Shown: piece after piece, positions 1 to 64,000 of the stretch
Layout of the letters: each line of letters starts with the position of its first letter
Position numbering within the stretch: position 1 is the first letter of the stretch
DNA from: a virus
Taxonomy: Duplodnaviria > Heunggongvirae > Uroviricota > Caudoviricetes
Direction: 5' to 3' (one strand)
Virus record (IMG/VR): IMGVR_UViG_3300021255_001602
Location: 1-64,000 of that record
Length of the DNA stretch: 64,000 nucleotides
Translations under genes and position numbers: made by a program
The notes under the pieces: model-generated
Databases searched by the model: none
What the model was told of the DNA's origin: nothing
The model's input: the letters and a program-made list of their open reading frames with translations, nothing else

Positions 1-127
1 TTTAAAGAACACGGATTCTTATTTAATTTTAAGCGTCACCTGACCAATGAACAGATACATGTGATCCGACCTGTGGTCGAGGACAATTGGGATAGAATAA
101 TTAAGACAAACAGATGGGAGTTACAAG

Positions 128-364
128 ATGAGTTTGAAAGATAATGTATTAAACGCACGAGATATGCATGCAGTAACTAAAGTAATGAAAACACAGCTCA
201 TAGATACTAGTATTTATAATAATATTAGGAAACGAGCACTCGATGAATACTCTTATTATGTAACGAGTCATATTTCACCTGAAACAATTGCCTCATTAAG
301 AATACTGGGCTATAAGGTAACTGAGAGCCAAAGTGACGTTAGATGGGTGGTGATCGAGTGGTGA
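128..364 (+). CDS. small protein, member 1 of a 4-gene tandem paralog array (C-terminal LGYKV..W.V.EW motif)
   Basis: 78-aa ORF; clear similarity to ORFs at 343, 604, 841 (shared ...L(R/K)xLGYxV...W(V/I)(V/I)(E/R)W C-terminus); stop overlaps next start. Confidence 0.5.
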   Translation: MSLKDNVLNARDMHAVTKVMKTQLIDTSIYNNIRKRALDEYSYYVTSHISPETIASLRILGYKVTESQSDVRWVVIEW

Positions 365-594
365 GATTAGAATCGGCGCATAAAATGCATGAATTGGCCT
401 CTTCATATATTGAGCCGCATGAATTTGAAGATTACGTGCTTGAGGGTATCTATGAACAGGCAAAGCAAGGTAATTTTGTATATGGCTTTCAGGGTGAGTT
501 AAGCGAACCAATTATAGAGCAATTAAGAAAAATGGGCTATATAGTGGACGTGCGAAAGATATGTGATAAGACATTTACAAAGATTGGATGGTGA
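343..594 (+). CDS. small protein, paralog array member 2 (true start uncertain; in-frame ATG at 385 also possible)
   Basis: ORF track; AKQGNFVYGF...LRKMGYIVD...IGW aligns with member 4 AKQGEFEYSF...LKELGYDVQ...IRW. Confidence 0.45.
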   Translation: MGGDRVVRLESAHKMHELASSYIEPHEFEDYVLEGIYEQAKQGNFVYGFQGELSEPIIEQLRKMGYIVDVRKICDKTFTKIGW

Positions 595-603
595 GATATA
601 GAT

Positions 604-831
604 ATGAGTGTTACGGCAGAAAATTTAAGAAGGGTAGCTGATATAGTTAATGAATATGAAGAAGGTGATAATATTTTAAAAGAAATTAAAGAGCGCGCAT
701 TAAACGGGTATTACAACTATGCTTGCTATGACATTCTTACAAAGGATGAAAATAAATTGTTAAAATTGTTAGGATTTAAGGTAACAACCGGACAGAACGC
801 TGAAAATCATTGGTTTGTAGTTGAATGGTGA
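604..831 (+). CDS. small protein, paralog array member 3
   Basis: 75 aa; ends ...LLGFKVTTGQNAENHWFVVEW; ATG 9 nt after previous stop (TGGTGAGATATAGATATG). Confidence 0.5.
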   Translation: MSVTAENLRRVADIVNEYEEGDNILKEIKERALNGYYNYACYDILTKDENKLLKLLGFKVTTGQNAENHWFVVEW

Positions 832-840
832 GGTGAAGAT

Positions 841-1068
841 ATGAGTTTTAAAACAGCTGCCATGATGCGAGAAATAGCAGAAAAATTTATTGATTCTCAT
901 ATTGGAGAAATGGTAGAACGGATGGAAGAATGCGCAAAACAAGGGGAATTTGAATATTCTTTTGAAGGATCATTGACCGCTCTTCAGATAAAGAAGCTTA
1001 AAGAATTGGGCTATGATGTGCAGACAGGAAATCAGTACAATCAGCCGTGGGTTATTATAAGGTGGTAA
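841..1068 (+). CDS. small protein, paralog array member 4
   Basis: 75 aa; ends ...LKELGYDVQTGNQYNQPWVIIRW; same spacing pattern TGGTGAGGTGAAGATATG. Confidence 0.5.
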   Translation: MSFKTAAMMREIAEKFIDSHIGEMVERMEECAKQGEFEYSFEGSLTALQIKKLKELGYDVQTGNQYNQPWVIIRW

Positions 1069-1082
1069 TGAGGATATATAAT

Positions 1083-1289
1083 ATGAAAGAACTTAATCAA
1101 TATCAGTGTGAAATCTGTGGCATTGTATATAGAGATCGGTCTGCCGCAGAAAAATGTGAGGCTGCACACATCTTACCAAAAGCAAGGAAACCAATTACAG
1201 GATATAAGTTTTATAAAGAACAAAAGTATCCTGAATATATTATGATTGAATTTGAAGATGGGTCAATTGGGAAATATAAAAGGGCTTGA
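1083..1289 (+). CDS. small zinc-ribbon protein (CEICG...CEAAH)
   Basis: in-frame ATG at 1083 with GAGGA RBS; CxxC plus CxxxH motif. Confidence 0.45.
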   Translation: MKELNQYQCEICGIVYRDRSAAEKCEAAHILPKARKPITGYKFYKEQKYPEYIMIEFEDGSIGKYKRA

Positions 1290-1314
1290 AATGAGCATAA
1301 AAATATGCTATATT
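1286..1314 (+). promoter_or_regulatory. sigma-A-like promoter TTGAAA-17-TATATT with palindromic spacer GCATAAAAATATGC
   Basis: -35 TTGAAA at 1286, -10 TATATT at 1309, 17-nt spacer containing a perfect palindrome (possible operator); 19 nt upstream of gene at 1333. Confidence 0.45.
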
Positions 1315-1332
1315 ATGAGAGGTGATAATTAA

Positions 1333-1641
1333 ATGTCCGATAAATATGTTAAACTCGATGATGTTATTAAAATGTTTTGTTCGATTGAATGTGGCTACGC
1401 TCCTTCTCCTTGTGTAATTGATGAAGAATGTGCAGATATTAAGCGATTCCGCTCATTATCAACTATTGATGTTGAAACAGACAAACATCATTATTGTGAG
1501 TTTTGCGCAAATCATGAAGATGGTGACACTTTATATGAAATGAATGATTGGGATGGTGGTATCGGTTTTGATTATATTAGAGATATTCATTACTGCCCTA
1601 TTTGTGGTAAGAAACTGAAAGAGGAAAAACTGGAGTTTTAA
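1333..1641 (+). CDS. Cys-rich zinc-binding small protein (several CxxC pairs)
   Basis: 102 aa; CSIEC, CVIDEEC, CEFC, CPIC motifs; strong RBS GAGAGGTGA. Confidence 0.45.
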   Translation: MSDKYVKLDDVIKMFCSIECGYAPSPCVIDEECADIKRFRSLSTIDVETDKHHYCEFCANHEDGDTLYEMNDWDGGIGFDYIRDIHYCPICGKKLKEEKLEF

Positions 1642-1642
1642 T

Positions 1643-1834
1643 ATGATAGTCCATTGTAGAAATTGTAAAAATAGATACACAACTGACTGTCCTATGCTTT
1701 TTGAAGAATATGTGGAATGGGACGATGATGGTTATCATGAAAGCGATTATGTCGTACATGATAATACTGTAGATGCAGGATTTTGTGATCGTAGCGTATT
1801 AGATGAAAACGAGGGAAATATATATGCAACATAA
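1643..1834 (+). CDS. Cys-rich small protein
   Basis: 63 aa; CRNCKN...C...C; start 2 nt after previous stop. Confidence 0.4.
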   Translation: MIVHCRNCKNRYTTDCPMLFEEYVEWDDDGYHESDYVVHDNTVDAGFCDRSVLDENEGNIYAT

Positions 1835-2162
1835 TACTAAAGCAGATGACATTCAATTTTATATTCCACCTAATATTACGGTGCCGACAGGCTTGGTATT
1901 AATGGTAGATGGCATCCGTGTGGATTATGAGCATTATTATTATACAGAAGTATTTGATTTCTATATTGATACAACTGATAAAGAACTAGCTATGAAAATT
2001 GCTAATAAGATTGTTGCGCGTATTCAAAAAGAACATAACGATTTTAAACATGGTGTGACATGGCGTACTATTTATTTAAAGATAGTTACAGAAGATGATT
2101 ATATCGAGAGATACGGTATTATACGGATTATGTGGAAATATAGAGTAAAGGACAGCTATTAA
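1824..2162 (+). CDS. hypothetical protein
   Basis: in-frame ATG 1824 with GAGGG RBS (track start 1803 overlaps the upstream gene). Confidence 0.45.
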   Translation: MQHNTKADDIQFYIPPNITVPTGLVLMVDGIRVDYEHYYYTEVFDFYIDTTDKELAMKIANKIVARIQKEHNDFKHGVTWRTIYLKIVTEDDYIERYGIIRIMWKYRVKDSY

Positions 2163-2163
2163 C

Positions 2164-2577
2164 ATGAAAAATAAACAAGATACAATTAAATTGTTAAATG
2201 ATTTAAGACAAGACCTGATGTTGGAATATCGATCTAATCCGCTGTTATATAAGAATCCACCATATCCTAAAATTGAGGCACTTGATCAGGCAATTAATGC
2301 ATTGTGCGTGCTGGGACAGGTCGTTTGGGAACGTGATGTAGCTATCCAGCAGCTTGATGAATTAGGATACGGTCTGGCTGAGCGGACAAATGATAAGTAT
2401 AAATGTGACTTGTGCCTGTCCGCTGAAGACTTCACATGTGGAACGATGATGCTTACAAAAGCTGAATATAATACAGTAAAGCGAGTGACTAATCCAAATA
2501 ATTGGGATGATCTAGATGCAAATATGTGGAGTGGCCTTTTTAGCATTGAATGTGAGGAATTAGAGGAAAATGGCTGA
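2164..2577 (+). CDS. hypothetical protein (137 aa)
   Basis: ORF track; start 2 nt after previous stop. Confidence 0.45.
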   Translation: MKNKQDTIKLLNDLRQDLMLEYRSNPLLYKNPPYPKIEALDQAINALCVLGQVVWERDVAIQQLDELGYGLAERTNDKYKCDLCLSAEDFTCGTMMLTKAEYNTVKRVTNPNNWDDLDANMWSGLFSIECEELEENG

Positions 2578-2833
2578 ATATATAAAAAAGGAAGACGTAC
2601 TTGATGAAGCATATTGGCATGGTGATAGATATACCATGCAGAATCCTTATCCTAGCGGTGTAGAAGCAGTGGATGTAGAAGATATTGAGAAGATAGAAAC
2701 TATTAATATCGTAAAATGCAAAGATTGTAAATACCATATTTATGATGAAGATTTATGTTCTGACTGGTGTGAACACCCGTTTATGGCTGGAATAGTAAAA
2801 CCTGATTTTTATTGTGCTTGTGGACAGGAGTGA
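2570..2833 (+). CDS. hypothetical Cys-rich protein (CKDCKYH...CSDWCEH...CAC)
   Basis: 87 aa; ATGA overlap with upstream gene. Confidence 0.4.
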   Translation: MAEYIKKEDVLDEAYWHGDRYTMQNPYPSGVEAVDVEDIEKIETINIVKCKDCKYHIYDEDLCSDWCEHPFMAGIVKPDFYCACGQE

Positions 2834-2838
2834 AAGTT

Positions 2839-3108
2839 ATGAGAATTATCGATGCAGATGAACTTATAGAGCACGTATGGAGAGATAGACTTGATAGTCG
2901 TGAACGAATAGCGAATCTTGTTGAGTCAATGCCTACTGTGAAAGAAACAGAAGGGGTCTGGATAGTAGGTAAATTTACTGAGGACGCTCGTAAATATACT
3001 GATCGGTCATATAGATGCAATGAATGTAAGACATTTAGTTTTTTTGCAAGTAATTATTGTCCTAATTGTGGGACGAAAATGAAAGGGGTAAAGGTTATTG
3101 TAATATGA
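2839..3108 (+). CDS. small protein with C-terminal zinc ribbon (CNEC...CPNCG), paralog of 3105..3401
   Basis: ATG at 2839; N-terminal IIDADELIE and C-terminal CxxC-x-CxxC pattern mirrored in next gene. Confidence 0.45.
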   Translation: MRIIDADELIEHVWRDRLDSRERIANLVESMPTVKETEGVWIVGKFTEDARKYTDRSYRCNECKTFSFFASNYCPNCGTKMKGVKVIVI

Positions 3109-3401
3109 TTGAGTATATCAACAAACAAGCAGCAATCATTGAAATGATGGATAATGATATCGATCATACACAAGGAACAGATGGCAGAGAAGTTGTGCAG
3201 ATTTTAGAGGATATGCCCGCCGCAGATGTGACTCCGGTGGTACATGGGAGATGGTTGTCGATTGTATCATACAACAACACATATAAATGCTCAGAGTGCG
3301 GAAGGCTTCTTGTGGATATTGCGGACGGATTAAAGATGGTTGCCAAACATTATCCGTACTGTCACTGCGGGGCAAAGATGGACTCACAGGGAGAGGAGTG
3401 A
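3105..3401 (+). CDS. small protein with C-terminal zinc ribbon (CSECG...CHCG), paralog of 2839..3108
   Basis: ATG at 3105 overlapping upstream stop; similar architecture to previous gene. Confidence 0.45.
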   Translation: MIEYINKQAAIIEMMDNDIDHTQGTDGREVVQILEDMPAADVTPVVHGRWLSIVSYNNTYKCSECGRLLVDIADGLKMVAKHYPYCHCGAKMDSQGEE

Positions 3402-3453
3402 GCAGGATGGATTTCATTGAAAGATGTAATTCGGATATAAGGAGGCATAGGAT

Positions 3454-3735
3454 ATGACGATAGACGAAGCGATTATTCATTGTGAGGAAGTGGCTATTCG
3501 AAACCTTAAAAATGAAAACAATGCAAAGTGTGTTCAGTGTGGAGAAGAGCATGTTCAACTTGCAAAATGGCTTAAAGAACTTAAGGACTATAAAAACAGG
3601 GAAGATATTGTGGAGGTGATCAGATGCCGTTATTGCAAGCATTTTATGTCGCCTCACGCTTGTTCACATGATGACGGCATGATTACAGCACAGTCGAACG
3701 GATTTTGCAGTTACGGCGAAAGGAAGGAAGAATAG
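3454..3735 (+). CDS. zinc-ribbon small protein (CVQCG...CRYCKH)
   Basis: 93 aa; RBS GGAGG 8 nt upstream. Confidence 0.45.
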   Translation: MTIDEAIIHCEEVAIRNLKNENNAKCVQCGEEHVQLAKWLKELKDYKNREDIVEVIRCRYCKHFMSPHACSHDDGMITAQSNGFCSYGERKEE

Positions 3736-3920
3736 GATTGAACAATAATATTTTTACCGCAATCGGATTATTTATTACATCAGCACTCTCTTTTGCATTT
3801 GTAATAGCATGTTTTGGTGGTGTTGTAACTGATTTTGATAAAAATAATGCTTGGGGCATATTTGCGTGGTTTATGGGGTCTATAATATATGGTATTACCT
3901 TTGCGGTGTTTTGCATGTAA
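3705..3920 (+). CDS. small two-TM membrane protein (holin-like size; start uncertain, possibly TTG 3739)
   Basis: hydrophobic segments FTAIGLFITSALSFAFVIACFGG and GIFAWFMGSIIYGITFAVF. Confidence 0.3.
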   Translation: MQLRRKEGRIGLNNNIFTAIGLFITSALSFAFVIACFGGVVTDFDKNNAWGIFAWFMGSIIYGITFAVFCM

Positions 3921-4280
3921 GGAGTTAGAAGCATGGATATTACTGTTTTTATAGCATCACACGCCCATACAATAATTGGATTTGTAGCTGGTGCGTTGAT
4001 GTGGGACGCTGTGTCAGAAGTCCGTCCGAAAACTTGTGTCTGGGCACTTGCGTGCTTTGTAGTTGCAGTGTGTTTGGCGATCACATGATGGAGAGGAGTG
4101 ATAAGCATGAGATATAATGACCTTCCAGAGCAGTGTAAGTCCTGCCAAAACCTCAAAACGTGGGGACTCGATATGGGTGGCAATCATCTTGTTTCATGCA
4201 AAAAAGGAAGTTGGCGATTTTACATAGAGTGTGACAAGTATGAAGAGGAAGCCGATGGATGAGTATAGTGACAGAAAGGA

Positions 4281-4487
4281 GTGAGAAGCATGACATTAAA
4301 AAAGTTGATTAAGCAATTAAAAGATATGGAAACTCTTTATCAAGATGCGGTAATAACGGTTACGAATGAAAATGGAGAAGAATATTATATTACTTCAATA
4401 CAGGGATTTTATGGAGAAGTAAGACCACATGAATGTCCCGATCCGCATGTGGTAAATTTTAATATTAAAAGAATGAACAATAGATAA
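4281..4487 (+). CDS. hypothetical protein (68 aa)
   Basis: ORF track; RBS AAGGAGTGAG. Confidence 0.4.
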   Translation: MRSMTLKKLIKQLKDMETLYQDAVITVTNENGEEYYITSIQGFYGEVRPHECPDPHVVNFNIKRMNNR

Positions 4488-4498
4488 GGAGCAAGAGC

Positions 4499-4720
4499 AT
4501 GAAGAAAACTATTATAGCAATCATTGCATCTATCTTACTTGTTCTATCTCTCTGCGGATGGAAAGATGCTGAATATGGGTGGAGCAGGAATGATGATGTC
4601 ATAGTTTTTGTCGATGAGGCAACCAACGTTGAATATGTAGTAGTACGTGTGTCTCATGGTGTGGGCGTCTGTCCACGATATAATGCGGATGGAACGTTGA
4701 TGATCCACAAACAGAAATAA
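4499..4720 (+). CDS. putative lipoprotein (signal peptide plus lipobox LSLCG)
   Basis: MKKTIIAIIASILLVLSLCGW: positively charged N-terminus, hydrophobic core, L-S-L-C lipobox. Confidence 0.45.
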   Translation: MKKTIIAIIASILLVLSLCGWKDAEYGWSRNDDVIVFVDEATNVEYVVVRVSHGVGVCPRYNADGTLMIHKQK

Positions 4721-5245
4721 GGGGTAATGTATGGAATTTCTTAAAGCAATAATAGCTATGTGGCTATTTTCGGTTTTTATGTTGATTATGTTTTGTCATT
4801 CTACTAAGTTCCCGTCTCAGGATACACTAGTTTTGGCTCTTGCAATTGTGGCTGCGGGTGCATTAGCACATAGTGAAAAATAAGGAAAGAAATATATGAG
4901 TACTAAAAGCTGGGATTTAGTCATGTTTATTATAATTGTGCTTAATCTGTGGTGTTTAAATTTTAGAGAAAAAGATAATTTGGCAGGAATTCTAATGCAT
5001 ACAGGTGTTATTGTATTGGTAATTATTAATTTAGCATTAAATAATAGGGGGTAACATATGGCAAAAAAGAAGAAGCAGAAAATTAAGATTTATTTTTATG
5101 ATGGTAAGTCTGATATTATTCCACAGAAATATTGGGATGATTATGAAGTAAATGACGGGCTTTTTGTCGTAAAGAAGAATGAAGCATGGATCGCATTTTA
5201 TAATTTGAACATTATTGATTGTGTAGTGGTACATTGAGGTGTGAT

Positions 5246-6055
5246 ATGGGAACAAAATATATTATAGAGGTGGAAGACAAACCGTTTGAGCTGTTGAGTA
5301 AAGACGGTTTCACATCCGAAAAACTTTTTAGGGTAAAAGGGTTTAACAGTCTTGTGTTCGATTGGAATGGATTGAATATGCTAACGCCTTATACTGAATC
5401 CAATCTTGAGTTAATAAAGGAAAAGGCTCACACAAATGGGTACGGCGAAGGTTATCAAGATGGATACAGCGAAGGAATGAACGATTATTTACAAAACCCT
5501 GAAGTAAAGGAAGAATCGGATAGGGCATACGCACATGGCTACTCTGATGCAGAATCAAAGTTTAATGAAATTAGGAAAGAGGCATATGACAAAGGATTTG
5601 AGGACGGAAAAGAATTATGCCCTCTTCCAAAGGTTTGTCATAATAATGCTTATCAGAAGGGCTTGTCCGATGCTTGGGAGGCGGCGAGGAAGCTGTGGGA
5701 AATCGACATAAGTACATTACATAAGATTTTTTACAAAGAAACAAGAATGGACTGCTATATGTATTATACCGCCACTGACGTTGTTGCCAAAATCAAAGAG
5801 TATGAGGACAAGCAAGAGGAAATCAAGATTGGGAATGAAGTCAATGCGTTTGAAAAGAAACCGTTTATCGTGACAGGTTTTGGCTATGGCGACAATGAAG
5901 AAGACGTTTACTGTTACGGATTCGTAACGGAAAACGGGATATCCACAAGTGCCAAGAAGAATAGCTGCGTGAGGACAGGTCGCCATTTTCCTGAAATCGC
6001 CGCTATCTTTGAGAAAACGAGGAATGAGTCGAACGCACAAATTGACACTGAATAA
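5246..6055 (+). CDS. hypothetical protein (269 aa)
   Basis: long ORF; internal ATG 5246 likelier than track start 5219. Confidence 0.5.
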   Translation: MGTKYIIEVEDKPFELLSKDGFTSEKLFRVKGFNSLVFDWNGLNMLTPYTESNLELIKEKAHTNGYGEGYQDGYSEGMNDYLQNPEVKEESDRAYAHGYSDAESKFNEIRKEAYDKGFEDGKELCPLPKVCHNNAYQKGLSDAWEAARKLWEIDISTLHKIFYKETRMDCYMYYTATDVVAKIKEYEDKQEEIKIGNEVNAFEKKPFIVTGFGYGDNEEDVYCYGFVTENGISTSAKKNSCVRTGRHFPEIAAIFEKTRNESNAQIDTE

Positions 6056-6092
6056 TATTAAATTTAGTTGAACGAACAAGGGGGGATGATAT

Positions 6093-6437
6093 ATGATAAT
6101 TTCAGATCAACTTGAAGCACTAATAAAAAAATACGAGTGTGTACATATAGAACATGTAACTCCAAAAGAAGAATTGGATATTTGGGGTAAGACACTGAAC
6201 CCGCATAATTTAATTAATGAACATTCTAAGGATATTTATTATGACGATGAGATTGATCGTCTAACCATTAAGAGCGCTATGCATACCGCTATTATTAATG
6301 AGAAGGATGTGATTATTATTGAAGGATTTATTCCATCTAGAACGGTAATCTGTCCAAGTCGAGATTGGGAAGATGGTGTTACCGTTATTTTTGAACATAC
6401 AAATAATGCAACAACATCACTGGACTTCTTTAATTAA
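6093..6437 (+). CDS. hypothetical protein (114 aa)
   Basis: ORF track; RBS AAGGGGGGATGA. Confidence 0.45.
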   Translation: MIISDQLEALIKKYECVHIEHVTPKEELDIWGKTLNPHNLINEHSKDIYYDDEIDRLTIKSAMHTAIINEKDVIIIEGFIPSRTVICPSRDWEDGVTVIFEHTNNATTSLDFFN

Positions 6438-6627
6438 TCAAGGGGGCAACTATGTTCAAAATGTCTTCAAAGTTTTATCTTACTAAGTTTGCAACATGTG
6501 ATTCGTGTGGTAAAGCAAACGGTGCTGCTATAAAGACAGACATTATTAATGATAAGACAACCTACAAATTCTCCTTTATTTTATGTGAAAAATGTTGGAA
6601 ATCTTTAATTGACAGGAGATAATTAAA

Positions 6628-7002
6628 ATGTTAGTATATGTAATAGAAACGGGGCAATACAGTGATCGTCATGTGGTTGGCGTGACGGATAGTGAAGATA
6701 AAGCAAAAGAAATTTGCAAGGCAATTGAAGGGGGACGATTAATTTTTAAAAACAGCGCGACTTATACGCCATATGATACAGATCAATTTCAGACACAGAA
6801 GTTGCGATACACTGTAGATTTTAATGTGAAAAATGCCCCTGTCTGCGAATATGATTATGATGGATTCTATGATTATTATTATGAAAATGTAATGGAGTAC
6901 CCCGGCTTCTTCATTATTTATGCTGATACTCCAGAACAGGCAATTAAAATTGCATGTGACATGCGTGCTGAAGCGGAAGCAGAAAGGAATGGCCTATGTT
7001 AA
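6628..7002 (+). CDS. hypothetical protein (124 aa)
   Basis: ORF track; RBS GGAGATAA. Confidence 0.45.
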   Translation: MLVYVIETGQYSDRHVVGVTDSEDKAKEICKAIEGGRLIFKNSATYTPYDTDQFQTQKLRYTVDFNVKNAPVCEYDYDGFYDYYYENVMEYPGFFIIYADTPEQAIKIACDMRAEAEAERNGLC

Positions 7003-7247
7003 CTATTGAGGATATTAAGAATGGAATTCAGGATATCACGCTGTATTCTAAACATTTTGAGGGTAATAAAGAGGCTACTCTTCTCTTCTATTTTAATGTG
7101 TGTAAGGATGACGCATGGTATGAGGTTGAAGTAGGTGAATATGATCCATCTACGGATAGTTATCATGCTCTGGATGCACACAAATTCCGTTCAATTAAGA
7201 AAGCAATTGATTGGTGGAACAAGAATCTTGAGGGGGTTACAGAATGA
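6996..7247 (+). CDS. hypothetical protein (83 aa)
   Basis: overlapping start/stop with neighbours. Confidence 0.4.
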   Translation: MLTIEDIKNGIQDITLYSKHFEGNKEATLLFYFNVCKDDAWYEVEVGEYDPSTDSYHALDAHKFRSIKKAIDWWNKNLEGVTE

Positions 7248-7435
7248 CGTATAAAGAGCGGTATGAGCGTGATATGGATTATGCGTATGATCAGATTCAG
7301 AAAGCAACTGCTAATGCATGGAACCTGCCTGAATATAAAATGATTCAGGCATTAAATGTGGTTATGCGTTTAGTGGGCAGTACATATGAAATTGTTGCAG
7401 AGATTGGAGATAAACTAAATGGAGAATCAGAATAA
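7244..7435 (+). CDS. hypothetical protein (63 aa)
   Basis: ATGA overlap coupling. Confidence 0.35.
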   Translation: MTYKERYERDMDYAYDQIQKATANAWNLPEYKMIQALNVVMRLVGSTYEIVAEIGDKLNGESE

Positions 7436-7616
7436 AAAGCCAAATATTTATATTCCTCAGTGGCATGTAGAATCTATTTTATATTTTCTAAGAGGACATC
7501 TTATTGAGGGGGATTTAACTGCTAAGCAAATGGTATCAGCAATAGATAATTATTTAAGTGATGTAGAAAACGCAGAGACTGAAGAAATTGCAGTAACAAA
7601 GGAGAAGACAGTATGA
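7419..7616 (+). CDS. hypothetical protein (65 aa)
   Basis: ORF track. Confidence 0.35.
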   Translation: MENQNKKPNIYIPQWHVESILYFLRGHLIEGDLTAKQMVSAIDNYLSDVENAETEEIAVTKEKTV

Positions 7617-7706
7617 GTTTTATGATTGGATTCTTGTGTGGGGGATTTGTAACATTTGTTGGGGTGTTGGTTGGTCTTGTTATGTATCTTGAGAGAGAGG
7701 AAGCGA

Positions 7707-8207
7707 ATGAGGAATGATAGATTAGAAGTTTTAGTTCAGAAATATAAGGTAGAAGCAGATTGCCCTACTATTTTTTTGTCTGGTGCTATGACAGGATTGT
7801 CACAAAAAGAACAGACAGAATGGCGAGAAGTTCTAGAGAAACATTTTATGGGTCATTATCAATTCTTTGATCCAACTGTTTTTAATGCTGAGGACGAAAG
7901 TGATGAAGTTCAGCAGTTGGCTCATGAATATGATATTTGTGGAATTATTAATTGCAATTATTTTGTGGTGAATCTAAACAAAGCAAAAACATCTGTAGGT
8001 ACATGCCAAGAGATTATGTTGGCATGGCTACTAGGGAAAGAAATTATTGGATTTTTTGAAGAGCAGGATTTGGTTGAACCGCTTCATCCTTGGATTGAGA
8101 ACAAACTTAATAAGAAATTTGTAAGTATAAACACATTGATAATGTTCCTGACATTGGAATATTATAAGAAATGGTGGAAGGGAAGAAATGAAAGTAGAAG
8201 TATATAG
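7707..8207 (+). CDS. nucleoside 2-deoxyribosyltransferase-like protein
   Basis: IFLSGAMTG...VGTCQEIMLAWLLGKEIIGF resembles the NDT-family fold motifs (Rossmann-like, conserved Glu in the G-T-x-x-E-hG segment); internal ATG with GAGAGGAAG RBS. Confidence 0.45.
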   Translation: MRNDRLEVLVQKYKVEADCPTIFLSGAMTGLSQKEQTEWREVLEKHFMGHYQFFDPTVFNAEDESDEVQQLAHEYDICGIINCNYFVVNLNKAKTSVGTCQEIMLAWLLGKEIIGFFEEQDLVEPLHPWIENKLNKKFVSINTLIMFLTLEYYKKWWKGRNESRSI

Positions 8208-8433
8208 GAAGAGATTGATTAATAAGATTAAGTATTTTTTTAAGAGGTTATTTAATAAACAGTACCGTATTGAGTTGGGTAAAGAAGAGATGATTAAAAG
8301 ATGGCGTGCAAATCCTATGACTTTTGCACAGAATAGTTCGGGTAGTACTCTTCCACCCTTTGTGGGGCTGAGACTTAATGTAGCTGCTAAGATTATGGAG
8401 ATTGGAGATTGGAGAAATAGATATGGCAGATGA
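8188..8433 (+). CDS. hypothetical basic protein (81 aa)
   Basis: ORF track. Confidence 0.3.
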   Translation: MKVEVYRKRLINKIKYFFKRLFNKQYRIELGKEEMIKRWRANPMTFAQNSSGSTLPPFVGLRLNVAAKIMEIGDWRNRYGR

Positions 8434-8746
8434 CAAGAAACCTTTTAGAAAGTTGACATGGAGATTAGCCGCTATTGCACGTTGTAGACAATGCTCACTG
8501 AGTGCGGCAGAATCCAGAAAATGTACAGCAGAAGGGTGTGCTCTTTGGCCTTTTCGAACTGGTAAACCACCCGCTGAGGACGTAAACGCCCTTGATTTGC
8601 TTATCTTTTCTGACGATCCGACATCTGTTATTTTCAGAGCACGTAAACCCAAAGATGAAAACGATGATGGTATTTCTACTGTTAGGACTGAGTATCCTGC
8701 ATATATTGAAGATGACGATGAAGAGGATGAGGTAGACGATGATTAA
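8423..8746 (+). CDS. hypothetical protein with acidic C-terminal tail (EDDDEEDEVDDD)
   Basis: ATG 8423; Cys pair CRQC...C..C. Confidence 0.4.
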   Translation: MADDKKPFRKLTWRLAAIARCRQCSLSAAESRKCTAEGCALWPFRTGKPPAEDVNALDLLIFSDDPTSVIFRARKPKDENDDGISTVRTEYPAYIEDDDEEDEVDDD

Positions 8747-9059
8747 TAAAATATGCGAAACATGTGATACCAGAAATAGGTTGTGTTTATGTAATGGTGT
8801 TGAAGGGGATTTTAAATATTGTTTTCGTAAGGTTGGGTCGGTATATGATTTACAAGAAACCATTACTCCTTTTAATAATTTAGATGAATTATTTTTAAAT
8901 AAATGCGATTATATTAGGGATTTGGATAGAGAAACCCTGTATCTCTCAGACGAATATTATGGTAATAGTAAACATATGAGATTGTTATTTGGACGATTTT
9001 TGGGGGATTCAGGTAATTCATATGATAAAGGATATCCAGTTGGATTTGTTATTTGCTAA
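8739..9059 (+). CDS. hypothetical protein (CETCD..C.CNG motif)
   Basis: ATGA overlap with upstream gene. Confidence 0.4.
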   Translation: MINKICETCDTRNRLCLCNGVEGDFKYCFRKVGSVYDLQETITPFNNLDELFLNKCDYIRDLDRETLYLSDEYYGNSKHMRLLFGRFLGDSGNSYDKGYPVGFVIC

Positions 9060-9066
9060 AAAATGC

Positions 9067-9094
9067 TTGACTTTATTACATAACCCGCTATAAT
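9067..9094 (+). promoter_or_regulatory. strong sigma-A-like promoter TTGACT-16-TATAAT
   Basis: -35 TTGACT at 9067, -10 TATAAT at 9089; followed by RBS and gene at 9136; marks a transcription-unit boundary. Confidence 0.6.
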
Positions 9095-9135
9095 AGTTTT
9101 TGACAGTTGATAATTAAATACGAGGTATTAACAAC

Positions 9136-9345
9136 ATGGAAACCGAAATGAAAAACTTGATTCAGACACTGGAAGACACTAATGCAAACCTCAAGGACAT
9201 TAAGGAAGCGCTCAAGCCACCTGATATCGAATATTCGATATCTGACTTAAAAAAACGTATTAAGTACAGTAAATCTCCGATGGAGAGAAAAATGTATGAG
9301 CAGGAACTTAATCGGCTTTATAAAAAGAGGAAAGGCATGCGGTAA
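9136..9345 (+). CDS. hypothetical coiled-coil small protein
   Basis: 69 aa, charged heptad-like sequence. Confidence 0.4.
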   Translation: METEMKNLIQTLEDTNANLKDIKEALKPPDIEYSISDLKKRIKYSKSPMERKMYEQELNRLYKKRKGMR

Positions 9346-9349
9346 TTAA

Positions 9350-9625
9350 ATGATTAACGAAGAAAGACTTAAAGCGTTTATTAAAAGCAAGTGCTATGAT
9401 TTACTTAGTGTTAAACATTGTTATAAGTATGCCTGTGATTCTTTTCAGCACGCTGCTAACAATTATACGGTAGGGGTTCGTGCTTCTGATTCTATGACTA
9501 ACTGGTTAGAGAATCTGAAGCGTTGGGAAAGCAGATATACTGAGGAAGAATATCTGTTGAGCCAGTTCTGTCATCAACTTGGTGATGAGTATGTAGAGAT
9601 TTGGAATGAGATTGTGGGGGAATAA
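9350..9625 (+). CDS. hypothetical protein (91 aa)
   Basis: ORF track. Confidence 0.4.
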   Translation: MINEERLKAFIKSKCYDLLSVKHCYKYACDSFQHAANNYTVGVRASDSMTNWLENLKRWESRYTEEEYLLSQFCHQLGDEYVEIWNEIVGE

Positions 9626-10716
9626 TGTTAGAAGATACCAAAAAGACATGGAAAAATTATTTGGATGTGTTGTATTGTGTTTATATGCATGTAGCCCCCA
9701 ATGATAAGAGGTATATTGGTATAACGTCATTAAAGCCTGAAGTTAGATGGGCAAATGGAGAGGGATATCATACTCAAACTGTATTTTATAGGGCAATAAA
9801 AAAATATGGTTGGGATAATTTTAAACATATTATTTTGGAAGAAAAACTTTCTTTTGAACAAGCCTGTAAACGAGAACGCTATTATATTAAAAAATATAAA
9901 ACTAATTTAAACAGATGGCAACATCCTTCTTATGGATATAATCGAGATGATGGTGGTTATTCACATGTTGGTGTTCCTCTATCAGAAGATCATAAAGAAA
10001 AATTAAGAAATAATAAACATAATTTAGCTAAAAGAACTCCAATAGATTACTTTGATTTAAATGGTAAATACCTTGGTACGGCAATGACATATAATGAAGC
10101 ACAAGATATAACTGGCGTTAAAAAAACTAATATATTAAAAGTAGTTAAAGGTCGGCAATTAAGAGCTAGTAAATATATATTTCGGTATCATAAAGATACA
10201 CATGGAAATGATATCCCTGAATCAGAAATAAAAGGGATAAATAATATAATACGAAAAAAGTATAAGGCCAGTATTAAACAAATGATGCCATATGATGGAA
10301 TTGTGTATTGTTGGGATGTACATACCAAACAATTAATTGGAGTTTATGATGATGTTAGAGAAGCCGTGCATAGACTGTATTTAGGTACAGAAACTAATGA
10401 TACAGGCGCAAGACATCGTATATATCAATGTTTAAGAGGTGAAGTTCAAAGTGCTTGTGGCTTTCTGTGGACTAAAGATAAAAAACCACCAACGTTATCA
10501 AAAGATGACTATTCTGGTATGTTGCGTCCTGTTAATAAATATGATATAAACGGTAGTTATATTTGCACATTTAATTCTATAGCAGATGCTGGGCGCAATG
10601 TAGCAGAAGAAACCGGACAAAGTGCTGAAGCCGCACAAAGAAATATTAGGAAGGTATGTGATGGTATAAGGAGAAAATGCGGTGGTTTTGGATGGCAATG
10701 GGCAAATGCAAGTTAA
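9625..10716 (+). CDS. GIY-YIG homing endonuclease (free-standing), with NUMOD-like repeats
   Basis: VLYCVYMHV...KRYIGIT (GIY...YIG), YGWDNFKH, conserved R/E/N positions, C-terminal repeated DNA-binding-like modules; typical I-TevI/Seg-like architecture. Confidence 0.75.
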   Translation: MLEDTKKTWKNYLDVLYCVYMHVAPNDKRYIGITSLKPEVRWANGEGYHTQTVFYRAIKKYGWDNFKHIILEEKLSFEQACKRERYYIKKYKTNLNRWQHPSYGYNRDDGGYSHVGVPLSEDHKEKLRNNKHNLAKRTPIDYFDLNGKYLGTAMTYNEAQDITGVKKTNILKVVKGRQLRASKYIFRYHKDTHGNDIPESEIKGINNIIRKKYKASIKQMMPYDGIVYCWDVHTKQLIGVYDDVREAVHRLYLGTETNDTGARHRIYQCLRGEVQSACGFLWTKDKKPPTLSKDDYSGMLRPVNKYDINGSYICTFNSIADAGRNVAEETGQSAEAAQRNIRKVCDGIRRKCGGFGWQWANAS

Positions 10717-10733
10717 ATGAGGTATAATTAAAA

Positions 10734-11348
10734 ATGAACAAAACGAAAATTCTAATGGTAATTGATATGCAAAACGATTTTATCACTGGCATCCTTGGTA
10801 CTCCAGAAGCACAGGTGATTGTGCCAAAGGTTGTTGAGAAGATTAAGGTTAAAGATTATGACCGTTTAATTTTTACGATGGATATGCATGACGAAGATGA
10901 GTATCCGCAAACAAGAGAAGGACGTTATTTACCAATTCCACATTGCCAAAGTGATAGAGGGTGGAATATCGTGAATGATATTTTAGATACTGTTCATGCG
11001 ACTGGACGTCATCCATGGATTAAAGGAAAAGAAGGATATAATACTATTGTTAAAGAAAATTTCGCAATTGAGGGGAATGTTTGGAGAACGGTGGTTAATC
11101 TTTTGAATTCATTTTTGGATATGTATGTTCCTCTTGATTATAAGGGAGAAGACCTTGAATTTGAATTCATAGGTGTTTGTACAGATATCTGTGTGGTCTC
11201 TAACGCATTCGCAATTCGTCAAGCATTCCCTGAAGCTGAAATCACTATTGATGCATCGTGTTGCGCTGGTACTACTCCAGAACTTCATAGAGCAGCATTA
11301 ATGACTATGAAATCTTGTCAGATGAACATTATTAACGAGGACATTTAA
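10734..11348 (+). CDS. isochorismatase-family cysteine hydrolase (PncA nicotinamidase-like)
   Basis: ILMVIDMQNDF (catalytic Asp), ...HC... and GVCTDICV (catalytic Cys) arrangement typical of nicotinamidase/isochorismatase fold. Confidence 0.6.
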   Translation: MNKTKILMVIDMQNDFITGILGTPEAQVIVPKVVEKIKVKDYDRLIFTMDMHDEDEYPQTREGRYLPIPHCQSDRGWNIVNDILDTVHATGRHPWIKGKEGYNTIVKENFAIEGNVWRTVVNLLNSFLDMYVPLDYKGEDLEFEFIGVCTDICVVSNAFAIRQAFPEAEITIDASCCAGTTPELHRAALMTMKSCQMNIINEDI

Positions 11349-11576
11349 ATGGCTAAATATGAAGACCAATGCCTCTTCGCTATCACAGCTGATTATCGAC
11401 CAAACAATGAGAATAAACCAGTTTACTACGTTTTAGCACCAAATCGGCGTAAAGCAAAGAGTAAATTCAAAGAAACAATTACATGGCTGACGATTTATGA
11501 TTGTAAGCGCATTCGTCAGGAAGACAAGATTCAGGACATTATAGATCATCCAGAGAAACACATTATTATTAAATAA
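11349..11576 (+). CDS. hypothetical protein (75 aa)
   Basis: start 1 nt after previous stop. Confidence 0.4.
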   Translation: MAKYEDQCLFAITADYRPNNENKPVYYVLAPNRRKAKSKFKETITWLTIYDCKRIRQEDKIQDIIDHPEKHIIIK

Positions 11577-11736
11577 GGAGATATAAAATGAAGATTGCTA
11601 TAATTATTCTGTTTGTAATTGATATTATTTTTGGCGCTGAAATGTGGTCGTTGCATGATAGGATTGAGGCTCTGGAACAGGAAGTATATATTCGTAAGAT
11701 TGCGGATGAAGCAACATTGAAAGAAGGTGATGATAC

Positions 11737-12231
11737 GTGAGTACATTATATGAACTGACAAATGATTGGTTGATGCTCATGGAAATGGCTGAAGATCCAG
11801 ATATTGAAGAGGATGTCTTTATTGACACTCTTGAAGGAATTGAGGGCGAGATTGAGATTAAAGCCGATGGCTATGCGAAGATGATTAGACAGCTTGAGCA
11901 TGATGCTGAGGCATGCGGTGCTGAGGCAAAGCGCTTTACAGAAAAGAAGAAGTTCATTGAGAACAAAATTGATCGGATGAAGAAGTCGCTTCAGGGTGCT
12001 ATGGAAACTACTGGTAAGACAAAATTTAAGACAGAACTCTTCTCTTTCAATGTACAGAATAATCCTCCAAGTGTGGCGGTTGAAGTGGACATTGATAAGA
12101 TTCCTGAGAGGTATCTTAAACCAGTTGAGCCAAAGGTTGATAAGGAACTTATGAAGAAAGATTTAAAAGCTGGGATTGATCTGGATGGGGTCGCTCATCT
12201 GGTACAGACAAGGGGGCTGAGGATTAAGTGA
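11737..12231 (+). CDS. Sipho_Gp157-like protein
   Basis: MSTLYELTNDWLML... N-terminus and ~160-aa coiled-coil architecture characteristic of the Gp157 family of Firmicute siphophages. Confidence 0.5.
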   Translation: MSTLYELTNDWLMLMEMAEDPDIEEDVFIDTLEGIEGEIEIKADGYAKMIRQLEHDAEACGAEAKRFTEKKKFIENKIDRMKKSLQGAMETTGKTKFKTELFSFNVQNNPPSVAVEVDIDKIPERYLKPVEPKVDKELMKKDLKAGIDLDGVAHLVQTRGLRIK

Positions 12232-12515
12232 TATTATTAATAGGAAGTAACGCATATAATACCAGAGACCAGACAATGGAATATTATGGTGAAGCGGATA
12301 CACAAGAAGAATTATTTGCGCTTTGTAATAGATATTTAGACGATAACAATTATGACCAATATGGCTATAGGCGTTGGCTTTGTGACAAGACTCCATTGGG
12401 TAAGCCATTGTGGATAGTTGATTTCGGTAGTTGGAATCGGTTCTTTTATATATATGATTTAAACGGGCAGTTATTGGAAGATTGGAATAAAATGAATAAA
12501 GGGAATAACGAATGA
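12228..12515 (+). CDS. hypothetical protein (95 aa)
   Basis: ATGA overlap. Confidence 0.4.
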   Translation: MILLIGSNAYNTRDQTMEYYGEADTQEELFALCNRYLDDNNYDQYGYRRWLCDKTPLGKPLWIVDFGSWNRFFYIYDLNGQLLEDWNKMNKGNNE

Positions 12516-12656
12516 ATCCTGTATTTATATTTTTAGTGATTCTATTTGCCATCTTTCTTTGGGGAGCGCTAAATATTTTCTTCCCAATCATTGGAGATGT
12601 GCTTTTAGATATGTGGAATGATATTAAGAGAAGTTTGAATGAAAAGGAGTAAAGAG

Positions 12657-13604
12657 ATGAAAGGTATTGTTGGTGGCGTTTTTTCGGCTATTGTAATTGC
12701 CCTTGTGGTTATTTGTTGTTTCAAATGTACAGAGAGGATTCCTGCGGGCTATGTAGGTGTCGTGTATAAGATGAATGGTGGTATTGATGACGAGGTTTTG
12801 TCTCAGGGATGGCATGTTGTTTCACCTACTAAACAGATTACACTGTATTCTATTGGTATTGAGCAGTCTTATCTTACTGCTGGAGACGATGGGGATTCTG
12901 AGGGCGATGATAGCTTTGAGGCTCCTTCGAAGGATGGTAAAGGTCTGAGGGTTGATGAGACATTTACTTACAGATATGATCCTGAACGGGTCGCTGAAAT
13001 CTTTACAAGATTCAAAGGTCGTTCTGGTAAGGAAGTACTTCGTACATTTATTAGACCGAATGTAATGTCTTGGACTAAGGAAGTCACGCCCAGATATTAT
13101 ATGACAGAGATCATCGGTGAACAGCGTGGTGCGGTTAATATTGCTCTTACTGAATATCTGAAAGAGAAATTTGAGCCTTACGGAATTATCATCGAGAGTG
13201 CGTCACTGATTGATGTCAATGTAGATGAAGAAACAGATAAGGCAATTCAGAAGAAGATTCAGGCTCAGCAGGATTTGGAAGTTGCTAAGATTAATAAGCA
13301 GACAGCTTCTGTAGATGCTGAAAAGGAAAAGGAAGTTGCGCTTATTAATGCTGAGAAAGATAAAGAGACAGCTAAGATCAATGCAGAAAAGGCAAAGATT
13401 AAAGCTGAGGGTGATGCAGAAGCTAAGAGAATCGCTGCTGAAGCTGAGGCAGAGGCTAATAAGAAAGTTGCTGGTTCGTTGACTCCAGAACTTATTGAGA
13501 AACAGAAAATTGAAAAGTGGAATGGTACTGTTCCTCAGATTCAGGGTAGTTCCACTCCTATTGTAGACACACGTAATCTTACAACAACAGAGGAAGGTGA
13601 TTAA
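12657..13604 (+). CDS. SPFH/band-7 (prohibitin/stomatin-like) membrane protein
   Basis: N-terminal TM helix, SPFH core, long A/E/K-rich coiled-coil tail (AEKEKEVALINAEKDKETAKINAEKAKIKAEGDAEAKRIAAEAEAEA). Confidence 0.7.
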   Translation: MKGIVGGVFSAIVIALVVICCFKCTERIPAGYVGVVYKMNGGIDDEVLSQGWHVVSPTKQITLYSIGIEQSYLTAGDDGDSEGDDSFEAPSKDGKGLRVDETFTYRYDPERVAEIFTRFKGRSGKEVLRTFIRPNVMSWTKEVTPRYYMTEIIGEQRGAVNIALTEYLKEKFEPYGIIIESASLIDVNVDEETDKAIQKKIQAQQDLEVAKINKQTASVDAEKEKEVALINAEKDKETAKINAEKAKIKAEGDAEAKRIAAEAEAEANKKVAGSLTPELIEKQKIEKWNGTVPQIQGSSTPIVDTRNLTTTEEGD

Positions 13605-13675
13605 TATGAAATTTGAGTGCAAGAGTTATAATCATGCGCCTGAAGTAACATCAGTAATTGAGGAGGTTAGATCAA

Positions 13676-14044
13676 ATGGCTAAGGATAAACATGGTAAGC
13701 ACAAGGAATGGTGTAAGAACTATAAGGCAAGCGGACAGCGTGAAGTTAATAAGGTAAAGAAGCAGGAACGTCATGAAAAGCAACTTGCATATTTTGCAAA
13801 GCGCCGTGAAGAGGGTAAGACATATACTTATCAGAAGAATCCGTATGAAAAGGATTCTAGGGCGTGGCTGACTGAGCGTGCAAAACGTGCTGAGAAGACG
13901 CATAAAGATCCTAATGAGTATCGGCATTACGCAAAGGTGTTTGGGCGTCTTCAACGTGATCTTGACCGTGAATATGCTGAGGCACGTAAGGAAGAGATGA
14001 AGACTAAGAAACGTAATAAAAAGATTGACGCAAGTGATAATTAA
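13676..14044 (+). CDS. hypothetical basic protein
   Basis: K/R-rich, 122 aa from ATG 13676. Confidence 0.4.
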   Translation: MAKDKHGKHKEWCKNYKASGQREVNKVKKQERHEKQLAYFAKRREEGKTYTYQKNPYEKDSRAWLTERAKRAEKTHKDPNEYRHYAKVFGRLQRDLDREYAEARKEEMKTKKRNKKIDASDN

Positions 14045-14047
14045 AGC

Positions 14048-14075
14048 TTGACAAATAAGCGTGGTTTGATAGAAT
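14048..14075 (+). promoter_or_regulatory. sigma-A-like promoter TTGACA-16-TAGAAT with extended -10 (TGaTAGAAT)
   Basis: consensus -35 at 14048; TG-extended -10 at ~14070; upstream of 14227 gene pair. Confidence 0.6.
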
Positions 14076-14226
14076 ATAATTAAATGTGAGGTGATTGTAT
14101 GAACAGATTGTACAAAGAACTTGACAGGATATTGTGGTCTATCCGACCACGCTTTTATCTCTGTCGTGATGTAATTGTAGTTAGATGGATGAAGTATGAA
14201 TGGTTGATTAAAAGGAGACATATGTT

Positions 14227-14991
14227 ATGAAGATTCAAGTAAGAAATGGCGCTTGGGAGACAAATAGTAGCAGCATGCATTCGTTGCTTATTATGAAAAA
14301 GCGTCAGACAATGACTCAGGCAGAGATCAGGGATGAGTTCTATCTTGAAGATTGGTACAAGGAGCGTGGAAATATTCTGCGCTTGGATTCTTGGGACAAT
14401 GATTTTGGTAGAGAATTCAGGGTACTCACGTCATTTAGGGACAAGTTGTCTTACGCAATGGCTGCCATGCTTGGAAACTGCTATAACTTAAAGAATTATA
14501 TTAAGGCTGGCAATGAGTTTATGTACACCTTTGAGCCGATGTTGAAAAAGTTAGTTGGTGTGGATGAAGTTGAAATGCCGATGGAGTCTGAGTTCTTTAG
14601 AGTTTACAGTGATACTGTAACAGATGATGTTGAGCAGGATTACGAGACTTATGAAGAAGTGCCCTATGAGGATTTGGTTTACGATGAGACCAAAGAGTAT
14701 GGGCGTTATAAGGAAGTTTGTAAGTCCGGTCGTAAGCAGATGGGGATTTATCTGGAAGTGCCGAAATTTGGTAGTATCGATCATCAATCCATGGGCTTGT
14801 TCCAGATGTTTCTTAGGAAGTATGGAATTACTATTGAAGAGTATTTAATTCGTAAGGATATCGTGGTCGTAGTAGATGGTGATGAGACTTGTATCTTTGG
14901 CACTATGATGGACGCTGGCCTTGTAGATAAGGATGCGATTCAGGTCTTATATTCTGTTAGCAAGTCTTATGAGAAGAAGGTGAAATCATGA
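14227..14991 (+). CDS. hypothetical protein, 'WETNSSSMHS' family paralog A
   Basis: N-terminal MKIQVRNGAWETNSSSMHS shared with the next gene. Confidence 0.5.
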   Translation: MKIQVRNGAWETNSSSMHSLLIMKKRQTMTQAEIRDEFYLEDWYKERGNILRLDSWDNDFGREFRVLTSFRDKLSYAMAAMLGNCYNLKNYIKAGNEFMYTFEPMLKKLVGVDEVEMPMESEFFRVYSDTVTDDVEQDYETYEEVPYEDLVYDETKEYGRYKEVCKSGRKQMGIYLEVPKFGSIDHQSMGLFQMFLRKYGITIEEYLIRKDIVVVVDGDETCIFGTMMDAGLVDKDAIQVLYSVSKSYEKKVKS

Positions 14992-15479
14992 GAAAGCAGA
15001 TTAGGTTAAGTGTGTGGGAAACAAATAGTAGTAGTGTGCATAGTTTCTGTTTCAATAAAAAAGGATTAGAGAAATGCCATATGAAAATCCATGAAGACGG
15101 CTATGTGCATATTACTTTGGATCAGTATTTTGGTAAGGATGAAGAACAGTTCTTTAATCAAAAAACTAAATTAAAGTATATCGTTACATGGTTGTATGCT
15201 TATTATGATTTTGATAAAGCAAAAATCAGAGATGAGGGATATGTTTTCAATAATTTTAATGAAGCATTCGGCAAGTATGTAACAGAACACAATGGCGTTT
15301 TGTGTCGTGGCGTTAAAGTAGATGAGTGTAAATGGGAAGGGGCTTATGATTATTTTGATCATCAACAGCTGAGTAGCGGTTGGTGGGATGATAATTGTAT
15401 AGTGAACCTTTGGGACTCTGAAGCATGTGTTGAGTTTATTTTTAATAAGTACGTTGGATTGGAGACAGGGTGTGATTAA
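14988..15479 (+). CDS. hypothetical protein, 'WETNSSSVHS' family paralog B
   Basis: N-terminal MRKQIRLSVWETNSSSVHS; ATGA overlap with paralog A. Confidence 0.5.
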   Translation: MRKQIRLSVWETNSSSVHSFCFNKKGLEKCHMKIHEDGYVHITLDQYFGKDEEQFFNQKTKLKYIVTWLYAYYDFDKAKIRDEGYVFNNFNEAFGKYVTEHNGVLCRGVKVDECKWEGAYDYFDHQQLSSGWWDDNCIVNLWDSEACVEFIFNKYVGLETGCD

Positions 15480-16517
15480 ATGATTAAAACCAGAGATGAT
15501 ATTGGTAATATGTTGGCTTTTGATGAACGTTATAGTTTTCTTGGCAAAGAGCCTCTTGTGGGAAATATTGTTCTTTTAGGACTTGGTGGTAGTTATGCCT
15601 ATGGTACTAACAATGAAGACAGTGATATTGATATTCGTGGTATAGCTACTCATAATGCTCAGGACATTTTGACCCGTAAAGGATTTGAGCAGGTGGTTAA
15701 CGAGGAAACTGATACAACTATTTATTCTCTTGAAAAGATTGTGAACCTTCTTTCTAATTGTAATCCTAATACAATTGAGATTCTTGGCCTTGAGCCTTGG
15801 CAGTATTTCTATGTAACAGATATCGGTCAGGCGCTCATTGATAATAGAGATATGTTTCTTTCTAAGCGTGCCATCCATTCATTTGGAGGTTATGCGGGAA
15901 GCCAGCTTAGACGTTTAGAGAATCGGGCTGCTAGAACTATGGAGCAATCTAAGCGTGAGGAGTTTATTTTGCGCAGCATTGAAAATGCTAAATATACATT
16001 CCCCGCAAAGTTTTTTGAACATCCAGAAGACGCAATTAAGCTATATCTTGATGAAGCAGTAAATCCTGATTATGATACAGAGATTTTTATGGATGTTGAT
16101 TTAAAGCATTATCCCCTTCGAGATTATAAATCAATGTGGTCAGAGATGCTTGCAATTGTCAAAGAGTATGCAAAAATCGGGGCTAGGAATCGTAAAGCAA
16201 TTGAACGTGGTAAGCTAGGTAAGCACATGATGCATCTGGTTCGGCTTTATCTGATGTGTTTTGATATTCTTGAAAAAGGCGAGATTATTACTTATCGTGA
16301 GAAAGAGCATGACTTTCTTATGGATATTAGGAATGGTAAGTATCTTGATGATGAAGATCATCCGGTCGCAGAATTCTATGATATTGTAGATGATTTAGAA
16401 AATAAGTTACAATATTGGAAAGAACATACAAGTCTTCCCGCAAATCCTGATTATGATAGGATTAATAAGTTTCTTGCCGAGGCAAACTGGGCAGTGGTTA
16501 AGGAGTATAAAAAATGA
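15480..16517 (+). CDS. Pol-beta-superfamily nucleotidyltransferase with helical C-terminal domain
   Basis: LLGLGGSYAYGTNNEDSDIDIRGI = GS-x(9-13)-[DE]h[DE]h NTase signature (as in KNTase/minimal NTases/CD-NTases); start 1 nt after upstream stop. Confidence 0.55.
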   Translation: MIKTRDDIGNMLAFDERYSFLGKEPLVGNIVLLGLGGSYAYGTNNEDSDIDIRGIATHNAQDILTRKGFEQVVNEETDTTIYSLEKIVNLLSNCNPNTIEILGLEPWQYFYVTDIGQALIDNRDMFLSKRAIHSFGGYAGSQLRRLENRAARTMEQSKREEFILRSIENAKYTFPAKFFEHPEDAIKLYLDEAVNPDYDTEIFMDVDLKHYPLRDYKSMWSEMLAIVKEYAKIGARNRKAIERGKLGKHMMHLVRLYLMCFDILEKGEIITYREKEHDFLMDIRNGKYLDDEDHPVAEFYDIVDDLENKLQYWKEHTSLPANPDYDRINKFLAEANWAVVKEYKK

Positions 16518-17434
16518 AAGAGTTAGCACAATATCAGAATGGTAATACAATTACTACCATTTACGATGATGGAACAAAGATTCATGTAACAGAAGATGAT
16601 GATTTCCGCTTTCAGTACAGTGAATCCTGTGATATTCAAATCTCACAGTGCTGTGATAATGGGTGTGAGTTTTGTTATGCAGGTTGCTCTCCTACTGGTA
16701 AGCATGGTGATTTGACCAGTTGGAGATTCTTGCATACCATGCATCCTTATACGGAGATTGCTATCAATCTTCAGTTTCCTACTCCACCTGATTTGATGGA
16801 ATTCCTGTATACTATGAAAGCACAGAATGTATTTGTGAATGCCACCATTAATCAGAAGCATTTTATGAGCGATTACGGTCGGCAGTTTGTGCGTTTTCTT
16901 ATGAAGATGGGACTGATTAAAGGGATTGGTATTTCATTGGTTGATCCTACACAGGAAGGATTCATTGAAGCCATTAAAGAATTTCCAAATGCTATCATCC
17001 ATGTAATTGCTGGGGTTATTAATCCTGAGGATATTAATGCTCTGGGTGATCATGATTTGAAGATTCTTATTCTGGGATATAAGCAGAAGGGTCGTGGTCT
17101 TCCTTATTATAAGGATAATAACCAAATGATTCTGGATAATATTGCATGGCTTGAGTCTGGGATTGTAGAGCTTGCTGACAAATTTGAAATCGTGTCCTTT
17201 GATAATTTGGCGCTTGAACAGCTTCATATGAGAGATAAGCTTACAGATGAAGAGTGGGAACTGTATTATGCAGGTGAAGACGGGACAGTTACTTTTTATA
17301 TTGATTTGGTAAGTGGAACATTCGCAAGAAGTAGTCTTTCTGAAATCCATTACCCTATTGGTAATAAGAGCATTGATGATATGTTTCAGATTGTAAGAGA
17401 GGAAGTTATGAATGAGTCAAAGGAATTGTCCTAA
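16514..17434 (+). CDS. radical SAM enzyme (CxxxCxxC)
   Basis: SQCCDNGCEFCYAG: C-x3-C-x2-C cluster near N-terminus in a ~300-aa protein; ATGA overlap with NTase gene. Confidence 0.55.
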   Translation: MKELAQYQNGNTITTIYDDGTKIHVTEDDDFRFQYSESCDIQISQCCDNGCEFCYAGCSPTGKHGDLTSWRFLHTMHPYTEIAINLQFPTPPDLMEFLYTMKAQNVFVNATINQKHFMSDYGRQFVRFLMKMGLIKGIGISLVDPTQEGFIEAIKEFPNAIIHVIAGVINPEDINALGDHDLKILILGYKQKGRGLPYYKDNNQMILDNIAWLESGIVELADKFEIVSFDNLALEQLHMRDKLTDEEWELYYAGEDGTVTFYIDLVSGTFARSSLSEIHYPIGNKSIDDMFQIVREEVMNESKELS

Positions 17435-17750
17435 CTGTGGGGCACCATACAAAACAGAATTAAATACTTGTCCATATTGTGGAACTTCGTATTTTGATAT
17501 GAGTGCTATTGATGTCAGTGAGAATAAGCCATTTTATTTGAAACTGAAAATGAATGGTATGGTATTTACTTCTAAAGTTATTGCTGAGCCTGATATACAG
17601 ATAGAAGTTAATCAAGATGATTATTGTGCTTATAATCATAATGGAGACAAGATATATAGAATTGTAGCGAATCGATATTTAGATATAGATATGCATTTTA
17701 CATCTGTACATGATTTTAAAGAACCATTATATACTGTGGAGGTTAAATAA
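17412..17750 (+). CDS. zinc-ribbon protein (CPNCG...CPYCG)
   Basis: 112 aa; overlaps upstream gene end. Confidence 0.45.
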   Translation: MSQRNCPNCGAPYKTELNTCPYCGTSYFDMSAIDVSENKPFYLKLKMNGMVFTSKVIAEPDIQIEVNQDDYCAYNHNGDKIYRIVANRYLDIDMHFTSVHDFKEPLYTVEVK

Positions 17751-17947
17751 TGACTTGGTTTGAAACGAAACTGGATGGCTATGATTTTTGTGTGCAGTCT
17801 GGAGATTACGAGGTAAGACGTAAGGGTGAACAGGTCGGATTGTATTATTATGATCATAGAATTGGTTGGTGCAACGATGTTAAAAAGGGAATGTTTAGAG
17901 CATGGGTTCTTGAGTTGTATGGGAGAAAAAGAAATGGATACTGTTGA
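17750..17947 (+). CDS. hypothetical protein (65 aa)
   Basis: ORF track. Confidence 0.3.
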   Translation: MTWFETKLDGYDFCVQSGDYEVRRKGEQVGLYYYDHRIGWCNDVKKGMFRAWVLELYGRKRNGYC

Positions 17948-18527
17948 GTACAATAAAGTATTGGTTCAAAAGTACCCTTGGCTTTATCCACATTATCAAT
18001 GGAGTGGTGAAAAAGTTGAGGACTATGATTATACATGGACTGAATTAGATGCATTGTCTGAAGGTTGGCGTGAAGCGTTCGGGGAATTGCTTTGTGAGGA
18101 AATTCAAGAAGAGTTAGAGAAGTTTGATTACGCAGATAAATATAGTATTGCACAGATAAAAAGCAAATTCGGTGAAATGCGCTGGTATGATAATGGATGT
18201 CCTGATAAATGTAGAGTCCATGAAATTATTGAGAATTATGCGGCTATAAGTGGTTATATTTGTGAAGCATGTGGTGAACTTGATGTACCTAGTACTGACG
18301 GCTGGATTATGCCAGTGTGTAAAGAATGCATTAAAAAGATGAATTATAAAGACCCTGATGCATATTGGGAGCAGATTAGTAAAGAACAGTTTCCTCATAC
18401 TCTCCCGCTTACACGTAGGTATAGACGGTGGTCTCCTGACAAGGATGAGTGGGAAGAGTTTGTTGTAGATTTGACACCAACAGTTCAGAAGATTCGGAAG
18501 CGATATGCAGAAAGGCATGGTGATTGA
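17934..18527 (+). CDS. hypothetical Cys-rich protein (CEACG...CKEC)
   Basis: ATG 17934 overlapping previous stop. Confidence 0.4.
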   Translation: MDTVEYNKVLVQKYPWLYPHYQWSGEKVEDYDYTWTELDALSEGWREAFGELLCEEIQEELEKFDYADKYSIAQIKSKFGEMRWYDNGCPDKCRVHEIIENYAAISGYICEACGELDVPSTDGWIMPVCKECIKKMNYKDPDAYWEQISKEQFPHTLPLTRRYRRWSPDKDEWEEFVVDLTPTVQKIRKRYAERHGD

Positions 18528-19745
18528 ATGTCAGCGTCACTTTATTTTGATAATGCTGCTACTATGCAGCCTGATGAAAAAATGATACAGGAGTATGGCT
18601 CCTTGTGTAGGGAATATTGGTGGAACCCCTCTTCTATCTCTCAGGGATCGATGGAGACACGACAGGCTATTGAGGATGTACGACAGGATATTTTGAAGCG
18701 TATTAATGGTCAGGATGGTGATAAAATTATTTTCACATCTGGAGGTACAGAAGCCAATAATCTAGCGATTAAGGGGTGGTGTTGTGAGAAGTATCATCAT
18801 TGGAATGCTCCTCGTGGGTCTTCTAAGATGTTTGATTATTATCGTTTAACACCATCAATTTTTGTCTCAAGTCTTGAGCATCCTTCTGTTATTAATCCCG
18901 CTGTATGGCTTTATGAAATGGGGATTGCCAATAGTGTGAATATAGTGAAATGTCATGATAGCGGTATGGTTGATTTAGAATCATTAGAGGAGCGTATTCG
19001 TTATACACCAAATGTCAAACAATATCCAATTCTTGTGTCAATTATGATGGCAAATAATGAAATTGGGTCAATTAATGATATTAAGGCAATTAGTAAAATT
19101 GTACACAAGTATGATGGAGTGTTGCATGTAGATGCAGTTCAGGCATTTACACATATGAAAATTGATGTACAAGATATGGGTATTGATATGATGTCGGTAT
19201 CTGGTCATAAATTTGGTGCGCCTCATGGGGTCGGCTTTTTGTATGTGCGAAATGGTATTGAAATTAATCCTCTTCTGCATGGTGGTGGTCAGGAAAAAGG
19301 AATGCGGTCAGGCACTGAAGATGCGCCCTCTATTATTATGATGGGTCGGGCTATGGATCAAGCATACGAAAATATGGATAAAGATAATAGGAATTTGAAA
19401 AGATGTAAAAGTCTTTTGTTGGATTTCCTAATGACAAGATATGACGTAAAGATTAATAGTCCTTATAACGGATTGGCGAATATTGTCAATGTTACTTTTA
19501 ATGGTATTGATAATGAACAGCTGATAACTAATCTAGATATTTTTGAAGGTTGCCAAGTGTCTGCTGGTAGTGCTTGTCATGCGGGGGTTAAAGAACCTAG
19601 TAAGGTATTGCAGGAAATTGGGTTAACAGAAAAAGAGATTAATAGCACTATTCGTATTAGTATGGATAGGGACGTGACTGAAAACGAACTTCAGTTGTTT
19701 GTGCTTGGTCTACAAACTCAAATTAATAAGCTTAAATTGCTATAA
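18528..19745 (+). CDS. cysteine desulfurase (class V aminotransferase, NifS/IscS-like)
   Basis: SGGTEANN, PLP-lysine SVSGHKFGAPHGVGFLY, catalytic Cys loop SAGSACHAG; 405 aa. Confidence 0.8.
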   Translation: MSASLYFDNAATMQPDEKMIQEYGSLCREYWWNPSSISQGSMETRQAIEDVRQDILKRINGQDGDKIIFTSGGTEANNLAIKGWCCEKYHHWNAPRGSSKMFDYYRLTPSIFVSSLEHPSVINPAVWLYEMGIANSVNIVKCHDSGMVDLESLEERIRYTPNVKQYPILVSIMMANNEIGSINDIKAISKIVHKYDGVLHVDAVQAFTHMKIDVQDMGIDMMSVSGHKFGAPHGVGFLYVRNGIEINPLLHGGGQEKGMRSGTEDAPSIIMMGRAMDQAYENMDKDNRNLKRCKSLLLDFLMTRYDVKINSPYNGLANIVNVTFNGIDNEQLITNLDIFEGCQVSAGSACHAGVKEPSKVLQEIGLTEKEINSTIRISMDRDVTENELQLFVLGLQTQINKLKLL

Positions 19746-19765
19746 ACAAAGGAGGCCAAAGATGC

Positions 19766-22408
19766 ATGGGTGAATACGGAATAAAAATTAAAAACATCGT
19801 TGTCGGAAGCCTTTTAGAGAAAAATGCTGGTGTCCGTGATCATATTGATATGACGGACGCCATGTTGTGTAATAGTCTTTTTCTTGATTACATGAAGAAA
19901 CATGGGCTTGATATATATAAAGATACATCAACCAGAGACGTAATTGTTCTTGATTTTAAATATGGCACACGTAGCTATGAACAAGAAAAGGCGCATTTAA
20001 AGAAATGCATTAAAGATACAGAGAAGAATGATAAGTTAACTGAAGAAGAAAAAACACAAAAGATACAATATTTTAATGAGTTATTAGTGAGAGCTGAAGA
20101 AAATCAGGACAAGTATGTTAGATATAATCGGGCTGAAGCAAGGGATAAGGTTTATACCGAGGGTGTTGATGTGACTTATCCTGCCGCTCGTAAAAATCAG
20201 GAACCACAGACAATACATTATAAGAGGTTGTTCAGGACACCGGGCAAGGCTAAAAAGGGAACTGTTGATTTTATTAGAGAAGAATTGTATGACATAGCTA
20301 AAGAATATTTATATATGGGGATTGATTTAGATGAATATGAAAATCCTCTTCTGGTTGAAGCTGAAGCATATTCTTCTTTGGCAACTAGTACTATTATTGG
20401 GAAGATTAAGGTTAATCCCTATGATATATTAGTACTTGATGATTATGATTCTTTTTGTTTTAAAGATATTATAAGCATTGAAAAGGGTGATGATGGACAT
20501 GTTCATGCAGTAAAACGTGAAAATGCTAAAATTGGTAATTCAATGTTTGACGGGCAAGGTTTAATTGATCATAACTTTGTTCATGCGCAGTTTCCTAAAA
20601 CGAATGGATTTGTTCTTTTAAGAAATCACTTTTGTAAAATGGCGTGTTTTGACACAGATATTCAGGGTTTTTTTAGAGATTATGCTGCTGATCATGATAT
20701 TGATTATGAGACATGGAAGCTGACAGATATATTTGGTCATGAGCATTTGGTTAAAGACGTAAAAATTATTTGCCATGAATCTGCAATGAAATGGTGCAAA
20801 TTTATAAATGATAGAATTAATTATGATTATTGGTGTCAACGAGTTATTGAAGATAATGATAGTTATTTTGGAATTGTTAAGACGGCGAAAAAATCTAAGT
20901 TGGGTGATGTTCAGAAAATGAGTTATCAGCATGTAAACTGCATGTCTGAGAATATTATGGAAGATGTAATTCAATGTACAAAAGAATATATTAAGGAATT
21001 AAAAACAAATAACGAAGCGTTTCTTGACTATCTAAAAAAGGGACAAAATTTTTCCAATGATTATGAAGTATTAATTGCTTTGGTTAAACACAATCCAGAT
21101 TTTATTAATTCTAGTTATTTCCGAGATCGTAGGAAATTAATTATTAATACATATGCTAAAATGGCGAAAACAGGGCGAATTATTAATGAGGGAGATAATA
21201 TGGTTATTGTTGGGTCTCCTTATGCCGAGTTGTTGTTTGCTGTTGGAGAAGACCCAGAAAGTGACCCAACCTTTGAACAAGAAGAATTGGCTATCCAGTG
21301 TTATAGTGAAAGATTTAAAGATGGAGAATACTTAGCAGAATTTCGTAGCCCATTTAATTCGCAAAATTCATTGGGGTATTTACACAATCATTTAGATTGG
21401 AGGATGAAAAAGTATTTTTATTTGGGTGAGAATTGTATTGCTATTAATATGAGACAAAATGATTTTCAAGACGCTAATAATGGCAGCGATCAGGATTCTG
21501 ACACAATTTTAACGTTAAACCATTTATCGATTGTAGGCCATGCTAAATATTGTCAAACGGCTTTTCCAACTGTGAAGAATAATATTCCAAAAGATACTAC
21601 CCGCTACAAAAATACAGCATTAGATTTATCATATATAGATAATAAATTAATGTCAAGTCAGATGGGTATTGGATTGTCTAGTAACTTGGCACAAATAGCC
21701 CTCTCCTATTCTTATTCATTTCCAGATCAAAAATATAAAGATTATGTTTGTATTCTGGCTGTACTTGCTCAGATATACATAGATTCTAGCAAACGTGCTT
21801 ATGATATTGATTTAAATGAGGAAACGGACAGGATACGCAGAGATTTGAATATTAAACAAAATGGATATCCCATGTTTCTTAAACCTATTCAAAAATATAA
21901 TAATAAACGTCTTGGAATGAGTACGGCTAAAATTAAAGAAGGACGTTATAATCCATCGTTGAATTGTCCTATGAATTATTTGTATAACGCTGATATTAAT
22001 CCCGCTATGACATATGAAAGAGAGATTCCTATGGATTATTTTTTTATTAGGCATGATAGGGACTTACCAGTGAGGCGCAGTAAGAAAATAGAAAAGCTGA
22101 TAGAAAAGTATAGTTTTAAATTGGGACAATATCAACAAAATATAGTAGATGATTCTGATGAAGATATTTTATTATTAAGAAATGATTTTGATGAATTAAT
22201 TAATGACATTAAAGAAATTAGTTTAACAAAGAAATATCAAGGATTAATGTCTTTTTTAATTGATCGTGCTTTTTGTATCACACCTTATTTAAAAAGGAAC
22301 AGAGCATTGGTTGCAAGTAAGATGAATAATAATCGTGCATTATTGCTTAAAGTATTATACACAATATCTCCAGAACAATTTTTAGAATGTTTTAAAGGCT
22401 GTAATTAA
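19766..22408 (+). CDS. large hypothetical protein (880 aa), no recognisable motif
   Basis: uninterrupted ORF with strong RBS AAGGAGG; His/Cys-containing blocks (DGHVHAV, HESAMKWC) but no motif I can assign. Confidence 0.6.
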   Translation: MGEYGIKIKNIVVGSLLEKNAGVRDHIDMTDAMLCNSLFLDYMKKHGLDIYKDTSTRDVIVLDFKYGTRSYEQEKAHLKKCIKDTEKNDKLTEEEKTQKIQYFNELLVRAEENQDKYVRYNRAEARDKVYTEGVDVTYPAARKNQEPQTIHYKRLFRTPGKAKKGTVDFIREELYDIAKEYLYMGIDLDEYENPLLVEAEAYSSLATSTIIGKIKVNPYDILVLDDYDSFCFKDIISIEKGDDGHVHAVKRENAKIGNSMFDGQGLIDHNFVHAQFPKTNGFVLLRNHFCKMACFDTDIQGFFRDYAADHDIDYETWKLTDIFGHEHLVKDVKIICHESAMKWCKFINDRINYDYWCQRVIEDNDSYFGIVKTAKKSKLGDVQKMSYQHVNCMSENIMEDVIQCTKEYIKELKTNNEAFLDYLKKGQNFSNDYEVLIALVKHNPDFINSSYFRDRRKLIINTYAKMAKTGRIINEGDNMVIVGSPYAELLFAVGEDPESDPTFEQEELAIQCYSERFKDGEYLAEFRSPFNSQNSLGYLHNHLDWRMKKYFYLGENCIAINMRQNDFQDANNGSDQDSDTILTLNHLSIVGHAKYCQTAFPTVKNNIPKDTTRYKNTALDLSYIDNKLMSSQMGIGLSSNLAQIALSYSYSFPDQKYKDYVCILAVLAQIYIDSSKRAYDIDLNEETDRIRRDLNIKQNGYPMFLKPIQKYNNKRLGMSTAKIKEGRYNPSLNCPMNYLYNADINPAMTYEREIPMDYFFIRHDRDLPVRRSKKIEKLIEKYSFKLGQYQQNIVDDSDEDILLLRNDFDELINDIKEISLTKKYQGLMSFLIDRAFCITPYLKRNRALVASKMNNNRALLLKVLYTISPEQFLECFKGCN

Positions 22409-22574
22409 ATATATATTGAGCGACTTAATTTTTTTAACATTCAAAAAACCCTTATATTATAAGCACTTTTTAAATATGCTAAAATAAATATATATGAAAG
22501 AAGACTTATATGATATCATATACGTTTTCAGATATAGAAACAAATAGATTACATTGAGTAAAGGAGAAAAAATT

Positions 22575-22850
22575 ATGGTAAATAAGCAGGATTTTATTTC
22601 TAAGATTGCAGAGAAGACTGGCTTCACAAAGGTTGACACTAAGGCATTCCTTCAGGGTATGGAGGATGTTATCTTTGATGTCATGGGTGAGCATGAGGAT
22701 ATTCGTCTGATGAATGGTCTTACTCTGTCTGTTAAGGATGTTGCTGCAAGAGTCGGTCGCAATCCTATGACTGGTGAGACGATTCAGATTCCCGCACGTA
22801 AGAAGGTCTCTGCCAAGATTGGCAAGGCGCTCAAGGATGCGGCGAACTGA
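22575..22850 (+). CDS. hup: HU-family DNA-binding protein
   Basis: MVNKQDFISKIAEKTGFTK...GRNPMTGETIQIPARKKVSAKIGKALKDA: classical HU/IHF fold sequence including the R-N-P-x-T-G arm. Confidence 0.8.
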   Translation: MVNKQDFISKIAEKTGFTKVDTKAFLQGMEDVIFDVMGEHEDIRLMNGLTLSVKDVAARVGRNPMTGETIQIPARKKVSAKIGKALKDAAN

Positions 22851-22931
22851 ATAACGGAACCTATCACGCCTCTGTAAAAACAAGCGTACCACGATAGGTA
22901 TATAGATACAATTGAATATCGAATAAATAGA

Positions 22932-22970
22932 GCCTATCAAGATGTCAAAGTCTTGGTAGGCATTTTTTGT
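22932..22970 (+). terminator. rho-independent terminator (11-bp stem GCCTATCAAGA/TCTTGGTAGGC, loop TGTCAAAG, ATTTTTTGT)
   Basis: near-perfect hairpin followed by T-run directly downstream of HU gene. Confidence 0.7.
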
Positions 22971-22987
22971 ATAGAAAGGGGATGCTT

Positions 22988-24544
22988 ATGAGCGAAAGAA
23001 TTATTGATGTATCTGAGCATCAAGGTAAGATCGATTGGAAGCGTGCTAAAGATTATATTGACGGCGCTATTCTTCGTACTGGATATGGAGATGATATTAA
23101 GTCTCAGGATGATAAATATTATAAATATAATGTAGAACAATGTGAAAAATACGGCATTCCCTATGGTACATATCTTTATAGTTATGCTGGTAATGAGAAT
23201 CAAATCAAGAGTGAAATTGCTCACGAAAAACGATTGACAGAGGGAAAGAATGTTGTATCGCATTGGCTCGATTTGGAAGAATGGAATTTAAGGCATTTAA
23301 ATAAAAAAGCAGCTACTGCATGGCTTAAAGAATTTGGTAATGATTCTGGAGTTTATGCAGGACAGGCTTTTTGGCGTGACCCGTTAAAAGGATTTGAATG
23401 TCGTAGATGGATTCCTGCTTATGGCACAAATTCTGGCAAGCAAGAAGCTAAGTATAAACCATCATTTTCTATGGATGGTTGGCAGTTTACTTCAAGAGCA
23501 CATATTCCCGGCATTTCTGGAAATGTAGATGAATCTATATGGTATGTCCCGTTTAATAATAGGAAGAAAGACACATCAAATACTCAGCCTGTTAAGGAAA
23601 AGAAAATTTATCGTGTGTATAAGAAAGAAGTGGCTGCTTTAATTATGAGACATTTGTGTACTCATAAAGATCACGGTTATACACAGGATATGGATAAAAG
23701 ATTTGGCACAGGTACTGAGACTATAGATATCTATGGTCATAAATATACTATCAAATCTGGAGATAGAGATTGCTCTTCTGCTGTTATATCTGCATTTGAA
23801 GCCGCTGGCATTAGTTGCGGTGGTGCTACTTATACTGGCAATATGCGTCAGTGTATGACAGGTACTGGAAATTTTAAATGGCGTCCTATGTCCTTTATTG
23901 CTCAAATGGGTGATGTTTATCTTAATGAGAAATGTCATACAGCTATGTGTTTGTCGGCTGAGCCCGATGTGTTAATGGAATTCAGCATTAATGAGAAGGG
24001 TACAGCAAATGGTGGCAAAGTCGGTGATCAGAAACAGGTAGGTAATTATGATGAGCAATACGGACGTGGCGAAAGTCATTTGAAGATGTATTACTCTTAT
24101 CCTTGGAACGGTATTCTTGAATGTGTGAATGATGAAGTGGCTTTTGAGATTGAATATGAGGTTGAAAAGACTGGTTCTAAATCTCAGGTTGTTTCTGAAA
24201 AAATCGTAGAAAAGAATATTAAACCTGTAGTTAATAAGGCTATTGTAAAGAATACGAAAGAAGTAACGCCTGAAATCATTGCAGACGTATATCGTGGTAA
24301 ATATGGTAATGGTGCTGTTGATGGGTCGGAGCGTTTTACTAAATTAACTAAAGCAGGATATGACGCAGTTGCAGTACAGAATAAAGTCAATTGGGTATAT
24401 AAGGTTGCTAAGGGTTTATATACTGGTGATAAAGCCATTGATCATAAGTACGGTTCTGGCGAACAAAGACGTAAAACTCTTGGAACTTGGTATGATGTAG
24501 TGCAAAAAGAAATCAATGTCCTTGCTGGAATTGATAAATGGTAA
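22988..24544 (+). CDS. endolysin: N-terminal GH25 muramidase plus Cys/His peptidase-like module plus C-terminal binding region
   Basis: IIDVSEHQGKIDWKRAKDYIDGAILRTGYG matches GH25 (lysozyme) N-terminus; downstream GDRDCSSAV...KCHTAMC Cys...His module. Confidence 0.75.
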   Translation: MSERIIDVSEHQGKIDWKRAKDYIDGAILRTGYGDDIKSQDDKYYKYNVEQCEKYGIPYGTYLYSYAGNENQIKSEIAHEKRLTEGKNVVSHWLDLEEWNLRHLNKKAATAWLKEFGNDSGVYAGQAFWRDPLKGFECRRWIPAYGTNSGKQEAKYKPSFSMDGWQFTSRAHIPGISGNVDESIWYVPFNNRKKDTSNTQPVKEKKIYRVYKKEVAALIMRHLCTHKDHGYTQDMDKRFGTGTETIDIYGHKYTIKSGDRDCSSAVISAFEAAGISCGGATYTGNMRQCMTGTGNFKWRPMSFIAQMGDVYLNEKCHTAMCLSAEPDVLMEFSINEKGTANGGKVGDQKQVGNYDEQYGRGESHLKMYYSYPWNGILECVNDEVAFEIEYEVEKTGSKSQVVSEKIVEKNIKPVVNKAIVKNTKEVTPEIIADVYRGKYGNGAVDGSERFTKLTKAGYDAVAVQNKVNWVYKVAKGLYTGDKAIDHKYGSGEQRRKTLGTWYDVVQKEINVLAGIDKW

Positions 24545-24562
24545 TGATATGGGGGTATAGAT

Positions 24563-24946
24563 ATGGGCTATATAAATTATAATCCGAATCCCGCTCGTAA
24601 GTTAGTTGGTGATTGTGTTATACGAGCCATATCAAAAGTGACTGAACAATCTTGGGAAGATACTTATTTAGGTTTAATGTTACAAGGTTTTGCTATGAAT
24701 GACATGCCGTCCTCAAACGATGTTTGGGGGCGGTATTTATTTGAGCATGGATTCAGGAGATATATTATTCCTGACACATGCCCAGATTGTTATACGGTTA
24801 GGCAATTTTGTGCAGACAATCCTCAATTAACAGGTATTTTAGCCACTGGAACGCATGTTATCGCAGTAGGTGAAGGTGGAAATTATTTTGATACTTGGGA
24901 TTCGGGAGATGAAGTTCCAATTTATTATTGGAGAAGGGAAGATTAA
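24563..24946 (+). CDS. hypothetical protein with Cys...His arrangement (possible papain-like peptidase)
   Basis: GDCVIRAIS ... GTHVIAVGEGGNYFDTWD; speculative. Confidence 0.4.
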   Translation: MGYINYNPNPARKLVGDCVIRAISKVTEQSWEDTYLGLMLQGFAMNDMPSSNDVWGRYLFEHGFRRYIIPDTCPDCYTVRQFCADNPQLTGILATGTHVIAVGEGGNYFDTWDSGDEVPIYYWRRED

Positions 24947-25342
24947 ATGGCTTATAACAACAATGGATTTCCAATGAATTATCAGCAATATTATCCTTAT
25001 AGTTATACACAGGTGCAACCACAGATAAGTCAACCTGTACAACCAGCACAGAATGAAAGTGGTATTCTGTGGGTTCAGGGTGAAGCAGGTGCAAAATCTT
25101 GGGCTGTAGCACCGGGCAAGAGTGTAATGCTTATGGATAGTGAATCAAATACTTTTTATATTAAATCATCAGATAATAGTGGTATGCCAATGCCGCTTAG
25201 AATTTTTGACTATACAGAACGGACTCAACAGAATGGAGCGCCCACCGAAATTGCTCAGGCAGCTACGTCTCCTCAATATGTAACGAAAGAAGAACTTACT
25301 GAGATTCTTAGTGGCTTTGTTACAAGGAAGGAGATTGAGTGA
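24947..25342 (+). CDS. hypothetical Gln/Tyr/Pro-rich N-terminus protein
   Basis: MAYNNNGFPMNYQQYYPYSYTQVQPQISQPVQPAQ low-complexity N-term. Confidence 0.4.
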   Translation: MAYNNNGFPMNYQQYYPYSYTQVQPQISQPVQPAQNESGILWVQGEAGAKSWAVAPGKSVMLMDSESNTFYIKSSDNSGMPMPLRIFDYTERTQQNGAPTEIAQAATSPQYVTKEELTEILSGFVTRKEIE

Positions 25343-25343
25343 T

Positions 25344-25562
25344 ATGAACCCTTTGTTTAATTTACTAGGTGGACAGCAACAGATGCAGAATCCGATGACA
25401 AATATGTTTTCACAATTAAATCAGTTTAGGCAAACTTTTCATGGTGATCCTAAACAACAAGTTCAACAATTATTAAATAGTGGTAGGATGTCGCAAGCAC
25501 AGTACAATCAATTGTCACAGATGGCTACGCAAATTCAGAATATGTTGATTAACAGGAGATAA
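25344..25562 (+). CDS. hypothetical Gln/Asn-rich small protein
   Basis: MNPLFNLLGGQQQMQNPMTNMFSQLNQF...; ATG 25344. Confidence 0.35.
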   Translation: MNPLFNLLGGQQQMQNPMTNMFSQLNQFRQTFHGDPKQQVQQLLNSGRMSQAQYNQLSQMATQIQNMLINRR

Positions 25563-25644
25563 TTATATTTCGTTAAAAAACCATTGCGCAAGGTTTTCAA
25601 ATATTACAAACAGTCATAAATTAAATGTCAGGAGGAAATGTAAT

Positions 25645-25747
25645 ATGAGTTTAACAGATGGAAATGGTAACGATATGGTTATGCCTGTAACCCCAATGAA
25701 CGGGAATGGCGGCTCTGGCATGGGCTGGGGTGGTTCTGATGGATGGT
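25645..25747 (+). CDS. exon 1 of split Gly-rich/Cys-rich protein gene (MSLTDGNGNDMVMPVTPMNGNGGSGMGWGGSDGW)
   Basis: strong RBS CAGGAGGAAATG; Gly-rich reading frame continues thematically (GNGGWGGYGNGGG) ~735 nt downstream in another frame after an intron-like gap. Confidence 0.45.
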
Positions 25748-26480
25748 AAGGTAATTTGCCATCGTTAAATCGCGGGATTAAGCGGGAAGGCTGAAATGCT
25801 AATCCGAACCGAAGGCTACACTAAGTGTAGTCAGGGGCAACGCATAGAGAGTGAAAAGATATAATCTCTCCACGAGACCGCGACATTGTTTATATTAAAG
25901 GAGAATTAGTTATGGGATTTCCAACATTCACAATAGATGATTATGAAATTACTCGTAATGGAGATATTTTTAATAAAAGGAATGGGCATCAAGTTAAACC
26001 TCAACCAAACGGGAAGGGATATTTACGTGTATCAATTGGAGGTAAATTACGTTTTGTTCATCGATTGGTTGCTGAAAAATATATTCCTAATCCAGATAAT
26101 TTACCACAAGTGAATCATAAAGATGGCAATAAATTAAATAATTCAGTTGATAATTTGGAATGGGTCTCTAATCAACAAAATCGTGATCACGCAATAAAAA
26201 ATGGGTTGCATCTTTGTGGAGAAAAATGCTCTTGGGCAAAATTAACATGGGATGATGTTAATTATATTAGAGAGCACGCAGAATTGTCTAATGCCGAATT
26301 ATCCAAAAAATATCATGTTGCTGTTACAACTATTAGGGGTATAAGAAATTATAGGTCTTGGAAATATAAACAATGAAAAGATATGCTGAACTTATACGAA
26401 TGAAAAAGTATAAGAAGTAAAAGATAAAAAGCTTTTACGATAACAAAATGGGATTATCCTTCTCTTCCTGTTTGCATTTG
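25748..26480 (+). mobile_element. candidate group I intron carrying an HNH homing endonuclease ORF
   Basis: P-like GCGGGAAGGCTG and Q-like AATCCGAACC at ~25783-25809, S-like AAGATATAATCTC ~25856; HEG ORF in peripheral loop; proposed 5' exon ends in U (25747) and omega G at 26480 gives in-frame joining. Confidence 0.55.
25912..26376 (+). CDS. HNH homing endonuclease (HNH_3 type) with C-terminal HTH
   Basis: FVHRLVAEKYIPNPDNLPQVNHKDGNKLNNSVDNLEWVSNQQN is the canonical phage HNH_3 motif; intron-embedded. Confidence 0.85.
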   Translation: MGFPTFTIDDYEITRNGDIFNKRNGHQVKPQPNGKGYLRVSIGGKLRFVHRLVAEKYIPNPDNLPQVNHKDGNKLNNSVDNLEWVSNQQNRDHAIKNGLHLCGEKCSWAKLTWDDVNYIREHAELSNAELSKKYHVAVTTIRGIRNYRSWKYKQ

Positions 26481-27154
26481 GCAACGGTGGCTGGGGAGGC
26501 TACGGAAATGGTGGCGGTTCCATGGGCGCAGAGGTACAGCGTGGTTTTGATCAGTCTGCTGTAATGTCTGGTGTTTCTGGAATTCAGTCTGGTATTTCTG
26601 GTCTTTCTACTCAACTTTGTAATGGATTTGCTGGCGTTAGTGCTGGTTTTGCTAATGCTGAAACTGCGGCAACCGCTCGTCAGATGGCTAATATGAACCA
26701 AGCTTTTGCAGCTCAGACGGCTGTAACTCAGGGCATTAATCAGCTTGCGTCTCAATTTGCAGATTGCTGCTGTGAGAATAGATTAGCTTCTGCTAACCTT
26801 CAGAATGTTATTCAGTCTGAAAACTGTGCAGATAGAACAGCGCTGAATGATGGAATTCGTGATATTCTTCAGAATCAGAATGCTGGTATTCAGCGTATTC
26901 TTGATACTATGTGTCAGGATAAGATTGATGCTAAGAATGAGAGAATCGCAGACCTTGAAAGGCAACTTACAATGGCTAATCTGGCTGCGTCTCAGGGTGC
27001 TCAAACGGCTGCTATTCTGGCTAATAATGAAGCACAGACCGCAGCTCTTGAGAGATACCTCGCTCCTACTCCAGTTCCTGCATATACAGTTCCTAACCCG
27101 AATTGTTGCGGACAAAACTTTGGCACATGTGGATGTGGTTGTGGCGTAGCTTGA
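26481..27154 (+). CDS. exon 2 of split Gly-rich protein; C-terminus Cys-rich (NCCGQNFGTCGCGCGVA)
   Basis: ORF-track 26522..27154 extends in frame upstream to 26444; GNGGWGGYGNGGG continues exon-1 theme; exact 3' splice site inferred. Confidence 0.5.
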
Positions 27155-27167
27155 TGGAGGTGTAATT

Positions 27168-27632
27168 ATGGCAGAATATTTAACCAGAGATGCAGTTGAA
27201 AGCGTAGCGCTTAATGCTGCAATTCCTTTTGTGGATTCTATCCCCTGTAATCGTGGTTACATTTTTCACCAAAGTGGAACGGGGATTTTTGTTCTGCGTG
27301 GTATCGTTAATAATCCTACCGCATGTTTTGCACGCTATAATGTTGAATTTACAGGTAATATAGCAATTCCTGAAGGTGGAGCAATTACTCCTATAGCGAC
27401 CGCTATCGTGGTCTCAGGGGAAAGTCGTGATGGCAGTAGAAGTATTTTTACCCCTTCTGCCGTTGATGAATATGGGAATGTAACTTCAAGGGCTACTGTA
27501 GATGTTCCTCGTGGATGTTGTTTTACGGTTTCAGTAGAATATGTAAATGGCACTGTTAATGATTCGGCAACAACTCCTACTCCATTAATTAATGTGGTTG
27601 ATGGTAGTTTGAGTATTAGCAGAACGGCTTGA
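27168..27632 (+). CDS. hypothetical beta-rich protein (T/S/V/G-rich, CC pair)
   Basis: 154 aa; RBS GGAGGTG. Confidence 0.45.
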   Translation: MAEYLTRDAVESVALNAAIPFVDSIPCNRGYIFHQSGTGIFVLRGIVNNPTACFARYNVEFTGNIAIPEGGAITPIATAIVVSGESRDGSRSIFTPSAVDEYGNVTSRATVDVPRGCCFTVSVEYVNGTVNDSATTPTPLINVVDGSLSISRTA

Positions 27633-27648
27633 AAGGAGGGACAAGAGT

Positions 27649-28191
27649 ATGGGACTTTCTAAACATTATGATCAACTCAAAGAACTCCTTGATGATCAGA
27701 TTTGTAAGATTCTGAAAAAAGGTGATATTACTCCTCAGGAACTTGATAGTCTGTATAAAGCGTCTGCTATTATGCTTGACATGGAGACAGAAAAGGCTAT
27801 GAAAGAGTCTGGTGGTAGCGAAGAATATGAAATGAGTCACAGAGGTGATTCTTATAATAACATGGGTGGTAATTCTAATCATTATCCTTGGTTTATGTAT
27901 CATAACAATGATATGAGTCATCAAGGGAATTCTTATAGAATGCCAATGGATCAAATGAGCAATACTTATAACCATGCTTATGATGGTGCTTATGCAGGTG
28001 CGTATGATGCGTCTCAGGATAATGAATATTCTGAACGTAGAGGACGTAGCGCAAGGACTGGACGTTATGTAAGTCGTGATTCTGAAAAAGAACGCATGAT
28101 TGGAAAGCTTGAAGACATGATGGACAATGTTTCATCTGAGAAAGAGCGTAGAGCGCTCCAGCAATGTATAGATAAATTGGAACAACAGTAA
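27649..28191 (+). CDS. hypothetical protein with Tyr/His/Asn/Met-rich low-complexity centre
   Basis: HRGDSYNNMGGNSNHYPWFMYHNNDMSHQGNSYRMPMDQMSNTYNHAYDGAYAGAYD. Confidence 0.45.
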   Translation: MGLSKHYDQLKELLDDQICKILKKGDITPQELDSLYKASAIMLDMETEKAMKESGGSEEYEMSHRGDSYNNMGGNSNHYPWFMYHNNDMSHQGNSYRMPMDQMSNTYNHAYDGAYAGAYDASQDNEYSERRGRSARTGRYVSRDSEKERMIGKLEDMMDNVSSEKERRALQQCIDKLEQQ

Positions 28192-28202
28192 TTATTATTG
28201 AA

Positions 28203-28236
28203 AGGAGTCGGCTTTATGCTGACTCCTTTCTTAATT
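28203..28236 (+). terminator. possible intrinsic terminator (AGGAGTC...GACTCCT hairpin, weak T-tract)
   Basis: 7-bp stem, 11-nt loop, followed by TTCTTAATT. Confidence 0.35.
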
Positions 28237-28252
28237 ATAAAGGAGGATTCTT

Positions 28253-29059
28253 TTGGATTTTTATAAAGGTTATAAAAGAATCGAAGGGGACACTAAGTAT
28301 ATAAATACAATGCTTTCCCCTGAAAATTATAAAAATTGGTGTATTAATGAATATGCCATTATTAAAAATACGGACACTGGGCAGGAATTTGAAATGAGAT
28401 TTACAGGTGACAAGTTTGTAAATCTTAAACTTCCTGACAGCAAATATATAAAAGGGAAAAATGCAGAACAGAGGTGTGCTCTTGATGCATTAAATGATGA
28501 TAAAATTACTGCCGTTGCTTTGCTAGGAACATACGGGTCGGGAAAGACAATGCTTGCTACCGCTATGGCTCTTGACAGTGTTAAAAGAAAAGGTACGCAA
28601 TCAAAAATATTGTGTGTACGTGAAGCTTGGGGAGAAGGACGTGAAATTGGTTTCCTGCCCGGTGATGTCTCAGATAAGATAGGTTTATTTCAACTCCCGT
28701 TTATTCAGCAATTAAATGGAGGAGAGTTTGAATATAAAAGCCTAGTACAGCAAGGGGTAATTGATTCTACTGTTCTTTATTATATGAAAGGTACAACATA
28801 TAATGAAACAGTCATGCTTTGTGATGAAGCAGAGGACTTGACAGAAAAGCAAATTAAATTAGTAGGAACAAGGGTGGGCACAAATAGTAAAATATATTTT
28901 TCAGGGGATTATAAACAGTCATTGTTAGACAGCACTGAGTTTAACCCTTTATTACGCATGTGCGAAAAACTTAAAGGAAATCCACTTTTCGCGTGTGTAT
29001 ATCTGTCAGAAGATGTGCGTAGTGAGACTTCTAAAATGTTTGCTGATTTATTTGATTAA
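28253..29059 (+). CDS. phoH: PhoH-like ATPase
   Basis: TTG start with AAGGAGG RBS; Walker A LLGTYGSGKTMLATAMAL, Walker B-like VMLCDEAED; size and order typical of phage PhoH. Confidence 0.75.
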   Translation: MDFYKGYKRIEGDTKYINTMLSPENYKNWCINEYAIIKNTDTGQEFEMRFTGDKFVNLKLPDSKYIKGKNAEQRCALDALNDDKITAVALLGTYGSGKTMLATAMALDSVKRKGTQSKILCVREAWGEGREIGFLPGDVSDKIGLFQLPFIQQLNGGEFEYKSLVQQGVIDSTVLYYMKGTTYNETVMLCDEAEDLTEKQIKLVGTRVGTNSKIYFSGDYKQSLLDSTEFNPLLRMCEKLKGNPLFACVYLSEDVRSETSKMFADLFD

Positions 29060-29083
29060 AGGAATTAAAAGGAGGAAACGTGT

Positions 29084-29725
29084 ATGGCTGAACTTGCATT
29101 ACTCCCTGAAGTGGGAAATGAATTTTCTTATATTGAAGAAATGGGCGCAGATGTATACGATGAATTAATGAAATTTTATACGGGTAAACGGGTTCTGATC
29201 TTTAATAAAGATATTGATAGTACTATTATTGAATCCTATGCTATTCGTATTTTGAAGTGGAATGAAGAGGATAAGAATATCGCTCCTGATTTAAGGAAGC
29301 CTATTACTATCCTTATTAATAGTTGTGGTGGCGACTTATTTAGTACACTGTTTTTTATTGATATTCTTAAACAATCTAAGACGCCTATTAGAACAGTAGG
29401 TATGGGATTTGTAGCATCGGCTGCTTACTATATCTATATTAACGGGCATGACAGAATTGCATTTGAAAATACAACATTCCTTCAGCATGACGGAACCATC
29501 GATATTGCTGGTTCTAATTCCAAGGTTAAGGATTTCATTGCTTTTAATGACTATACCGAGGAAAGAATCAAGAAAATGATTTTGTCTGTAACCAAAATTG
29601 ATCCAGAGTTCTATGATAAGACTTTTGATAAGGAATATTACTTCTTTGCTGATAAGGGTAAGGACTTGGGTGTTGTAGATAAGATTATTGGGCAGGATGT
29701 TGAACTGACTTATATTTTTGAATGA
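29084..29725 (+). CDS. ClpP-family serine protease
   Basis: ILINSCGGDLFSTL (cf. ClpP INSPGG) and GMGFVASAAYYI (Ser nucleophile in G-x-A-S-A), His/Asp downstream. Confidence 0.7.
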   Translation: MAELALLPEVGNEFSYIEEMGADVYDELMKFYTGKRVLIFNKDIDSTIIESYAIRILKWNEEDKNIAPDLRKPITILINSCGGDLFSTLFFIDILKQSKTPIRTVGMGFVASAAYYIYINGHDRIAFENTTFLQHDGTIDIAGSNSKVKDFIAFNDYTEERIKKMILSVTKIDPEFYDKTFDKEYYFFADKGKDLGVVDKIIGQDVELTYIFE

Positions 29726-29734
29726 GGATAATAT

Positions 29735-30958
29735 ATGGATAAACAATTATTAAATAAATTACCTACTGAATCAGAAGAACAATATATTTGGAGAATTGGG
29801 CATTATATTGGTGACGGGCTGATTGATTCATGGAAAGACGTGGCTGATACAGTAAATGCTCAGTTATATACAGATGAAAGCCAATGGAAAAATAGCGATA
29901 CTTATAGACGTCAAGTTTCTACTGCTAAAAGATATTATGATAATGTATTTAGTGCTATGGTTTCAGATGCTGAATACGATCCTAATATTCAGAAGCAACT
30001 TGAGGAACTTAGACGTGAAAGAATTAAAATACAGACGTTAAATGTTGAGCGCAACAGGATTGATAGAGAACAGGCTCGTAGGGAATTATTCTTTGAACAA
30101 ATTCATAACTTGGCTCAGACTATTCCTGTGCCAGAGTTTGAAGCGGTTCAGGTTAACGATGACAGTGAAGAGGCATACGTTTTGTGTCTTGCAGATATTC
30201 ATGCAGGTGCAAAGTTTACATCTTTAACTAATGAATATTCATTGGATATTATGAAGGATAGATTTGATCTGTTGGTTGTGGATATTGTGAACTTTATTCG
30301 TTCTCATAAGGTTAAAGAATTGACGGTACTTGGTTTGGGTGATTTTGTTCAAGGTCTCATTCATGCTAATGATTTAAAGATTAATGATTCTTCTATGGTG
30401 GTTGCTGTTGTTGAAGTATCTAAGACTGTGGCTGCATTCTTAACAGAATTGTCTAAATATGCTTATATTAAATATTATCATGTAGGCTCTTCTAATCATT
30501 CTCAGCTTAGGGTACTTGGTACAAGACCTAATGAGCTGATGGACGAAGACGTGGAATATATTATCGGGCATTATATTGAAGATTTGTGTGTACCAAATAA
30601 GCGGATTACAGTTAATACCCCTAAAGAGGGGGAATGGTTTACTAAAATTGATGTGACTGGATTCAATGTAATTGCAATGCATGGTCATCAGATTAAGAGT
30701 TTTGAGAATGCGTTAAGTATGTTGTCTGTTAAACAGGATGAGATGGTTGATTACCTTATTATTGGGCATACGCATACCAGTAAAGAAATCAGTGGTTCTG
30801 AAGGATGCTGTCATGATACTGAGGTTTTAGTGTGTCCTAGTTTTGTGGGATGTGATCCTTATGCAGATAGTATTTTTAAAGGTAGTAAACCTGCTGTAAA
30901 GATTTTTGGTTTTCATCATATTTATGGTCATAATGAATCATACAAATTTATATTATAA
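29735..30958 (+). CDS. calcineurin-like metallophosphoesterase (SbcD/Mre11-like nuclease or phosphatase)
   Basis: motifs LADIHAG (D-x-H), GLGDFVQG (GDxxD), SSNHS (GNH[DE]), AMHGH, IIGHTH in canonical order. Confidence 0.65.
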   Translation: MDKQLLNKLPTESEEQYIWRIGHYIGDGLIDSWKDVADTVNAQLYTDESQWKNSDTYRRQVSTAKRYYDNVFSAMVSDAEYDPNIQKQLEELRRERIKIQTLNVERNRIDREQARRELFFEQIHNLAQTIPVPEFEAVQVNDDSEEAYVLCLADIHAGAKFTSLTNEYSLDIMKDRFDLLVVDIVNFIRSHKVKELTVLGLGDFVQGLIHANDLKINDSSMVVAVVEVSKTVAAFLTELSKYAYIKYYHVGSSNHSQLRVLGTRPNELMDEDVEYIIGHYIEDLCVPNKRITVNTPKEGEWFTKIDVTGFNVIAMHGHQIKSFENALSMLSVKQDEMVDYLIIGHTHTSKEISGSEGCCHDTEVLVCPSFVGCDPYADSIFKGSKPAVKIFGFHHIYGHNESYKFIL

Positions 30959-30962
30959 ATAG

Positions 30963-30998
30963 GAAGAGATGCGTGTGAACGTGTCTCTTCTTTATTAT
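30963..30998 (+). terminator. intrinsic terminator (GAAGAGA...TCTCTTC hairpin plus TTTATTATAT)
   Basis: 7-bp stem flanking GC-rich loop, followed by T/A-rich tract, immediately upstream of tRNA. Confidence 0.45.
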
Positions 30999-31000
30999 AT

Positions 31001-31077
31001 CGCGGGATGGAGAAGTTCGGTTTAACTCACTAGCTTCATGGGCTAGAGATTCGGGGGTTCAAATCCCCCTCCCGTTA
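31001..31077 (+). tRNA. tRNA with anticodon CAT (Met / possibly Ile2-lysidine type)
   Basis: cloverleaf: acceptor CGCGGGA/TCCCGTT (pos1 mismatch), anticodon stem CTAGC/GCTAG with loop TTCATGG, T-arm GGGGG-TTCAAAT-CCCCC; boundaries +/-2 nt. Confidence 0.55.
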
Positions 31078-31129
31078 TTTCGTATGTAACTTTTAATGAA
31101 TCAAACAGATAAAAAAGGAAGGTGATTGC

Positions 31130-32227
31130 ATGGCTTATCTTCGTGAGGTTAAGAGCCAAGAAGCTGTAAAAAAAATGAGAGTGGGCGATTTGCGAAACGA
31201 ATATAATGCTCTTGCAGAACGCTATACAAGAATCACGAAATGTGATGATTTGGTGTGTCCTTCTTGTGGACGATTAAAATCTGCAAAGAGAGAAAACTTT
31301 TATGCAGATAGAAATACAATACATGGGTTTTATCCATATTGTAAAGAGTGTGTCTTTAGAGATGCAGAGAATATAGAGAAGCCCACGGATCAGCCTAAAG
31401 AGACTAAATTGTCTGTCCAAAGAGTTTTACGGAAAATGGATAGACCTTTTATTGAAAGTTTATATATCAGTTGTGTTAATGCATATAACAATGAAGAATC
31501 TAATGATTCTGGTAAAGCAAAAATGATGCCATTCCAAAGATATATGACTCAGATAAATAGTTTCCCAGCATATAAAGATAAAACATGGGAGAACTCTGAA
31601 TGGGGTGAAAAGCTTGTTACTAAGCAACCAGATAGGATTGATATAGTCGATGAAGACCAAGAGATAATTAAACGTGGTCGTAAAAGATTTGGCGCTTATT
31701 CTGCTGAAGAACTATATCAACTTGAAAGTGCTTATGAAGACTGGGTGTCCAGATATCCTGCCGAAGCTAAGGCTCAAGAGGTTTTGTTTGAGCAGTTGTG
31801 CATACAAGATATGAGAGCCAGACAATTAGCTAAAGAGGGGTCAGATCCTAAAGATGCTATTAAATCTTGTCAGGATATTATGACAAGTTTAGGAATTAAG
31901 CCTACACAGAATTCTACTGATGCCATGACTGATCAAAAAAGTTTCGGTGAATTAATTAAAGCTTGGGAGATGGAAAGACCAATTCCTGAACCAGAGGGTG
32001 AATGGGCTGATGTGGATAGGATTGGCTTGTTAATTGATGTGTTCTTTAAAGGACACTTGGCTAAAATGCTTAATTTAAAAAATGCTTTTTCTTCTATATA
32101 TGAAAGATTTATTGGTAAATTTACTGTGACACGTCCTGAATATGAAGAGGGCGATGATACAGAAGCTATTTTTGACGAAATTTTCGGAAATAAAATGGCT
32201 CAAGAATTTGAATCGGATGATGAATAA
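31130..32227 (+). CDS. putative DNA-packaging protein (terminase small subunit candidate) with zinc ribbon
   Basis: position immediately upstream of large terminase, ATGA-coupled; CPSCG...CKEC; acidic C-terminus; function positional only. Confidence 0.35.
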   Translation: MAYLREVKSQEAVKKMRVGDLRNEYNALAERYTRITKCDDLVCPSCGRLKSAKRENFYADRNTIHGFYPYCKECVFRDAENIEKPTDQPKETKLSVQRVLRKMDRPFIESLYISCVNAYNNEESNDSGKAKMMPFQRYMTQINSFPAYKDKTWENSEWGEKLVTKQPDRIDIVDEDQEIIKRGRKRFGAYSAEELYQLESAYEDWVSRYPAEAKAQEVLFEQLCIQDMRARQLAKEGSDPKDAIKSCQDIMTSLGIKPTQNSTDAMTDQKSFGELIKAWEMERPIPEPEGEWADVDRIGLLIDVFFKGHLAKMLNLKNAFSSIYERFIGKFTVTRPEYEEGDDTEAIFDEIFGNKMAQEFESDDE

Positions 32228-34005
32228 TGGCTGAATTTATAGAAGAAACTAGAAGTATAGATGAAGTTAAAGAAGAAAAGCATAACAAATTAATGAAAAC
32301 CATTGCTTGGCGTGCTGGATATTATCGAGCAAATCCACAAAGATTTGTAAAGGATGTATTACAATTTAAAACTATTCGGTTGCGATGGTTTCAGGAATTA
32401 TTATTATGGGCAATGATGCATAATAATTACGTCCTCTACTTAGCCGCAAGGGGTCAGGGCAAAACTATGTTAGTTGCACTCGTGGCAACAATATATTGTA
32501 TTTTATATCCCGGTTCTAAAGTTATAATAACAGCACCTGTACTAAAACAGGCCGCTGAATCGTTGTTAAAAATTAGAGATGAATTTTGTCCCCAAAGTAG
32601 CTTTTTAAGAAATGAAATAGCTAAAATCAGTATAGGGCAGAATGATGGTTCAGTATATTTTAAAAATGATAGTTGGATTAAAATAACTACTAGTACAGAC
32701 AATGCACGTTCCGCTCACTGTAATATTATTATAGTAGACGAATATGTTAAAACAGATAAACGTATTATTGATAGTGTTATTCGTGAATTTTTGAAAGCCC
32801 CTCGATCACCGGGCTACCTTAGTAAACCAGAATATTCCCATCTTCAAGAACGTAACAAAGAAATATATATGTCTTCTGCATGGTTAAAATCAAGCTGGGG
32901 TTATGATAAATTTTTAGCGTATTTTAAAAACTTCATTAATCCAAAAAGAAAATATTTTGTTTGTGGTCTTCCTTATCAGATATCTATTCTTGAGGGTTTA
33001 TTAATGAGAGATGAAGTTGAAGACCGTATGTCAGAAGACGATTTTGATGAAGTTGCTTTTCATATGGAAGATGATTGTTTTTGGTATGGTGATAATGAAG
33101 GTGGTGTGTTTAGTTTTGATGAAGCCACCCGACTTAGAGTAAATAAAAAAGGATTACTACCTTTGAAGTTTTACTCTAAAGATAATCCTGTACCATTGGC
33201 TCCTAGAAATGGAGAACGTATATTGTCAGTTGACGTTGCACTTATGGCTTCTACTAAAAAGAAAAAAAATGACGCCGCCGCTATATATATTAATGACGCA
33301 ATTAAAACTACAGATACAAAATATAAAGCCCACTTTATATTTGGTGATACTTTTGAGGGACTTACTACAGATGAATTGGCTTTAATTGTTATGAGATATT
33401 TTTATGAGTATGGTTGTACATATTTAGTACTTGATACCAACGGGAGTGGCTTAGGAGTTTATGATTATATTATAAAAGACCAATATGATCCTGAAACAGG
33501 GAATACTTATAAAGCTTTGACTTGCTGTAATAATGATGAAATGGCACAGCGTTGTAAAGTTCGTGATGCTAAAAAAGTTGTTTATTCTGTTAAAGCGTCA
33601 GCCGATTCTAATAGTGTATATTGTCTCTTACTCCGTAATGCAATTCAGAATGGCAATGTTGATTTCTTAGTATCTGAGAATGATGCGGAAATATATCTTT
33701 CTAAAGAGTTTAAAGGCTATAAGAAATTAACCGTATATGAAAAGGGTGAATTGCTTAAATCATATGCAGAAACATCTGCTGCTATTTTTGAGTTGGTAAA
33801 ATTAAAAGGCTATTATAAAGATGGCAAACTTAAAGTGTATGAGACTAAAGGTAATCGAAAAGACCGTTACTCTTCTCTGTCATATAATTACTGGTGTATG
33901 AAACAATTAGAATTGCAATTAAAACCTAATATGTCTGATGTGGAACAGCTTGTATATAGTCTTCCTATTAGAAGAGGACGTACAAGAAATAATAGAGTTA
34001 TTTGA
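32227..34005 (+). CDS. terL: terminase large subunit
   Basis: Walker A LAARGQGKTML, Walker B IIIVDEY, C-terminal RNaseH-like nuclease region; 592 aa. Confidence 0.8.
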   Translation: MAEFIEETRSIDEVKEEKHNKLMKTIAWRAGYYRANPQRFVKDVLQFKTIRLRWFQELLLWAMMHNNYVLYLAARGQGKTMLVALVATIYCILYPGSKVIITAPVLKQAAESLLKIRDEFCPQSSFLRNEIAKISIGQNDGSVYFKNDSWIKITTSTDNARSAHCNIIIVDEYVKTDKRIIDSVIREFLKAPRSPGYLSKPEYSHLQERNKEIYMSSAWLKSSWGYDKFLAYFKNFINPKRKYFVCGLPYQISILEGLLMRDEVEDRMSEDDFDEVAFHMEDDCFWYGDNEGGVFSFDEATRLRVNKKGLLPLKFYSKDNPVPLAPRNGERILSVDVALMASTKKKKNDAAAIYINDAIKTTDTKYKAHFIFGDTFEGLTTDELALIVMRYFYEYGCTYLVLDTNGSGLGVYDYIIKDQYDPETGNTYKALTCCNNDEMAQRCKVRDAKKVVYSVKASADSNSVYCLLLRNAIQNGNVDFLVSENDAEIYLSKEFKGYKKLTVYEKGELLKSYAETSAAIFELVKLKGYYKDGKLKVYETKGNRKDRYSSLSYNYWCMKQLELQLKPNMSDVEQLVYSLPIRRGRTRNNRVI

Positions 34006-34015
34006 GGAGGTGCAT

Positions 34016-35608
34016 ATGGCACGTAAAAGAAGAAAAAATCGCAATGTGTCGAGCACAGCCCAGACACGAGAGTCAATTAATACTCAGCATGGAGTAAAGA
34101 CAGTTTCAGAATTACAGTCTTTTTATAATGATAATTATAACAAGATAAAGAATTTCGAAGCTGCTGAGAATTCATTTAAACAAATTACAGATGTGACTAA
34201 GAATACCAGAAAAGCAATTCCTACGTTTAATAAGGAAAAACTTCTTACTTATTTAAAGAATATCAGTAATAATGAAAAGAACCTCAGGAATCTTTCTTGG
34301 TATCTTTATTATAGGTCACAGATGTATAAGAAACTTATTAATTATAATGCGACTATGTTTGAATTGGATGCAAGGCGCATTATACCAAATTATGATGTAA
34401 CTGCTAATACACAAAATGATAAGAAGATATTAAAAGAATATGCTGAAACAGCTAAATTTATTGATAGCCTTGATCTTCAACAGAAATTCTTAATGATATA
34501 TCTTATCTGTTTTCTTCAAGATGTGTTTTATGGCTGCGCATATTATGACGATAATGGCCTGTTTATTCTTCCACTTGATCCTGATTATTGTAGGATTGCG
34601 GGTAGATTTGCAAGTGGTGATTTCGCCTTTGCTATGGACATGTCATATTTTACAGGAACTTATAATTATTTATTAGAGTATTGGGGTGAACCTTTTGAAA
34701 GTATGTATCGTCAGTATGAATCTGGTGGTGATGATTTTAGATGGCAGATATTTCCAGAAGAATATACTGTATGTTTAAAATTAAATACTGAAGACTGGAG
34801 AGTTATTGTCCCATATTATTCTGGTTTATTTGCAGAATTAATTAATCTGGAAGATGTTAAAGATTTTCAAGCTATTGCAGATGAACAGGATATTTATAAG
34901 TTAATCTGGTTAGAGATGGAAACTATCTCTGGCAGTAAAAATATAGACGACTGGAAAGTTGATCCTGAGATTATTATTCAATACTTTAATAGAATGTGTG
35001 AAGAGGCATTACCTGATTATACTTCTGCTGCTATTGTGCCCGGAAAATTAAATACCATTGGATTTAGTGATAATGATGCTACGACTAATAGCAATAAAGT
35101 TACTAAAGCTACAGAAAATGTACTTAATTCTGGTATGGGTGGACAAGTACTGAATAGTATATCTATTACAGGTACAACTGGTCTGAAACTGGCAATGAAG
35201 GTTGATACAGAATTGGCAATCAGTTCTTTACTTGGACAGACTCAGGGATGGGTTAATAGATATGCAACTTATAATCTGAGTACACCTTGTAAAGTAGTGT
35301 TCTTCCCTATTAGTGCTTATACAAAAGAGGACTTTAGGAAAGAATTACTGGAGAATGGTACTTATGGTCTTCCTGTAAAACTTGCACTTAATGCGCTCAA
35401 TGGCATTAGTGAATATGAGTCATTAGCTACTAATTATCTTGAAGAAAATATTCTTGGTCTGTCTGAAAAGTTTAATAGTCCTCTTGCATCTAGTCATACG
35501 TCCTCTGGTAATAGTGATGGTGAGGTTGGTAGACCAGAGTCTGACGACTCAGATTTGAGCAATGACGGGGAAATTTCAAGAGAAAAAAGAGACAGATCAA
35601 ACGAATAA
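34016..35608 (+). CDS. portal protein
   Basis: ~530 aa directly after terL; RBS GAGGAGG; N-terminal basic segment (MARKRRKNRN), acidic Ser-rich C-terminus typical of portals; positional plus compositional. Confidence 0.6.
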   Translation: MARKRRKNRNVSSTAQTRESINTQHGVKTVSELQSFYNDNYNKIKNFEAAENSFKQITDVTKNTRKAIPTFNKEKLLTYLKNISNNEKNLRNLSWYLYYRSQMYKKLINYNATMFELDARRIIPNYDVTANTQNDKKILKEYAETAKFIDSLDLQQKFLMIYLICFLQDVFYGCAYYDDNGLFILPLDPDYCRIAGRFASGDFAFAMDMSYFTGTYNYLLEYWGEPFESMYRQYESGGDDFRWQIFPEEYTVCLKLNTEDWRVIVPYYSGLFAELINLEDVKDFQAIADEQDIYKLIWLEMETISGSKNIDDWKVDPEIIIQYFNRMCEEALPDYTSAAIVPGKLNTIGFSDNDATTNSNKVTKATENVLNSGMGGQVLNSISITGTTGLKLAMKVDTELAISSLLGQTQGWVNRYATYNLSTPCKVVFFPISAYTKEDFRKELLENGTYGLPVKLALNALNGISEYESLATNYLEENILGLSEKFNSPLASSHTSSGNSDGEVGRPESDDSDLSNDGEISREKRDRSNE

Positions 35609-35623
35609 AAGGAGGTTTCAAAA

Positions 35624-35812
35624 ATGGAAAAAATGCCGTTTATTAAAACCTCTGATGAAGAGGTGGCTGAGTTATTTAGACAAGCTGGTTATCCTGAAAT
35701 GGAGAAAGAGGGAAGCCAGTTTGTATTTGTTAATATAGGTCGTTTTGAAAATGGGGAGTTCAGTACTGTCCCTGTAGATAAATGCACCTTCTCAAGAACG
35801 GTATGTCTGTAA
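35624..35812 (+). CDS. hypothetical small protein
   Basis: 62-aa ORF with RBS AAGGAGG between portal and scaffold genes. Confidence 0.25.
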   Translation: MEKMPFIKTSDEEVAELFRQAGYPEMEKEGSQFVFVNIGRFENGEFSTVPVDKCTFSRTVCL

Positions 35813-35823
35813 GGGGGTGTGTT

Positions 35824-37488
35824 ATGTTTATTAGTATAGATGCTTTTTATGATTATTTAGTAAATAAGGGAACCAATCTTAAATTTTCTAAAGATGAGTT
35901 TGGTGCCTCATTTGTAGCAGTCGGTCTTGAGGGATCGCTGTCTTTTAGCAATGACACGTCTAAAGATGGTCTTGTAAGGGCGCATCTGCAAGCTGCCCAT
36001 GTTGGTAAGAATAGAAATAGAAGTCAGATCACTTATAATTCTATGAAGAAGAATCTCAAGAGTATTAAGAATCGACCTATTTTAGCGTACATTCACCAGT
36101 TGGAAATCGATGGAGAAGAAAAGAATGTATTTGGTTGGCATGCAATGCATGAAGGTGATAATGGAGAAGTCGTATATGACGAGATTCCTGTTGGTCATGT
36201 TCCTGCCGATGCAAAGCCTGAATTAGTTTATGACGCTGATAATGATAAGGAATATATTGAAACTGATGCTTATCTTTATGAGGGTTATACAAAGGCACCT
36301 GACATTTTAATGGACGCCGAAGGGAAGTGCCCAGTGTCTGTTGAAATTGATGTCTATGATTTTTCATATGATGCCAAGGAAAAGATATTAAATATTGATG
36401 ATTTTGTATTTAAGGGAATCACAATTCTTGGTTATTATGAAGATGGCTCTGTAGTTGAGCCAGCTATGGAAGGTGCTAACATATCTTTATTAAATTTCAA
36501 TGTGGATAAAGCCACATTTGAGATAGATCAAAATTCTATGAAAGGAGGAAAAGATGAAATGGGCTTATTTGAGCAACTTTTAGAACAGTACAATGTAACT
36601 GCTGAAGATGTCACATTTGAGCATGAGAATCTGACAGATGAAGAGCTGAAAGCTAAATTCGAAGAGATGTTTGGTAGCGCTGAGGCCGATCCTGCTCCTG
36701 AATCGAATTTTGAAGATGAAGCTGATTCTGATTCTGCTGAAGGTGGTGAGGCTGAAGCTGACAACGAGCCTGAAGCTGAAGAGGAAGACACCGAGCCTGA
36801 AGTTGAGGAATCTGAGACTGAGCCGCAAGAAGAGACTCCAGCTGTTCAGGATGATGAACCCGTTAAGAAGGTCGAGAATTCTATTACTTACAGTGTTAAT
36901 GGCAAAGAGTTTGCTGTGTCTCTGAATGATAAGATTTATGCGCTTGGTACACTGGTAAATGATACTTACTCTGAATCTGATAATGCTTATTACAGTGTTC
37001 TTGTTTATGACAAAGAACTTGTAATGGTTGATGTATGGGCTGGTTCTGCTTATCGTCAAGCTTATAGTGAGCGTGCTGGCGTGTTCTCTCTCAAGGGTGA
37101 CAGAGTTCCTGTGCATGCAATTTATGTGACAGACACTGAAGAGGCCGAGATTGAAAATATTCGCTCTAAGTATTCTGCTGTATCTGAAGAACTGGCTAAG
37201 TATCAGAAAGCCGCTGAAGATTCCCGTAAAGAAGAGATTATTAATTCTGACGAATGGAAACTGATTTCTGATTCTGCTGAGTTTGCACAGATTAAGGAAA
37301 AGGTCACTGAATTCTCTGCTGATGAGATTCAGGCTAAATGCGATGCTCTTCTGCTCTCTTATATTAAGAATAATAGTAAGAAAGAGCATGTTTCAAAAGA
37401 TACTAATCAGCATACATTCTCTTTCTTCAGAGTTCCTGAAGGAAAGAGTGCTGAAACCAGTAAGAGATATGGAAATATCTTTGACTAA
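35824..37488 (+). CDS. putative scaffolding/prohead-protease fusion protein with extremely acidic central linker
   Basis: position between portal and capsid; central D/E-rich tract (EADPAPESNFEDEADSDSAEGGEAEADNEPEAEEEDTEPEVEESETEPQEE); coiled-coil C-terminus. Confidence 0.45.
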   Translation: MFISIDAFYDYLVNKGTNLKFSKDEFGASFVAVGLEGSLSFSNDTSKDGLVRAHLQAAHVGKNRNRSQITYNSMKKNLKSIKNRPILAYIHQLEIDGEEKNVFGWHAMHEGDNGEVVYDEIPVGHVPADAKPELVYDADNDKEYIETDAYLYEGYTKAPDILMDAEGKCPVSVEIDVYDFSYDAKEKILNIDDFVFKGITILGYYEDGSVVEPAMEGANISLLNFNVDKATFEIDQNSMKGGKDEMGLFEQLLEQYNVTAEDVTFEHENLTDEELKAKFEEMFGSAEADPAPESNFEDEADSDSAEGGEAEADNEPEAEEEDTEPEVEESETEPQEETPAVQDDEPVKKVENSITYSVNGKEFAVSLNDKIYALGTLVNDTYSESDNAYYSVLVYDKELVMVDVWAGSAYRQAYSERAGVFSLKGDRVPVHAIYVTDTEEAEIENIRSKYSAVSEELAKYQKAAEDSRKEEIINSDEWKLISDSAEFAQIKEKVTEFSADEIQAKCDALLLSYIKNNSKKEHVSKDTNQHTFSFFRVPEGKSAETSKRYGNIFD

Positions 37489-37523
37489 TTTAAATTAAAT
37501 TTATAGAAAGGAGATTTAAAGCT

Positions 37524-37991
37524 ATGATTGATATTGCTTTCACTTTTACACACAATGAAGCGTTCCCCTCTAGGCTGCTTGCGGCTAATGGCGGTGGACA
37601 TATTTTTGATATCGAGCTGACTGCTGATCATGACAATGGCGTTCTGGTTGGTCGTGGTGAATATATTAAGCTTGGTACTTACAAAGAAGCGGCTGCTCCT
37701 AATACTTTTGCAGGTAAGATTGTTGAGCAGGCTGCTAATGGTAATTGGTATGTTGAGGTTACTGATGCTACAGAGGCACTTTGGATTCTGATGCCTGAGA
37801 TTTCCCCTTATGAGGCTATTCCTCAGACCCTTGACCCTAAGGCATGGGTGAACAAAAAGGGTGACGTGGTTAAGGGTTATTCTCTGGTTAAGGGCGATAT
37901 CTTTGAGATGTCTGTTGAGGGATTCCAAGGCGAACCCGCTGTTGGCAAGGCAGTTTCTTTTGCAGACGGCAAGTATGTCGTTGCAGCGTAA
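37524..37991 (+). CDS. hypothetical capsid-associated protein (decoration/scaffold candidate)
   Basis: 155 aa immediately upstream of the capsid gene. Confidence 0.4.
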   Translation: MIDIAFTFTHNEAFPSRLLAANGGGHIFDIELTADHDNGVLVGRGEYIKLGTYKEAAAPNTFAGKIVEQAANGNWYVEVTDATEALWILMPEISPYEAIPQTLDPKAWVNKKGDVVKGYSLVKGDIFEMSVEGFQGEPAVGKAVSFADGKYVVAA

Positions 37992-38018
37992 TAGACTAAG
38001 AAAGGAGGATAAAGCGAT

Positions 38019-39122
38019 ATGATTAAGGTATTTTCTACAGAACATCTGAGAAGCATCTTTGCGGAGACTCCTTATGAGTCTGTTCGTAATCTGATGTTTG
38101 ATCTTGCTATGGGTAATGATATTGTTGATGATGGCAAGATTATTGGCAAGCAGGAAGCTAATGACAAGCTGAGAAAGTTTGTTTATCAGATTCTTGACAT
38201 TCATGAAGAGAAGCCCTCTAAACGCACTCTGCATCGTGCAATGCGTAAGCATGGTGAAGAGCTGTTTGAGGTTATCGAGGAAGTTGTTGACCTGAAGATT
38301 GAGGAAGGACTTCGTGAGAATGATTTCTTCATGCAGTATGTTGACAGACGTTCCATCGCTAATGATGACGTTATTGAGTTCGTGACTAATGATGATACTC
38401 TGCTGAGTGTTGCTAAGGTTTCTGGTCAGCATCATGATTTCGTGCTTCAGAGACTTGGCAGAGGTGAAAGATTTACTGTTAAACAGGAAGTCTATGGTGC
38501 TGCTGTTGGTGCTCAGATTGACCGTTATCTTGTAGGTCAGGATGATTGGGCTGCTCTGGTTAATGCTGTTGCTAAGGCATTCCAGAATGAACTTATTAAT
38601 CAGATTTATGCTGCTTTTGGCGATGCATATAAGAAGCTTCCCGCTTCTCCTACTCTGATTGGTAATAATACTCTGGTTAAGGACACCTTTGATGAGATCA
38701 TTTCTAATGTTGAAGCTATCAATGGTTGCCCCGCTGTTATTGTTGGTACAAAGACTGCTCTGAAGAAGCTGAATGCTCTGACTGATGTTGATTGGAGAGC
38801 ACAGTCTCAGAAGGAAAGCGTTGCCAATACTGGTAGGCTGGGTACTTATGAGGGTACTGAACTGGTTGAGATTCCTCAGCGTTTCCTTGACAAGACCCTG
38901 ACTCAGAAAGCTTTTGATGATAAGATTCTGCTTATTCTGCCCGTTATGGAAGATAAGTTTGTCAAGGTTGTTGATCAGGGTGAGACCGAGATTTATCAGG
39001 TCACCGAGAAGGGTGAAGAGAACGGTCGTTGGGATGATGTTATGAAGTATGAAATGACCCGTGGCTTCGGTGTCGGCGTCCAGCTTGGTCGCTACTTCGG
39101 TATGTGGACTCTTCCCGCTTGA
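38019..39122 (+). CDS. major capsid protein (candidate)
   Basis: 367 aa, position after scaffold, strong RBS AAAGGAGGA, terminal ...FGVGVQLGRYFGMWTLPA; composition consistent with HK97-fold MCP. Confidence 0.55.
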   Translation: MIKVFSTEHLRSIFAETPYESVRNLMFDLAMGNDIVDDGKIIGKQEANDKLRKFVYQILDIHEEKPSKRTLHRAMRKHGEELFEVIEEVVDLKIEEGLRENDFFMQYVDRRSIANDDVIEFVTNDDTLLSVAKVSGQHHDFVLQRLGRGERFTVKQEVYGAAVGAQIDRYLVGQDDWAALVNAVAKAFQNELINQIYAAFGDAYKKLPASPTLIGNNTLVKDTFDEIISNVEAINGCPAVIVGTKTALKKLNALTDVDWRAQSQKESVANTGRLGTYEGTELVEIPQRFLDKTLTQKAFDDKILLILPVMEDKFVKVVDQGETEIYQVTEKGEENGRWDDVMKYEMTRGFGVGVQLGRYFGMWTLPA

Positions 39123-39159
39123 TAAAATTAATTTTATGGAATAAAAGGAGTAAATAATT

Positions 39160-39726
39160 ATGGCTAGAAGTGCTAAAAGAACGCAGGTCATACCTGCACC
39201 TACTATTGCTGAGAATGTTGTGATTGAACCAGAGGTTAAAGAAACAGCCCAGAAGAAGAAGTTTGCATCTGATGATAGGATTCCTTGCAAGGCTATTCTT
39301 ACTGGTAAGACGCATCTTCTTGGTAAAAGAACTAATATGATTTACACATTTTTAGGTATGGGCGATATCATTGGGATTGAATATCAGGATTTGGTTGCTG
39401 AAGTGCGTGCTGGAACCAGTCTGTTGTTCCGTCCTATGATTGTTGTCGAGGATCAGGATTTTATTGATGAGTTTCCTAAACTGAAAGAATTTTACACAAA
39501 ACTTTATCCGGTATCGGATTTGAGGGAATTGCTTCAAAGACCGACAAGGGAAATTCAGGCTATTATTCCTAACCTACCTATTGGTGTTGTAGACAGTCTT
39601 AAAAGCATCGCTGCTGAAATGGTCAGGAATGGTGAACTTGACAGTATTTCCACTATTAGAGCCTTGGATGGCATGTGGGGAACTGACTTGGCGATTCTGA
39701 CTGGACTGAATAGTGATGTACAGTAA
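39160..39726 (+). CDS. hypothetical head-tail connector region protein 1
   Basis: 188 aa, RBS AAAGGAG. Confidence 0.4.
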   Translation: MARSAKRTQVIPAPTIAENVVIEPEVKETAQKKKFASDDRIPCKAILTGKTHLLGKRTNMIYTFLGMGDIIGIEYQDLVAEVRAGTSLLFRPMIVVEDQDFIDEFPKLKEFYTKLYPVSDLRELLQRPTREIQAIIPNLPIGVVDSLKSIAAEMVRNGELDSISTIRALDGMWGTDLAILTGLNSDVQ

Positions 39727-39746
39727 GTAAATAGGAGGTAACTAAC

Positions 39747-40313
39747 ATGCCTACTATTACATACGATGAATTGATCTCCTCCTTTCTTCGGAAGGGGGAG
39801 ATTTTAAATCTGTTTACAGAAGAGATTACTGACGAGTACAGAAATGAATTTTTATGGGGTTTGATTTATTCCAGCCTTAGTGATCCGTATGTAAGCAGAT
39901 TGTTTAACAGTCTTTCTATCGTAGACCCAACTGAACAGTTGGACGAAGATGGAGAGATTGTAATAGATGAAGAAACAGGTGAGCCTGTTATTATTGAAGG
40001 ACATATTGAATATGAATTGGTGAGACCTATTAATGAAAGCTTGGATAAATTATTTATTATGGATGTAGTTGGATATGGAATGATTGTCCAGTGGATGACT
40101 CCTTTGGTGTTTAGCACTGTAAATCTGATGCAGATGTATGGTACGAGCGCTGAGAAATTTTATGCACAAGCTAATCATAATTCCGTTAATAATGAAATCC
40201 TTGATAAGGCTATTTATCTGCAAAGAAAACTTATCAGAGATAGAGGACTTACAAATAATTCATATATTGATGGTTCTTCAGCTTCATCGTTCCTTAGAGG
40301 AGGTGAATCCTAA
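39747..40313 (+). CDS. hypothetical head-tail connector region protein 2
   Basis: 188 aa, RBS TAGGAGG. Confidence 0.4.
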   Translation: MPTITYDELISSFLRKGEILNLFTEEITDEYRNEFLWGLIYSSLSDPYVSRLFNSLSIVDPTEQLDEDGEIVIDEETGEPVIIEGHIEYELVRPINESLDKLFIMDVVGYGMIVQWMTPLVFSTVNLMQMYGTSAEKFYAQANHNSVNNEILDKAIYLQRKLIRDRGLTNNSYIDGSSASSFLRGGES

Positions 40314-40645
40314 TGGAATACCTCTATGGAACATTCAGTGATTCCCAAATTGCTGATTTTAAAGAAAAACTCCATAAAAAATTATTTTGGCTATTACTCT
40401 ATAAAGACCCTAAAACAGCAGATAAATATACAAATGTAGATTTCAAAAAGTATTTTGTGAATCTAATGAAAGAGATAGACGGATTGAACGAATTACTTTT
40501 CTATCCTGAACCCATTGTAGAGATTTGTTGTAAACTGCAAGCCGCTTATAACGAAGCATGTTCTGAGCGGTTTGATTATCAAGTATATAGAAAGTTTGTG
40601 TTAGACTCGCATAATTTAGTGGATAAAATTAATTCAAAGGATTGA
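40313..40645 (+). CDS. hypothetical head-tail connector region protein 3
   Basis: ATG overlapping upstream stop. Confidence 0.4.
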   Translation: MEYLYGTFSDSQIADFKEKLHKKLFWLLLYKDPKTADKYTNVDFKKYFVNLMKEIDGLNELLFYPEPIVEICCKLQAAYNEACSERFDYQVYRKFVLDSHNLVDKINSKD

Positions 40646-40651
40646 TGCGGT

Positions 40652-41917
40652 TTGATTACACAAGATATGTATAAATCAATGTTGACCAGTAGAGGTAGGA
40701 ATTTGTCACAGGCTAGACGGAATCAGTCAGATATGATCATGAATGCTACCTTTACTGGTGATACAGGATACAAACGAGTATATATACTTGATCCTGAAAG
40801 AGGATGGCATTATGAAGATGCTAAATATTCTAAACACGCAACAGTGTCGATTTTAAAAGATGCTGTTGACTATTATCTTCAGTTTAGACCTAATACTCAT
40901 TATCAAATAGGATTATATGTATTTATACCTGATGACGTGAGTGATGATATTGGGTTTAAAGAATTTGAGCCTATTGATCCATTTCAAGATGAAGGGTTCG
41001 ATATGAATAAGCTGTGGATGATTGTTAATAAAAATGATGATGCACAGTTTGTTAGATATAATATTTTAAAGTGTAATTGGGATTTTAGATGGATATGCAA
41101 AGTCCATGGTAAGATGGAGTTAATGCATATTATCGGGTGTAGCAGGAACGCTAACTCATACACGAGTGGTATTTGGGCTGCTGATTATACAGTTGGTCTT
41201 GATAACATTACAAGTGGCTGGGTGCCTGATACTCATTATCTTTATGGTGATGAGGGACTTAAACGCTTCAATCTTTGTGACACTCGATATATGGAGCATG
41301 AACAGCGTTTTGTTATGTCTCATAATAAAATAAATCCTAAAGTTTATGAAATTACGAAAGTAGTTGACCTTAATCCTATGGGTGTTATTAACTTAACTCT
41401 CAAGCAGGATGAATGGGATGAAAAGCGTGATAACAAAGAACTGTTGATTTGTAACTATTATGATGATACAGGCGAAACGCAAATTGTTATTCCAGAAGCT
41501 GAACCTCAAGATACTACTTTAACCAGTTATATTTACACAGCTCATATCAATGAAGATGGCGAGTTAGAATTAGATTTAGTCGATCAGGAAACTAGAGATA
41601 GAGATTATAACAAATTAGAAATCAATGGAACGTATTATTTTGTGGCTGAATACTATACAGGAACCGTTGGTGGGGAACAGGTAATTGAACCTGAAAGGAA
41701 ATCAGAATGGAAGCTTAATTTAAAAGATACTGATGGATTAACAGATGCTGAAATTAAACACTTAGATAATATGATGGTAATGGAGACAATAGATGATAAT
41801 GTTATATCCATTCATCCTAAGCGTGCGAAGACGTTAATCGGTCATACTTTTACGCTTACTGTTACTGATATGACAGGCGAAAGTCGCTCTACCATGGATG
41901 TGGAGGTAATAGGATGA
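40652..41917 (+). CDS. hypothetical structural protein with C-terminal Ig-like (Big_2-like) domain
   Basis: C-terminal TLIGHTFTLTVTDMTGESRSTMDVEVIG resembles bacterial Ig-like domain seen on virion surface proteins. Confidence 0.45.
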   Translation: MITQDMYKSMLTSRGRNLSQARRNQSDMIMNATFTGDTGYKRVYILDPERGWHYEDAKYSKHATVSILKDAVDYYLQFRPNTHYQIGLYVFIPDDVSDDIGFKEFEPIDPFQDEGFDMNKLWMIVNKNDDAQFVRYNILKCNWDFRWICKVHGKMELMHIIGCSRNANSYTSGIWAADYTVGLDNITSGWVPDTHYLYGDEGLKRFNLCDTRYMEHEQRFVMSHNKINPKVYEITKVVDLNPMGVINLTLKQDEWDEKRDNKELLICNYYDDTGETQIVIPEAEPQDTTLTSYIYTAHINEDGELELDLVDQETRDRDYNKLEINGTYYFVAEYYTGTVGGEQVIEPERKSEWKLNLKDTDGLTDAEIKHLDNMMVMETIDDNVISIHPKRAKTLIGHTFTLTVTDMTGESRSTMDVEVIG

Positions 41918-42537
41918 AAAGAGATATAGCCAATATAAAACGAGATTTGGATAATCGTAATAGTAATGACATAATTTATAAAAAAGATCAGCTTATGAAA
42001 GTATTTAACGAAGACCCAGATCTCAAAGAGGTATTAGGTGCTAAACAACCTAAGCCTCTGAATAAATACAGGGATAAAGATAATCCCACAGAAGAAGAAT
42101 TAAAGAAACGTCAGGAAATATTAGATTACAATGAAGCGATTAAGCATGATCAGATTGTGCCTTGGATTAAGTTAAATGGGGTACAGAAGGAAGTGCTTAA
42201 TTTTATTATGTTTGATATATGGGATCAGACAGATAGATATGATCGTGGTGGTAAAGCTGTTAAAAATGAACTTATCGAAGTATATTGTGTTGTTCACGAA
42301 GATGATATGGATACTGAATATGGTATCGCACGCACTGACCTGCTGAGTTATATCATTCGTGACCTGTTGTGTTGGACAAATGCATTAGGGAGGCAACTTA
42401 GATGTTATGAAGATAAGCCTATGATTATTGATGCACAATATTATATCCGTAGAATGAGATTCTTTATGAAAGCGCCTAATGTCGTCAATGGGCATATGGG
42501 CACGAATAATATTTACGATGACTTCAGTCAATTCTAA
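41914..42537 (+). CDS. hypothetical head-tail joining protein
   Basis: ATGA overlap. Confidence 0.4.
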   Translation: MKRDIANIKRDLDNRNSNDIIYKKDQLMKVFNEDPDLKEVLGAKQPKPLNKYRDKDNPTEEELKKRQEILDYNEAIKHDQIVPWIKLNGVQKEVLNFIMFDIWDQTDRYDRGGKAVKNELIEVYCVVHEDDMDTEYGIARTDLLSYIIRDLLCWTNALGRQLRCYEDKPMIIDAQYYIRRMRFFMKAPNVVNGHMGTNNIYDDFSQF

Positions 42538-43369
42538 TATTACTCAGCTTCAATTGTTCTACGGAGATGATTATGTCGTTAATGATTTCATTACTATTCA
42601 TCAGCCTACTATTGGGGATATTTTGGAATACGATAAACAATATGGTGAATTCAGTTTCTGGACGATGCTGAACGTGTTTACAGCTAATCCTACTAGTTAT
42701 CGCTTGTTCCTTTGGAAAGACATGAATATTGATTGGACTTTTTTAAATGATTATCAGTTGTTTTTAATTCTTTACAGGACTCTGAGTATAGAGCAGACCC
42801 GATTGATTTTTGGAGACTTGGACTTTTCTAAGTTCGAAATATATACTCTGCCTGAAGAAGAATGGACAAATATTGATGAAAAAGGAATTACAGATATTAT
42901 CAAAGTCTTACGAAATTCGACCCTCTATAATCCTGAATTGAAATTTGAGTTAGATGAAGATAGTTACAATGTAATTGTTTATTATTTAAGAAGTGCTTTT
43001 AATATGTTTCCTAAAATAGAAAAAGCAAAGGATCGTACTACTAAAGAATGGATGATTGAAGAAGAGGAAATGAAATTAAATGCTAAAAAAGATGAAGAAA
43101 CAAGTTCTACATCTTATCTTCTACCACTAATATCTGGCTGTATAAATCATCCCGGTTTCAAGTATAACAAACAAGAATTAAAAAACGTAAACTATTATGA
43201 ATTTATGGACAGTGTGCAAAGATTGCAAATCATTGAATCTACAAGTGCTTTGTTACACGGTTCGTATTCAGGTTTTGCTGATGTTTCTAAAGTAGATAAA
43301 GAGCAATTCAACTTCATGCGTGAGATTAAACATGAATATGATAGGGGAATTGCTAAAAATAAAAAATAA
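42479..43369 (+). CDS. hypothetical tail-completion region protein
   Basis: 296 aa ORF immediately upstream of the major tail protein locus. Confidence 0.45.
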   Translation: MSSMGIWARIIFTMTSVNSNITQLQLFYGDDYVVNDFITIHQPTIGDILEYDKQYGEFSFWTMLNVFTANPTSYRLFLWKDMNIDWTFLNDYQLFLILYRTLSIEQTRLIFGDLDFSKFEIYTLPEEEWTNIDEKGITDIIKVLRNSTLYNPELKFELDEDSYNVIVYYLRSAFNMFPKIEKAKDRTTKEWMIEEEEMKLNAKKDEETSSTSYLLPLISGCINHPGFKYNKQELKNVNYYEFMDSVQRLQIIESTSALLHGSYSGFADVSKVDKEQFNFMREIKHEYDRGIAKNKK

Positions 43370-43390
43370 CAAGAAAGGAAGGTAATTGCT

Positions 43391-43409
43391 ATGGCTTTTA
43401 AACTTGGTT
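43391..43409 (+). CDS. proposed exon 1 of major tail protein (MAFKLG..)
   Basis: good RBS GAAAGGAAGG 9 nt upstream of ATG 43391, but reading frame stops after 7 codons; downstream MTP body has no RBS of its own. Confidence 0.35.
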
Positions 43410-43777
43410 ATTAAATAGCCACTTTATACGGTAACGTATATCGCTTATGTTGGTGAACATATATTTATATGGTGTGTAATTCACTTTTGGAATCGTAGGA
43501 AATGACGATGAAGAATTATGCTAACAGGGGAAGCCTAAGTTGTTTTAGCGTAGACAATATGGTAATCCTGTGCCAAGCCTATTTATATAGGAAGGTCAAA
43601 CGATCATCCCGAAGGCAGTGAAATTCTGCAACAGGAGTAGGGCTAAGTGAAATTCTTAGTGGGTGAGAATCCCTTAAATCGAAGTGCCAACTATCCATTA
43701 TAATAAATGGATAAAGATATGATCTATTCCCTAATAAATATTACGAAAGTAAGGGTGTATAAAGGATTTAATTATTG
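43410..43777 (+). mobile_element. candidate group I intron 1 in major tail protein gene (no ORF)
   Basis: P-like CAGGGGAAGCCTAAG ~43524, Q-like GGTAATCCTG ~43561, R-like GGTCAAACGATCATCCCG ~43590, block AGTGGGTGAGAATCCCTTAAAT 43658-43679, S-like AAGATATGATC ~43707; 19-nt exon ending in U plus omega-G at 43777 restores frame. Confidence 0.55.
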
Positions 43778-44400
43778 ATAGAATTTCCATGGGTTATGCC
43801 GAGAAATTTGATGGCACACCTCTTTATGTCCTGACTCAGCTTTCTGAGGCTTCTATTGAGATTTCTGCAGAGTCTCGTGACGCTGTTGATAAGGACGGTA
43901 CGCTGATTAAGCGTTTCTGGAACGCAAAAACTGGTGAGTTTACTGCGACTAACGCAATGCTCAACCTGAACGTTATGGCAGCTCAGTCTGGTAACGATGC
44001 TAATATCGCTACTGCTGATAATGTTATTGTCATGCCTAAGATTATCACTGTTAAGAGTGGTACTACTGTCGATCTGGAGGGCTTTGTTACTGGTAATCGT
44101 ATCAGTGTGAATGCTCTGGGTACCAATGGTGCTATGGGTAAGGCTTATACTCAGGGTACTGCTGCTTCTGCGACTGAGTTTGGTCTGAATGGTACTAAAC
44201 TGACTCCTCCTACAGATACAACTGAGGCTCAGTATGTTGTTAAATATGATCGTCAGGTTACTGAGGGTGTTGATATTCTTAACTCTGCTGACAAGTTCCC
44301 GGCTACTGTTCGTCTGACTCTCAAGGGTCTCTGTGTCGATCCCTGTGAGGCCGATGTGCTGCGCGCTTTGTCGCATATTTATAATGATTTTTTCGTTTAT
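43778..44400 (+). CDS. major tail protein, exon 2 (ORF track 43789..44409)
   Basis: KFDGTPLYVLTQLSEASIEISAESRDAVDKDG... typical of Firmicute siphovirus major tail proteins; no SD upstream of its ATG; exon boundaries approximate. Confidence 0.6.
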
Positions 44401-44700
44401 AATATGTAAATGACGATTATAGAGTAATCTATATACACTTGCACATCGTTAAAATAAAATAAGTGTCAATAACAGCTATATCAGGGGAAGCCCAGAGATG
44501 GGTAATCCTGAGGAAAGACTTGGTAATATTATCAAGAATCCGCAACGACTACAGGATAAGACAACCAATTGTTTTATCGAAGCTGTTGCCCACAAGAATG
44601 ATGTGGGATGATATATAGTCTGAACTCACGCAATAATCTAAATAAGAAACGTGAGAGATAGGTAGAAATTCCTATCCGCTATAGTAATATAGTCAGTACC
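44401..44700 (+). mobile_element. candidate group I intron 2 in major tail protein gene (no ORF)
   Basis: P-like CAGGGGAAGCCCAGAG 44482, Q-like GGGTAATCCTG 44500, S-like GATATATAGTCTG ~44612; same P/Q pattern as intron 1. Confidence 0.5.
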
Positions 44701-44894
44701 CAATAAGCACTGGGGAAAGTAACAGTTTGGTTTACATCGTGCTTCCGTCCTTCCAGCCTAGCCCTGAGACCACTATCGCTCTGAATAGTGATAATCCTAC
44801 TCTGGACTTCAACGGCAGCTTGCAGGTTGACTACTGCTCGACTGATAAGGCACTGTATCATGTTTACTATGCAACAGCTGATGCTGAGCAGTAA
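44701..44894 (+). CDS. major tail protein, exon 3 (C-terminal ...LVYIVLPSFQPSPETTIALNSDNPTLDFNGSLQVDYCSTDKALYHVYYATADAEQ*)
   Basis: stop-free, protein-like frame (open from 44688) ending TAA 44892-44894, not preceded by any start codon/RBS; start approximate. Confidence 0.5.
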
Positions 44895-44897
44895 TAC

Positions 44898-44925
44898 TTG
44901 ACACATGTCTTTTACATGTTATAAT
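44898..44925 (+). promoter_or_regulatory. consensus-like promoter TTGACA-16-TATAAT with ACATGT...ACATGT symmetric spacer
   Basis: perfect -35 and -10 hexamers 4 nt after the MTP stop codon. Confidence 0.5.
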
Positions 44926-44941
44926 TAAATATAACTAATGG

Positions 44942-44976
44942 CATGGTGGGTGTCACAGCCCACCATGTTTTTATTT
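44942..44976 (+). terminator. strong intrinsic terminator (CATGGTGGGT/GCCCACCATG 10-bp stem, TTTTTATTT)
   Basis: GC-rich hairpin plus T-run only ~16 nt downstream of the promoter -10. Confidence 0.7.
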
Positions 44977-45022
44977 CAGAGTTTCAGGGAGGAAGAAGGG
45001 AAAATGTGAAAAGGAGTATTAT

Positions 45023-46264
45023 ATGCGAAAATGTGATTTGACAAAGGTTCCTAAAATTCTGAAAAATGGTAAAGAAGCCTGTGATTGGAGAAAAACTATT
45101 GGATTAAGTATACCATTTGAGTATGATGGTTTAAAGGATAGTTTTAAAATTGTGGGCTTCGAATCAAGAGATAAAGTATATGTGATATATAGAAATAAAA
45201 AATATATGCTTTATGGGAAATATATAAAAAAAGGCAGAATTGCCAAAATATTTGGGCAAACAATAGAATGGAAATATGCTGAAGGTGATATAATTAAAGA
45301 TCATATTGGTTCACATGATAGAAATATATTAATAACCGCAAGAAAATACGTTGAAATAAATAATAATCCAAATAATAGAAATCATAAATATTATCAATAC
45401 AGATGTTTAATATGTGGATATGATTGCGCTATGGATGATTTCTGGGTTAATGAGGCAGATTTAAGAGACGGTAAAGGATGCGGTTGTTGTGCGGGGACTA
45501 AGGTTATTGTAGGTGTAAATGATATATCTACTACCATACCTTGGGCTGTTCCTTATATTGATGATATTAATTATGTTCATACACATACTAAGACCAGTAA
45601 TAAAAAAACTGATATGACATGTCCTATTTGTGGTTTTAAAAAGAAAATGTGTGTGAGCAATTTATATTTTCAATCTTTTGCATGTCCTAAGTGTTCTGAT
45701 GGGTTTAGTTATCCAGAAAAATTTTTTCTTAATATTTTAGAGCAAGTAGGGGTAAAATATAAGACTCAATTAAATAAATCTGATTTTGAATGGTGTGAAA
45801 AATATCGGTATGATTTTTATTTGCCAGAATACCATTGTATTGTAGAAACGAATGGCGCACAACATTATGAAGACGGATGGCATAAAATAGAACTGCAAAG
45901 AAAGATTGATAAACAAAAGAAAGAATTAGCTTTGCAAAATGGAATTAAACACTATATTGAGTTAGATTGTAGTCGTTCTGAAAAAGATTATATCATACAA
46001 TCTTTAATTAAATCTAATATACCATTTGATTATTCTAATGTTGATTTTAATAAAGCCGACTTAGCAGCACAAAAAAATGTGTTAATTGCAACTTGTAAAT
46101 TATATAAGAATAATCCTAATATGACTCTTGCTAATATTGCAGATGAATACCATGTTCATATTAGTACTGTGGTGCGATATTTACAGAAAGGGAGAGAATT
46201 AGGATTATGTGATTATCGAGAATCTTTAAAAGGTAATCATAAGAAACGAAACAAAGGAGCGTAA
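45023..46264 (+). CDS. free-standing homing-endonuclease-like protein (zinc ribbons plus PD-(D/E)XK-like core plus C-terminal NUMOD1-like HTH)
   Basis: CLICG/CPICG/CPKC zinc knuckles; YDFYLPEYHCIVETNGAQHY (D...E.T/K nuclease-like); C-terminal TLANIADEYHVHISTVVRYLQKGRELG HTH; located between MTP and TMP where HEGs often sit. Confidence 0.5.
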   Translation: MRKCDLTKVPKILKNGKEACDWRKTIGLSIPFEYDGLKDSFKIVGFESRDKVYVIYRNKKYMLYGKYIKKGRIAKIFGQTIEWKYAEGDIIKDHIGSHDRNILITARKYVEINNNPNNRNHKYYQYRCLICGYDCAMDDFWVNEADLRDGKGCGCCAGTKVIVGVNDISTTIPWAVPYIDDINYVHTHTKTSNKKTDMTCPICGFKKKMCVSNLYFQSFACPKCSDGFSYPEKFFLNILEQVGVKYKTQLNKSDFEWCEKYRYDFYLPEYHCIVETNGAQHYEDGWHKIELQRKIDKQKKELALQNGIKHYIELDCSRSEKDYIIQSLIKSNIPFDYSNVDFNKADLAAQKNVLIATCKLYKNNPNMTLANIADEYHVHISTVVRYLQKGRELGLCDYRESLKGNHKKRNKGA

Positions 46265-46268
46265 AAAT

Positions 46269-46694
46269 ATGGGAAAATATGATAGAACTTGTGTCGTATG
46301 TGGAAAACATTATGAATACTGCACAAATTGTGATAGATTTCTTAATTATCCTTCATATATGACAATGTATTGTAGTAAGGAGTGCGTAGATTTGTTTGAC
46401 GTACTTTCCTCTTTTGAAGCGGGACAAACCTCTAAAGAAGATGCCCGTAAGGTGCTTCAAGGAATGGATCAGGGTAAAATGAAAATGCTTAAAAACTCTA
46501 TGGCTGGCAGCTATAAAAAGATTATGGCTGAAGACCAGAAACCTGTAGAAGAGTCTGAATCCGAACCTGTTAAAGAAGAGGTTGAAAAACAGATTGCGGG
46601 CGACACAGTTAAGAAAGCGGTCTATGATTCCACTCGTGAATCTAGTAAAAACATTCCTCGCTCAATCGCTTATCGTAATGGTAAGAAGCATTAA
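46269..46694 (+). CDS. hypothetical zinc-binding protein (CVVCG...CTNC...C..C)
   Basis: 141 aa, RBS AAAGGAG. Confidence 0.45.
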   Translation: MGKYDRTCVVCGKHYEYCTNCDRFLNYPSYMTMYCSKECVDLFDVLSSFEAGQTSKEDARKVLQGMDQGKMKMLKNSMAGSYKKIMAEDQKPVEESESEPVKEEVEKQIAGDTVKKAVYDSTRESSKNIPRSIAYRNGKKH

Positions 46695-46794
46695 TTATTT
46701 TTGAATGAACAGTGATTATTATTTTGACTTTTGACAAACACTATCCTATTACTAGTTTTTTATTACATAATAGAGGATAGTTATATTGATAAAA

Positions 46795-46839
46795 GGGCAT
46801 AGCTTACGCTGTTCAGGCGAGGTTATGCCCTTTTTTTGT
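46795..46839 (+). terminator. intrinsic terminator (GGGCATA...TATGCCC hairpin plus TTTTTTTGT)
   Basis: 7-bp GC-rich outer stem enclosing a secondary stem, followed by 7 T. Confidence 0.6.
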
Positions 46840-46859
46840 ACGGCAAAAGGAGAACAACT

Positions 46860-47060
46860 ATGTTTTATAGAGAAAATAATTCATATAAGGTAACGAATGG
46901 ATTCTATATACGCCATAAGCAACACAGCGATTTACAGATCGGTATGCAAAATTTGGATGTGGATAGAGTTTATATCTATCTTTATAATCCAGAAACTGGT
47001 AGACATGAAGGTCAATGGGTTTGTCCCAAGGACTATTTAAATAAGAAGAGAGAGGAATAA
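46860..47060 (+). CDS. hypothetical small protein (start at ATG 46860 rather than TTG 46836 inside terminator T-run)
   Basis: RBS AAAAGGAGAACAACTATG. Confidence 0.35.
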   Translation: MFYRENNSYKVTNGFYIRHKQHSDLQIGMQNLDVDRVYIYLYNPETGRHEGQWVCPKDYLNKKREE

Positions 47061-47063
47061 ATT

Positions 47064-47312
47064 ATGTTTGGACATGATCTTATTACGCCTAATCTTCATC
47101 CACGACCTTATTATCCATCTGAAGTAGTACGGATAGTTAATTCGAAGCAATTTAAATTATATATAGCGAATGGGATTTATCCTATTGATGTGTATACAGG
47201 TATGGACAGGAAGACAGGCAAGACGATTTTAGTAATGATTTTCTTAAAAGAGGAAACTAAAGAAGCCTATGAGTTATGGTGCAAGTATGAACTTGAGGAG
47301 GATACGATATGA
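47064..47312 (+). CDS. hypothetical protein (82 aa)
   Basis: ORF track, ATGA overlap downstream. Confidence 0.4.
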   Translation: MFGHDLITPNLHPRPYYPSEVVRIVNSKQFKLYIANGIYPIDVYTGMDRKTGKTILVMIFLKEETKEAYELWCKYELEEDTI

Positions 47313-47779
47313 CTACTCTTCTATCTCTTGACACCAGTACTACATCTACGGGATGGGCTATTTTCAAAGATGGTGAATATCAAGAATCTGGTGTCATTGA
47401 TGATTTTAAAAAAGTAAAGAATGGCTATGAACGTCTTAAATTAATGACAAAAGAGTTATTAGATAGTATTGGACAATTAAAGCCCGATATTATTGTTATT
47501 GAAAAAGATGTTGTGTTTGGAAATATGAAAGTTATAGATATGCTCATGAAAATTATTGGAGCGGTCTATGGTTTTTGTTTATTTAATGGAATTACATATT
47601 ATGAATTTGCGCCCAGTGAATGGCGTAAGTATGTGAAGCTTCAGGCATTTGGTAGAAAACGAGATGAGTTTAAGAAAGCTTCAATTAAATATATTAAGGA
47701 TAATCTTAATATGGATGTAAATGATGACGAAGCAGATGCTATATGTATTGGGCTGGCATACTGCAAAAAGTTTGGATAA
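47309..47779 (+). CDS. RuvC-like Holliday junction resolvase
   Basis: LLSLDTSTTSTGWAIF (cf. RuvC ILGIDPGSRVTGYGV), catalytic acidic residues (VIEKD..., ...DDEADA) in RuvC-like spacing; 156 aa. Confidence 0.7.
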   Translation: MTTLLSLDTSTTSTGWAIFKDGEYQESGVIDDFKKVKNGYERLKLMTKELLDSIGQLKPDIIVIEKDVVFGNMKVIDMLMKIIGAVYGFCLFNGITYYEFAPSEWRKYVKLQAFGRKRDEFKKASIKYIKDNLNMDVNDDEADAICIGLAYCKKFG

Positions 47780-47801
47780 AGGAAGAAAAGGAGATTAAAT
47801 T

Positions 47802-48413
47802 ATGGCAAAGAATACAAATCAGAATCAGGAACCTAAGGTAAGACAGTATTTTACTGCTGATGATAATAACATGATTAAATATGTGACCGCTAAGGATTTT
47901 GTAAAGTCACTGAAGAACCGTTCATCTGATGACGCAAGACGTGTTTATCTTGAGGGTACACTTGCCATTAAAGAATATGAGCGATATGAAGTGGTATGCG
48001 CTATTTGTGACCAGATTATAGCGGCTAGTTATTTTACAGCAGATGGACAATTTAAGGTTGATTCCTGCAAGAAATATTTGTTGTATGTGAGTGCGTTGCT
48101 TAACACATATACAAATATCGTAATGGATAAAGAAGATTCATTGGGCGACTTTAACCTGTTGCAGAAATATGGACTGGTTGATGTGATTATTAGCTATATC
48201 CCTGAAGCGCAGGTAGCTATGTTTGATAGTGTGCTTAATATGAAAAGTAATGATATCATGACAAATTATTATGAGCCACATGCTTTTGTCAGGGAACAGG
48301 TAGTGAAATTTGCTCCGTTTATTCATGCTTGGGTTGACAACTTCTTAGGTGCTGCTGAGGGGGTGCTTGAGGAAGTTAATATGGATAAGGTGAAAGAGAT
48401 TGTGAAGAAGTAA
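47802..48413 (+). CDS. hypothetical protein (tail assembly chaperone candidate by position)
   Basis: 203 aa, RBS AAAGGAGA; upstream of TMP. Confidence 0.4.
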   Translation: MAKNTNQNQEPKVRQYFTADDNNMIKYVTAKDFVKSLKNRSSDDARRVYLEGTLAIKEYERYEVVCAICDQIIAASYFTADGQFKVDSCKKYLLYVSALLNTYTNIVMDKEDSLGDFNLLQKYGLVDVIISYIPEAQVAMFDSVLNMKSNDIMTNYYEPHAFVREQVVKFAPFIHAWVDNFLGAAEGVLEEVNMDKVKEIVKK

Positions 48414-48422
48414 AAGAAGAAA

Positions 48423-48445
48423 AGGACGCAAAGCCGTCCTTTTTT
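48423..48445 (+). terminator. intrinsic terminator (AGGACG-CAAAGC-CGTCCT plus TTTTTT)
   Basis: 6-bp stem, 6-nt loop, T6. Confidence 0.6.
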
Positions 48446-48468
48446 AGTATAAAAGGAGGGCTATTATT

Positions 48469-48888
48469 ATGGGAAAATTTGATCAAGCAATTAATGATTG
48501 GTGTACAAGATTTGAACAGGCTGTTGCTGAAGAGGCGACAAGAGTTTTAATGGAACAAGCGGCTATAGTAATGCAAGAAGATTATTATGATGAATATGAA
48601 CCAATTATATATGATAGAATAGAGAATTTTAAAGATAATTCTTATTCTCCTTATACGACTAGTAATGAAGGTGGAGTGCGATTTTCAGCTGGTGGTATGT
48701 CGGATTATCCTAAAATGGGGAAAGGATTTACAAAAGAGTCAATTTTTGAATCAAATATGAGTGGTGAGCACGGTGGAATGTATCAAGGGACATCACCTTA
48801 TGATTCTTTAAAAAGGTTTGCAGGTTCAATGGCAACATTATCCAGTGTAGCAGATGTTGCGGTGAAAAAAGCAGGAAAAATATTTTGA
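48469..48888 (+). CDS. hypothetical protein immediately upstream of TMP (chaperone candidate)
   Basis: 139 aa, RBS AAAAGGAGGG. Confidence 0.4.
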   Translation: MGKFDQAINDWCTRFEQAVAEEATRVLMEQAAIVMQEDYYDEYEPIIYDRIENFKDNSYSPYTTSNEGGVRFSAGGMSDYPKMGKGFTKESIFESNMSGEHGGMYQGTSPYDSLKRFAGSMATLSSVADVAVKKAGKIF

Positions 48889-48904
48889 ATAGGAGGAATA
48901 AGAT

Positions 48905-51900
48905 ATGGCTCAAGGTACATTTGAAGGTGGTACAGTTACAATAAGAGGGGATGCTTCCCAATTAAAGAACGAATTGTTAGAAGTTAGTGAACTGTTAACC
49001 ACGTTAGAAAAAAGTAAGGTAAAATTAAAACCCGAAATTGATGTAAAAGATATAAAAAATCAAATCAACAAATTAGGACAGTATATGGAGGGTAGATTTG
49101 GAGCACTTGATTTTAGTAAAGTATATTCTGGTTTAATGTCGAGTGCTCAAAAGGATGGTAATAGATTTGCTAGTCAATTAAGCAGTACTATACGCAGCTT
49201 GAATTTATTAGATCAAGCTGTTAAACCAGAAGATGTAAGTAAACTAGCAGCGGCTTCAGCTGATGAAATTTCTAATCTTGTTGATGGAATAAATGGATTA
49301 TCACCTAAAACCAAACCAACTAGTAATTTAATTACTAAGAGATTACAAGCCCTTTATGATAAATATCCTAATGGTATCGAAGGATTAGGTGGTTCTGGTA
49401 AAGGTGGCGGTTTTGGTGCGTCTGAAGAAGCATTAAATAGAATTGGAGACACTTTAGATCGAATAGACGCTAATGTCCAAGGTATTACTGAATCTATTCG
49501 TAATGGTACTGGTACGTTAAAGGTAGCATCTCAAGACGCAGAAAAATATGCTGGAAGCATGGAAAAAGCTGAGACAGCGGCTAATAAGATGCAGACAGCA
49601 GTTGATAAGATGAAGCAAAAACAACAAAGTGTCAAAAATGCTTTAGAAGGTGAAAAAGTTGAAGCAGATTGGGATTGGACTTTACAGTATCTTAATGGGA
49701 CAAAAACGCCTACCTCGAAAAAGATTTCTAAACCTAAAACTCAAGTATCTGAAGCCCAACCTGAAATAAAAGTTTCTGCTCCTGATGTAACGCCGATAAA
49801 AAATGTGGTTAAAGCAGAAGAAGAGTTACATAATGCTGTGGAAGGTGCTACTGATGCTTTAAGAGAGCAGAATGACGCATTGCAAAACAACAGTATTTCC
49901 GTTCCTTCAACGGATAAAAAAGGATTAAGTTTTACAAAGGCAGTTGAACAAATTGGGGCACCAAAAGAAATTGCCAAATATTTAAAAGACCCGAAAAGTA
50001 TTAAGACCATTTTAAAAGGATTAGATGATGATAGTCTTAAAGGATTAGATATAGATCAGATACTTACTAATTTTTCAAATGATGATGATGCAAAATTAAA
50101 TAAAGCGTTAAATGATAAAATGAGAAGAGCTGCAATGTATGTTCAACAGATTGCGGCGATGTTCCCTGATGATTGGGAGGATATGTTTTCTGGTTTTTCA
50201 ATTTTTTCGCAAGGAGTAATGGGCAACTGGGCAGATGACATTGCTGCATTTTTTGAACAAACCAATGATTTAGTGGATGAAGCAACTGGTGATATTGATG
50301 ATAGTCGAGTAGAAGGATTGAAAATTACTTATGATAAATTAGTCGAAATAATGCAAGAATGGGCTGATTTATATAATACTGTTCGTCCAATGCTTGACAA
50401 AGGTATGTCTAAACAAGATATCGACACACGCTTAGATTTAATGAAGGGGTTTACTGAAGAAGATGTAAAAAGCAGTGAGTTGGGTACTTCTGGAACTGTT
50501 GATTTATATTCTCAAAAAATTGAGCAAACTCAACAACGACTTGATCAAATGGCTGAATTAAAATCATTATTAGATCAAGAAGAAGCGGCAGGACGAGTGC
50601 TGTCTGATCGGGAACTTATCTTTTTAAATAATTATCAAGAGTATGTAAATAAAGGCAACGCTATAGTTCAAAACGCAACAACAAGAAAAACCGCTTTAGA
50701 AAATCCTGAAGCTGTGCGTGAAGTGGCTCGTCAAAAAGTAGAACAAAGACAGCAAGAAAGTCAAATTAATTTTGAACAAGAAACATTAGAGGCAGCTAAG
50801 GCACAAGAAGAATTAGCAAAATCAGTAAGAGAGGCTAATAATGCCTTAAAGGAACAGAATGATGTTGGTAAAGATAATATCATGTATCACATGGGCAACT
50901 TGTCTGCTTCGAAAACTAAAGAAATTAGTCACCCATTTGGAGATGAATTTAAAGCGTGGTTTGAAGGGATTTATGATTCTGGAAGAGGTTGGGGTGATGG
51001 AACTGGTTTATATATGACCAGAAATAGAGATGAATACGCTCCCGAAATCGACCAGAAATCTTTAGAGAATTTTTATGCTATTGATACTTCAGGATTAAAT
51101 CTTTATGAAGCACACACAGAAGAAGCCGCTCAAGATTTTTACAATTTTATTCATCATATTGAACAATTATGTTTGCAAATTGGTACAGGAACAGAGAAAT
51201 TTGATGATAATTTAAAAGATATTGATTCAGAAAGTTTGTATACAGACTTTCAACGGGTATTTCCTAATATTCAGTTGTCATTTGAGCAATTTGATGATTT
51301 TATTACTAATATGTCTACAATGCTTGCTGATTCTGGACTTGATGAGAATGGTATTGCTGATGCTCAAAAATTAAATGCTTTTAAACAGAAATTCGGCAGC
51401 GATGATATAAAAACACGATTCCTTAAAATGCTTGGATATCAAGGTACAGATTTAAGTGGCACATCTTATGGTGGACTGCAATCAGGAAATGTGGTATTTG
51501 ACCCATTGGATAAAAATCGTATTATTGCTCAAGGTAAAAATATTGAGCAAGTTGCCCAAGAAGCTGTACAAAAAACAAAACAAGCATCAGAAGAAGCAAA
51601 GAAAAACGCAGATGATGCTAAAAAGGCGGCTGAAGAAGGTAAGAAAGCTGTAGAGGAAACTAAAGATAACAAAGAAAAAGCTGATGCCGTAATTCCTACT
51701 TCTGAATCTGCCCCTGATCTACAATCTACTATAGACAATGCTAATCAAGCAAATACCGAAACTGAAAAGCAGGTAATGTATGTAGAGCGTTCTTTCGATA
51801 CACTTAATAATTATTTAAGACAATATACTCAGGAATTAGCACAAAAGAAGCAAGAACGAGATGCGTTATTACAACAAATTCAATCTCTTCAAGATGGTAC

Positions 51901-54900
51901 TTTTGATACTTCTCAAAGGATGCCGGGTGCTACTACAACTTTTGATAGTGCAATAGAAGACAGTGGGCAATCAAGAGAAGACTTTTTGAAAGGAAAATTA
52001 GAATACGATACTCAACAATTAGAAACTATTGAACAACAGATCATAAAGAAACAGGCTCAAGTATTGCGTGTTAATAAAGAACATGCTGAAGTCGAGGAAT
52101 TAGTAAAGCAAGGATATGATATACAAGAAAAACAAAAGCCAGTCAAAAAAAATAAAAAAGGTGTTATTATTACTCAAGTAAAAGATGAAATTAAAGCTGA
52201 AGAAGATGATATCAAAGAAGCAGAAAAGATAATTGAAGAAGAAAGACAAGAAGCTGAAAGATTAGCGGCAGAAAAAAGAGCTAAAGACGAAGTTTTGCAA
52301 CAAATGATAAACGATGCCGGAGGGTCAACCAAAGGTCATAGTAAAAACAGTGAATTTAATTTTGGTGCTAAACTTGAGGGTGGTGAAACTGCAAGACAAA
52401 AACAACAAAGAGGTGGAGCGACTATTAGGGGTGGTAATCTTCCGAACTATAGCACACCGGGAACAAGAGGTGGTAATGCTAATACCGGTGTTTCAGGTGG
52501 AGCGCAACAAGTTAAAGTAGTTTATCAAGTAGAAACTACTTTGGAAGACGTTAAAGATACTAATAAACAATTAAAAGCTTTAAAAAAGACAAACACTGAA
52601 TTAACAACTTCAGCTAATCAAGCAGCTGACGCAATCCAGAAGGAAGCTGAAGCACTTAGCAAGATGGCTGAGACATTAACCACTATTGGAGAAATTGGCA
52701 GTAAAGTTGCGACTGTTAATCAAGAAATTAAAGATGTTACTACTAAAACTGTTAATCAGACCTTAACTCCTGAGCAATCCCAAATACCGACTAAACCCTT
52801 AACTAGGCCATCAGTAAAACCTAAAGCTACAGCAGTTAAAACATCCGATGAAATAAAAAAAACAAAAGAACAAATTGAACAATTACAAAAAGCAAAAGAC
52901 GATGCTGAACAGAACTTAAAGAGTATTACATTAGACGATTCCACATTTGATGTTGGCGAAAAATATCAAAAACGCAATGCTTATTCTCAAGTTAAACAAT
53001 GGGCAGATGATTTAAAAAAAGCGCAAGAAGAAGTTAATAGCTTAGGTAAAGATGCTGATCCACAAAAGGCACAAGAAGTATTAGACAATTACGATAAAAT
53101 GCGGATTGGTTTTTCTAAGGCATTTAAAATAGCAGACAATCTTGATGTTGGTTCTTCTAAAAATTTTGCAAAGCCAATGGAAGAATTTAAAGAACTGTAT
53201 CAGAATTTAGGAGAACCGAGTAGCGATTTTAAACAAGTCGAAGAACGATTCGCTCAGGCGTCCACTCAAGCTGCGGAACGGGCAAAAGCACAATTTGAAC
53301 AACAAAAGCAACAAGCTGAAGTAATAATGGCTAGATTGCAAGCACGTTTGGAAGAATTGCAATCTAAAGAAAAAACTACTGCCCCTGCTCCAGAAAAGCC
53401 GAAGGTAACTACTGAGCCGAAACCTTCTAAACCAGTTGAAAATAAACCTGATTTAGGCGGTAATCAGACAGGTAATGGTGTTCAAACTGAAGGTGATAAA
53501 GCCGTTGATGCAGCTGCTAAAATGCAAGAATTGGCTGATGCTAAAAAACAAGTAACTGAAGCTAATCAAAATTTAGCTCAGAGTGCTCAAAATACAACAA
53601 GTGCTCTTAATGGTGAAGGTGGGGCTGGTGCTAATGCGAGTAAAGCTTTTCAAGATCAGATTGATGCTCAGAAAAAGGCATTAGAAGAACAGAAAAAAAT
53701 AATAGAAGATCAGCAAAAAGCCATTGATGATTTACAAAAGAAACAAGAAGAGGCTACAAATAAAAAGATTGAAAATTTACAGAAAGAAAATGATGCTTTT
53801 ACTGCTCAACAACAACAAGATTTACAAAGATACAAGGATGCTGAATTACAGACCCAAATGATGCTTGCTCTTCAAAAACAAGCGGCAGAACAAGAGGCTA
53901 AAGTTCGTGAAGAGCAAGAAGCTAAAGCCGCACAAAAAGCTAAAGAGCAAGCAGAAAAGGCTGCTCAAAAAGCGCAGACCAAAGCTGATGATAAAGAATT
54001 AGCACAAGCATACGGAAATTATGGTAAAGATTTTAATGCTGTTCTTAATGCGAAATCAATTCAGGAATTTGATACGGCTGTCGCTCATTTAACAGAAACA
54101 GAGCGTATTTTCTGGGATGCAAGATTAAAGAATATGGGTGATAATTATACCCCGAATTCTAATATGTATGCTCAAAACGATTTACCAGCGGATTATAAAA
54201 AATCTACCGAAGCACAAACTAAAGGTTTAAAACAGAGGCAAATGCAAATTGCCGCATTTACCGCTTCATTAATTGCTGAAGCAGAAAAACAGCAAGCAGC
54301 CTTTGAAAAAATGGATACGGCTTATAAAACTAATACACAAAATCCTGCAAAGGGACATCTTGATTTTATTACTAGCACAAAAGTAGATGATAAGCAAGCC
54401 CGGTCTTATATGTCCGCTGTAGACGGTGTTACAGAATCTTTACAGAAATTGCAGTCTGTTGCAGAGTCAATGAAAAATGGCACCTTTGATTTTGGTGATA
54501 CTAATGCTTTAAGAGAATTGCTTGAGTTGCGCCAAACTTTAGATTCTCAAATGAGTACGCTAAAAGTCGAAGATAAAGGTTATAAGACTGCTCAATCCGA
54601 ATTAGAGGCAAATGCGAACAAGACTGCTGAAGGTTTAAAAAAATCACTTTCTGGAGTCGCGGATCAAATTGAAGGTATTCAAAAAAAGAGCAAAAAATTA
54701 ATTAATCCCGATCAAGAATACCAAGGACAGTTACAAGCGTCAGAGCAATTACTACAAGTAATCAAAGAACTTATTGCGGATATTAATAATAATCCTCTTC
54801 AGTTTATGGATGAAGGTAATGTTAAAGGGTTTAGATTATTAGTTGATGCAATGAAGGAAGATGTTGGTGATTTTCAAGATAGATTTGATTCTCAACAAGG

Positions 54901-56314
54901 TATTCAAGGACGTATCAACACTTATTTTACTAGTTATAAAGGTGCCTATACAAGCTTCTTTAGAGAAATAAAAGATTCCTTTAAGTCTCAGGCATTAGGC
55001 GAATTGCAGAATGAAATTGATCGTACATTTCAGACATTTGAAGATAGTATCACAAATCTTAATCGTGCTACTGGATTAAATCAAGGTGATTTTCTTAATA
55101 AAAATCTTAACACCAATGGTGGCAAAGCTACTGCTGGTCAGATTGAACAGCAACAAAAAATCAGAAATGCTATTGCTGAAAGTTATCGTGGATTAATTAC
55201 AGATATTTCTGATGAACTTACTAAAGTTCAAGACAGAATGGGTAACGTTTTAGGCGAAGGATTTTTAAGTCAGGATTACTTTAAGAATTTTGGTGAAAAA
55301 TTCACTGCTGGATTGGGTGATGCAAGTGAGTTTAAAGAATTTCAAAATAATGCACAAGGTGCTGTTGATTCATTAAATGAATTGCAAAAAATTCAAGAAC
55401 GCATGGCTAATGGCAGTCTTGATTTGACTCAACTAGCACCTGATAAATTAAAAGATCAGATTCAAGAAATTGTTAAATTATTTGCTGATCTTAATAAAAA
55501 TTATGCTGAAGTAGTTGAAAAGTCTAAGCAGTTTACTTTTGCTGATGTGGGGGATATTGAAAGACAAAGGGCGGGTATTACTCAGTTTATGAAGAGTAAT
55601 CCGGGTATCAGTGCTGATGCTAAAGCACAATTACAAGGATACTTTGATCAATTACAACAAGGAATAAGTCAAGCAGATTTTACAAAATTATCAGATGGAT
55701 GGAAACAAGTTGCGGATGCTGAACAAGCCGCTGGTAGGACTGGTGCTACATTTATGTCTGAACTCCAGACTCGTTTCAAATCCTTAGGCGCTTATCTCCT
55801 GTCCTTTGTTTCATTCTACAGAGTAATCGGTGTTTTCAAAGATGGTATTAATATTATCCATGAACTTGATGACGCTTTGACGGAAATGCAAAAAGTTTCA
55901 GATGAAAGTCTGAGTAGTTTAAGAGAATATCAAAAGAGTACATTTGATACAGCAAATCAGATCGGTACGACTGCGGCTCAGTTACAGACAAGTACTGCTG
56001 ATTGGATGAGGCTTGGTGAAGATTTACAAACAGCATCTCAATCTGCACAAACCGCAAACGTACTGTTTAATGTTTCTGAATTCGATAATATTAATGACGC
56101 AACAACTGCATTAGTTGCTATGAGTGCTGCGTATGCTGATGCGGAAGAAGGTATCGATAAGATGGACATCGTAGATAGATTGAATCTTATTGGTAATAAT
56201 TATGCAATAGCAACTGATGAATTGGCAACTGCTCTTCAGGATGGTGCAGCTGCATTACAAACAGCAGGGAATGATCTTGATGAAGCTATTGCTTTGACAA
56301 CAGCAGGTGAGATT
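48905..56314 (+). CDS. tail tape measure protein, exon 1 (~2470 aa; long coiled coils, Pro/Thr/Lys-rich linkers, conserved TMP core begins at its end)
   Basis: giant K/E/Q-rich coiled-coil ORF; C-terminal ...AMSAAYADAEEGIDKMDIVDRLNLIGNNYAIATDELATALQDGAAALQTAGNDLDEAIALTTAGEI resembles TP901-family TMP core; reading frame then hits a stop inside intron-like sequence. Confidence 0.6.
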
Positions 56315-56947
56315 AAATTGCCTGAATGCGTGGCGACACGTATATAGAACACATCTAATTGCTGGAAATCCTATTAGGATAATTAGCAGCGAAGCCATAT
56401 TGACATATGTTAATTAAAACGTATAATATATATGGAACGTTCAACGACTATTCCCGTGTCGGGGTTAGGACTAGAGAATACATATCCTAATCAATAGAAG
56501 TACGGCTCAATCGCAAATGGAGTGGGTGAGAATCCCTTAAATGGAAATGGTGTGCTCTCTTTTATTAAAGAGATGAAGATATAGTCTGATCCTACGAGTA
56601 ATCGTAGAAACAATATGTATTAATTAAATAAGCATATTAACAGTTATATCTTGCGAATATAACTGAACGTAAATGAATTTAATCACACAAGACGCCTCTA
56701 AAACGGGTAAACATTTGCCCTTAGATAACTATATCGGTTAAAAGCTGGGGACAGTTAAGACCGAGGTAACTCATAATAAAATGAGGCACCGTAGAGACTG
56801 CGGGGTATTATAGGTAACTATAATGCTGAAGTTATCCGTTATTTTAATAACGTAATATACAGTCCGATCTCACGATATAATCTAATTAATGAAACGTGAG
56901 ACATAGCCGGAAATGACTATGCGCCATATTTATATGGTCAGTAAGCG
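56315..56947 (+). mobile_element. candidate group I intron (TMP intron 1, ORF-less, ~630 nt)
   Basis: R-like GTTCAACGACTATTCCCGTG ~56446, 49-nt block AGTACGGCTCAATCGCAAATGGAGTGGGTGAGAATCCCTTAAATGGAAA 56499-56547, S element AAGATATAGTCTG ~56576; in-frame rejoining at U 56314 / G 56947 gives ...TTAGEI|KAESNRMKGVRTIALRL. Confidence 0.55.
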
Positions 56948-57280
56948 AAAGCTGAAAGTAACAGAATGAAAGGTGTTCGTACAATCGCCCTTCGTTTAAC
57001 AGGTACTAAAGAAGCGGCAGAAGAACTTGAAGAAATGGGTGAAGATACCTCTGACATGATAGTATCTCAATCCAAAATGCGTGAACTGATTATGAATGCT
57101 ACAAAGGTAGCTTCAAATAATTACAAAGGATTTGATATACAAGACGAGTTAGGTCGCTACAAATCAACTTATGAGATAATGTTGGGTCTCTCCCAAATCT
57201 GGGACGAAATTCGTCAAGCCGACCTTAAAACAGGCGATAACCGTCAGAACTTATTGCTTGAATCAATTGCAGGTAAATTT
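56948..57280 (+). CDS. tail tape measure protein, exon 2 (ORF-track 56966..57340 region; ...GVRTIALRLTGT...LLLESIAGKF)
   Basis: TMP-core-like sequence continues in frame with exon 1; no RBS; ends in intron. Confidence 0.55.
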
Positions 57281-58864
57281 TTGCCTGAAATATATGGAAA
57301 CATATATTTTAGAATGCGTTTAAATGCGTTGATTACCTAAAGCCTTATGCCACAATATAGGAGAAATCACTATATGAAGGATTAACAAGTTAAGGATGAT
57401 ACAATGGTTAATTCGCAGCGAAGCGCCTAAGTATGTTTTAATTAAATATATATGGTGAACGTTCAGAGACTATCCCCGTGTAGGGGTCTTAATAGACCAA
57501 TAGGAGTACGGCTCAATCGCAAATGGAGTGGGTGAGAATCCCTTAAATGGAAACAGCGCATATCCTAACAGATCAAGCTGAGGATAAAGAAATAGTCCGT
57601 GCTTGTGTGAAAGCATAAGAATAATGAATATTAATAGACAAGGAGCAATTATGGCAACAAGAATTTCAAAAGAATTAATTCAAATAATGTATGAAAAATA
57701 TGATAGTGGAATGACTATTGTTGATATATCTAAAGAAACAGGTGTAGGACAAGATACTGTTCGTAAATATATACGAAAAAGTGGACGCAAGCGTAGACCG
57801 TCAATAGAAAAACGGATCGGAGAAGAAGGAATTAAACAGATATGTAATTTATATACTCAAGATGCAATGGATGAGATACGTAGGCTATATCCTGATCTTA
57901 CTAAACAGCAAATATATAGCATTGCCAGTCGGCATCAAGTTAAAAATACTAATTATTTTTGGAGTCAAGAAGAGGTAGAATTTCTAGTTAATAATTTTGG
58001 CATTCTGTCTTATGATGAAATAGCGGCTCATTTTAATAATAGACATAACGTAAAAGCTATATCTACTAAAGCTATAAAACTTGGATTAACGACCTCTCAA
58101 CATTGGACTAAAGAAGAAGAGGATATTATAATTAAATATTACCCTCATATTCCATTAAACGAGGTGTTACAAATGCTTCCTCGCAGAAGTGCAAATGGTT
58201 TAAAGATACACGCTCTAAAAATGGGTGTTAAAGGGCTACAATATCTTTCTGAAAAATATTCAGATGAACAAAAACAATTTATTCTCGATAACTATGTGCT
58301 AATGTCTGACGAAGAAATTGCAAAAGTACTTGGTAAAACACCAGTTGGAATAAAAGAACAAAAACGGAAACTTGGCATTTATCAATTTAATAAAGAATAT
58401 CAAGGGTATGAAAGTTTGAGTAAATTACTTAGAGGTCAAATATCGACTTGGAAAAGATTAAGTTGTGAGCAGTGTGGTTATCAATGTGTTTTAACTGGGT
58501 CTAAAAACTTTGAAATACATCATTTATATAGTTTCAATAAGATATTGCAAGAAGCATTTGAAAGATGTAATGAACAAGGACTATTAAAATCTTATAATAT
58601 AGAAGATTACACCAAAGAAGAGTTGGATGTTATTATTCAACTTTTTTTAGATATACACGAAACCTATCCTTTAGGCGTATGTGTTGAAAAAGACTTACAT
58701 AAATTATTTCATGATATTTATGGTACAGGTGGCAATGTGCCAGAACAATGGGATGATTTTGTAAACAGATATAAAAAAGGTGAGTTTAATAATGTAAAAG
58801 CATCTTAGTTAATATTCATTATTAGGTAGATTTGCGACCTACCTTAACATTTCAAAAAAATAGG
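57281..58864 (+). mobile_element. candidate group I intron (TMP intron 2, ~1.58 kb) carrying an HNH homing endonuclease
   Basis: R element GTTCAGAGACTATCCCCGTG ~57468, identical 49-nt block 57505-57553, S element AAGAAATAGTCCG ~57590, then HEG ORF; exon 3 frame open from 58826. Confidence 0.55.
57651..58808 (+). CDS. intron-encoded HNH homing endonuclease with multiple N-terminal HTH repeats
   Basis: C-terminal CEQCGYQCVLTGSKNFEIHHLYSFNKILQE...H = C-x2-C...HH...N...H HNH motif; N-terminal repeated helix-turn-helix-like segments; ATG 57651 with AAGGAG RBS. Confidence 0.7.
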   Translation: MATRISKELIQIMYEKYDSGMTIVDISKETGVGQDTVRKYIRKSGRKRRPSIEKRIGEEGIKQICNLYTQDAMDEIRRLYPDLTKQQIYSIASRHQVKNTNYFWSQEEVEFLVNNFGILSYDEIAAHFNNRHNVKAISTKAIKLGLTTSQHWTKEEEDIIIKYYPHIPLNEVLQMLPRRSANGLKIHALKMGVKGLQYLSEKYSDEQKQFILDNYVLMSDEEIAKVLGKTPVGIKEQKRKLGIYQFNKEYQGYESLSKLLRGQISTWKRLSCEQCGYQCVLTGSKNFEIHHLYSFNKILQEAFERCNEQGLLKSYNIEDYTKEELDVIIQLFLDIHETYPLGVCVEKDLHKLFHDIYGTGGNVPEQWDDFVNRYKKGEFNNVKAS

Positions 58865-61800
58865 GCGTCCATAGCCAGCAGTATCCTGCAAAATCCAGAT
58901 GTTCTTCAATCCGTTTATGAAGACTCTTCCACTAAATCCGCAGGTTCTGCACTGGAAGAAAATCAGAAATATTTAGATAGTATCTCAGGTCACCTTGCAA
59001 AACTCCAAAATGCTTGGCAAGAACTTTGGGCAAATGCTGCTAATCGTGATGTCATCAACATGTTCATTGACTTAGGCACCACAATCCTTAACTTAATCAA
59101 CGATGTTGGTGGACTTCAGTCTGCTTTTACACTCCTTTGGGGTGGTGCAATTGTTAAAGGATTAGCAACAGCCGATAGCTGGTTAGTTAAATTTGTCCGT
59201 GGGTTAGATGCGGCTAAGGCATCAAGCCAAGGTTTGGGGAATACATTAAGTAATATATTTACTAATTTAGCTGGAAAAACTGATTCTAATAAAGAAACAC
59301 GTTGGAAAGGGCTTGCTCAGATTCAAAAGGATCGTGAAAACGCAAGTCAACAGGCTACTCAAGCTGTAGATAATGTATCTGAAGCAGCGTCTGATATAAC
59401 CGCAAAAGCGGCTAAAGACGCCAAGACACAGTCTACAATTGCTTCCGCACAGGCAACTGGACAAGAAGTTGCAGCTCAAGGGCAATTAGTATCTTCAGAT
59501 ACAGAAGTCACGGGAGCTGAAGGTGCTGAAGCTACGGCAAAAGCAAATAGTACAGCTGAAAGCCAACAAGCGGCTCAAGCATATGTTCAAGAAGCCGAAT
59601 CTGCAAAATTAGCAGCTGATGCTATTAGAGATAAGGCAAATGCTGAAGTCGAATCTTATATTAAAGACGAAGCAAAAGGTCTTAGTCGCACAAAGAAGAA
59701 AGCACTTAAAGGTCAGCGTGGTGATCTTGTAAATGCTGATATCGAATTCTTAACAGATATCAGACCCGAAGCAGACATGGATTGGACAATGATGTATGCT
59801 GAAGGTTTTGAAGATGTTGCTGAAGCGGCTAGTAGTGTTGATGATGTTGTAGTTCAAGAAATTGTCCCGGCTGTTAATGGAGCGACACAACAAATCGGCC
59901 TTATGTCAGTTATGGCTGGTCAAGTTGGAGAAGGATTTGCGGGCATAGGCGCTAGTTTAGCTGGACTTGCTGTTAATCCTATGACGTGGCTTATTGGTAT
60001 TCCAATACTTATTAATGGAATAACTATGGGTATTTCCATGATAAAGAAGCATCAACAAGATATAATTGATCAAGCTCATGAAGCCACAACTTCTTGGGAA
60101 GAAACCAAAACTTCTCTCTCTGATTATGGAACACAATTAACAGAATTACGCACACAATTAAATCAACCAAATCTTTCTGATGCAGAACAATTAAATATTA
60201 AAGAACAAATATTTGATTTACAAAAGAAAATTACAGCTGAATATGGTAAGGCCGCTGAAGGAATAGATTTTGTAAATGGAAATTTAGACACACAATTACA
60301 AAAACTAAGAGAGATTAGTGTTGAAGAAGCTAGGTCTAATTTACGCAATAACAAAGGTTGGGAAAATGCTAGTAATAGGATGAATCAGACAGGTACATAT
60401 AGAATGCTTGTAGGTAATAATCCTAATGCAATCAAAGATGTAATTGGACAATTTGGAGATACTTTTAAATTAGACGAGCCATATAATGGTGGAAATTATT
60501 CTATCGAATTATCAGCGGAATTAAATGTTTATGATGCTGAAAAGAAACTGGAAGAATTATATGATAAATTATATGATTTAAAATCTTCAATGACAGACGA
60601 AGATTGGGCTAAGTCTGGATTAGCCACGAGTTTCCTTTCAGTATCGGCTCAATTACAAGAAATACAAAAAATAACAGATCAAAATAAAGCAGATGCTAAA
60701 GCATATCTAGAAAATAAGCTTATAGCAGAGCAAGATACTACAGGAAAAGATTTATATTATAATTATCAAAAAGCTACAGATGACTATAATAAAGCATTGC
60801 TTATTGGCAATCAAGAGGAAATTGCCAAGACAGAAACCGCATGGCAACGATTGAGTGATCAAAAAGATAAATATTTAAGTAAACATTCCGACTATACGCC
60901 TTTATTTAATGATATAGATGAATCATTAAACGAAACAGCGATTCGTTCTCGTGAATTATATAAGAAAATGACTTCTGAAGAGGGACGGACAGCAATAGAA
61001 GCAACTTTTGGTACTATTAAAGAGAATAAAAAAGTTGGAAAAGACACACAAAAAGAATTGATATCTGCCGCTAAAAACTATTTAAAAGAAAGAAAGAAAA
61101 TTGCTTCTGGTAAAGATGTTGGAGTTACTGAAAATATAGAAACATTACAAAAACTTGAAACGGCTGCACAAAAAGCTGACATTCCGATTAAATCTGTTGT
61201 AGATATGTTAAATAATACTAATTCTATTTCAGGTTTAAAAGACATGCTTGCAAATACGGCTGTTACAGCTGAAGATGTTAGCAATGCACTCATGGGTGCG
61301 AACGATGAGGCTAGTCGAGCAATAGCAGGATTGGCTCAAGATTTTGGTCTTGATTTACATTCTCCTAGAGAAGAGATTGATGCTTTTACAAATTATCTTG
61401 CTGAAATGGGTCATGTTGTGACTTCAACATCAAATACATCTCAAGATTCATTGAATGCTTTCTTTACAGACGTGTCTGGTAAAATTGATAAGCTTAATAC
61501 CTTGACATCCGTTGTTCAAAAAGGACTATCACAAACTGGATTAAGTTTTACAAAGCTTACAGATGAAAAAGGAAACCCGTTACAGAGTGAAGTATCTCAA
61601 ATTATAGACGCTTATAAAAATCTAGAGGGTTATGATCTTGGTTCTTTATTTGAAGAAACGGCGAATGGTATTCAATTAAACATGGACGCTTATCGGGCAT
61701 TGTCTCAGGAAGAAGAAGCCGAAACTAAGCGTCAATATATGCTTGAAAGGGCACGATTAGAAAACGATTTGGCGCATGCGGCTCCTGAAGATCAGAAAGC

Positions 61801-64000
61801 TATTCAACAACAAATCGTTGAACTTGATATGTTGTCTTCTGCTTATGATGGTGCTACTTCTGCGCTTCAAAAATATCTGAATCAACAAAATGCTGCTGAT
61901 TATGGTGATACCTATGCTATGTTGAGGGATACGACATTTAAACGTGGTGATGAATTGTTAAATCAGCATATGATTGGAACTGAAGAGTTCAGAAGTATCG
62001 CTCAATTATTTTCTAATAAATCTTTGGCGACTGCGTCCGTTGATGATGTTGTAGAAGCTTATAAAACTGGTACACAAAATATAAAGAAATATTTTACTGA
62101 AGACGCTGTTGACGGTGTGTATCAGTTTGCCCTTGATATAGAAGGATTAGGAGATAAATTCGGAAATGTCACTCGCTCTATTAATGAACAGGGTGAAGAG
62201 GTTTTTGATTTTTCGTATACAGATGAGCAGGTAAAGAATCTTGCCGATCATCTTCAGGTTTCGGTTGATGTAGTCGAATCGCTGTTTGACCAAATGAGAG
62301 CAACTGGAGCATCTATTTACAGATGGAGAGATGGTGGTTTTAATACTTTCGATGAATTAAATGCAAATATTAATGCCTCTAGAGACAGCCTCAAAGAATT
62401 AGCAAAAGAATCAAATGATCCGAATCTAGTGAACTTAGATATTGATGCCAATGATCTTAATACTGTTGATAAGTTAAAAGAACAAATATCCAGTATGGAA
62501 GATTTAAAAGCAAACTTAGATGTTAATTCTGATGCTTACAAAGAAGCAGAACGTTATATTGATGAGTTAAAAGCTAAGCTTAAAGAATATGAACAAGCTG
62601 CTGAAGATGCTAATAAGCCATTAACTGTAGAAGATTATTCTTCTGCAAATGATATGCTTGATCAAATGAAACAATCATTCGCAGAAATTGCCAAATATAA
62701 AAACGAGGATGGGACATATAAATTTAATATTGAAGAGGGTGGCAGCACTACCCTAACTGAATTAGCTAATCAGATTGCTTTATTGCCACCTGAGATTCAA
62801 GAGGAAATGAAATTTGAGGCTACCACAGACCCTGATGAAATACTTGCCCAAATGCAACAGAAATTTAATGAGCAATATGTTGATGTTCCGGTAGGTGCAG
62901 ATACAGCCCAAGCACAACAAGATGTTGCTCAAATGACAGACACTATGGCTGGCGCAGATGTTCCAATTGATTTATATGCTAATACTGGGCAAATTCAGCA
63001 ACAAGTTGACGAAGTAGCCAACTCATCTGGTACTGTAGATATTGATGCTCAAGTTACAGGCGATAAACCTCTCATTTTGCAATGGATTGATGGAATAAAA
63101 AGTACTCTTGTTATGGAGGCAGATGCTTCAGAAATAGATGCGGCTCGGCAACAGGCCGAACAACCATTAGAAGTTCAAGTGGGCGCTAATACGTCTCAAG
63201 CTCAAAATGATATTAATAATTTGGGAACAGGGGAAAACTCGCCCACAATTACACCACAGGTTGATTCTTCTCAAGCGAAAAGTGATTTAAACAACATTAC
63301 CAATAATGGTGAAACCACGATGATGCATGTTGATGCAGACACATCACAAGCTGACTCAAAGGTTGATGCTGTAATATCTAAAGTCACTTCCCCCATCACG
63401 GCAATCGTAGGCATGGAAGTTGAAGCGTCTGAGGTTGAAACTGCTCGTGCTAACGCTGAAAAGCCTATTGAAACTCCCGTAACGTTTAAAGCAACTAATG
63501 ATATGCAACAAGTAGCTAATGGTGCTGGTGCTCAAGGTGTTACAGCTACTAAGACAGAAAATGTTATTAAGAATGAGCAGACAAATGTAACCGTTAATGC
63601 AAACACTGGACAGTTATCTACTGCTCAGGGTGATATTGACAGATTTAAAGCTAATGATGGCGCATCTGTTAATATGTCTGTTGGCGTATCTGGTGTCGAT
63701 AGCGTTACCCAAGCTTCTGATAAGGTAGACGCTTTAGCGGCTAAAAATGGCAAAAAGGTTAACATTACTATTGGTGGTAATACGGCGGCGTTCAATAAAA
63801 CAATTACCAACGCAACTACTCAATTAAATACCTTAAATAAGAAAACGACTAATCCTGCTATCAAAGCTGATAACAGTAAATTAAAATCTGCTGTAAGCGA
63901 GGCTAAAAGTAAACTTGATACCATTAAAAGTAAAAGTATTACAATTAGTGCTCATAGTAGCGGTTTTGGTTCAATTCTTTCTGAATATAGACAACTAAAA
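58865..64000 (+). CDS. tail tape measure protein, exon 3 (partial; >1700 aa, runs off window end without stop)
   Basis: stop-free frame from 58826 to 64000; begins ...SILQNPDVLQSVYEDSSTKSAGSALEENQKYLDSISGHLAKLQNAWQELW (TMP-core-like), has hydrophobic segment (LMSVMAGQVGEGFAGIGASLAGLAVNPMTWLIGIPILINGITMGI) typical of TMPs; not in ORF track because no stop in window. Confidence 0.6.

Follow-up and report, generated by a model that had tools for sequence, protein, structure and literature searches.

In the anSME/AtsB systems, a radical SAM enzyme forms the formylglycine of Ser- or Cys-type sulfatases within a conserved motif close to their N-terminus. Radical SAM maturases of RiPPs, such as SuiB, SkfB, EpeE/YydG, PqqE, and CteB, work on short precursor peptides, and the viperins, including those of prokaryotes, to our knowledge need no partner protein. 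Two further groups of enzymes are relevant to the locus described here: RlaP of P. fluorescens and T4 NrdC.11, nucleotidyltransferases of the PF10127 family with a Pol-beta GS...DxD motif, and the class I cysteine desulfurases DndA/SspA, NifS, and IscS, which share a PLP Lys and a catalytic Cys and which, in the DndA/SspA systems, are accompanied by DndC/D/E or SspB/C/D.

The window analyzed here, a 64-kb stretch of phage DNA, contains relatives of several of these enzymes in one tightly packed run of genes, including an orphan radical SAM enzyme (rSAM) and acidic proteins of a family that we have named NSSS, defined by the N-terminus MKxQ[IV]RxGx[FW]ETNSSSxHS. This pair departs from anSME/AtsB in that the rSAM family has three invariant Cys only and none of the SPASM auxiliary clusters found there, that the sequence in NSSS is ETNSSSxH instead of the sulfatase motif C/S-x-P-x-R, and that the NSSS model matched no solved fold, sulfatase folds included. 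In contrast to the short peptides of the RiPP maturases, the substrates would here be folded NSSS proteins of 100–330 aa whose conserved part amounts to only about 20 residues, probably including the modified site, and this rSAM-NSSS pair is phage-borne, with no RRE/PqqD, SPASM, or twitch motif detected in the rSAM. Sequence similarity to viperins is confined to the cluster motif (E = 0.53), and, unlike viperins, the rSAM family is encoded by phages and goes together with NSSS proteins.

A conserved unit within an early operon

The block belongs to an early operon in an SPbeta-like phage of the gut or rumen and consists of one conserved system with lineage-specific additions. A preliminary description had delimited a module at 15480–19745, and ORF calls in the window recover every gene and motif that it listed there, in the tight packing that it reported. 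The packed run begins at 14227, however, and extends past the desulfurase gene into a gene for an 880-aa protein (19766–22408); the near-obligate NSSS partners upstream were left out of this description. The first gene, on the plus strand like the promoter upstream and the other genes up to 19745, encodes NSSS_A (14227–14991; 254 aa, pI 4.9), which carries the invariant N-terminal tag MKIQVRNGAWETNSSSMHS and is proposed as a candidate substrate or partner of the rSAM. It overlaps by 4 nt the gene for its 163-aa paralogue NSSS_B (14988–15479; tag MRKQIRLSVWETNSSSVHS), which has the same motif, belongs to the same C-terminal sequence family, and directly abuts the RlaP gene. About 150 nt upstream of the run is a putative sigma-70-like promoter with an extended −10 element (14048–14075; TTGACA-16 nt-TG-TAGAAT), so designated only for its strong consensus match (11/12 in a consensus scan). 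The conserved unit is the orphan rSAM (16514–17434) together with the two acidic NSSS proteins (14227–15479), while RlaP, the zinc-ribbon genes, and the cysteine desulfurase are add-ons of this phage's own lineage.

The gene for the 306-aa rSAM overlaps the stop of RlaP by ATGA, as had been noted before. Its CCDNGCEFC sequence contains the cluster motif C47-x3-C51-x2-C54 (C47-DNG-C51-EF-C54) with the aromatic F53, in keeping with the CX3CXPhiC requirement, and the enzyme is predicted to carry out reductive SAM cleavage to a 5'-deoxyadenosyl radical. The protein has the partial TIM-barrel fold of radical SAM enzymes, and its architecture comprises a predicted N-terminal 5-strand beta domain, the single CX3CX2C cluster, and a C-terminal extension that bears the motif SFDNLAxxQL. 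The three motif Cys are invariant in 62 homologues of 34–59% identity, no other Cys is invariant in the family (C58 is kept only in close relatives), and the C-terminal Cys-rich SPASM/twitch motif for auxiliary Fe-S cluster(s) is absent across the family. The window enzyme has no Pfam match, PF04055 included, and its N-terminal 45 residues contain no Pfam domain, RRE and PqqD included. Among 10 fused homologues scanned, PF04055 matches 6 and exceeds its cut-off of 29.5 only in P0244 (31.3 bits). Neither the rSAM family, with its roughly 1,700 clusters at 50% identity, nor the NSSS family is represented by a Pfam or NCBIfam model.

Linkage of the radical SAM enzyme to tagged proteins

The association between rSAM and NSSS was followed in both directions, using a forward set of 97 loci found through rSAM and a reverse set of 80 viral loci retrieved with the motif [FW]ETNSSSxH. 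NSSS ORFs flank rSAM in about 92 of the 97 forward loci; a same-strand NSSS gene beside rSAM was identified by HMM in 90 of them, with one more (L048) recovered by motif search and a gene fragment present at the edge of L014. In the reverse test, rSAM is present in 77 of the 80 loci, with a median rSAM-NSSS gap of 24 nt that is no longer than 100 nt for 74 of 80 rSAM ORFs. Each rSAM is accompanied by 1–6 NSSS paralogues. RlaP is present near rSAM in 22 of the 97 loci, and no other neighbour family exceeds 15 of them. Adjacent partner genes with a common recognition sequence, the arrangement by which RiPP maturases are recognized, are thus found for rSAM and NSSS, and the two also occur as natural single-chain fusions (P0160, P0179, P0216, P0218, and P0244). 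The pair has a wide distribution: it occurs in phages that infect Bacillota, Bacteroidota (Lak megaphages), and cyanobacteria (Ma-LMM01) and on contigs that bin with CPR bacteria or with archaea, and at least 597 stretches in IMG/VR match the tag motif.

The core motif is present in 283 of 292 distinct NSSS sequences. These 283 show no variation at E, N, S, and S, and they retain R at −5 in 282 cases and S5 and H7 of the tag in 277 cases each. All Ser codon families are in use at the three tag Ser positions, which indicates that selection acts on the protein. The tag is also the sole low-confidence part at the NSSS N-terminus in an AF2 model. With column entropy controlled for, the positions that flank the tag showed no significant covariation with the rSAM N-domain (p = 0.26), a point against the modification proposed below.

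Possible roles of the tag and its neighbours

Our reading of this linkage, which we hold tentatively and at somewhat under even chances, is that rSAM modifies or docks the NSSS N-terminal tag, with NifS, RlaP, and the zinc ribbons as additions within this clade. If so, docking of the flexible tag on rSAM, with the N-terminal beta domain as a possible site, would be followed by reductive cleavage of SAM at the [4Fe-4S] cluster, and the resulting 5'-deoxyadenosyl radical would take a hydrogen within E-T-N-S-S to yield a post-translational modification. Candidate chemistries are epimerisation, a cross-link, or an oxidation of Ser like that by anSME. This modification would mature the NSSS proteins, and their variable acidic C-terminal domains would then deliver the effect, probably in host takeover or counter-defence. 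A more specific version, which we put forward with greater reserve, is that rSAM and NSSS constitute a previously undescribed and very widespread phage protein-maturation system, 'tag and arm', in which several acidic effector domains, unrelated to one another, share a universal 19-residue N-terminal tag that one rSAM would equip with a new modification. If rSAM truly modifies ETNSSSxH, viruses would encode a radical-SAM protein modification that is new, present in gut and rumen phages, Lak megaphages, and Ma-LMM01, a cultured phage of Microcystis. An orphan enzyme family would then gain a function, as would the large NSSS family, which has neither a Pfam model nor a solved-fold match, and a set of proteins that probably act as effectors in host takeover or counter-defence would come into view.

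It is possible, if on the unlikely side, that NSSS proteins are instead subunits or adaptors whose N-terminus is a docking or active-site element, so that an rSAM hetero-oligomer acts on a third molecule, whether a nucleotide as in viperins, tRNA/RNA, or a host protein, selected by the variable C-terminal domains. Sequence alone does not distinguish a substrate from a partner subunit. As natural fusions characterize subunits more than they do enzymes and their substrates, the NSSS-rSAM fusions count against the substrate reading. So do the invariant polar residues beyond the tag in family-1 NSSS, to which both window proteins belong (K24, E33, R35, E37, R62, R169, D185, H186, S188, and D219), since these have the look of an enzyme active site. 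The nearby occurrence of the RNA-repair enzyme RlaP would also suit a complex with an RNA target. On the other hand, the C-terminal parts of NSSS comprise no fewer than 3 large and 10 small families without BLAST similarity to one another, and this diversity, together with the number of paralogues per rSAM and the presence of one family only in some loci, fits substrates better than fixed subunits. NSSS are moreover uniformly acidic (median pI 4.7, none above 8), which argues against RNA or DNA binding.

The RlaP-family protein of the window (15480–16517; 345 aa, GLGGSYAYG...EDSDIDI) resembles RlaP of P. fluorescens and T4 NrdC.11 in its PF10127 score (80.5 bits, E = 2e-22, cut-off 23) and Pol-beta motif, and matches phrog_388 at E = 4e-54. 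Members of this family are biochemically characterized repair enzymes that add 1–2 NMPs to RNA 3'-OH ends (PMC12776372). In contrast to known RlaPs, its gene lies between the NSSS genes and rSAM with no adjacent RNA ligase or RtcB, neither of which was found among the neighbours or the window ORFs scanned, all of them within the first 41 kb (out of a genome of ~154 kb). RlaP lies 5 kb upstream of rSAM in sister clades, but it adjoins the rSAM-NSSS pair in at least 4 distant clades, with a 2-nt gap in one archaeal-MAG contig, and this recurrence leaves room for a functional link to RNA. In our reading it is a neighbour of rSAM that varies with the lineage, and it probably acts separately as a repair enzyme that adds nucleotides to damaged RNA 3' ends.

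A further add-on is a NifS/IscS-type class I cysteine desulfurase (18528–19745; 405 aa; Aminotran_5, PF00266, E = 5e-62) with A. fulgidus IscS2 as its best PDB match (4r5f, E = 4e-61), relative to which it carries a 23-residue insertion at about residues 86–108. In alignments with IscS structures, its SGHK (PLP Lys) and SAGSAC (catalytic Cys) motifs fall at the PLP Lys and in the region of the active-site Cys. Its scores remain below the NCBIfam equivalog cut-offs for NifS (305.8 vs 530.75), DndA (257.6 vs 480), and IscS (251.8 vs 643.2). NifS accompanies rSAM in 12 of 97 forward and 5 of 80 reverse loci, all in its own clade, and direct or near adjacency to rSAM is seen only there. We infer that it probably supplies persulfide sulfur to build or repair the rSAM [4Fe-4S] cluster, and sulfur might also enter the rSAM chemistry of the NifS-bearing clade.

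The preliminary description was right in its Pol-beta nucleotidyltransferase, rSAM, and NifS domain calls, including the intact NifS active-site motifs, but its suggestion that these enzymes form one nucleic-acid modification pathway is not supported, given how rarely NifS and RlaP occur with rSAM and that NSSS proteins are its near-obligate partners. That nucleotidyltransferase, rSAM, zinc ribbons, and NifS jointly perform a sulfur-dependent modification of DNA, tRNA, or nucleotides is in our view improbable. The genes are tightly packed and partly overlapping, NifS is intact and sits directly beside rSAM, following it, in a sister subclade, it matches the PADLOC SspA and DndA models, and RlaP acts on RNA (PMC12776372). 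Yet NifS is missing from about 88% of rSAM loci and from members of its own clade (L012, L014, and L016), RlaP is distant in sister phages, and the lack of auxiliary-cluster cysteines in the rSAM family means that there is no sulfur-donor cluster of the MiaB, RimO, LipA, or BioB type. Nor does the 64-kb window contain a PP-loop ATPase (no SGGxDS motif), a rhodanese, or the DndC/D/E or SspB/C/D partners, and the sole PADLOC match is the SspA/DndA-like NifS itself; together with the lack of a plausible glycyl-radical enzyme, this agrees with the earlier view that the layout is not that of Dnd, Que, or NrdDG. A phage NifS beside an rSAM should accordingly not be read by default as a DNA or tRNA thiolation pathway.

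A short conserved N-terminus on unrelated C-terminal domains in paralogue arrays is also the architecture of polymorphic effectors and internal proteins, and the tag could serve in trafficking or packaging, much as a capsid-targeting sequence does in the internal proteins of T4, with a coincidental link to rSAM. We regard this as very improbable, as the tag is invariant across unrelated virions (SPbeta-like siphovirus, Lak megaphage, and Ma-LMM01 myovirus), the linkage to rSAM holds in both directions and extends to fusions, and the genes lie in an early, non-structural region. That rSAM is an NrdG/PFL-AE-type activase for a glycyl-radical enzyme, with NifS as general Fe-S support, can be practically dismissed, since the window contains no NrdD or PFL (its sole RVxG[YFW] match is in an ORF at 5219–6055 that at 278 aa is too short to be NrdD), and rSAM, with additional domains at both its N- and its C-terminus, is double the size of NrdG, and the activases are far removed from its best structural matches.

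Zinc-ribbon and small genes

Between rSAM and NifS, where two or three zinc-ribbon proteins had been described, two proteins have the Cys pairs of a zinc ribbon and a third does not. The first (17412–17750; 112 aa; PF13248, E = 8e-7) has CPNCG...CPYCG followed by a beta-rich C-terminus, and its gene overlaps rSAM by 23 nt; it occurs in 8 of 97 loci, all in its own phage clade, including members without NifS. The second is an acidic 197-aa protein with a CEACG...CKEC zinc ribbon (17934–18527), the start of which is placed at 17934, not 17826, by the gene call in an identical contig. It is present in 6 of 97 loci only, so that the zinc-ribbon genes together are found in 6–8 of 97 loci, almost all in their own clade. 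In a single, weak case (P0126), an rSAM homologue carries a domain homologous to this protein as a C-terminal fusion. The small basic 65-aa ORF between the two (17750–17947) has no zinc motif and no family match, and it is conserved in close relatives (L003, L004, L007, L008, L009, and L015) at 50–86% identity by tblastn.

Conservation of the gene block

The open reading frames between 15480 and 19745, which a preliminary description had assigned to a nucleotidyltransferase, a radical SAM enzyme, zinc-ribbon proteins and a cysteine desulfurase, are all found where it placed them. They encode a 345-aa Pol-beta nucleotidyltransferase, RlaP (15480-16517; Pfam PF10127, 80.5 bits against a cut-off of 23; phrog_388), the 306-aa radical SAM enzyme, hereafter rSAM (16514-17434; C47-x3-C51-x2-C54), which overlaps the RlaP stop in an ATGA, a zinc-ribbon protein of 112 aa (17412-17750; PF13248), a 65-aa ORF (17750-17947), a zinc-ribbon protein of 197 aa (17934-18527; CEACG...CKEC; start taken from the gene call of an identical contig) and a 405-aa NifS/IscS-type cysteine desulfurase, NifS (18528-19745; Aminotran_5, 5e-62), whose SGHK and SAGSAC motifs align with IscS structures (4r5f best, E = 4e-61). 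The packed run does not begin at 15480. It is headed by a paralogous gene pair, NSSS_A (14227-14991) and NSSS_B (14988-15479), and downstream it extends into the gene for an 880-aa protein (19766-22408). A strong sigma-70-like promoter is predicted from sequence at 14048-14075, an Rfam scan of 12-23 kb returned no riboswitch and no other RNA family, and no phage record matched the block in megablast. Between the predicted promoter and the start of NSSS_A, the 5' leader contains a small hairpin rich in GC, with a T-rich tract after it (14133-14151). This element has no match in Rfam and might be an attenuator or a processing site.

The ORFs of 97 loci found through rSAM (2 phage records, 4 metagenome contigs, 11 IMG/VR contigs and 80 GTDB genome contigs) were searched with iterated HMMs, one for each gene of the window. 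NSSS genes were present in 90 of the 97, RlaP in 22, the 880-aa gene in 14, NifS in 12, the 112-aa zinc-ribbon protein in 8 and the 197-aa one in 6, and the families ranked alike when neighbours up to 6 kb from rSAM were clustered de novo. The other 148 neighbour families, surveyed with Pfam, comprised mixed phage replication, methylase and helicase genes and no third conserved partner. Among the remaining loci, L048 has an NSSS gene at its contig edge, L014 starts within an NSSS gene, and rSAM stands at a contig end in four of the five others without NSSS. The fifth, L079, has a lone rSAM homologue (7105-7983) among bacterial AraA-like and AraD-like arabinose-utilisation genes of a Christensenellaceae MAG. 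In the reverse direction, the pattern [FW]ETNSSSxH matched at least 597 stretches in IMG/VR, and rSAM was found in 77 of the 80 confirmed loci, with 1-4 NSSS copies per locus and a median NSSS-rSAM gap of 24 nt. The comparison shows that rSAM and the tagged NSSS proteins are a two-component system.

The NSSS tag and the radical SAM enzyme

NSSS proteins are uniformly acidic (median pI 4.7) and share the N-terminal tag MKxQ[IV]RxGx[FW]ETNSSSxHS, the core motif beginning about 10 residues from the initiator Met. The core motif occurs in 283 of 292 distinct sequences. All 283 share the E, the N, and the first and second Ser; 282 retain the R at -5, 277 the third Ser and 277 the His; position -1 is F, W, Y or H without exception. 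Each Ser position uses all six Ser codons, which places the constraint on the protein rather than on the DNA. Beyond the tag, three large families, of 56, 44 and 23 members, can be told apart from one another and from ten small ones. BLAST found no similarity between any of these families, and NSSS_A and NSSS_B both belong to family 1. These two have no match in Pfam, NCBIfam or PADLOC, and scanning 157 members of the family (10 + 147) with Pfam gave weak or isolated matches only, none of them meaningful; the sole real family match is to phrog_28997, of unknown function, in 64 of the 147. Arrays of four to six NSSS paralogues stand beside one rSAM in Lak-B7 (L002, 8909-10983) and in the loci L017 (5768-8988), L033 (441-4416) and L080 (5010-7804). 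L080 and another locus, L061, are on contigs binned with Methanomassiliicoccaceae archaea, and other such loci come from Saccharibacteria and Absconditabacterales MAGs.

The rSAM family numbers 1,729 representatives at 50% identity, 550 of them with E < 1e-30, and its members among phage records belong to Lak megaphages, at 44-46% identity, and to the group of the Microcystis phage Ma-LMM01, with gp128 at 34%. Other carriers are prophage-like loci of Eubacterium plexicaudatum ASF492, Acetivibrio ethanolgignens ACET-33324 and Lachnospiraceae MD308; in Ma-LMM01 the genes of interest are gp128 and gp130. Across 62 diverse homologues the only invariant cysteines are the three of the motif, so the family has neither a SPASM nor a twitch auxiliary cluster. 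The match of the family profile to PDB sequences is confined to the cluster motif, and PDB sequence searches with rSAM alone, the rSAM profile, RlaP, the 880-aa protein and the NSSS profile likewise gave matches at the level of that motif at most. Structural comparison of rSAM gave 13.6 with viperin, 13.1 with SuiB, 12.9 with EpeE, 12.8 with SkfB, 12.3 with anSME and 8.7 with PFL-AE. The NrdG, Dnd and Que readings were rejected. The window holds no PP-loop motif, no Dnd/Ssp partner and no plausible NrdD; its single RVxG[YFW] match lies in an ORF whose 278 aa are too few for NrdD.

Some rSAM homologues contain inteins (P0154, P0172, P0256, P0269 and P0162; locus L054, 292-2331). One insertion site immediately precedes the third Cys of CX3CX2C (CF[VI][AV]GTK...VHN|C), where the long versions carry a LAGLIDADG-type endonuclease and P0172 carries a mini-intein, and a second lies in the GGE-type SAM motif (EIA|CLSGDT...THN|CGGGN). 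In another homologue, P0126 (470 aa), the rSAM continues C-terminally in a fused domain that is homologous to the 197-aa zinc-ribbon protein of the window (17934-18527), a single case that could be a gene-calling artefact.

What the enzyme may act on

We favour the reading in which rSAM would modify the NSSS tag, because several unrelated proteins have the tag alone in common, because each enzyme is accompanied by one to six NSSS paralogues, because the tag is flexible in the predicted structure, and because the nearest structural relatives of rSAM are protein- or peptide-modifying radical SAM enzymes. The main rival holds that the NSSS proteins are subunits or adaptors and that rSAM acts on another molecule; it draws on natural fusions of NSSS and rSAM in a single chain (P0160, P0179, P0216, P0218 and P0244, with P0266 in the reverse order) and on the enzyme-like conserved residues of family 1. 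When tag-flanking residues were compared with rSAM columns by mutual information, residues 24-30 of rSAM stood out at first; with column entropy controlled, and phylogeny uncontrolled, the signal was not significant (p = 0.26). The single thiolation pathway first proposed for the block is unlikely on the comparative evidence.

A full-text search of the searchable literature turned up no account of either the motif or the rSAM-NSSS pair. Radical SAM enzymes that have dedicated protein partners are a known kind; this particular family, together with its tag and its distribution among phages, appears to be undescribed.

Accessory genes and phage context

Apart from one partial match at a locus edge, NifS-bearing loci are confined to this phage's own clade. 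In a sister subclade (L005, L010, L013 and L018) NifS follows rSAM immediately, in the window's subclade three small genes intervene, and in L012, L014 and L016 it is absent, which makes NifS dispensable for the rSAM-NSSS pair. Since rSAM lacks a sacrificial auxiliary cluster, NifS would more plausibly serve in Fe-S supply than in sulfur insertion. Compared with IscS2 of A. fulgidus, NifS of this phage contains an insertion of 23 residues at positions ~86-108 (CCEKYHHWNAPRGSSKMFDYYRLT).

Enzymes of the RlaP family extend RNA 3'-OH ends by one or two NMPs; the family is tied to RNA repair and includes T4 NrdC.11 (PMC12776372; PMC7824862). In sister phages RlaP lies 5 kb upstream, and it recurs upstream of the rSAM-NSSS pair in several distant clades, including a contig from an archaeal MAG; there may be a looser link to the pair.

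The phage itself is SPbeta-like, its order of 880-aa gene, HU, YonJ-like, tRNA-Met, YonG-like, terminase, portal, YonD-like and YonB-like paralleling yonO-yonN-...-yonJ-yonG-yonF-yonE-yonD-yonB of SPBc2. Judged by its synteny with yonO-yonN(HU), the 880-aa protein (19766-22408) corresponds in position to the single-subunit RNA polymerase YonO of SPbeta. It has no Pfam match, and its BLASTP alignment with YonO is weak yet collinear (E = 0.21); both proteins have RSP followed after ~45 residues by DxDxD, as GSDQDSD in the 880-aa protein and FDNDGD in YonO. Its gene is broken into two or three ORFs in L005, L006, L007 and L010, and in L005 and L006 the gaps hold HNH-domain ORFs. The SPbeta-like structural module spans 29735-39122, with Pfam matches to YonJ_CC, YonG_N/C, YonD_N and YonB together with terminase and portal in SPbeta order, and the tRNA-Met (CAT; 31000-31078) sits between the yonJ-like and yonG-like genes. 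Upstream of the block are genes for a GIY-YIG/NUMOD homing endonuclease (9625-10716), a nucleoside 2-deoxyribosyltransferase-like protein (7656-8207), an isochorismatase-domain protein (10734-11348) and an SPFH/Band 7 protein (12639-13604). The equivalent region of a relative, L003, encodes a metallo-beta-lactamase protein of 452 aa that matches Apyc1 (anti-Pycsar) weakly.

Follow-up and report, generated by a model that had tools for sequence, protein, structure and literature searches.

[quoted passage not shown] Phage introns of subgroup IA include those in td, nrdB and sunY of T4, in orf142 of the Staphylococcus phage Twort, and in the Bastillevirinae (PMC11878797, PMC3984707). The stretch of DNA analysed here (64,000 nucleotides of a Caudoviricetes virus, IMG/VR record IMGVR_UViG_3300021255_001602, referred to as the window) contains a gene interrupted at positions 25748-26450 by what we consider, with a probability of about 90%, to be a mobile group I intron of an IA-like architectural type. 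A preliminary description had proposed a Gly-rich and Cys-rich gene split by an HNH-encoding group I intron, and that core idea holds, with support from intron-less alleles and from a fold backed by covariation. It is a familiar kind of mobile element, and what is known of the group I intron mechanism is unchanged by it. The phage is uncultured, and a megablast of 24900-27700 against GenBank phage records gave no match.

All parts of this locus lie on the plus strand. The first exon (25645-25747) consists of 34 codons and the first base of Trp35, and follows a ribosome-binding site, GGAGG, at about 25632-25636; its in-frame stop codon UAA (25747-25749) straddles the splice site, with one base from the exon and two from the intron. 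The 34-codon ORF at 25645-25749 with its good ribosome-binding site, and the resumption of its Gly-rich theme downstream in another frame, are thus as first described. The second exon (26451-27154) begins with GG, completing Trp35, continues with IILLFLFAFGNGGWGGY, and extends to a Cys-rich C-terminus. The 703 nt between them are delimited by two intron-less syntenic contigs, L002 and L003, whose exon DNA is closely similar to that of the window. Both read GGTTGGT and GGATTAT on the two sides of the insertion site (the L002 allele around this point, at about 6090-6120, is ...GACGGTTGGTGGATTATATTA...), and DNA alignment shows that the window has its 703 extra bases exactly there, at 25748-26450. 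Since the bases on the two flanks are different, neither boundary can be shifted. These alleles fix the same 5' splice site as had been proposed earlier, with exon 1 ending in U25747.

The protein sequences lead to the same boundaries. Of the uninterrupted homologues, for which the preliminary description had advised a search, 21 were aligned, and all 21 contain GW-WIILLFLFAFG-NGGWG. The codons for WIILLFLFAFG are present in the window at 26451-26483 in the frame of exon 2, and the ORF obtained by joining 25747 to 26451 restores the conserved segment; no junction other than that of U25747 with G26451 restores the frame, the invariant Trp-Trp and the hydrophobic segment seen in the aligned homologues. 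We thus place the predicted 5' splice site after U25747 and the 3' splice site after G26450, so that the spliced RNA should contain GGATGGT joined to GGATTATCC, with the predicted junction k-mer TCTGATGGATGGTGGATTATCCTTCTC. The U at position -1 and the G as final intron base (omega-G) match the requirement of group I chemistry, and among same-site relatives with a readable junction a G precedes exon 2 in the window and in L005, L009, L013, L016, L022, L024, L047, L121 and L145.

The secondary structure has the layout P1, no P2, P3-P4-P5-P6-P6a-P7-P7.1-P3'-P8-P7'-P9-P9.1, and was evaluated in an alignment of 43 related sequences in which P7 was written as a pseudoknot. Unguided RNAalifold recovers P3, P4, P5, P6, P6a, P7.1, P8, P9 and P9.1. 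With the P7 pseudoknot included, 96.8% of the alignment cells pair, versus 34-40% when the partners are slid by 1-3 columns, and compensatory changes occur in 41 of 53 pairs; the covariation score is 0.634, versus at most 0.103 for slid partners, and was reached by none of 500 shuffles. The minimum free energy (MFE) fold of the ORF-deleted intron has z=-7.65, and the window copy has all helices of the family consensus intact. A closing helix of GUUA (25764-67) with UAAC (26441-44), suggested by the MFE fold, was dropped, its 5' partner being unconserved and without covariation in the alignment.

The helices that define the splice sites are P1 and P10. [quoted passage not shown] The 5' strand of P10 (25750-25757, GGUAAUUU) directly adjoins the internal guide and forms 8 bp with the start of exon 2 (26451-26458, GGAUUAUC), a pairing that is kept with changed exon sequences in L005 (AGAUU/AAUCU) and L024 (GGAUU/AAUCC).

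In the catalytic core, the RNAalifold helix P3 (UCGCGG at 25770-25775 with CCGCGA at 25878-25883) has compensatory changes in all six pairs, and 98.8% of its cells pair. P4 (25783-86/25803-06) and P5 (25789-91/25798-25800) together span 25783-25806, with A-rich J4/5 and J5/4; the second P4 pair changes from G-C to U-A (23:20) and P5 from GGC/GCU to CCC/GGG. Both the 'P' string GCGGGAAGGCTG and the 'Q' string AATCCGAACC named in the preliminary description are present, and correspond to the P4/P5 and P4'/P6 strands of this core. P6 (25808-10/25834-36) and the P6a hairpin (25814-21/25825-32) follow within 25808-25836, with compensatory changes in three of three and six of seven pairs respectively, the first P6 pair (A25808·G25836) being a mismatch in the window. 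P7 is formed between 25838-25845 and 26383-26388, in a pseudoknot with P3, by the pairs C25838-G26388, A25840-U26387, G25842-C26386, C25843-G26385, A25844-U26384 and U25845-A26383, with A25839 and C25841 bulged. All of its cells pair; at the second pair 25 sequences have A-U and 18 have G-C, and the inner four pairs covary as GCAU/AUGC, GCGU/ACGC, GACU/AGUC and GAAU/AUUC in the first set of relatives. The G25842-C26386 pair is invariant and lies directly after a bulged base, and is the probable guanosine-binding pair; we infer this rather than assert it because P7 has two bulges and its second pair is A-U in the window.

A P7.1-type hairpin (25847-51/25866-70, within 25847-25870) lies between the P7 5' strand and P3', with all five pairs showing compensatory changes and 100% of cells pairing. 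P8 (25884-26375) is, in the MFE fold of the ORF-deleted version, a 13-bp stem of 25884-25896 with 26363-26375 whose loop contains the endonuclease gene; in ORF-less relatives it is a short hairpin in the same place, and its five outer pairs all have compensatory changes. J8/7 (AAAAGAU, 26376-82) leads into the 3' strand of P7 (AUGCUG, 26383-88). Compared with the RF00028 consensus 'AAGAUAUAGUC', J8/7 read as AAAAGAU(AU) agrees with the classical 'S' box AAGAUAU. P9 (26391-97/26408-14) and P9.1 (26417-23/26432-38) occupy 26391-26438; each shows compensatory changes at six of its seven pairs, with pairing in no fewer than 98.7% of cells, and the sequence AUAAAAAG of the P9.1 loop is conserved.

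The HNH_3 endonuclease that had been recognized in the gap is an intact ORF of 154 aa (25912-26376) in the P8 loop, and resembles I-HmuI. It matches Pfam HNH_3 (PF13392) with E=4.5e-11 and 42.6 bits (cut-off 24.8), phrog_59 at 7.8e-45, and I-HmuI itself (PDB 1U3E) with E=7.6e-10 over residues 10-99. Its ribosome-binding site, AAAGGAG (25898-25904), is within the P8 loop, and the 3' strand of P8 coincides with its last codons and most of its stop codon, TGA (26374-76); translation of the endonuclease and folding of the ribozyme are therefore likely to be mutually exclusive in any one RNA molecule.

The spliced product of 268 aa (somewhat longer than the 260 aa or so first suggested) matches phrog_16490 with 153.2 bits over profile positions 5-280 of 286, and is 93% identical to the L003 product P0001. 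It falls in a very large family of gut-phage proteins, with at least 8000 database matches, and has a cultivable relative in Butyrivibrio phage Ceridwen (QHJ73768). The segment WIILLFLFAF is the sole predicted transmembrane helix, and we predict, from a low-confidence model, a single-pass membrane protein that is mostly helical and Cys-rich at its C-terminus; the AlphaFold2 model, of P0001, has a mean pLDDT of 46 and a pTM of 0.18. Comparison with Pfam gave sub-threshold coiled-coil noise only, a PDB profile search gave weak coiled-coil matches only (E of 0.03 or above), and nothing was found in NCBIfam. The labels 'spike protein' and 'viral fiber' come from distant crAss-like phage matches that cover the C-terminal half only, and we distrust them. 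Gene callers would miss the 268-aa protein and list instead an ORF of 34 aa, the HNH gene and a 210-aa ORF truncated at its N-terminus.

The splicing pathway can be outlined by inference from known chemistry. The gene would be transcribed as a single pre-mRNA from upstream of 25645, and its internal guide GCCAUC would hold the end of exon 1 by base pairing. P7 would bind an exogenous guanosine, which would attack after U25747, following which G26450 would replace it in P7 while P10 aligns exon 2, and the exons would be ligated, GGA UGG U to GG AUU AUC, to encode the 268-aa protein. Unspliced RNA would give only a 34-aa peptide, with termination at the UAA. The endonuclease, by analogy with I-HmuI, may cut intron-less alleles during co-infection so that the intron is copied into them, and homing would then follow a target that is short but conserved, the Trp-Trp-Ile-Ile stretch with which the transmembrane helix begins, within a poorly conserved gene.

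The preliminary description had the intron ending 30 nt further on, at G26480 (25748-26480), to give ...SDGW-C-NGGWGGY... in a product of 258 aa. Base 26480 is indeed a G, and the frame is kept, though only since the shift of 30 nt is divisible by 3; the junction invents a Cys codon and deletes the ten residues WIILLFLFAF, which are encoded in frame at 26451-26480 and present in 21 of the 21 aligned homologues. The intron-less alleles end the insertion at 26450, the P10 partner is 26451-26458 and not 26481 onward, and the phrog_16490 score falls to 113.5 bits from the 153.2 of the corrected junction. We therefore regard this 3' end as wrong, and give almost no credence to the longer intron. 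There is equally little to recommend a group II intron, an intein or a translational bypass (hop) element, for which the interruption of the gene is the sole and unspecific argument: a reverse transcriptase ORF and an Rfam group II match are both lacking, an intein is ruled out by the in-frame stops, and 703 nt is far above the 50-nt coding gap that a preprint gives for ribosome bypass in T4. The covariation-supported fold, moreover, has the group I layout with its P3/P7 pseudoknot.

An intron that has decayed and no longer splices deserves somewhat more weight, although we still consider it improbable. The gene would then be a pseudogene, or would yield the 34-aa peptide and, from M26522 onward, a protein of 210 aa, and the HNH gene would act as a free-standing homing endonuclease; there are known cases of phage genes that free-standing endonucleases split. 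The lack of an RF00028 match is consistent with such a state, and a GGTGG-like string stands ahead of the ATG at 26522. That string, however, consists of Gly codons found likewise in the intron-less alleles, and M26522 is an internal, conserved Met in uninterrupted homologues; a product starting there would lack the N-terminal region and the sole transmembrane segment, both of them conserved throughout the homologues. A separate promoter and ribosome-binding site for an ORF at 26522 had been named as evidence that would count against splicing, but the stretch from 26376 to 26522 contains no promoter-like site, nor is there one ahead of exon 2, and counts in a promoter and terminator scan across the region are at chance level. 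All consensus helices are intact, the HNH ORF is uninterrupted, and none of P1, P10, the U at -1 and the terminal G is missing, which speaks against decay.

Evidence for mobility comes from the distribution of relatives. Twelve divergent phage contigs have the same intron and an orthologous HNH gene (60-69% identity) at the same codon, and ORF-less copies occupy this site in L107, L130 and L139. The host proteins of 11 of the 12 carriers are 29-59% identical to that of the window (L012 ends too soon for scoring), with L011, L013, L047 and L121 at only 29-33%. The presence of the intron and its endonuclease at one site across such diverged host genes looks like a signature of mobility, with cleavage by the endonuclease as the predicted cause. 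When the 64 kb were searched with profiles built from relatives elsewhere, with the window excluded, the only matches were the two core halves, one at 25768-25887 (E=1.6e-33) and the other at 26374-26445 (E=1.7e-14).

While RF00028 readily finds two other introns in the window (56299-56608 and 57264-57619, at 79 and 70 bits), the scan with this model that had been recommended as a check was negative here: there is no match to the element in the window at the gathering score, nor in 25500-26700 even at E up to 10, and none of 28 ORF-less relatives was matched. At face value this result would wrongly have overturned the intron idea. The Rfam and GISSD models under-represent phage introns (PMC11878797), and given this incompleteness we attribute the miss to model coverage, not to biology. 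A routine Rfam scan thus overlooks this intron and every ORF-less relative tried, and the 43-sequence alignment could be the starting point of a covariance model with which hundreds of unannotated phage introns would be recovered, some of them in cultured phages, where splicing would be easy to test.

More than 140 loci of the same intron lineage are present in IMG/VR, and there are unannotated copies in cultured phages of Listeria, Exiguobacterium, Staphylococcus, Bacillus and Clostridium; carriers include Exiguobacterium phage vB_EauM-23, with the intron in its terminase gene at about 5286-6260 of MH844558, and Listeria phage LIS04. They have in common a single P7.1 hairpin, a doubly bulged P7, invariant L9.1 and 3'-tail motifs and, in many members including that of the window, the lack of P2. 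It is conceivable, though on balance we lean against it, that the intron belongs to a large and coherent group I lineage that is so far undescribed, has no place in existing subgroup models and escapes RF00028; annotation of Firmicutes phages would then be missing group I introns systematically.

The two introns at 56299-56608 and 57264-57619 are of the same general kind and reside in the same genome, where they interrupt a structural-module gene (a tape-measure-like ORF). They nevertheless represent a different lineage, matching RF00028 where 25748-26450 does not, and are not found by sequence profiles of the 25748 family. The SPO1 intron likewise encodes a small HNH enzyme, with the same N-terminal beta-rich region and HNH core, but its host gene is a DNA polymerase rather than a predicted membrane protein, and the ribozyme lineage of the 25748-26450 intron differs from it in being undetected by RF00028, with family profiles that match nothing else in the window. 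Compared with the subgroup IA introns of T4, Twort and the Bastillevirinae, the window intron has a single P7.1-type hairpin (P7.1/7.1a-like in some relatives) instead of P7.1 and P7.2, a hairpin that may resemble that of IA3; it has no P2, a P7 with two bulges and an 'R' box that differs from the consensus GUUCAxAGACUA, and the RF00028 match is wanting throughout its family. It shares with them an extra hairpin between the P7 5' strand and P3', at the P7.1/P7.2 site of the window's IA2-type introns, an extended 3' domain (P9, P9.1), an ORF in a peripheral loop whose 3' end reaches into the core and, as far as the distribution of its relatives suggests, movement between related phages.

The insertion at 25748-26450 (703 nt, + strand) is a genuine group I intron carrying an HNH endonuclease gene, although its coordinates need correcting at one end. 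The three ORFs of the preliminary description are all present on the + strand: a 34-codon ORF with a strong RBS upstream (25645-25749), a 154-aa ORF (25912-26376) rightly assigned to the HNH_3 endonucleases (Pfam, 4.5e-11; phrog_59, 7.8e-45), and a 210-aa ORF that starts at 26522 and belongs to phrog_16490. The spliced product first proposed, in which 25747 is joined to the base after G26480, matches at least 8000 homologues, many of them uninterrupted (roughly 260-290 aa, with identities of up to 85%), and one encoded by the cultured Butyrivibrio phage Ceridwen. All 21 aligned homologues read ...GGxxGW-WIILLFLFAFG-NGGWG..., yet ten of these hydrophobic residues are absent from that product, and its Cys is found in none of the 21; codons for the absent residues sit directly 5' of the proposed acceptor (26451 GG ATT ATC CTT CTC TTC CTG TTT GCA TTT GGC AAC). 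Two contigs provide alleles without the intron: L002, syntenic with the window (GH25 lysin, three small genes, the target gene, two small genes, PhoH, ClpP, YonJ-like and YonG-like), and the shorter L003. When aligned with these the window has exactly 703 extra bases, 25748-26450, between the T and GG of TGG-TGG-ATT, and the boundaries cannot slide because the flanking bases differ. When 25747 is joined to 26451, the resulting 268-aa protein shares 93% identity with the L003 product (P0001) and scores 153.2 bits against phrog_16490, compared with 113.5 bits for the earlier junction and 97.7 bits for exon 2 alone. The 5' splice site was thus placed correctly, whereas the 3' site lies 30 nt from that proposed, at 26450.

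Pairings at both ends of the insertion can be seen by eye: GAUGGU at the end of exon 1 forms P1 with GCCAUC (25758-63), placing U25747·G25758 at the cleavage site; 25750-57, directly 5' of the guide, forms P10 with bases 1-8 of exon 2; and the last intron base is G. The HNH gene lies in a loop closed by a stem of 13 bp (25884-96 with 26363-75), and directly after this stem comes AAAAGAUAU, a classical J8/7 'S' box. A 29-mer spanning the P and Q boxes recognized earlier is matched exactly in 26 IMG/VR contigs and a gapped 3' pattern in more than 120; many of these relatives are ORF-less introns of about 230-260 nt with a short P8 hairpin. RNAalifold, unguided, was applied to 42 distinct ORF-less relatives aligned with the window intron after deletion of its P8 loop, and returned P3, P4, P5, P6, P6a, a P7-P3' hairpin, P8, P9 and P9.1, with compensatory changes in 39 of 46 pairs. 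P7 was then added as a pseudoknot, using slid partners and 500 shuffles as controls. With P7 included, 96.8% of cells pair (34-40% for slid partners), 41 of 53 pairs show compensatory changes, and the covariation score is 0.634 (slid partners, 0.103 or less); no shuffle reached the observed values. P7 is paired in all 43 sequences, its second pair being A-U in 25 and G-C in 18, and in the 29-mer set its inner pairs covary (GCAU/AUGC, GCGU/ACGC, GACU/AGUC, GAAU/AUUC). The minimum free energy fold of the ORF-deleted window intron as a single sequence recovers the nested helices (z=-7.65), and profiles made without the window sequence match both core halves (E=1.6e-33 and 1.7e-14) but no other site in the 64 kb. 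The original reading of a split gene with an HNH-encoding group I intron is therefore upheld by P1, P10, the terminal G, the fold and a covarying core. Two elements unpaired in the model, the P9.1 loop (A)UAAAAAG (alignment columns 253-260; 26424-26431) and the 3' tail GAUAAC (columns 269-275; 26439-26445), are invariant or nearly so in the 43 members and are probably tertiary-contact or P9.0-type elements.

Unspliced RNA would be translated only as far as U|AA, into a peptide of 34 aa. A separate RBS for the HNH gene lies inside the P8 loop, and the P8 3' strand is made up of the last codons of this gene and the greater part of its stop codon, so that ribosomes on this ORF should block core folding. 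No promoter-like site was found 5' of exon 2, and the separate promoter for the 26522 ORF that would have argued against splicing is thus not seen. Many ORF-carrying relatives (L009, L015, L016, L024, L005, L007 and L012) have a TATAAT or TGnTATAAT-like box in the P8 loop 5' of the endonuclease gene (for example GCTATAAT, GATATAAT and TGTATAAT), which suggests a promoter of its own for this gene within the loop; in the window copy this stretch is missing and the RBS directly follows P8.

By tblastn, the host gene adjoins a family intron at 16 of 143 loci, 12 of which have an orthologous full-length HNH gene product (60-69% identical to that of the window), and wherever the junction is readable the insertion is at the same codon. 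The host protein is much less conserved than the endonuclease at several loci (29% versus 60.5% identity in L011, 33% versus 63.6% in L013, and 31% versus 64% in L047), and L107, L130 and L139 have ORF-less introns at the same site. These observations, taken with the close intron-less alleles, are what homing, combined with gain and loss of the HNH gene, would be expected to produce. The host protein has a Gly-rich N-terminus, one predicted hydrophobic helix (residues 35-45 and the best-predicted part of a P0001 model that is poor overall, pLDDT 46), predicted long helices and a Cys-rich tail; Pfam, NCBIfam and PDB profiles gave no usable match. Its gene is four genes downstream of a GH25 endolysin in both the window and L002, which is suggestive but no proof of a function.

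Elsewhere in the window, a tRNA gene (31001-31077; RF00005, 46 bits) sits between an exonuclease-like gene (phrog_284) and a YonG-like one. The tape-measure-like ORF at 48905-56347, longer than 2480 aa, leads directly into an intron at 56299-56608, and a 124-aa ORF piece (56966-57340) is followed by another at 57264-57619, whose end is overlapped by a 401-aa ORF (57603-58808) that contains helix-turn-helix-like repeats and is HNH-like at its C-terminus; from this arrangement the tape measure gene (48905-58808) looks to be split by two IA2-type introns.

Both of those introns match RF00028, the Rfam group I intron model, although the scan that had been recommended found no match at 25748-26450, even at E<=10. 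The intron thus lacks this feature of group I membership, and for this reason its structure was tested directly. None of 28 ORF-less relatives reaches the RF00028 gathering score, and one searched at E<=10 gave no match. Since Rfam and GISSD models also under-represent phage introns (2025 Bastillevirinae intron study; PMC11878797), we take the lack of a match to reflect incomplete coverage by the model; the lineage is widespread and is missed by standard tools. In contig L065, a family intron (3416-3659) lies about 1 kb upstream of one that RF00028 recognizes (4606-4821; 100.5 bits), so the two lineages co-occur in other phages too. Unannotated family cores are present in Exiguobacterium phage vB_EauM-23 (MH844558.1, 2501-2623), where the core directly follows the terminase large subunit as annotated and precedes an HNH gene, and in Listeria phage LIS04 (OQ999172.1, 2501-2633), amid 'endonuclease', Hint-domain and terminase fragments, with weaker matches in Staphylococcus phage vB-SscS-F1, Bacillus phage BpSp and C. 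perfringens phage vB_CpeS-1181. Cultured phages with such cores would be convenient systems for testing splicing.

The 25748-26450 intron has no P2, two bulges in P7, and an extra hairpin between the P7 5' strand and P3'. In the RF00028 alignment the IA2-type introns of the window have a large P7.1/P7.2 insertion at this same position, so that the layout, judged from hairpin position, is IA-like, albeit with one hairpin rather than two; the IA2 'subgroup' is itself heterogeneous (2025 Bastillevirinae intron study; PMC11878797). The only solved relative of the 154-aa endonuclease is I-HmuI (PDB 1U3E, E=7.6e-10), encoded by the group I intron of SPO1.

Follow-up and report, generated by a model that had tools for sequence, protein, structure and literature searches.

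A 64,000-nt stretch of DNA from an uncultured SPbeta/Sundance-like phage (in the following: the window) contains gaps in late genes, which raises the question whether these gaps are introns and, if so, of which kind, how many and with which ends. The phage has a size of about 150 kb and its nearest cultured relatives infect Bacillota. Our analysis leads us to conclude with high confidence that six group I introns, for which splicing is predicted, lie between 25.6 and 58.9 kb in three late genes: one (A) in gene A, two (B1, B2) in gene B and three (C1a, C1b, C2) in the tape-measure gene, the last three all within 340 coding nt of the conserved core of the tape-measure protein (Table 1). Group I introns are a well-known kind of element; their density here is unusually high, and two of the six (C2 and B2) have anomalous splice sites. 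An initial annotation had described five intron-like gaps as group I introns, three of them in tail genes. All five gaps were indeed found to be of this type and to split late genes at high density, but the count rises to six, since the gap 56309-56968 consists of two introns and a mini-exon. Three introns do lie in the tape-measure gene, whereas two interrupt a structural protein of the virion (PHROG 2729, role unproven) and one a small membrane protein. These and the further corrections given below strengthen the core reading of that annotation.

The junctions were set to the nucleotide from related contigs (86-97% protein identity) which lack exactly the proposed intron; this holds for all six sites, at which the related contigs read straight through without interruption. 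The P1 and P10 pairings that the initial annotation had called for were located by script in every intron, P1 with a terminal U·G and P10 with 3-9 bp, and ωG is present in five of six (exception C2). In relatives, P1 and P10 covary with the exon sequence.

The P/Q, R and S strings quoted in the initial annotation are all present in the window, offset by a few bases at most. Since an S-like 11-mer recurs 30 times in the window (both strands, up to 2 mismatches), single short motifs are no better than chance; a covariance model scores element order and pairing jointly. The check with the model RF00028, also put forward at the outset, was highly significant for four gaps: C1a (56299-56608, 79.4 bits, E 1.6e-18) and C2 (57264-57619, 70.2 bits, E 8.9e-16) in the whole-window search, and B1 (43399-43746, 40.4 bits, E 2.3e-8) and B2 (44388-44632, 38.9 bits, E 6.5e-8) with 1.9 kb searched, both scoring below the gathering score of 50 bits. 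The RF00028 search gave no match to C1b, was silent over the gap of intron A (25748-26450) even at E up to 10, and missed the ORF-less members of family A.

Table 1. Exons, introns, helices and core-element strings of the three interrupted genes (positions in the window).
Feature	Position	Strand	Remarks
Gene A exon 1	25645..25747	+	34 codons + 1 nt; small Gly/Trp-rich membrane protein, PHROG 16490
Intron A	25748..26450	+	703 nt, group I; ORF in P8 loop; ωG 26450
Intron A P1	25742-47/25758-63	+	U25747·G25758; script-checked
Intron A P10	25752-57/26451-56	+	script-checked
Intron A P3	25770-75/25878-83	+	script-checked
P/Q pair	25782 with 25801		GCGGGAAGGCTG with AATCCGAACC; string located in window
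Intron A P4	25783-86/25803-06	+	
Intron A P6a	25814-21/25825-32	+	family covariation
Intron A P7	25842-46/26382-86	+	script-checked
Intron A P7.1	25847-51/25866-70	+	script-checked
S-like string	25856		AAGATATAATC; not true S element of intron A
Intron A P8	25884-96/26363-75	+	script-checked
Intron A HNH endonuclease ORF	25912..26376	+	154 aa, inside P8 loop
Intron A P9	26391-97/26408-14	+	family covariation
Intron A P9.1	26417-23/26432-38	+	family covariation
Gene A exon 2	26451..27154	+	intron-less alleles, phrog_16490 match
Gene B exon 1	43391..43408	+	6 codons, MAFKLG; virion structural protein PHROG 2729
Intron B1	43409..43764	+	356 nt, group I with P7.1/P7.2 extension; no ORF; ωG 43764
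Intron B1 P1	43405-08/43418-21	+	U43408·G43418
Intron B1 P10	43410-16/43766-72	+	
P/Q pair	43525 with 43561		CAGGGGAAGCCTAAG with GGTAATCCTG; string located in window
R-like element	about 43585		GGTCAAACGATCA; string located in window
S-like element	43714		AAGATATGATC; string located in window
Gene B exon 2	43765..44367	+	end by homology; alternative end 44397
Intron B2	44368..44729	+	362 nt by homology, 332 nt if 5' splice site U44397; group I; no ORF; ωG 44729
Intron B2 P10	44406-11/44730-35	+	
Intron B2 IGS	44412-16	+	GACGA
P/Q pair	44482 with 44500		CAGGGGAAGCCCAGAG with GGGTAATCCTG; string located in window
S-like element	44610		GATATATAGTC; string located in window
Gene B exon 3	44730..44894	+	includes stop codon
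Tape-measure exon 1	48905..56308	+	2468 codons
Intron C1a	56309..56675	+	367 nt, group I with P7.1/P7.2; no ORF; ωG 56675
Intron C1a P1	56304-08/56320-24	+	U56308·G56320; script-checked
Intron C1a P10	56311-19/56676-84	+	9 bp; script-checked
R-like element	56439-50		GTTCAACGACTA; string located in window
S-like element	56576		AAGATATAGTC; string located in window
Mini-exon	56676..56708	+	33 nt, encodes NLITQDASKTG
Intron C1b	56709..56968	+	260 nt, group I, paralogue of B2; no ORF; ωG 56968; not noticed initially
Intron C1b P1	56705-08/56717-20	+	U56708·G56717
Intron C1b P10	56714-16/56969-71	+	
Intron C1b R-like	56791-800	+	GTAGAGACTG
Intron C1b S-like	56854-65	+	AATATACAGTCC
Tape-measure exon 3	56969..57274	+	102 codons
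Intron C2	57275..58855	+	1581 nt, group I with P7.1/P7.2; ORF in peripheral loop
Intron C2 P1	57270-74/57283-87	+	U57274·G57283
Intron C2 P10	57277-82/58856-61	+	6 bp
R-like element	57461-72		GTTCAGAGACTA; string located in window
S-like element	57587		AAGAAATAGTC; string located in window
Intron C2 ORF-loop stem	57620-34/58809-23	+	15 bp, closes peripheral loop
Intron C2 ORF	57651..58808	+	385 aa from ATG; putative homing endonuclease
Tape-measure exon 4	58856..64000	+	begins KNR (AAA AAT AGG); open at window end

Gene A is located three genes downstream of the endolysin. Its intron-less alleles (L020, L021, L022) read ..TGGT|GGATTAT.., which gives the boundaries of intron A, and the predicted spliced product of 268 aa matches phrog_16490 in one stretch (residues 6-266). 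The P/Q pair first assigned to this intron is correct, whereas the S element placed at 25856 falls into the loop and 3' strand of the P7.1 hairpin; R is in fact GGCAACGCATA (25836-46), and J8/7-P7' is in fact AAAAGATATGC at 26376-86, past the HNH ORF. This ORF matches PF13392 HNH_3 (4.5e-11) and phrog_59 HNH endonuclease (7.8e-45). To family A belong at least 27 distinct sequences from viral contigs, which covary in the helices P3, P6a, P7, P7.1, P8, P9 and P9.1; among 27 distinct sequences, pairing is about 100% in these helices (for P8 in its outer part) with many double substitutions, P7 switching between GCAUA/UAUGC, the canonical GACUA/UAGUC and GAAUA/UAUUC. Judged by its sequence, intron A is thus a group I intron although invisible to Rfam, which is concluded from P1 with its U·G, P10, ωG, the precise absence in close relatives and the family covariation.

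Gene B was recognized by a phrog_2729 match (6.1e-13). Intron-less alleles join exons 1 and 2 as AAACTTGGT|GATTTAATT (L100-L102, L109, also L103-L105) and exons 2 and 3 as ..CGN GCN|GTN TAC... The IGS of B2 pairs with the homology-defined exon end (44367) at three of five P1 positions, as against five of five with UCGUU 30 nt downstream (44393-97); splicing at 44397, if true, would add 10 residues in frame (LSHIYNDFFV). For B2, relatives show compensatory exon/IGS changes, namely AGCU/GGCU in L105 and CGCU/GGCG in L106-108.

Exon 1 of the tape-measure gene is collinear with the tape-measure proteins of Enterocloster, Sundance and SPbeta, and the predicted spliced product with those of cultured phages. 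C1a is absent from L005 and L007 and present in L012-L015, and C1b is precisely missing from L012-L015 and L009. The peptide of the mini-exon between them is identical and at the same position in the uninterrupted homologues L005 and L007, in the alignment as well as in the DNA, and fills a gap of 11-12 residues relative to the tape-measure proteins of cultured phages. Alignment of C1b with B2 revealed compensatory changes in P3, P5, P6a, P7, P7.1 and P8. If the exons are joined, junction-spanning peptides such as TTAGNLITQDASKTGKGVR would be expected, otherwise truncated products, e.g. a tape-measure protein ending at 56347.

The last gap had been read as an intron ending at 58864, of which the intron stands and the 3' end does not: with boundaries taken from intron-less alleles, C2 ends at 58855, because bases 58856-58864 encode the conserved KNR. 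Its last base is A58855 instead of G, with the same junction in three independent assemblies, and the 19 nt preceding this homology-defined junction contain no G, which conflicts with the conserved requirement for ωG. The product of the C2 ORF has several repeats of HTH/Myb type and, at its C terminus, an HNH-like motif, CxxC..HH; it matches phrog_323 (1.3e-25), weakly HNH and DNA-binding PHROGs, and HTH Pfam families below threshold, and these weak family matches point to a putative homing endonuclease. In L013 the same C2 intron together with 23 nt of flanking exon lies within a diverged exon background, which fits co-conversion during homing.

By sequence, three families can be told apart among the six introns: B1, C1a and C2, with P7.1/P7.2 and a common 19-mer (GGGTGAGAATCCCTTAAAT); B2 and C1b; and A, unseen by Rfam. 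The B2/C1b family includes five lineages with covariation in P4, P5, P7, P8, P9 and P9.x, and its ωG invariably lies 4 nt past AACAG. Four of the introns are ORF-less, A and C2 contain an ORF. Across related phages, a tape-measure stretch of roughly 200 codons has at least seven intron insertion sites, and presence and absence among the relatives form a mosaic over these seven or more sites; L006, L012 and L018 have ORF-containing introns elsewhere in this stretch, and L009 has an enlarged intron at the C1a site with no ORF of at least 80 aa.

It could be supposed that all six are group I introns in origin, with C2 and possibly B2 crippled or on non-canonical sites, a tentative reading which we hold to be rather unlikely. 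C2 might then ligate inefficiently at A58855 or use the next in-frame G, G58864, at the cost of KNR, and B2 might use U44397. The terminal A in three assemblies, the frame of G58864, the fully paired alternative P1 of B2 and the in-frame, stop-free nature of its extra 30 nt agree with this. They have to be set against the K and R of KNR, which are conserved in five of five uninterrupted homologues and whose codons are kept in the window, and against the 6-bp P10 of C2, which points exactly to 58855|58856; moreover, an AT-rich stretch of 30 nt is in frame and stop-free by chance in about 15% of cases (our own estimate), and the phage lineage, found in several metagenomes, is presumably viable.

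That the gaps are instead intergenic spacers or decayed gene fragments that remained after endonuclease genes had inserted between or into genes is very improbable and effectively refuted, since every gap is missing from relatives with exact ends and the frame intact, covariance-model matches and helix covariation are found, and P1, P10 and ωG are placed exactly at the junctions. The gene callers used for public contigs do predict separate small genes, e.g. products of 34 and 210 aa flanking the HNH gene, and the window contains two free-standing endonuclease-like genes at other places. Other intervening elements (group II introns, inteins, IS or miniature transposable elements), for which nothing specific speaks and which come to mind only because two gaps contain ORFs, are extremely improbable: Rfam scans of all six gaps, group II models included, gave no group II match, neither intron ORF matches a reverse-transcriptase family, in-frame stops in all gaps exclude inteins, and target-site duplications are absent from the junctions.

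As group I introns, each RNA would fold into a P3-P9 core in which the guide sequence and the upstream exon end form P1, whose U·G wobble marks the splice site. There, free guanosine would attack, the intron 3' end would dock with the help of P10 pairing to the downstream exon, and ligation would yield the same continuous reading frames as in close relatives. From the nucleotide data we thereby predict self-splicing, mobility and endonuclease activity: the introns may be mobile DNA, of which A and C2 keep endonuclease genes, and the HNH enzyme of A and the HTH-rich, HNH-like one of C2 would cut intron-less alleles in co-infection, with repair copying the intron in.

The initial annotation fairly likened the intron density to that of Twort-like and SPO1-like phages, for which Twort orf142 with three introns and two genes of Bacillus phage SIOphi with six between them (PMC11878797) are precedents. 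In Staphylococcus phage Twort, orf142 is the tail tube gene, and further genes also contain group I introns (Landthaler and Shub 1999, cited in PMC11878797). As far as Twort is described there, in both cases a single late structural gene of a Bacillota phage holds several introns of the self-splicing type, exon skipping is made possible by short internal exons, and ORF-less introns occur next to ORF-containing ones; ours differs in the tape-measure gene as host, a 33-nt internal exon, splicing predicted from sequence, and three intron sequence families, two of which we count as undetected by RF00028.

SIOphi belongs to the Bastillevirinae (Herelleviridae) and shows alternative splicing; in this subfamily the number of introns per genome is similar to that found here, single genes contain several of them, homing endonuclease ORFs are placed in peripheral loops, and some introns came to light only by looking past Rfam matches (PMC11878797). 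Their hosts there are DNA polymerase, terminase, thymidylate synthase and ribonucleotide reductase genes, and the question was raised why invasion is limited to DNA-metabolism genes (PMC11878797). In contrast, all six introns described here lie in virion or lysis-region genes. Lactobacillus delbrueckii phage JCL1032 has terminase and putative tape-measure introns, and a Streptococcus thermophilus phage has a lysin intron. Group I introns in capsid and tail genes are known from Cluster J mycobacteriophage (PMC3706429). As in our phage, late structural genes of siphoviruses are interrupted in these cases and intron presence varies among relatives; they carry, however, one intron per gene and, as far as could be checked, neither a mini-exon nor a cluster of at least seven insertion sites has been described for them.

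The td, nrdB and sunY introns of phage T4 belong to subgroup IA2 and are accompanied by endonucleases. The mobE/I-TevIII context is treated in PMC2790892. The introns described here differ in their host genes and in the missing ωG of C2. B1, C1a and C2 resemble the T4 introns in their canonical R/S sequences and in additional hairpins that lie between P7 and P3', where IA2 introns have P7.1/P7.2. The ORFs likewise lie in peripheral loops, and the homing model with exon co-conversion is applicable to both.

Six gaps in three genes of this uncultured phage have a P1 pairing, a group I core and a P10 pairing and leave an intact gene when removed, and they are predicted to be self-splicing group I introns; all that is said here about their mechanism is read from sequence. 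The initial annotation had described five such gaps from their P, Q, R and S elements. All the strings it quoted were found, within a few bases of where it had placed them. An S-like 11-mer with at most two mismatches occurs however 30 times in the window, so that such strings alone are weak proof.

Every intron site has intron-less alleles among related viral contigs from IMG/VR (L numbers), and removal of each intron restores the intact gene. All three introns of gene C, the tape-measure gene, are missing from L005 and L007. The last exon base is a U paired to a G in all six introns, as confirmed by a script check, and exon and guide covary in relatives. The P10 pairings, checked in the same way, show compensatory changes in L042 and L045 for intron A and in L106 for intron B2. 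Five of the six introns end in a G (ωG), the exception being C2. An initial placement of the B2 and C1b 3' splice sites at a common AACAG, and of the C1a site at 56968, was excluded by the reading frame and by the intron-less alleles.

Introns and other features of the window (^ marks the splice junction in intron-less alleles)
Feature	Position	Intron-less relatives and their reading	P1	P10 (bp)	Last intron base	Profile or covariance-model match
Gene A, start	25645					PHROG 16490
Intron A	25748-26450	L020-L022: ..TGGT^GGATTAT..	6 bp, GAUGGU/GCCAUC, U25747·G25758	6, UAAUUU/GGAUUA	G26450	RF00028: none at E up to 10, with or without the 3' part of the intron
Gene B, start	43391					PHROG 2729, 'virion structural protein'
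Intron B1	43409-43764	L100-L102, L109, L103-L105: AAACTTGGT^GATTTAATT	4 (+2) bp	7	G43764	RF00028 at 43399-43746: 40.4 bits, E 2.3e-8 (1.9 kb searched)
Intron B2	44368-44729 (5' site U44367)	L100-L102, L109: ..CGN GCN^GTN TAC..	U·G; 3/5 at homology-defined site, 5/5 at alternative site	6	G44729	RF00028 at 44388-44632: 38.9 bits, E 6.5e-8 (1.9 kb searched)
Gene C, open	48905 to past the window end
Intron C1a	56309-56675	L005, L007	5 bp, CAGGU/GCCUG	9, GAUUAAAUU/AAUUUAAUC	G56675	RF00028 at 56299-56608: 79.4 bits, E 1.6e-18
Predicted mini-exon	56676-56708 (33 nt)
Intron C1b	56709-56968	L005, L007	4 bp, GGGU/GCCC, U56708·G56717	3	G56968	RF00028: none at E up to 10
Intron C2	57275-58855	L005, L007, L012, L014, L006, L009: GCA GG(T/A) AA(A/G) AAC CG(T/C) GC.	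5 bp, CAGGU/GCCUG	6	A58855	RF00028 at 57264-57619: 70.2 bits, E 8.9e-16
363-aa ORF, probably a free-standing endonuclease	9625-10716 (+)					homing-endonuclease PHROGs incl. GIY-YIG family
tRNA-Met (anticodon CAT)	31000-31078 (+)
ORF abutting the terminase ORF	31130-32227 (+)					only phrog_3314, a family of unknown function
Terminase ORF	32227-34005 (+)					large-terminase profiles only from about position 250 (phrog_2, 250-563 of 807)
Terminator-like hairpin	44940-44975 (+)					weak, chance-level sRNA matches in Rfam search
413-aa ORF right downstream of gene B	45023-46264 (+)					HNH/homing-endonuclease PHROGs: phrog_559 6.9e-25, phrog_9084 9.8e-19
RuvC-like Holliday-junction resolvase	47309-47779 (+)					phrog_159 1.2e-24

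The covariance-model check recovered four of the annotated gaps and left the one at 25748-26450 unmatched. Relative to the Rfam gathering score of 50 bits, two of the six introns lie above it, two lie below it yet are significant, and two are unmatched; RF00028 alone at its curated threshold finds two of six. For the four matched introns P1 to P9 are drawn by the Rfam alignments. B1, C1a and C2 carry an insertion of 75–100 nt between R and P3' which contains the common element GGGTGAGAATCCCTTAAAT. They are candidate members of subgroup IA2, that of T4 td-like phage introns, which is characterised by P7.1 and P7.2 hairpins between P7 and P3' and by peripheral P9 extensions. B1 and B2 were lost to speed filters in the whole-window Rfam scan. 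A permissive whole-window scan added nothing to the scan at gathering scores, and since its filters dropped these two 40-bit introns, a negative result of such a scan is weak evidence. Scanning for the short R, S and Q motifs was too noisy for intron finding, but it showed the three family-specific elements to have no extra copies in the window. An analysis of ORF-free gaps gave no additional gap of at least 120 nt except the tRNA-Met spacer and two short spacers. On either side of the tRNA gene are an exonuclease-like gene and the ORF that precedes the large terminase.

The sixth intron came from the tape-measure protein. Compared with homologues from cultured phages, the first spliced product was short of 11–12 residues at its first junction and of 3 at the next. 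Between 56609 and 56968 a second P1 was found together with an R-like element, GTAGAGACTG, and an S-like element, AATATACAGTCC; the 3' domain of this stretch is about 80% identical to that of B2, and an 11-codon open stretch, NLITQDASKTG, lies between the two ribozyme-like parts. L005 (94% identity) and L007 (90%) are uninterrupted and read ...ALTTAG-NLITQDASKTG-KG(I/V)RTIALRL..., from which we infer that the gap holds two introns, C1a and C1b, separated by a mini-exon, the 3' splice site of C1a being marked by its long P10. Comparison of C1b with B2 and three further lineages revealed compensatory changes in P3, P4, P5, P6a, P7, P7.1, P8 and the P9 hairpins, e.g. AACAGC/GCUGUU versus AUAAC/GUUAU in P3 and GACUA/UAGUC versus GACUG/CAGUC in P7, and in every member of this family ωG lies four bases past a conserved AACAG. 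An 11-codon exon can apparently persist between two ribozymes.

The gap in gene A, which codes for a small Gly/Trp-rich membrane protein, appears from comparative pairing to be a real group I intron that is invisible to Rfam. Thirty-two consecutive nucleotides from its P4-P6 region recur unchanged in 36 viral-contig stretches, and many members of this family are ORF-less, about 240 nt long and situated in many different exon contexts. In 27 distinct members P3, P6a, P7, P7.1, the outer part of P8, P9 and P9.1 are paired in essentially all cases with many double substitutions, and five of the six pairs of P3 covary. At P7 the window has GCAUA/UAUGC, where other members have the canonical GACUA/UAGUC or GAAUA/UAUUC, and an additional pair beyond the bulged base alternates between A-U and G-C; a P7 bulged in this way matches the classical layout of R and S. 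The loop of P8, a 13-bp helix, houses the HNH gene; the sequence of this helix is wholly different among members while the pairing is always kept. The annotation was right about the gap as an intron, but its S element at 25856 belongs to the loop and 3' strand of P7.1, and the real J8/7-P7' lies past the ORF, at 26376-86. A P3 of the form GGGAUUA/UAAUCUC, with the 25856 element as P3', was rejected as the pairing is lost in L042 and L045; the UCGCGG/CCGCGA pairing and the P7.1 hairpin do covary. RF00028 detected none of the ORF-less members; its sole match (97 bits) was a different intron in L134, where a family A intron (999-1240) is followed by an unrelated group I intron (1436-1674) some 200 nt away, another case of closely spaced introns. 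In addition, L079, a relative of gene A, has an insertion at about 659-737, equivalent to 26745-26819 of the window, whose 3' tail resembles intron A while its S sequence is the canonical GAAGATATAGTC, suggesting a second insertion site in the gene A family. This Rfam-invisible family is a possible seed for a better model.

Two splice sites do not follow the textbook pattern. The end of C2 had been annotated at 58864, but the window retains AAA AAT AGG (KNR) right before GCG, and these codons together with the intron-less alleles put the end nine nucleotides earlier. On the basis of homology, the conserved K and R and the P10, the junction follows A58855 in a run of seven A's; there is no G within 19 nt upstream, and the junction sequence is identical in three independent assemblies. 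The second step of group I splicing depends on a conserved ωG (PMC2588497), and our literature search for natural non-G nucleotides at ω returned nothing decisive. C2 might ligate poorly at A58855, or it might use the in-frame G58864 at the cost of KNR, or it might be a genuine exception to the ωG rule. In the last case ligation may occur after a 3'-terminal adenosine that is positioned by the P10 in place of ωG, and this may be tolerable as a virion needs few copies of the tape-measure protein. The search for relatives of the ORF in C2 led back only to the same lineage.

In B2 the anomaly lies at the other end. Exon and guide covary in relatives (AGCU/GGCU in L105, CGCU/GGCG in L106-108), but in the window, L103 and L104 the guide is GACG, and the resulting C·A mismatch leaves pairing at only three of five positions of the native exon. 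Thirty nucleotides downstream, UCGUU at 44393-97 is a perfect match for this guide, and the intervening segment continues the reading frame with no stop codon. A mutation of the guide from GGCG to GACG may thus have shifted the 5' splice site 30 nt into the former intron, in which case the protein would gain the ten in-frame residues LSHIYNDFFV; as such a segment is expected by chance in about 15% of cases by our own estimate, the shift is at most suggestive. C1a and C2 have identical 5' exon/guide pairings, and the 339 nt between them are a multiple of three, so that skipping between the two introns would keep the frame, and one may speculate that it takes place. For Twort orf142 and for the SIOphi polymerase, PMC11878797 reports exon skipping. 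We regard it as unlikely that C2 and B2 are natural exceptions to the splicing rules with the tape-measure protein made in two lengths by C1a-C2 exon skipping. Both the ωA and the shifted-P1 case could be tested at little cost, and the outcome would shed light on the choice of 3' and 5' splice sites.

When an uninterrupted tape-measure protein was mapped to related contigs, introns were found at at least seven positions within about 200 codons (reference residues ~1014, 1039, 1052, 1063, 1132, 1165 and 1211), which makes the conserved core of this gene an insertion hot spot among related phages. The combinations vary between contigs: L013 has C1a and C2 without C1b, L012, L014 and L015 have C1a and a C1b-like intron elsewhere (with a 429-aa ORF in the L012 insert), and L006 and L008 have C1b and an intron at yet another site (with a 334-aa ORF in L006). 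In L013, C2 and 23 nt of downstream exon sit in a diverged exon background, a pattern of the kind that homing with co-conversion would leave.

The ORF within intron A, at 25912-26376, is predicted to encode an HNH homing endonuclease (PF13392 42.6 bits against a cut-off of 24.8; phrog_59 at 7.8e-45) and to be closed in by P8. For the ORF in C2, at 57651-58808, there are only weak PHROG matches, with HNH and DNA-binding families, and a CxxC..HH motif that was read off the sequence. In relatives, ORFs within tape-measure introns (L006 1939-2943, L012 1561-2850, L018 4184-5527) have cysteine-rich N-terminal repeats and share a C-terminal motif (..IEYDGEHHY.., ..VEVHGIQHY.., ..IEYQGEQHY..), suggesting a nuclease family distinct from the two in the window. 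The ORF right downstream of gene B looks free-standing. The alignment ends at about 44976, before this ORF, both in the fully intron-less L100-102 and L109 and in the B2-carrying L106-108, and only L103-105 align beyond, so that its presence does not track the introns cleanly. The GIY-YIG-matching gene is tightly flanked by complete ORFs with no Rfam match around it, which argues for a free-standing gene and not an intron ORF.

The spliced product of gene A, three genes downstream of the endolysin, has 268 residues, and its PHROG match runs unbroken across the junction. Gene B starts behind a good ribosome-binding site with a first exon of only six codons, and as it lies some 4 kb upstream of the tape-measure gene it may encode a tail protein; megablast and tblastn runs of gene B against cultured phages gave nothing useful, nor did a sequence search of the PDB. 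Gene B is directly followed by a GC-rich hairpin, CATGGTGGGTG...CCCACCATG, and a T-run that looks like an intrinsic terminator. Shortly before the tape-measure gene, the run of tail genes includes a resolvase gene, which is an unusual position for it. Gene C exceeds 4,280 codons after splicing, and its last exon alone was called as a 3,093-residue product on a public contig. The tape-measure protein is collinear with those of Enterocloster phages, Brevibacillus phage Sundance and SPbeta (24–31% identity), the portal protein, for which a record look-up came back empty, shares about 30% identity with portals of Sundance and SPbeta-like phages, and a 154 kb public contig carries the same genes, which points to a large siphovirus-like phage with Bacillota as hosts of its nearest cultured relatives.

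Gene calling breaks these genes up: gene A comes out as 34-aa and 210-aa pieces and the tape-measure gene apparently ends at 56347, so that metagenome protein catalogues carry truncated products. Recent surveys have stressed introns in DNA-metabolism genes, but late structural genes can accumulate them too. It has long been known that phage genes contain group I introns, including several per structural gene and exon skipping, and those described here are of a known type. What goes beyond routine is the presence of six in 33 kb, all in late genes, with 340 coding nucleotides of the tape-measure gene holding three introns and an exon of 33 nt, an insertion hot spot shared among relatives, a family that the standard model misses and two splice sites that depart from the textbook.

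Follow-up and report, generated by a model that had tools for sequence, protein, structure and literature searches.

Positions 43391-44894 of the 64,000-nt stretch of viral DNA analysed here (hereafter the window; IMG/VR record IMGVR_UViG_3300021255_001602, Caudoviricetes) very probably form one YomU-type siphovirus tail tube (major tail) gene that is interrupted, between codons, by two group I introns without an open reading frame (ORF). An initial annotation, made from the sequence alone, had proposed a tail gene in three exons and two introns, and this layout was borne out by intron-less alleles, against which both insertions are exact and the full-length protein is restored. The features discussed below are collected in Table 1.

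Table 1. Positions of exons, introns and associated elements in and around the candidate tail tube gene (window coordinates)
Feature	Position	Strand	Remarks
Shine-Dalgarno-like AAAGGAAGG	43374..43382	+	Read from sequence; conserved 5′ of the ATG in all aligned alleles
Exon 1, 18 nt, MAFKLG	43391..43408	+	Equals the first 6 codons of intron-less alleles
Intron 1, ORF-less group I, 356 nt, between codons	43409..43764	+	Exact insertion relative to L001, L009, L011
Intron 1 P1 hairpin	43405..43421	+	UGGU/UAU (43405-11; slash marks the splice site) with internal guide AUAGCCA (43415-21); read from sequence
Intron 1 P7 region	43602..43724	+	GAUCA 43602-06 with UGAUC 43720-24
Exon 2, 603 nt, 201 codons, DLIIDRISMGY...CEADVLRA	43765..44367	+	Homolog protein and DNA alignments
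Exon 2 segment GAUGUGC, -15 to -9 from the intron 2 5′ splice site	44353..44359	+	Complementary to intron 2 loop L2.1
Intron 2, ORF-less group I, 362 nt, between codons	44368..44729	+	Exact insertion relative to L009, L011
Intron 2 guide region	44406..44415	+	GUAAAU (44406-11), P10 with exon 3 GUUUAC (44730-35); GACG (44412-15), P1 with exon CGCU (44364-67)
Intron 2 P2.1 hairpin	44435..44466	+	ACACUU 44435-40 with AAGUGU 44461-66
Intron 2 P7 region	44547..44620	+	GACUA 44547-51 with UAGUC 44616-20
Exon 3, 165 nt, VYIVLPSFQPSPETT...ADAEQ and stop at 44892-94	44730..44894	+	Homolog protein and DNA alignments
Intrinsic terminator-like hairpin and T-run, 3′ of the tube gene	44940..44969	+	12-bp stem, 6 G-C pairs
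Free-standing putative homing endonuclease gene, 413 aa	45023..46264	+	Separates the tube gene from the following conserved gene; PHROG matches

Exons and reading frame

Because intron-less alleles in other metagenomic phages can be aligned to the window, the boundaries are fixed to the base. In DNA alignments with the intron-less alleles L009 and L011 and with L001, L002 and L005, which carry intron 2 only, the introns stand out as cleanly inserted blocks, 356 and 362 nt long, with unambiguous boundaries. The exact junctions proposed initially to restore the frame had to be corrected by the intron-less alleles. Exon 1 has six codons (MAFKLG) rather than seven, the seventh codon and the stop belonging to the intron; exon 2, first taken as 43789..44409, in fact spans 43765-44367, and ATG 43789 is not its start; the first base of exon 3 is 44730 and not 44688. 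The spliced coding sequence is 786 nt long, instead of the ~810 nt expected, and encodes 261 aa. Other early junction candidates (exon 2 start at 43756, exon 2 end at 44397, exon 3 start at 44697, 44715 or 44742) were ruled out by homolog alignment.

The strong ribosome binding site (RBS) reported in front of a 7-codon ORF is present: the purine-rich AAAGGAAGG at 43374-43382 lies 8 nt 5′ of ATG 43391, where the ORF ATG GCT TTT AAA CTT GGT TAT TAA starts, and serves the entire split gene. The ORF at 43789-44409 (206 aa) indeed has no Shine-Dalgarno-like sequence upstream, and the orphan C-terminal frame is stop-free from 44688 up to the stop at 44892-44894. Both introns are ORF-less as described, the longest ORF inside either one in the ORF list being 39 aa. 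Because in-frame stops occur early in both introns, at the second codon of intron 1 (TAT TAA) and at the 14th of intron 2, unspliced RNA would be unable to yield the tube protein. Early in-frame stops are common in phage introns (PMC2504315, PMC3984707).

The encoded tube protein

We aligned the joined exons to intact homologs. The spliced 261-aa product matches six intact 261-aa homologs without gaps at 91-95% identity. In total, 646 homologs were found, and the close ones carry the domain PF27173 (YomU_Tube) according to precomputed assignments. The spliced product matched the profile phrog_2729 ('virion structural protein') with an E-value of 8.6e-17, and coverage of this profile rose from positions 19-192 with exon 2 alone to 18-240 with the spliced product. 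No match came from the local Pfam copy when searched with the exon-2 protein, nor from 50,697 phage records searched by tblastn with exon 2. The AF2 model of P0001, a homolog 95% identical to the window protein, is of low confidence (pLDDT 61.6); a Foldseek search of the PDB with this low-confidence model returned phage tail tube or major tail proteins as all of its top 12 matches (E 3e-6 to 5e-4, TM 0.2-0.3). The encoded protein belongs to the same family as SPbeta YomU and the phage SPR tail tube protein (PF27173; PDB 8xkn, 8ygm), whereas its identity to these solved structures is ~16-17% in the Foldseek alignment, and the phage of the window is uncultured.

Group I cores in both introns

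Searches with the Rfam model RF00028 in a 1.7-kb scan matched both gaps at E ~1e-8, intron 1 at 43399-43746 (40.4 bits, E 2e-8) and intron 2 at 44388-44632 (38.9 bits, E 5.8e-8). These values are significant for the 1.7 kb searched and, rescaled to the whole window, are still ~1e-6, but both scores lie under the Rfam gathering score of 50 bits. Whole-window Rfam searches gave nothing in the tube gene region, whether cut off at the gathering threshold or at E<=0.01; the matches are confined to the narrow scan. One related intron in the window was undetected by Rfam even in a 2-kb scan.

The structures were drawn by hand from the window sequence and then checked in relatives, across which the helices are paired in 96-98% of cells, compared with ~35% when the partners are slid. 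For intron 1, whose family alignment consists of only four sequences (the window and the relatives L197, L185 and L192), 95.7% of cells are paired over 82 pairs versus 34-46% slid, with 32 compensatory pairs including some in P3, P4 and P7. For intron 2, with 14 distinct sequences in the family alignment and 95 pairs, the values are 97.9% versus ~36%, with 41 compensatory pairs including some in P3, P4, P5, P7 and P8. P7 of intron 1 encloses a P7.1/P7.2 module, P3′ (43686-91) and P8 (43693-99 with 43706-12) and covaries to GACCA/UGGUC and GACUA/UAGUC in relatives; P7 of intron 2 encloses P7.1 (44555-64 with 44569-78), P3′ (44581-87) and P8 (44589-94 with 44602-07) and covaries to GACUG/CAGUC in L166 and L167. 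The shared element that had been noticed in both gaps, CAGGGGAAGCC...GGTAATCCTG at 43525-43571 and 44482-44510, corresponds to P4/P5 and P5′/P4′. The terminal guanosines, G43764 of intron 1 and G44729 of intron 2, were set by alignment to the intron-less alleles. The group I identity suggested initially is therefore upheld by a P1 with U·G at the 5′ splice site, by G as the last intron base, by helices P3-P9 with P7, and by compensatory changes. At the level of sequence comparison, the results presented here establish ribozyme architecture with covariation, exact insertions and restoration of the full-length protein.

In intron 1, the splice-site wobble U43408·G43418 is U·G in all four aligned family members, and the P1 duplex has an energy of -5.8 kcal/mol; P10 (UAAAU/AUUUA) is weak at +0.9 kcal/mol. 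By blastn, intron 1 is similar to introns in the Staphylococcus SEP9 DNA polymerase and Bacillus AR9/PBS1 RNA polymerase genes. A 19-nt P7.2 motif, GGGTGAGAATCCCTTAAAT, occurs in exactly three copies in the window, every copy within an intron. At the tube gene site, intron 1 was recovered solely from the allele of the window itself, which five contigs carry; an exact search of IMG/VR for the exon 1/intron 1 junction returned none.

The 5′ splice site of intron 2

Because the guide of intron 2 reads GACG and not GGCG, the exon part of its P1 is very weak: at the homology-defined site it comprises four pairs, one of them a C·A mismatch in the window allele, with an energy of -0.7 kcal/mol. The splice-site pair is the wobble U44367·G44412, and the mismatch is C44366·A44413 at exon position -2. 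Among the 14 family sequences, the splice-site pair is U·G in 13 and C-G in L166, and the GACG variant of the guide is found in six. Guide and exon covary (AGCU/GGCU, CGCU/GGCG, UGCU/GGCA), and the 6-bp P10 is paired in 95% of cells. We infer that the 5′ splice site used in vivo lies after U44367.

An alternative is that intron 2 splices, solely or as a second isoform, from a cryptic site after U44397 (P1 = UCGUU/GACGA) to G44729, in which case 30 extra in-frame nt would give a 271-aa tube protein with the 10-aa insert LSHIYNDFFV after Ala207. We consider this unlikely. The cryptic pairing (UCGUU at 44393-97) is the one picked by the Rfam alignment, its duplex is stronger than P1 at the homology-defined site (-3.2 versus -0.7 kcal/mol), and throughout the 'UUG...' subfamily (window, L001, L018, L161-L164) the 30 nt keep the frame and contain no stop. 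However, throughout the family the guide changes in step with the true exon end: opposite A, C or U at exon position -4 it has U, G or A, respectively. The same UUUCGUUUAU element is out of frame in L025, and L166 has the GACG guide without a cryptic partner. Because only one of ~12 substitutions in the 30 nt is synonymous, the stretch does not evolve as coding sequence, and the 10-aa insert is missing from every intact homolog. A closing stem, CAUAUU/AAUAUG (CAUU/AAUG and CAUUUA/UAAAUG in relatives), instead makes the segment part of a hairpin that extends P1, and a further helix between exon 2 and the intron, described below, lies 9 nt 5′ of the homology-defined site.

A possible second contact between exon 2 and intron 2

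The first seven loop bases of P2.1 in intron 2, GCACAUC (44441-47), form 7 bp with exon positions 44353-59. This exon/L2.1 helix has an energy of -9.2 kcal/mol, compared with -0.7 to -4.6 kcal/mol for the exon part of P1. Across the 14 distinct family members, five of its seven pairs show compensatory changes, and 92.6% of cells are paired versus 12-60% when slid; the pairing follows synonymous as well as Val/Thr/Glu codon variation in the tube gene. The helix, which would contribute most of the energy that holds the exon, is probably the main hold on the 5′ exon of intron 2. That the family uses a second exon-binding site beyond the canonical group I architecture is a tentative proposal, which we hold with somewhat less than even confidence.

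The open-access literature searched yielded nothing relevant on pairing between a 5′ exon and a peripheral loop in group I introns, which is weak evidence of novelty. The only member of the intron 2 family found in another gene is intron B of the adjoining giant tail gene, which lacks P2 and P2.1 and is hence uninformative on the exon/L2.1 helix. To our knowledge, no second exon-binding helix is known for the introns of Staphylococcus phage Twort. The arrangement resembles the EBS2-IBS2 pairing of group II introns, in which a second intron loop likewise pairs with the exon just 5′ of the primary exon-binding site and the exon covaries; the likeness is an analogy only, since the ribozyme here is group I, the partner is the P2.1 loop and there is no evolutionary relationship. 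If real and undescribed, the helix would be a natural group I counterpart of EBS2-IBS2, and it would explain exon retention and site choice by an intron with a P1 of 3-4 bp. It offers a testable hypothesis for how group I introns with a weak P1 might hold and choose their exons.

Proposed route of expression

We infer that both introns are catalytically active and spliced. A single pre-mRNA would extend from the RBS-bearing exon 1 through the terminator at 44940-69, and each intron would fold into its group I core. In the standard first step, free guanosine bound at P7 would attack after U43408 in intron 1 and after U44367 in intron 2, each of these uridines being held in a U·G wobble with the internal guide. 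In the second step, the released 5′ exon would attack after the terminal G43764 or G44729, aligned by P10, and the ligated 786-nt frame would be translated into the 261-aa tube protein.

It is highly improbable that the insertions are instead decayed, non-splicing intron remnants in a gene that is a pseudogene or is expressed in pieces, as a 206-aa fragment and a 55-aa TTG-initiated fragment behind GGGGAAAG. In favour of this reading are the Rfam scores under threshold, the C·A mismatch in intron 2 P1 and the TTG ORF (44727-44894) with a purine-rich stretch 8 nt upstream, but the core helices are all intact and changes in the family are compensatory rather than disruptive, the exons are free of frameshifts and stops and are 91-95% identical to intact genes, and exon 2 has no RBS. 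Moreover, GGGGAAAGUAACAG is conserved across the intron family as a structural element near the 3′ end and is also present in an unrelated tail gene (56954-68), and the GACG guide is retained in diverged intron lineages. The two-intron allele recurs in at least three samples with independent assemblies, on five phage contigs of 61-69 kb, and no second copy of the tube gene was found in the window.

Intron distribution and mobility

A 16-mer scan of JGI metagenomes with the intron 2 core gave 120 loci, nearly all of them chance matches; only L059, L072 and L123 are real. In IMG/VR, the candidate intron 2 relatives L030, L036 and L038 proved to be coding-sequence coincidences.

The 413-aa ORF downstream of the tube gene (45023-46264) matched PHROG 4538 (E 4e-58), 559 ('HNH endonuclease', 7e-25) and 9084 ('homing endonuclease', 1e-18); sequence searches of Pfam and the PDB with the putative endonuclease gave no match. 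Its gene stands beside intron-2-bearing alleles only: not one of 12 alleles without introns has it, and most intron-2 alleles do, though L021-23, L123 and L025 lack it. This distribution suggests that intron 2 and the adjacent free-standing putative endonuclease gene probably spread together, through the trans-acting route known as 'collaborative' homing. Collaborative homing of an ORF-less intron with a free-standing endonuclease has precedents in T4 (mobE/nrdB) and in cyanophage, where F-CphI accompanies the psbA intron (PMC3984707, PMC2790892, PMC6083498). As in these systems, an ORF-less intron in the window has a free-standing, here putative, endonuclease gene close by; in contrast to them, the gene is located 3′ of the tube gene, ~300 nt from intron 2, and some intron-bearing alleles lack it.

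Comparison with other intron-bearing tail genes

Introns in tail structural genes had initially been called rare, which is only partly fair: tail tube and tape-measure cases are documented (PMC11878797, PMC2504315). A tail tube gene interrupted by group I introns is not a new kind of system, the precedents being Twort orf142 and Bacillus cereus-group prophages. As cited in PMC11878797, orf142 of Staphylococcus phage Twort is a tail tube gene with three group I introns (Landthaler & Shub 1999). Going by that citation, orf142 and the window gene are alike in that one tail tube gene holds several small group I introns and a structural protein depends on splicing; they differ in that Twort is a myovirus, its tube protein presumably belonging to another family and its gene having three introns instead of two, and in that splicing is experimental there and deduced from alignments here. 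The same citation mentions exon skipping between the Twort introns. By analogy, exon skipping is conceivable in the window gene, where direct ligation of exons 1 and 3 would preserve the reading frame.

In Bacillus cereus-group prophages, group I introns occur in tail tube and tape-measure genes (Tourasse & Kolsto 2008, PMC2504315). Like those in the window, they are ORF-less or ORF-bearing and lie in frame in siphovirus tail genes; several sites per gene are used, different introns occur at one site, and P1 and P10 are fitted to the site (PMC2504315). Hosts and phages differ, and a tube gene there carries one intron, as opposed to two here, beside a giant tail gene with a further three. With its densely intron-invaded tail module, the window joins the small number of cases in which virion assembly would depend on splicing.

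Gene callers break this essential structural gene into a 'truncated' tube protein of 206-220 aa and orphan fragments, and Rfam default thresholds miss both tube gene introns. Truncated tube protein clusters of the split-gene type number dozens in public protein collections.

The gene next to the tube gene carries PF27256 (YomW) in relatives. The adjoining giant tail gene has three further introns and a 33-nt micro-exon. Together, the two adjacent tail genes hold five group I introns of two families, with one free-standing and one intron-encoded putative endonuclease.

Tail tube gene and its introns

The initial annotation proposed a tail tube gene split into three exons, and the features it drew on were all found at 43374-44894: the ATG at 43391 starts a 7-codon ORF, the 206-aa ORF at 43789-44409 lacks a ribosome-binding site, a frame without stops runs from 44688 to the stop codon at 44892-94, and the blocks CAGGGGAAGCC...GGTAATCCTG are common to both gaps. 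We defined the junctions by protein alignment and by DNA alignment against intron-less metagenomic alleles (loci L009 and L011) and alleles carrying intron 2 only (L001, L002 and L005). The borders were unambiguous, with CTTGGT and GATTTA flanking intron 1 (43409-43764), CGCGCT and GTTTAC flanking intron 2 (44368-44729), and both insertion points between codons. The joined CDS (18 + 603 + 165 = 786 nt) encodes 261 aa and aligns without gaps with six intact 261-aa homologs (91-95% identity). These alignments supported the two-intron gene and corrected the exact junctions first proposed for it. Independent assemblies from at least three samples, 5 contigs in all, contain the two-intron allele, and no second copy of the tube gene was found within the window. 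Judged from sequence comparison, the locus is very probably a tail tube gene that would need the removal of two group I introns.

The homolog search with the concatenated exons yielded 646 proteins, the best of which are intact (260-262 aa) and contain PF27173, the YomU_Tube family of SPbeta tail tubes; a large number of homolog clusters are 208-221 aa long and end directly after ...CEAD(V/T)LRA. Coverage of PHROG 2729 ('virion structural protein') extended from profile positions 19-192 with exon 2 alone to 18-240 with the spliced product. For the 95% identical homolog P0001, AlphaFold gave a model of low confidence (pLDDT 61.6), and all 12 significant PDB matches of this model were phage tail tube or major tail proteins. 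The adjoining genes in relatives carry YomW, and next comes a giant tail gene. Because of these homolog families, PHROG coverage, PDB matches and neighbouring genes, the name major tail (tube) protein is correct.

Whole-window Rfam scans reported group I introns only outside the tube gene, at 56299-56608 and 57264-57619. When the scan was restricted to 43300-45000, the group I intron model RF00028 matched both gaps, at 43399-43746 (40.4 bits, E 2e-8) and 44388-44632 (38.9 bits, E 5.8e-8), although both matches are under its gathering score of 50 bits. Both introns are ORF-less as claimed, with no ORF longer than 39 aa. Motif searches over the window identified exactly three intron-1-type and two intron-2-type introns. 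In a blastn search of the tube region against phage records, only intron 1 had matches, which are known intron-bearing sites in the Staphylococcus SEP9 DNA polymerase and Bacillus AR9/PBS1 RNA polymerase genes.

Like the window, Bacillus cereus-group prophages contain group I introns in the tail tube gene; introns occur there in tail tube and tape-measure genes, at several sites per gene and with different introns at one site (PMC2504315). Because such introns are already documented, their supposed rarity is only partly justified, and the split tube gene is a further, well-supported case of a known phenomenon. What goes beyond the routine is a covarying second exon-binding helix and the intron density in the tail module.

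Features of the tail module and its introns
Feature	Position	Description
tRNA gene	31001-31077	Rfam, 46 bits
Shine-Dalgarno-like AAAGGAAGG	43374-82	8 nt 5' of ATG 43391
Intron 1 P1 hairpin	U43408.G43418	UGGU/UAU (slash, splice site) with AUAGCCA; splice-site pair
Intron 1 stop codon	43412-14	UAA, inside P1 loop
Intron 1 P2		GUAA cap
Intron 1 P3	43449-54 with 43686-91	
Intron 1 other helices		P4-P6, P7 (GAUCA/UGAUC), P7.1/P7.2 module, P8, P9 with GAAA cap
Intron 1 last nucleotide	G43764	
Intron 2 helices		P1, P2, P2.1, P3-P6a, P7, P7.1, P8, P9-P9.3, P10
Putative endonuclease ORF	45023-46264	413 aa; between tube gene and conserved 137-141 aa gene; PHROG 'HNH endonuclease' and 'homing endonuclease' matches
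Giant tail gene intron A	56309-56675	Group I
Giant tail gene micro-exon	56676-56708	33 nt, between introns A and B; encodes NLITQDASKTG
Giant tail gene intron B	56709-56968	260 nt; intron 2 family
Giant tail gene intron C	57275-58855	Group I; contains 401-aa ORF
Intron C ORF	57603-58808	401 aa; HTH-, HNH- and D5-like PHROG matches

Intron structures and the 5' splice site of intron 2

Across intron 1 and three IMG/VR relatives (L197, L185 and L192), 95.7% of the cells (pair positions across the aligned sequences) were paired, compared to 34-46% when the partners were slid against each other, and 32 pairs were compensatory, P3 and P7 among these. The approximately 65 nt between the P3 5' strand and P4 form three covarying helices (two hairpins) common to the closest relatives.

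For intron 2, we used 14 distinct family members, every one at the LRA/V site of tube genes. The hand-drawn structure had 97.9% of cells paired compared to about 36% when slid, with compensatory changes in 41 of 95 pairs. The guide covaries with the exon end (AGCU with GGCU, CGCU with GGCG, UGCU with GGCA), and (G/A)UAAAU, immediately 5' of the guide, forms P10 with exon 3 bases 1-6. In the window and five more members, the guide is GACG instead of GGCG, resulting in a C.A mismatch beside the U.G pair; the exon part of P1 in the window allele contributes only -0.7 kcal/mol (nearest-neighbour energy). In L166 (3001-4144), the final exon base is C instead of U (GCC), and a C-G pair stands at the 5' splice site in place of the U.G wobble.

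Splicing might instead start from a cryptic intronic 5' site, UCGUU at 44393-97 (region 44393-44416), 30 nt 3' of the true site, which would add 10 in-frame residues. This element pairs perfectly with the guide, its UCGUU/GACGA duplex reaches -3.2 kcal/mol compared to -0.7 at the homology-defined site, and it is the P1 picked by Rfam's alignment. However, the guide changes in step with the true exon end, the element is out of frame in L025, L166 has the GACG guide but lacks the cryptic partner, and the 10-residue insert is missing from all intact proteins. The 30 nt before the cryptic site carry nearly exclusively non-synonymous changes and fold as a P1-extension hairpin with a covarying closing stem. 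Because of this combined evidence, use of the cryptic site is very improbable.

A second contact accompanies the homology-defined junction: P2.1 loop bases 1-7 (GCACAUC, 44441-47) match the exon at positions -15 to -9 (GAUGUGC, 44353-59) in perfect complementarity. The match persists while the exon varies (GAUGUGU with loop GCACAUC, including one G.U pair; GAUACGU with ACGUAUC; GAUACGC with GCGUAUC; GACACGC with GCGUGUC or GUGUC; GAUAC with GUAUC; AGACGUCU with AGACGUCU; GGACG with CGUCC). For this helix alone, 92.6% of cells were paired across the 14 sequences compared to 12-60% when slid, compensatory changes affected 5 of 7 pairs, and the covariation was equalled in none of 500 shuffles. 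No other contact between exon and intron is as strong as this helix (-9.2 kcal/mol). Because the same exon polymorphisms also occur in intron-less alleles, the P2.1 loop adapts to the exon. One interpretation is that the helix clamps the exon or serves as a second guide, which would make up for a P1 of 3-4 bp; a published account of such pairing was not found in the literature searched, itself of limited reach.

Further introns in the tail module

Homolog comparison of the giant, tape-measure-like tail gene, which starts at 48905, revealed three introns compared to the two reported by Rfam, with reading resumed at 58856 after intron C. Intron-less relatives are uninterrupted (...AIALTTAG-NLITQDASKTG-KGIRTIALRLTG... 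and ...LLLESIAG-KNRASIA...), and intron-less L202 and L205 confirmed the junctions. Intron B, which lacks P2 and P2.1 and ends in GAAAGUAACAGAAUG as tube intron 2 does, gave no RF00028 match, not even when 2 kb were scanned at E<=0.01; it was detected only via blastn with intron 2 and homolog comparison. Introns A and C follow an identical exon hexamer, GCAGGU (56303-56308 and 57269-57274), and have similar guides.

The tube gene family is an intron hot spot: the LRA/V site carries many intron variants among its alleles, and truncated homologs suggest a third intron site after ...DFTG. In relatives, this third site follows ...IDFTG (L025 3573-3910, L026 from 3574; proteins P0064 and P0070). 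Because an 82-nt stretch of the L026 intron is 88% identical to 43452-43532 of window intron 1, introns of this family occur at different tube-gene sites in different phages. L025 seems to contain a duplicated exon segment. Joining exon 1 to exon 3 of the tube gene keeps the frame; by analogy, exon skipping like that reported for Twort orf142 is conceivable.

Putative endonuclease gene and flanking region

In intron-less alleles, a conserved gene of 137-141 aa lies directly 3' of the tube gene. The 413-aa ORF, which had no sequence match in Pfam or PDB, occurs in 0 of 12 intron-less alleles. It accompanies intron 2 in the window, L001-L006, L017, L018, L020, L026, L161, L164/165, L166, L199 and L200, and is missing from the intron-bearing alleles L021-23, L123 and L025. 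This distribution fits trans or 'collaborative' homing, which here would pair an ORF-less intron with a putative free-standing endonuclease; homing of this kind has been described (PMC3984707, PMC2790892).

Four nucleotides past the tube stop codon starts a sigma-70 promoter that fits the consensus perfectly (TTGACA, 16 nt, TG-TATAAT; 12 of 12 matches) and has an extended -10; approximately 14 nt 3' of the promoter lies a strong terminator hairpin (44940-69). Their product could be a very short transcript, or they could regulate entry into the endonuclease gene. This region (44898-44969) is partly conserved in intron-less alleles.
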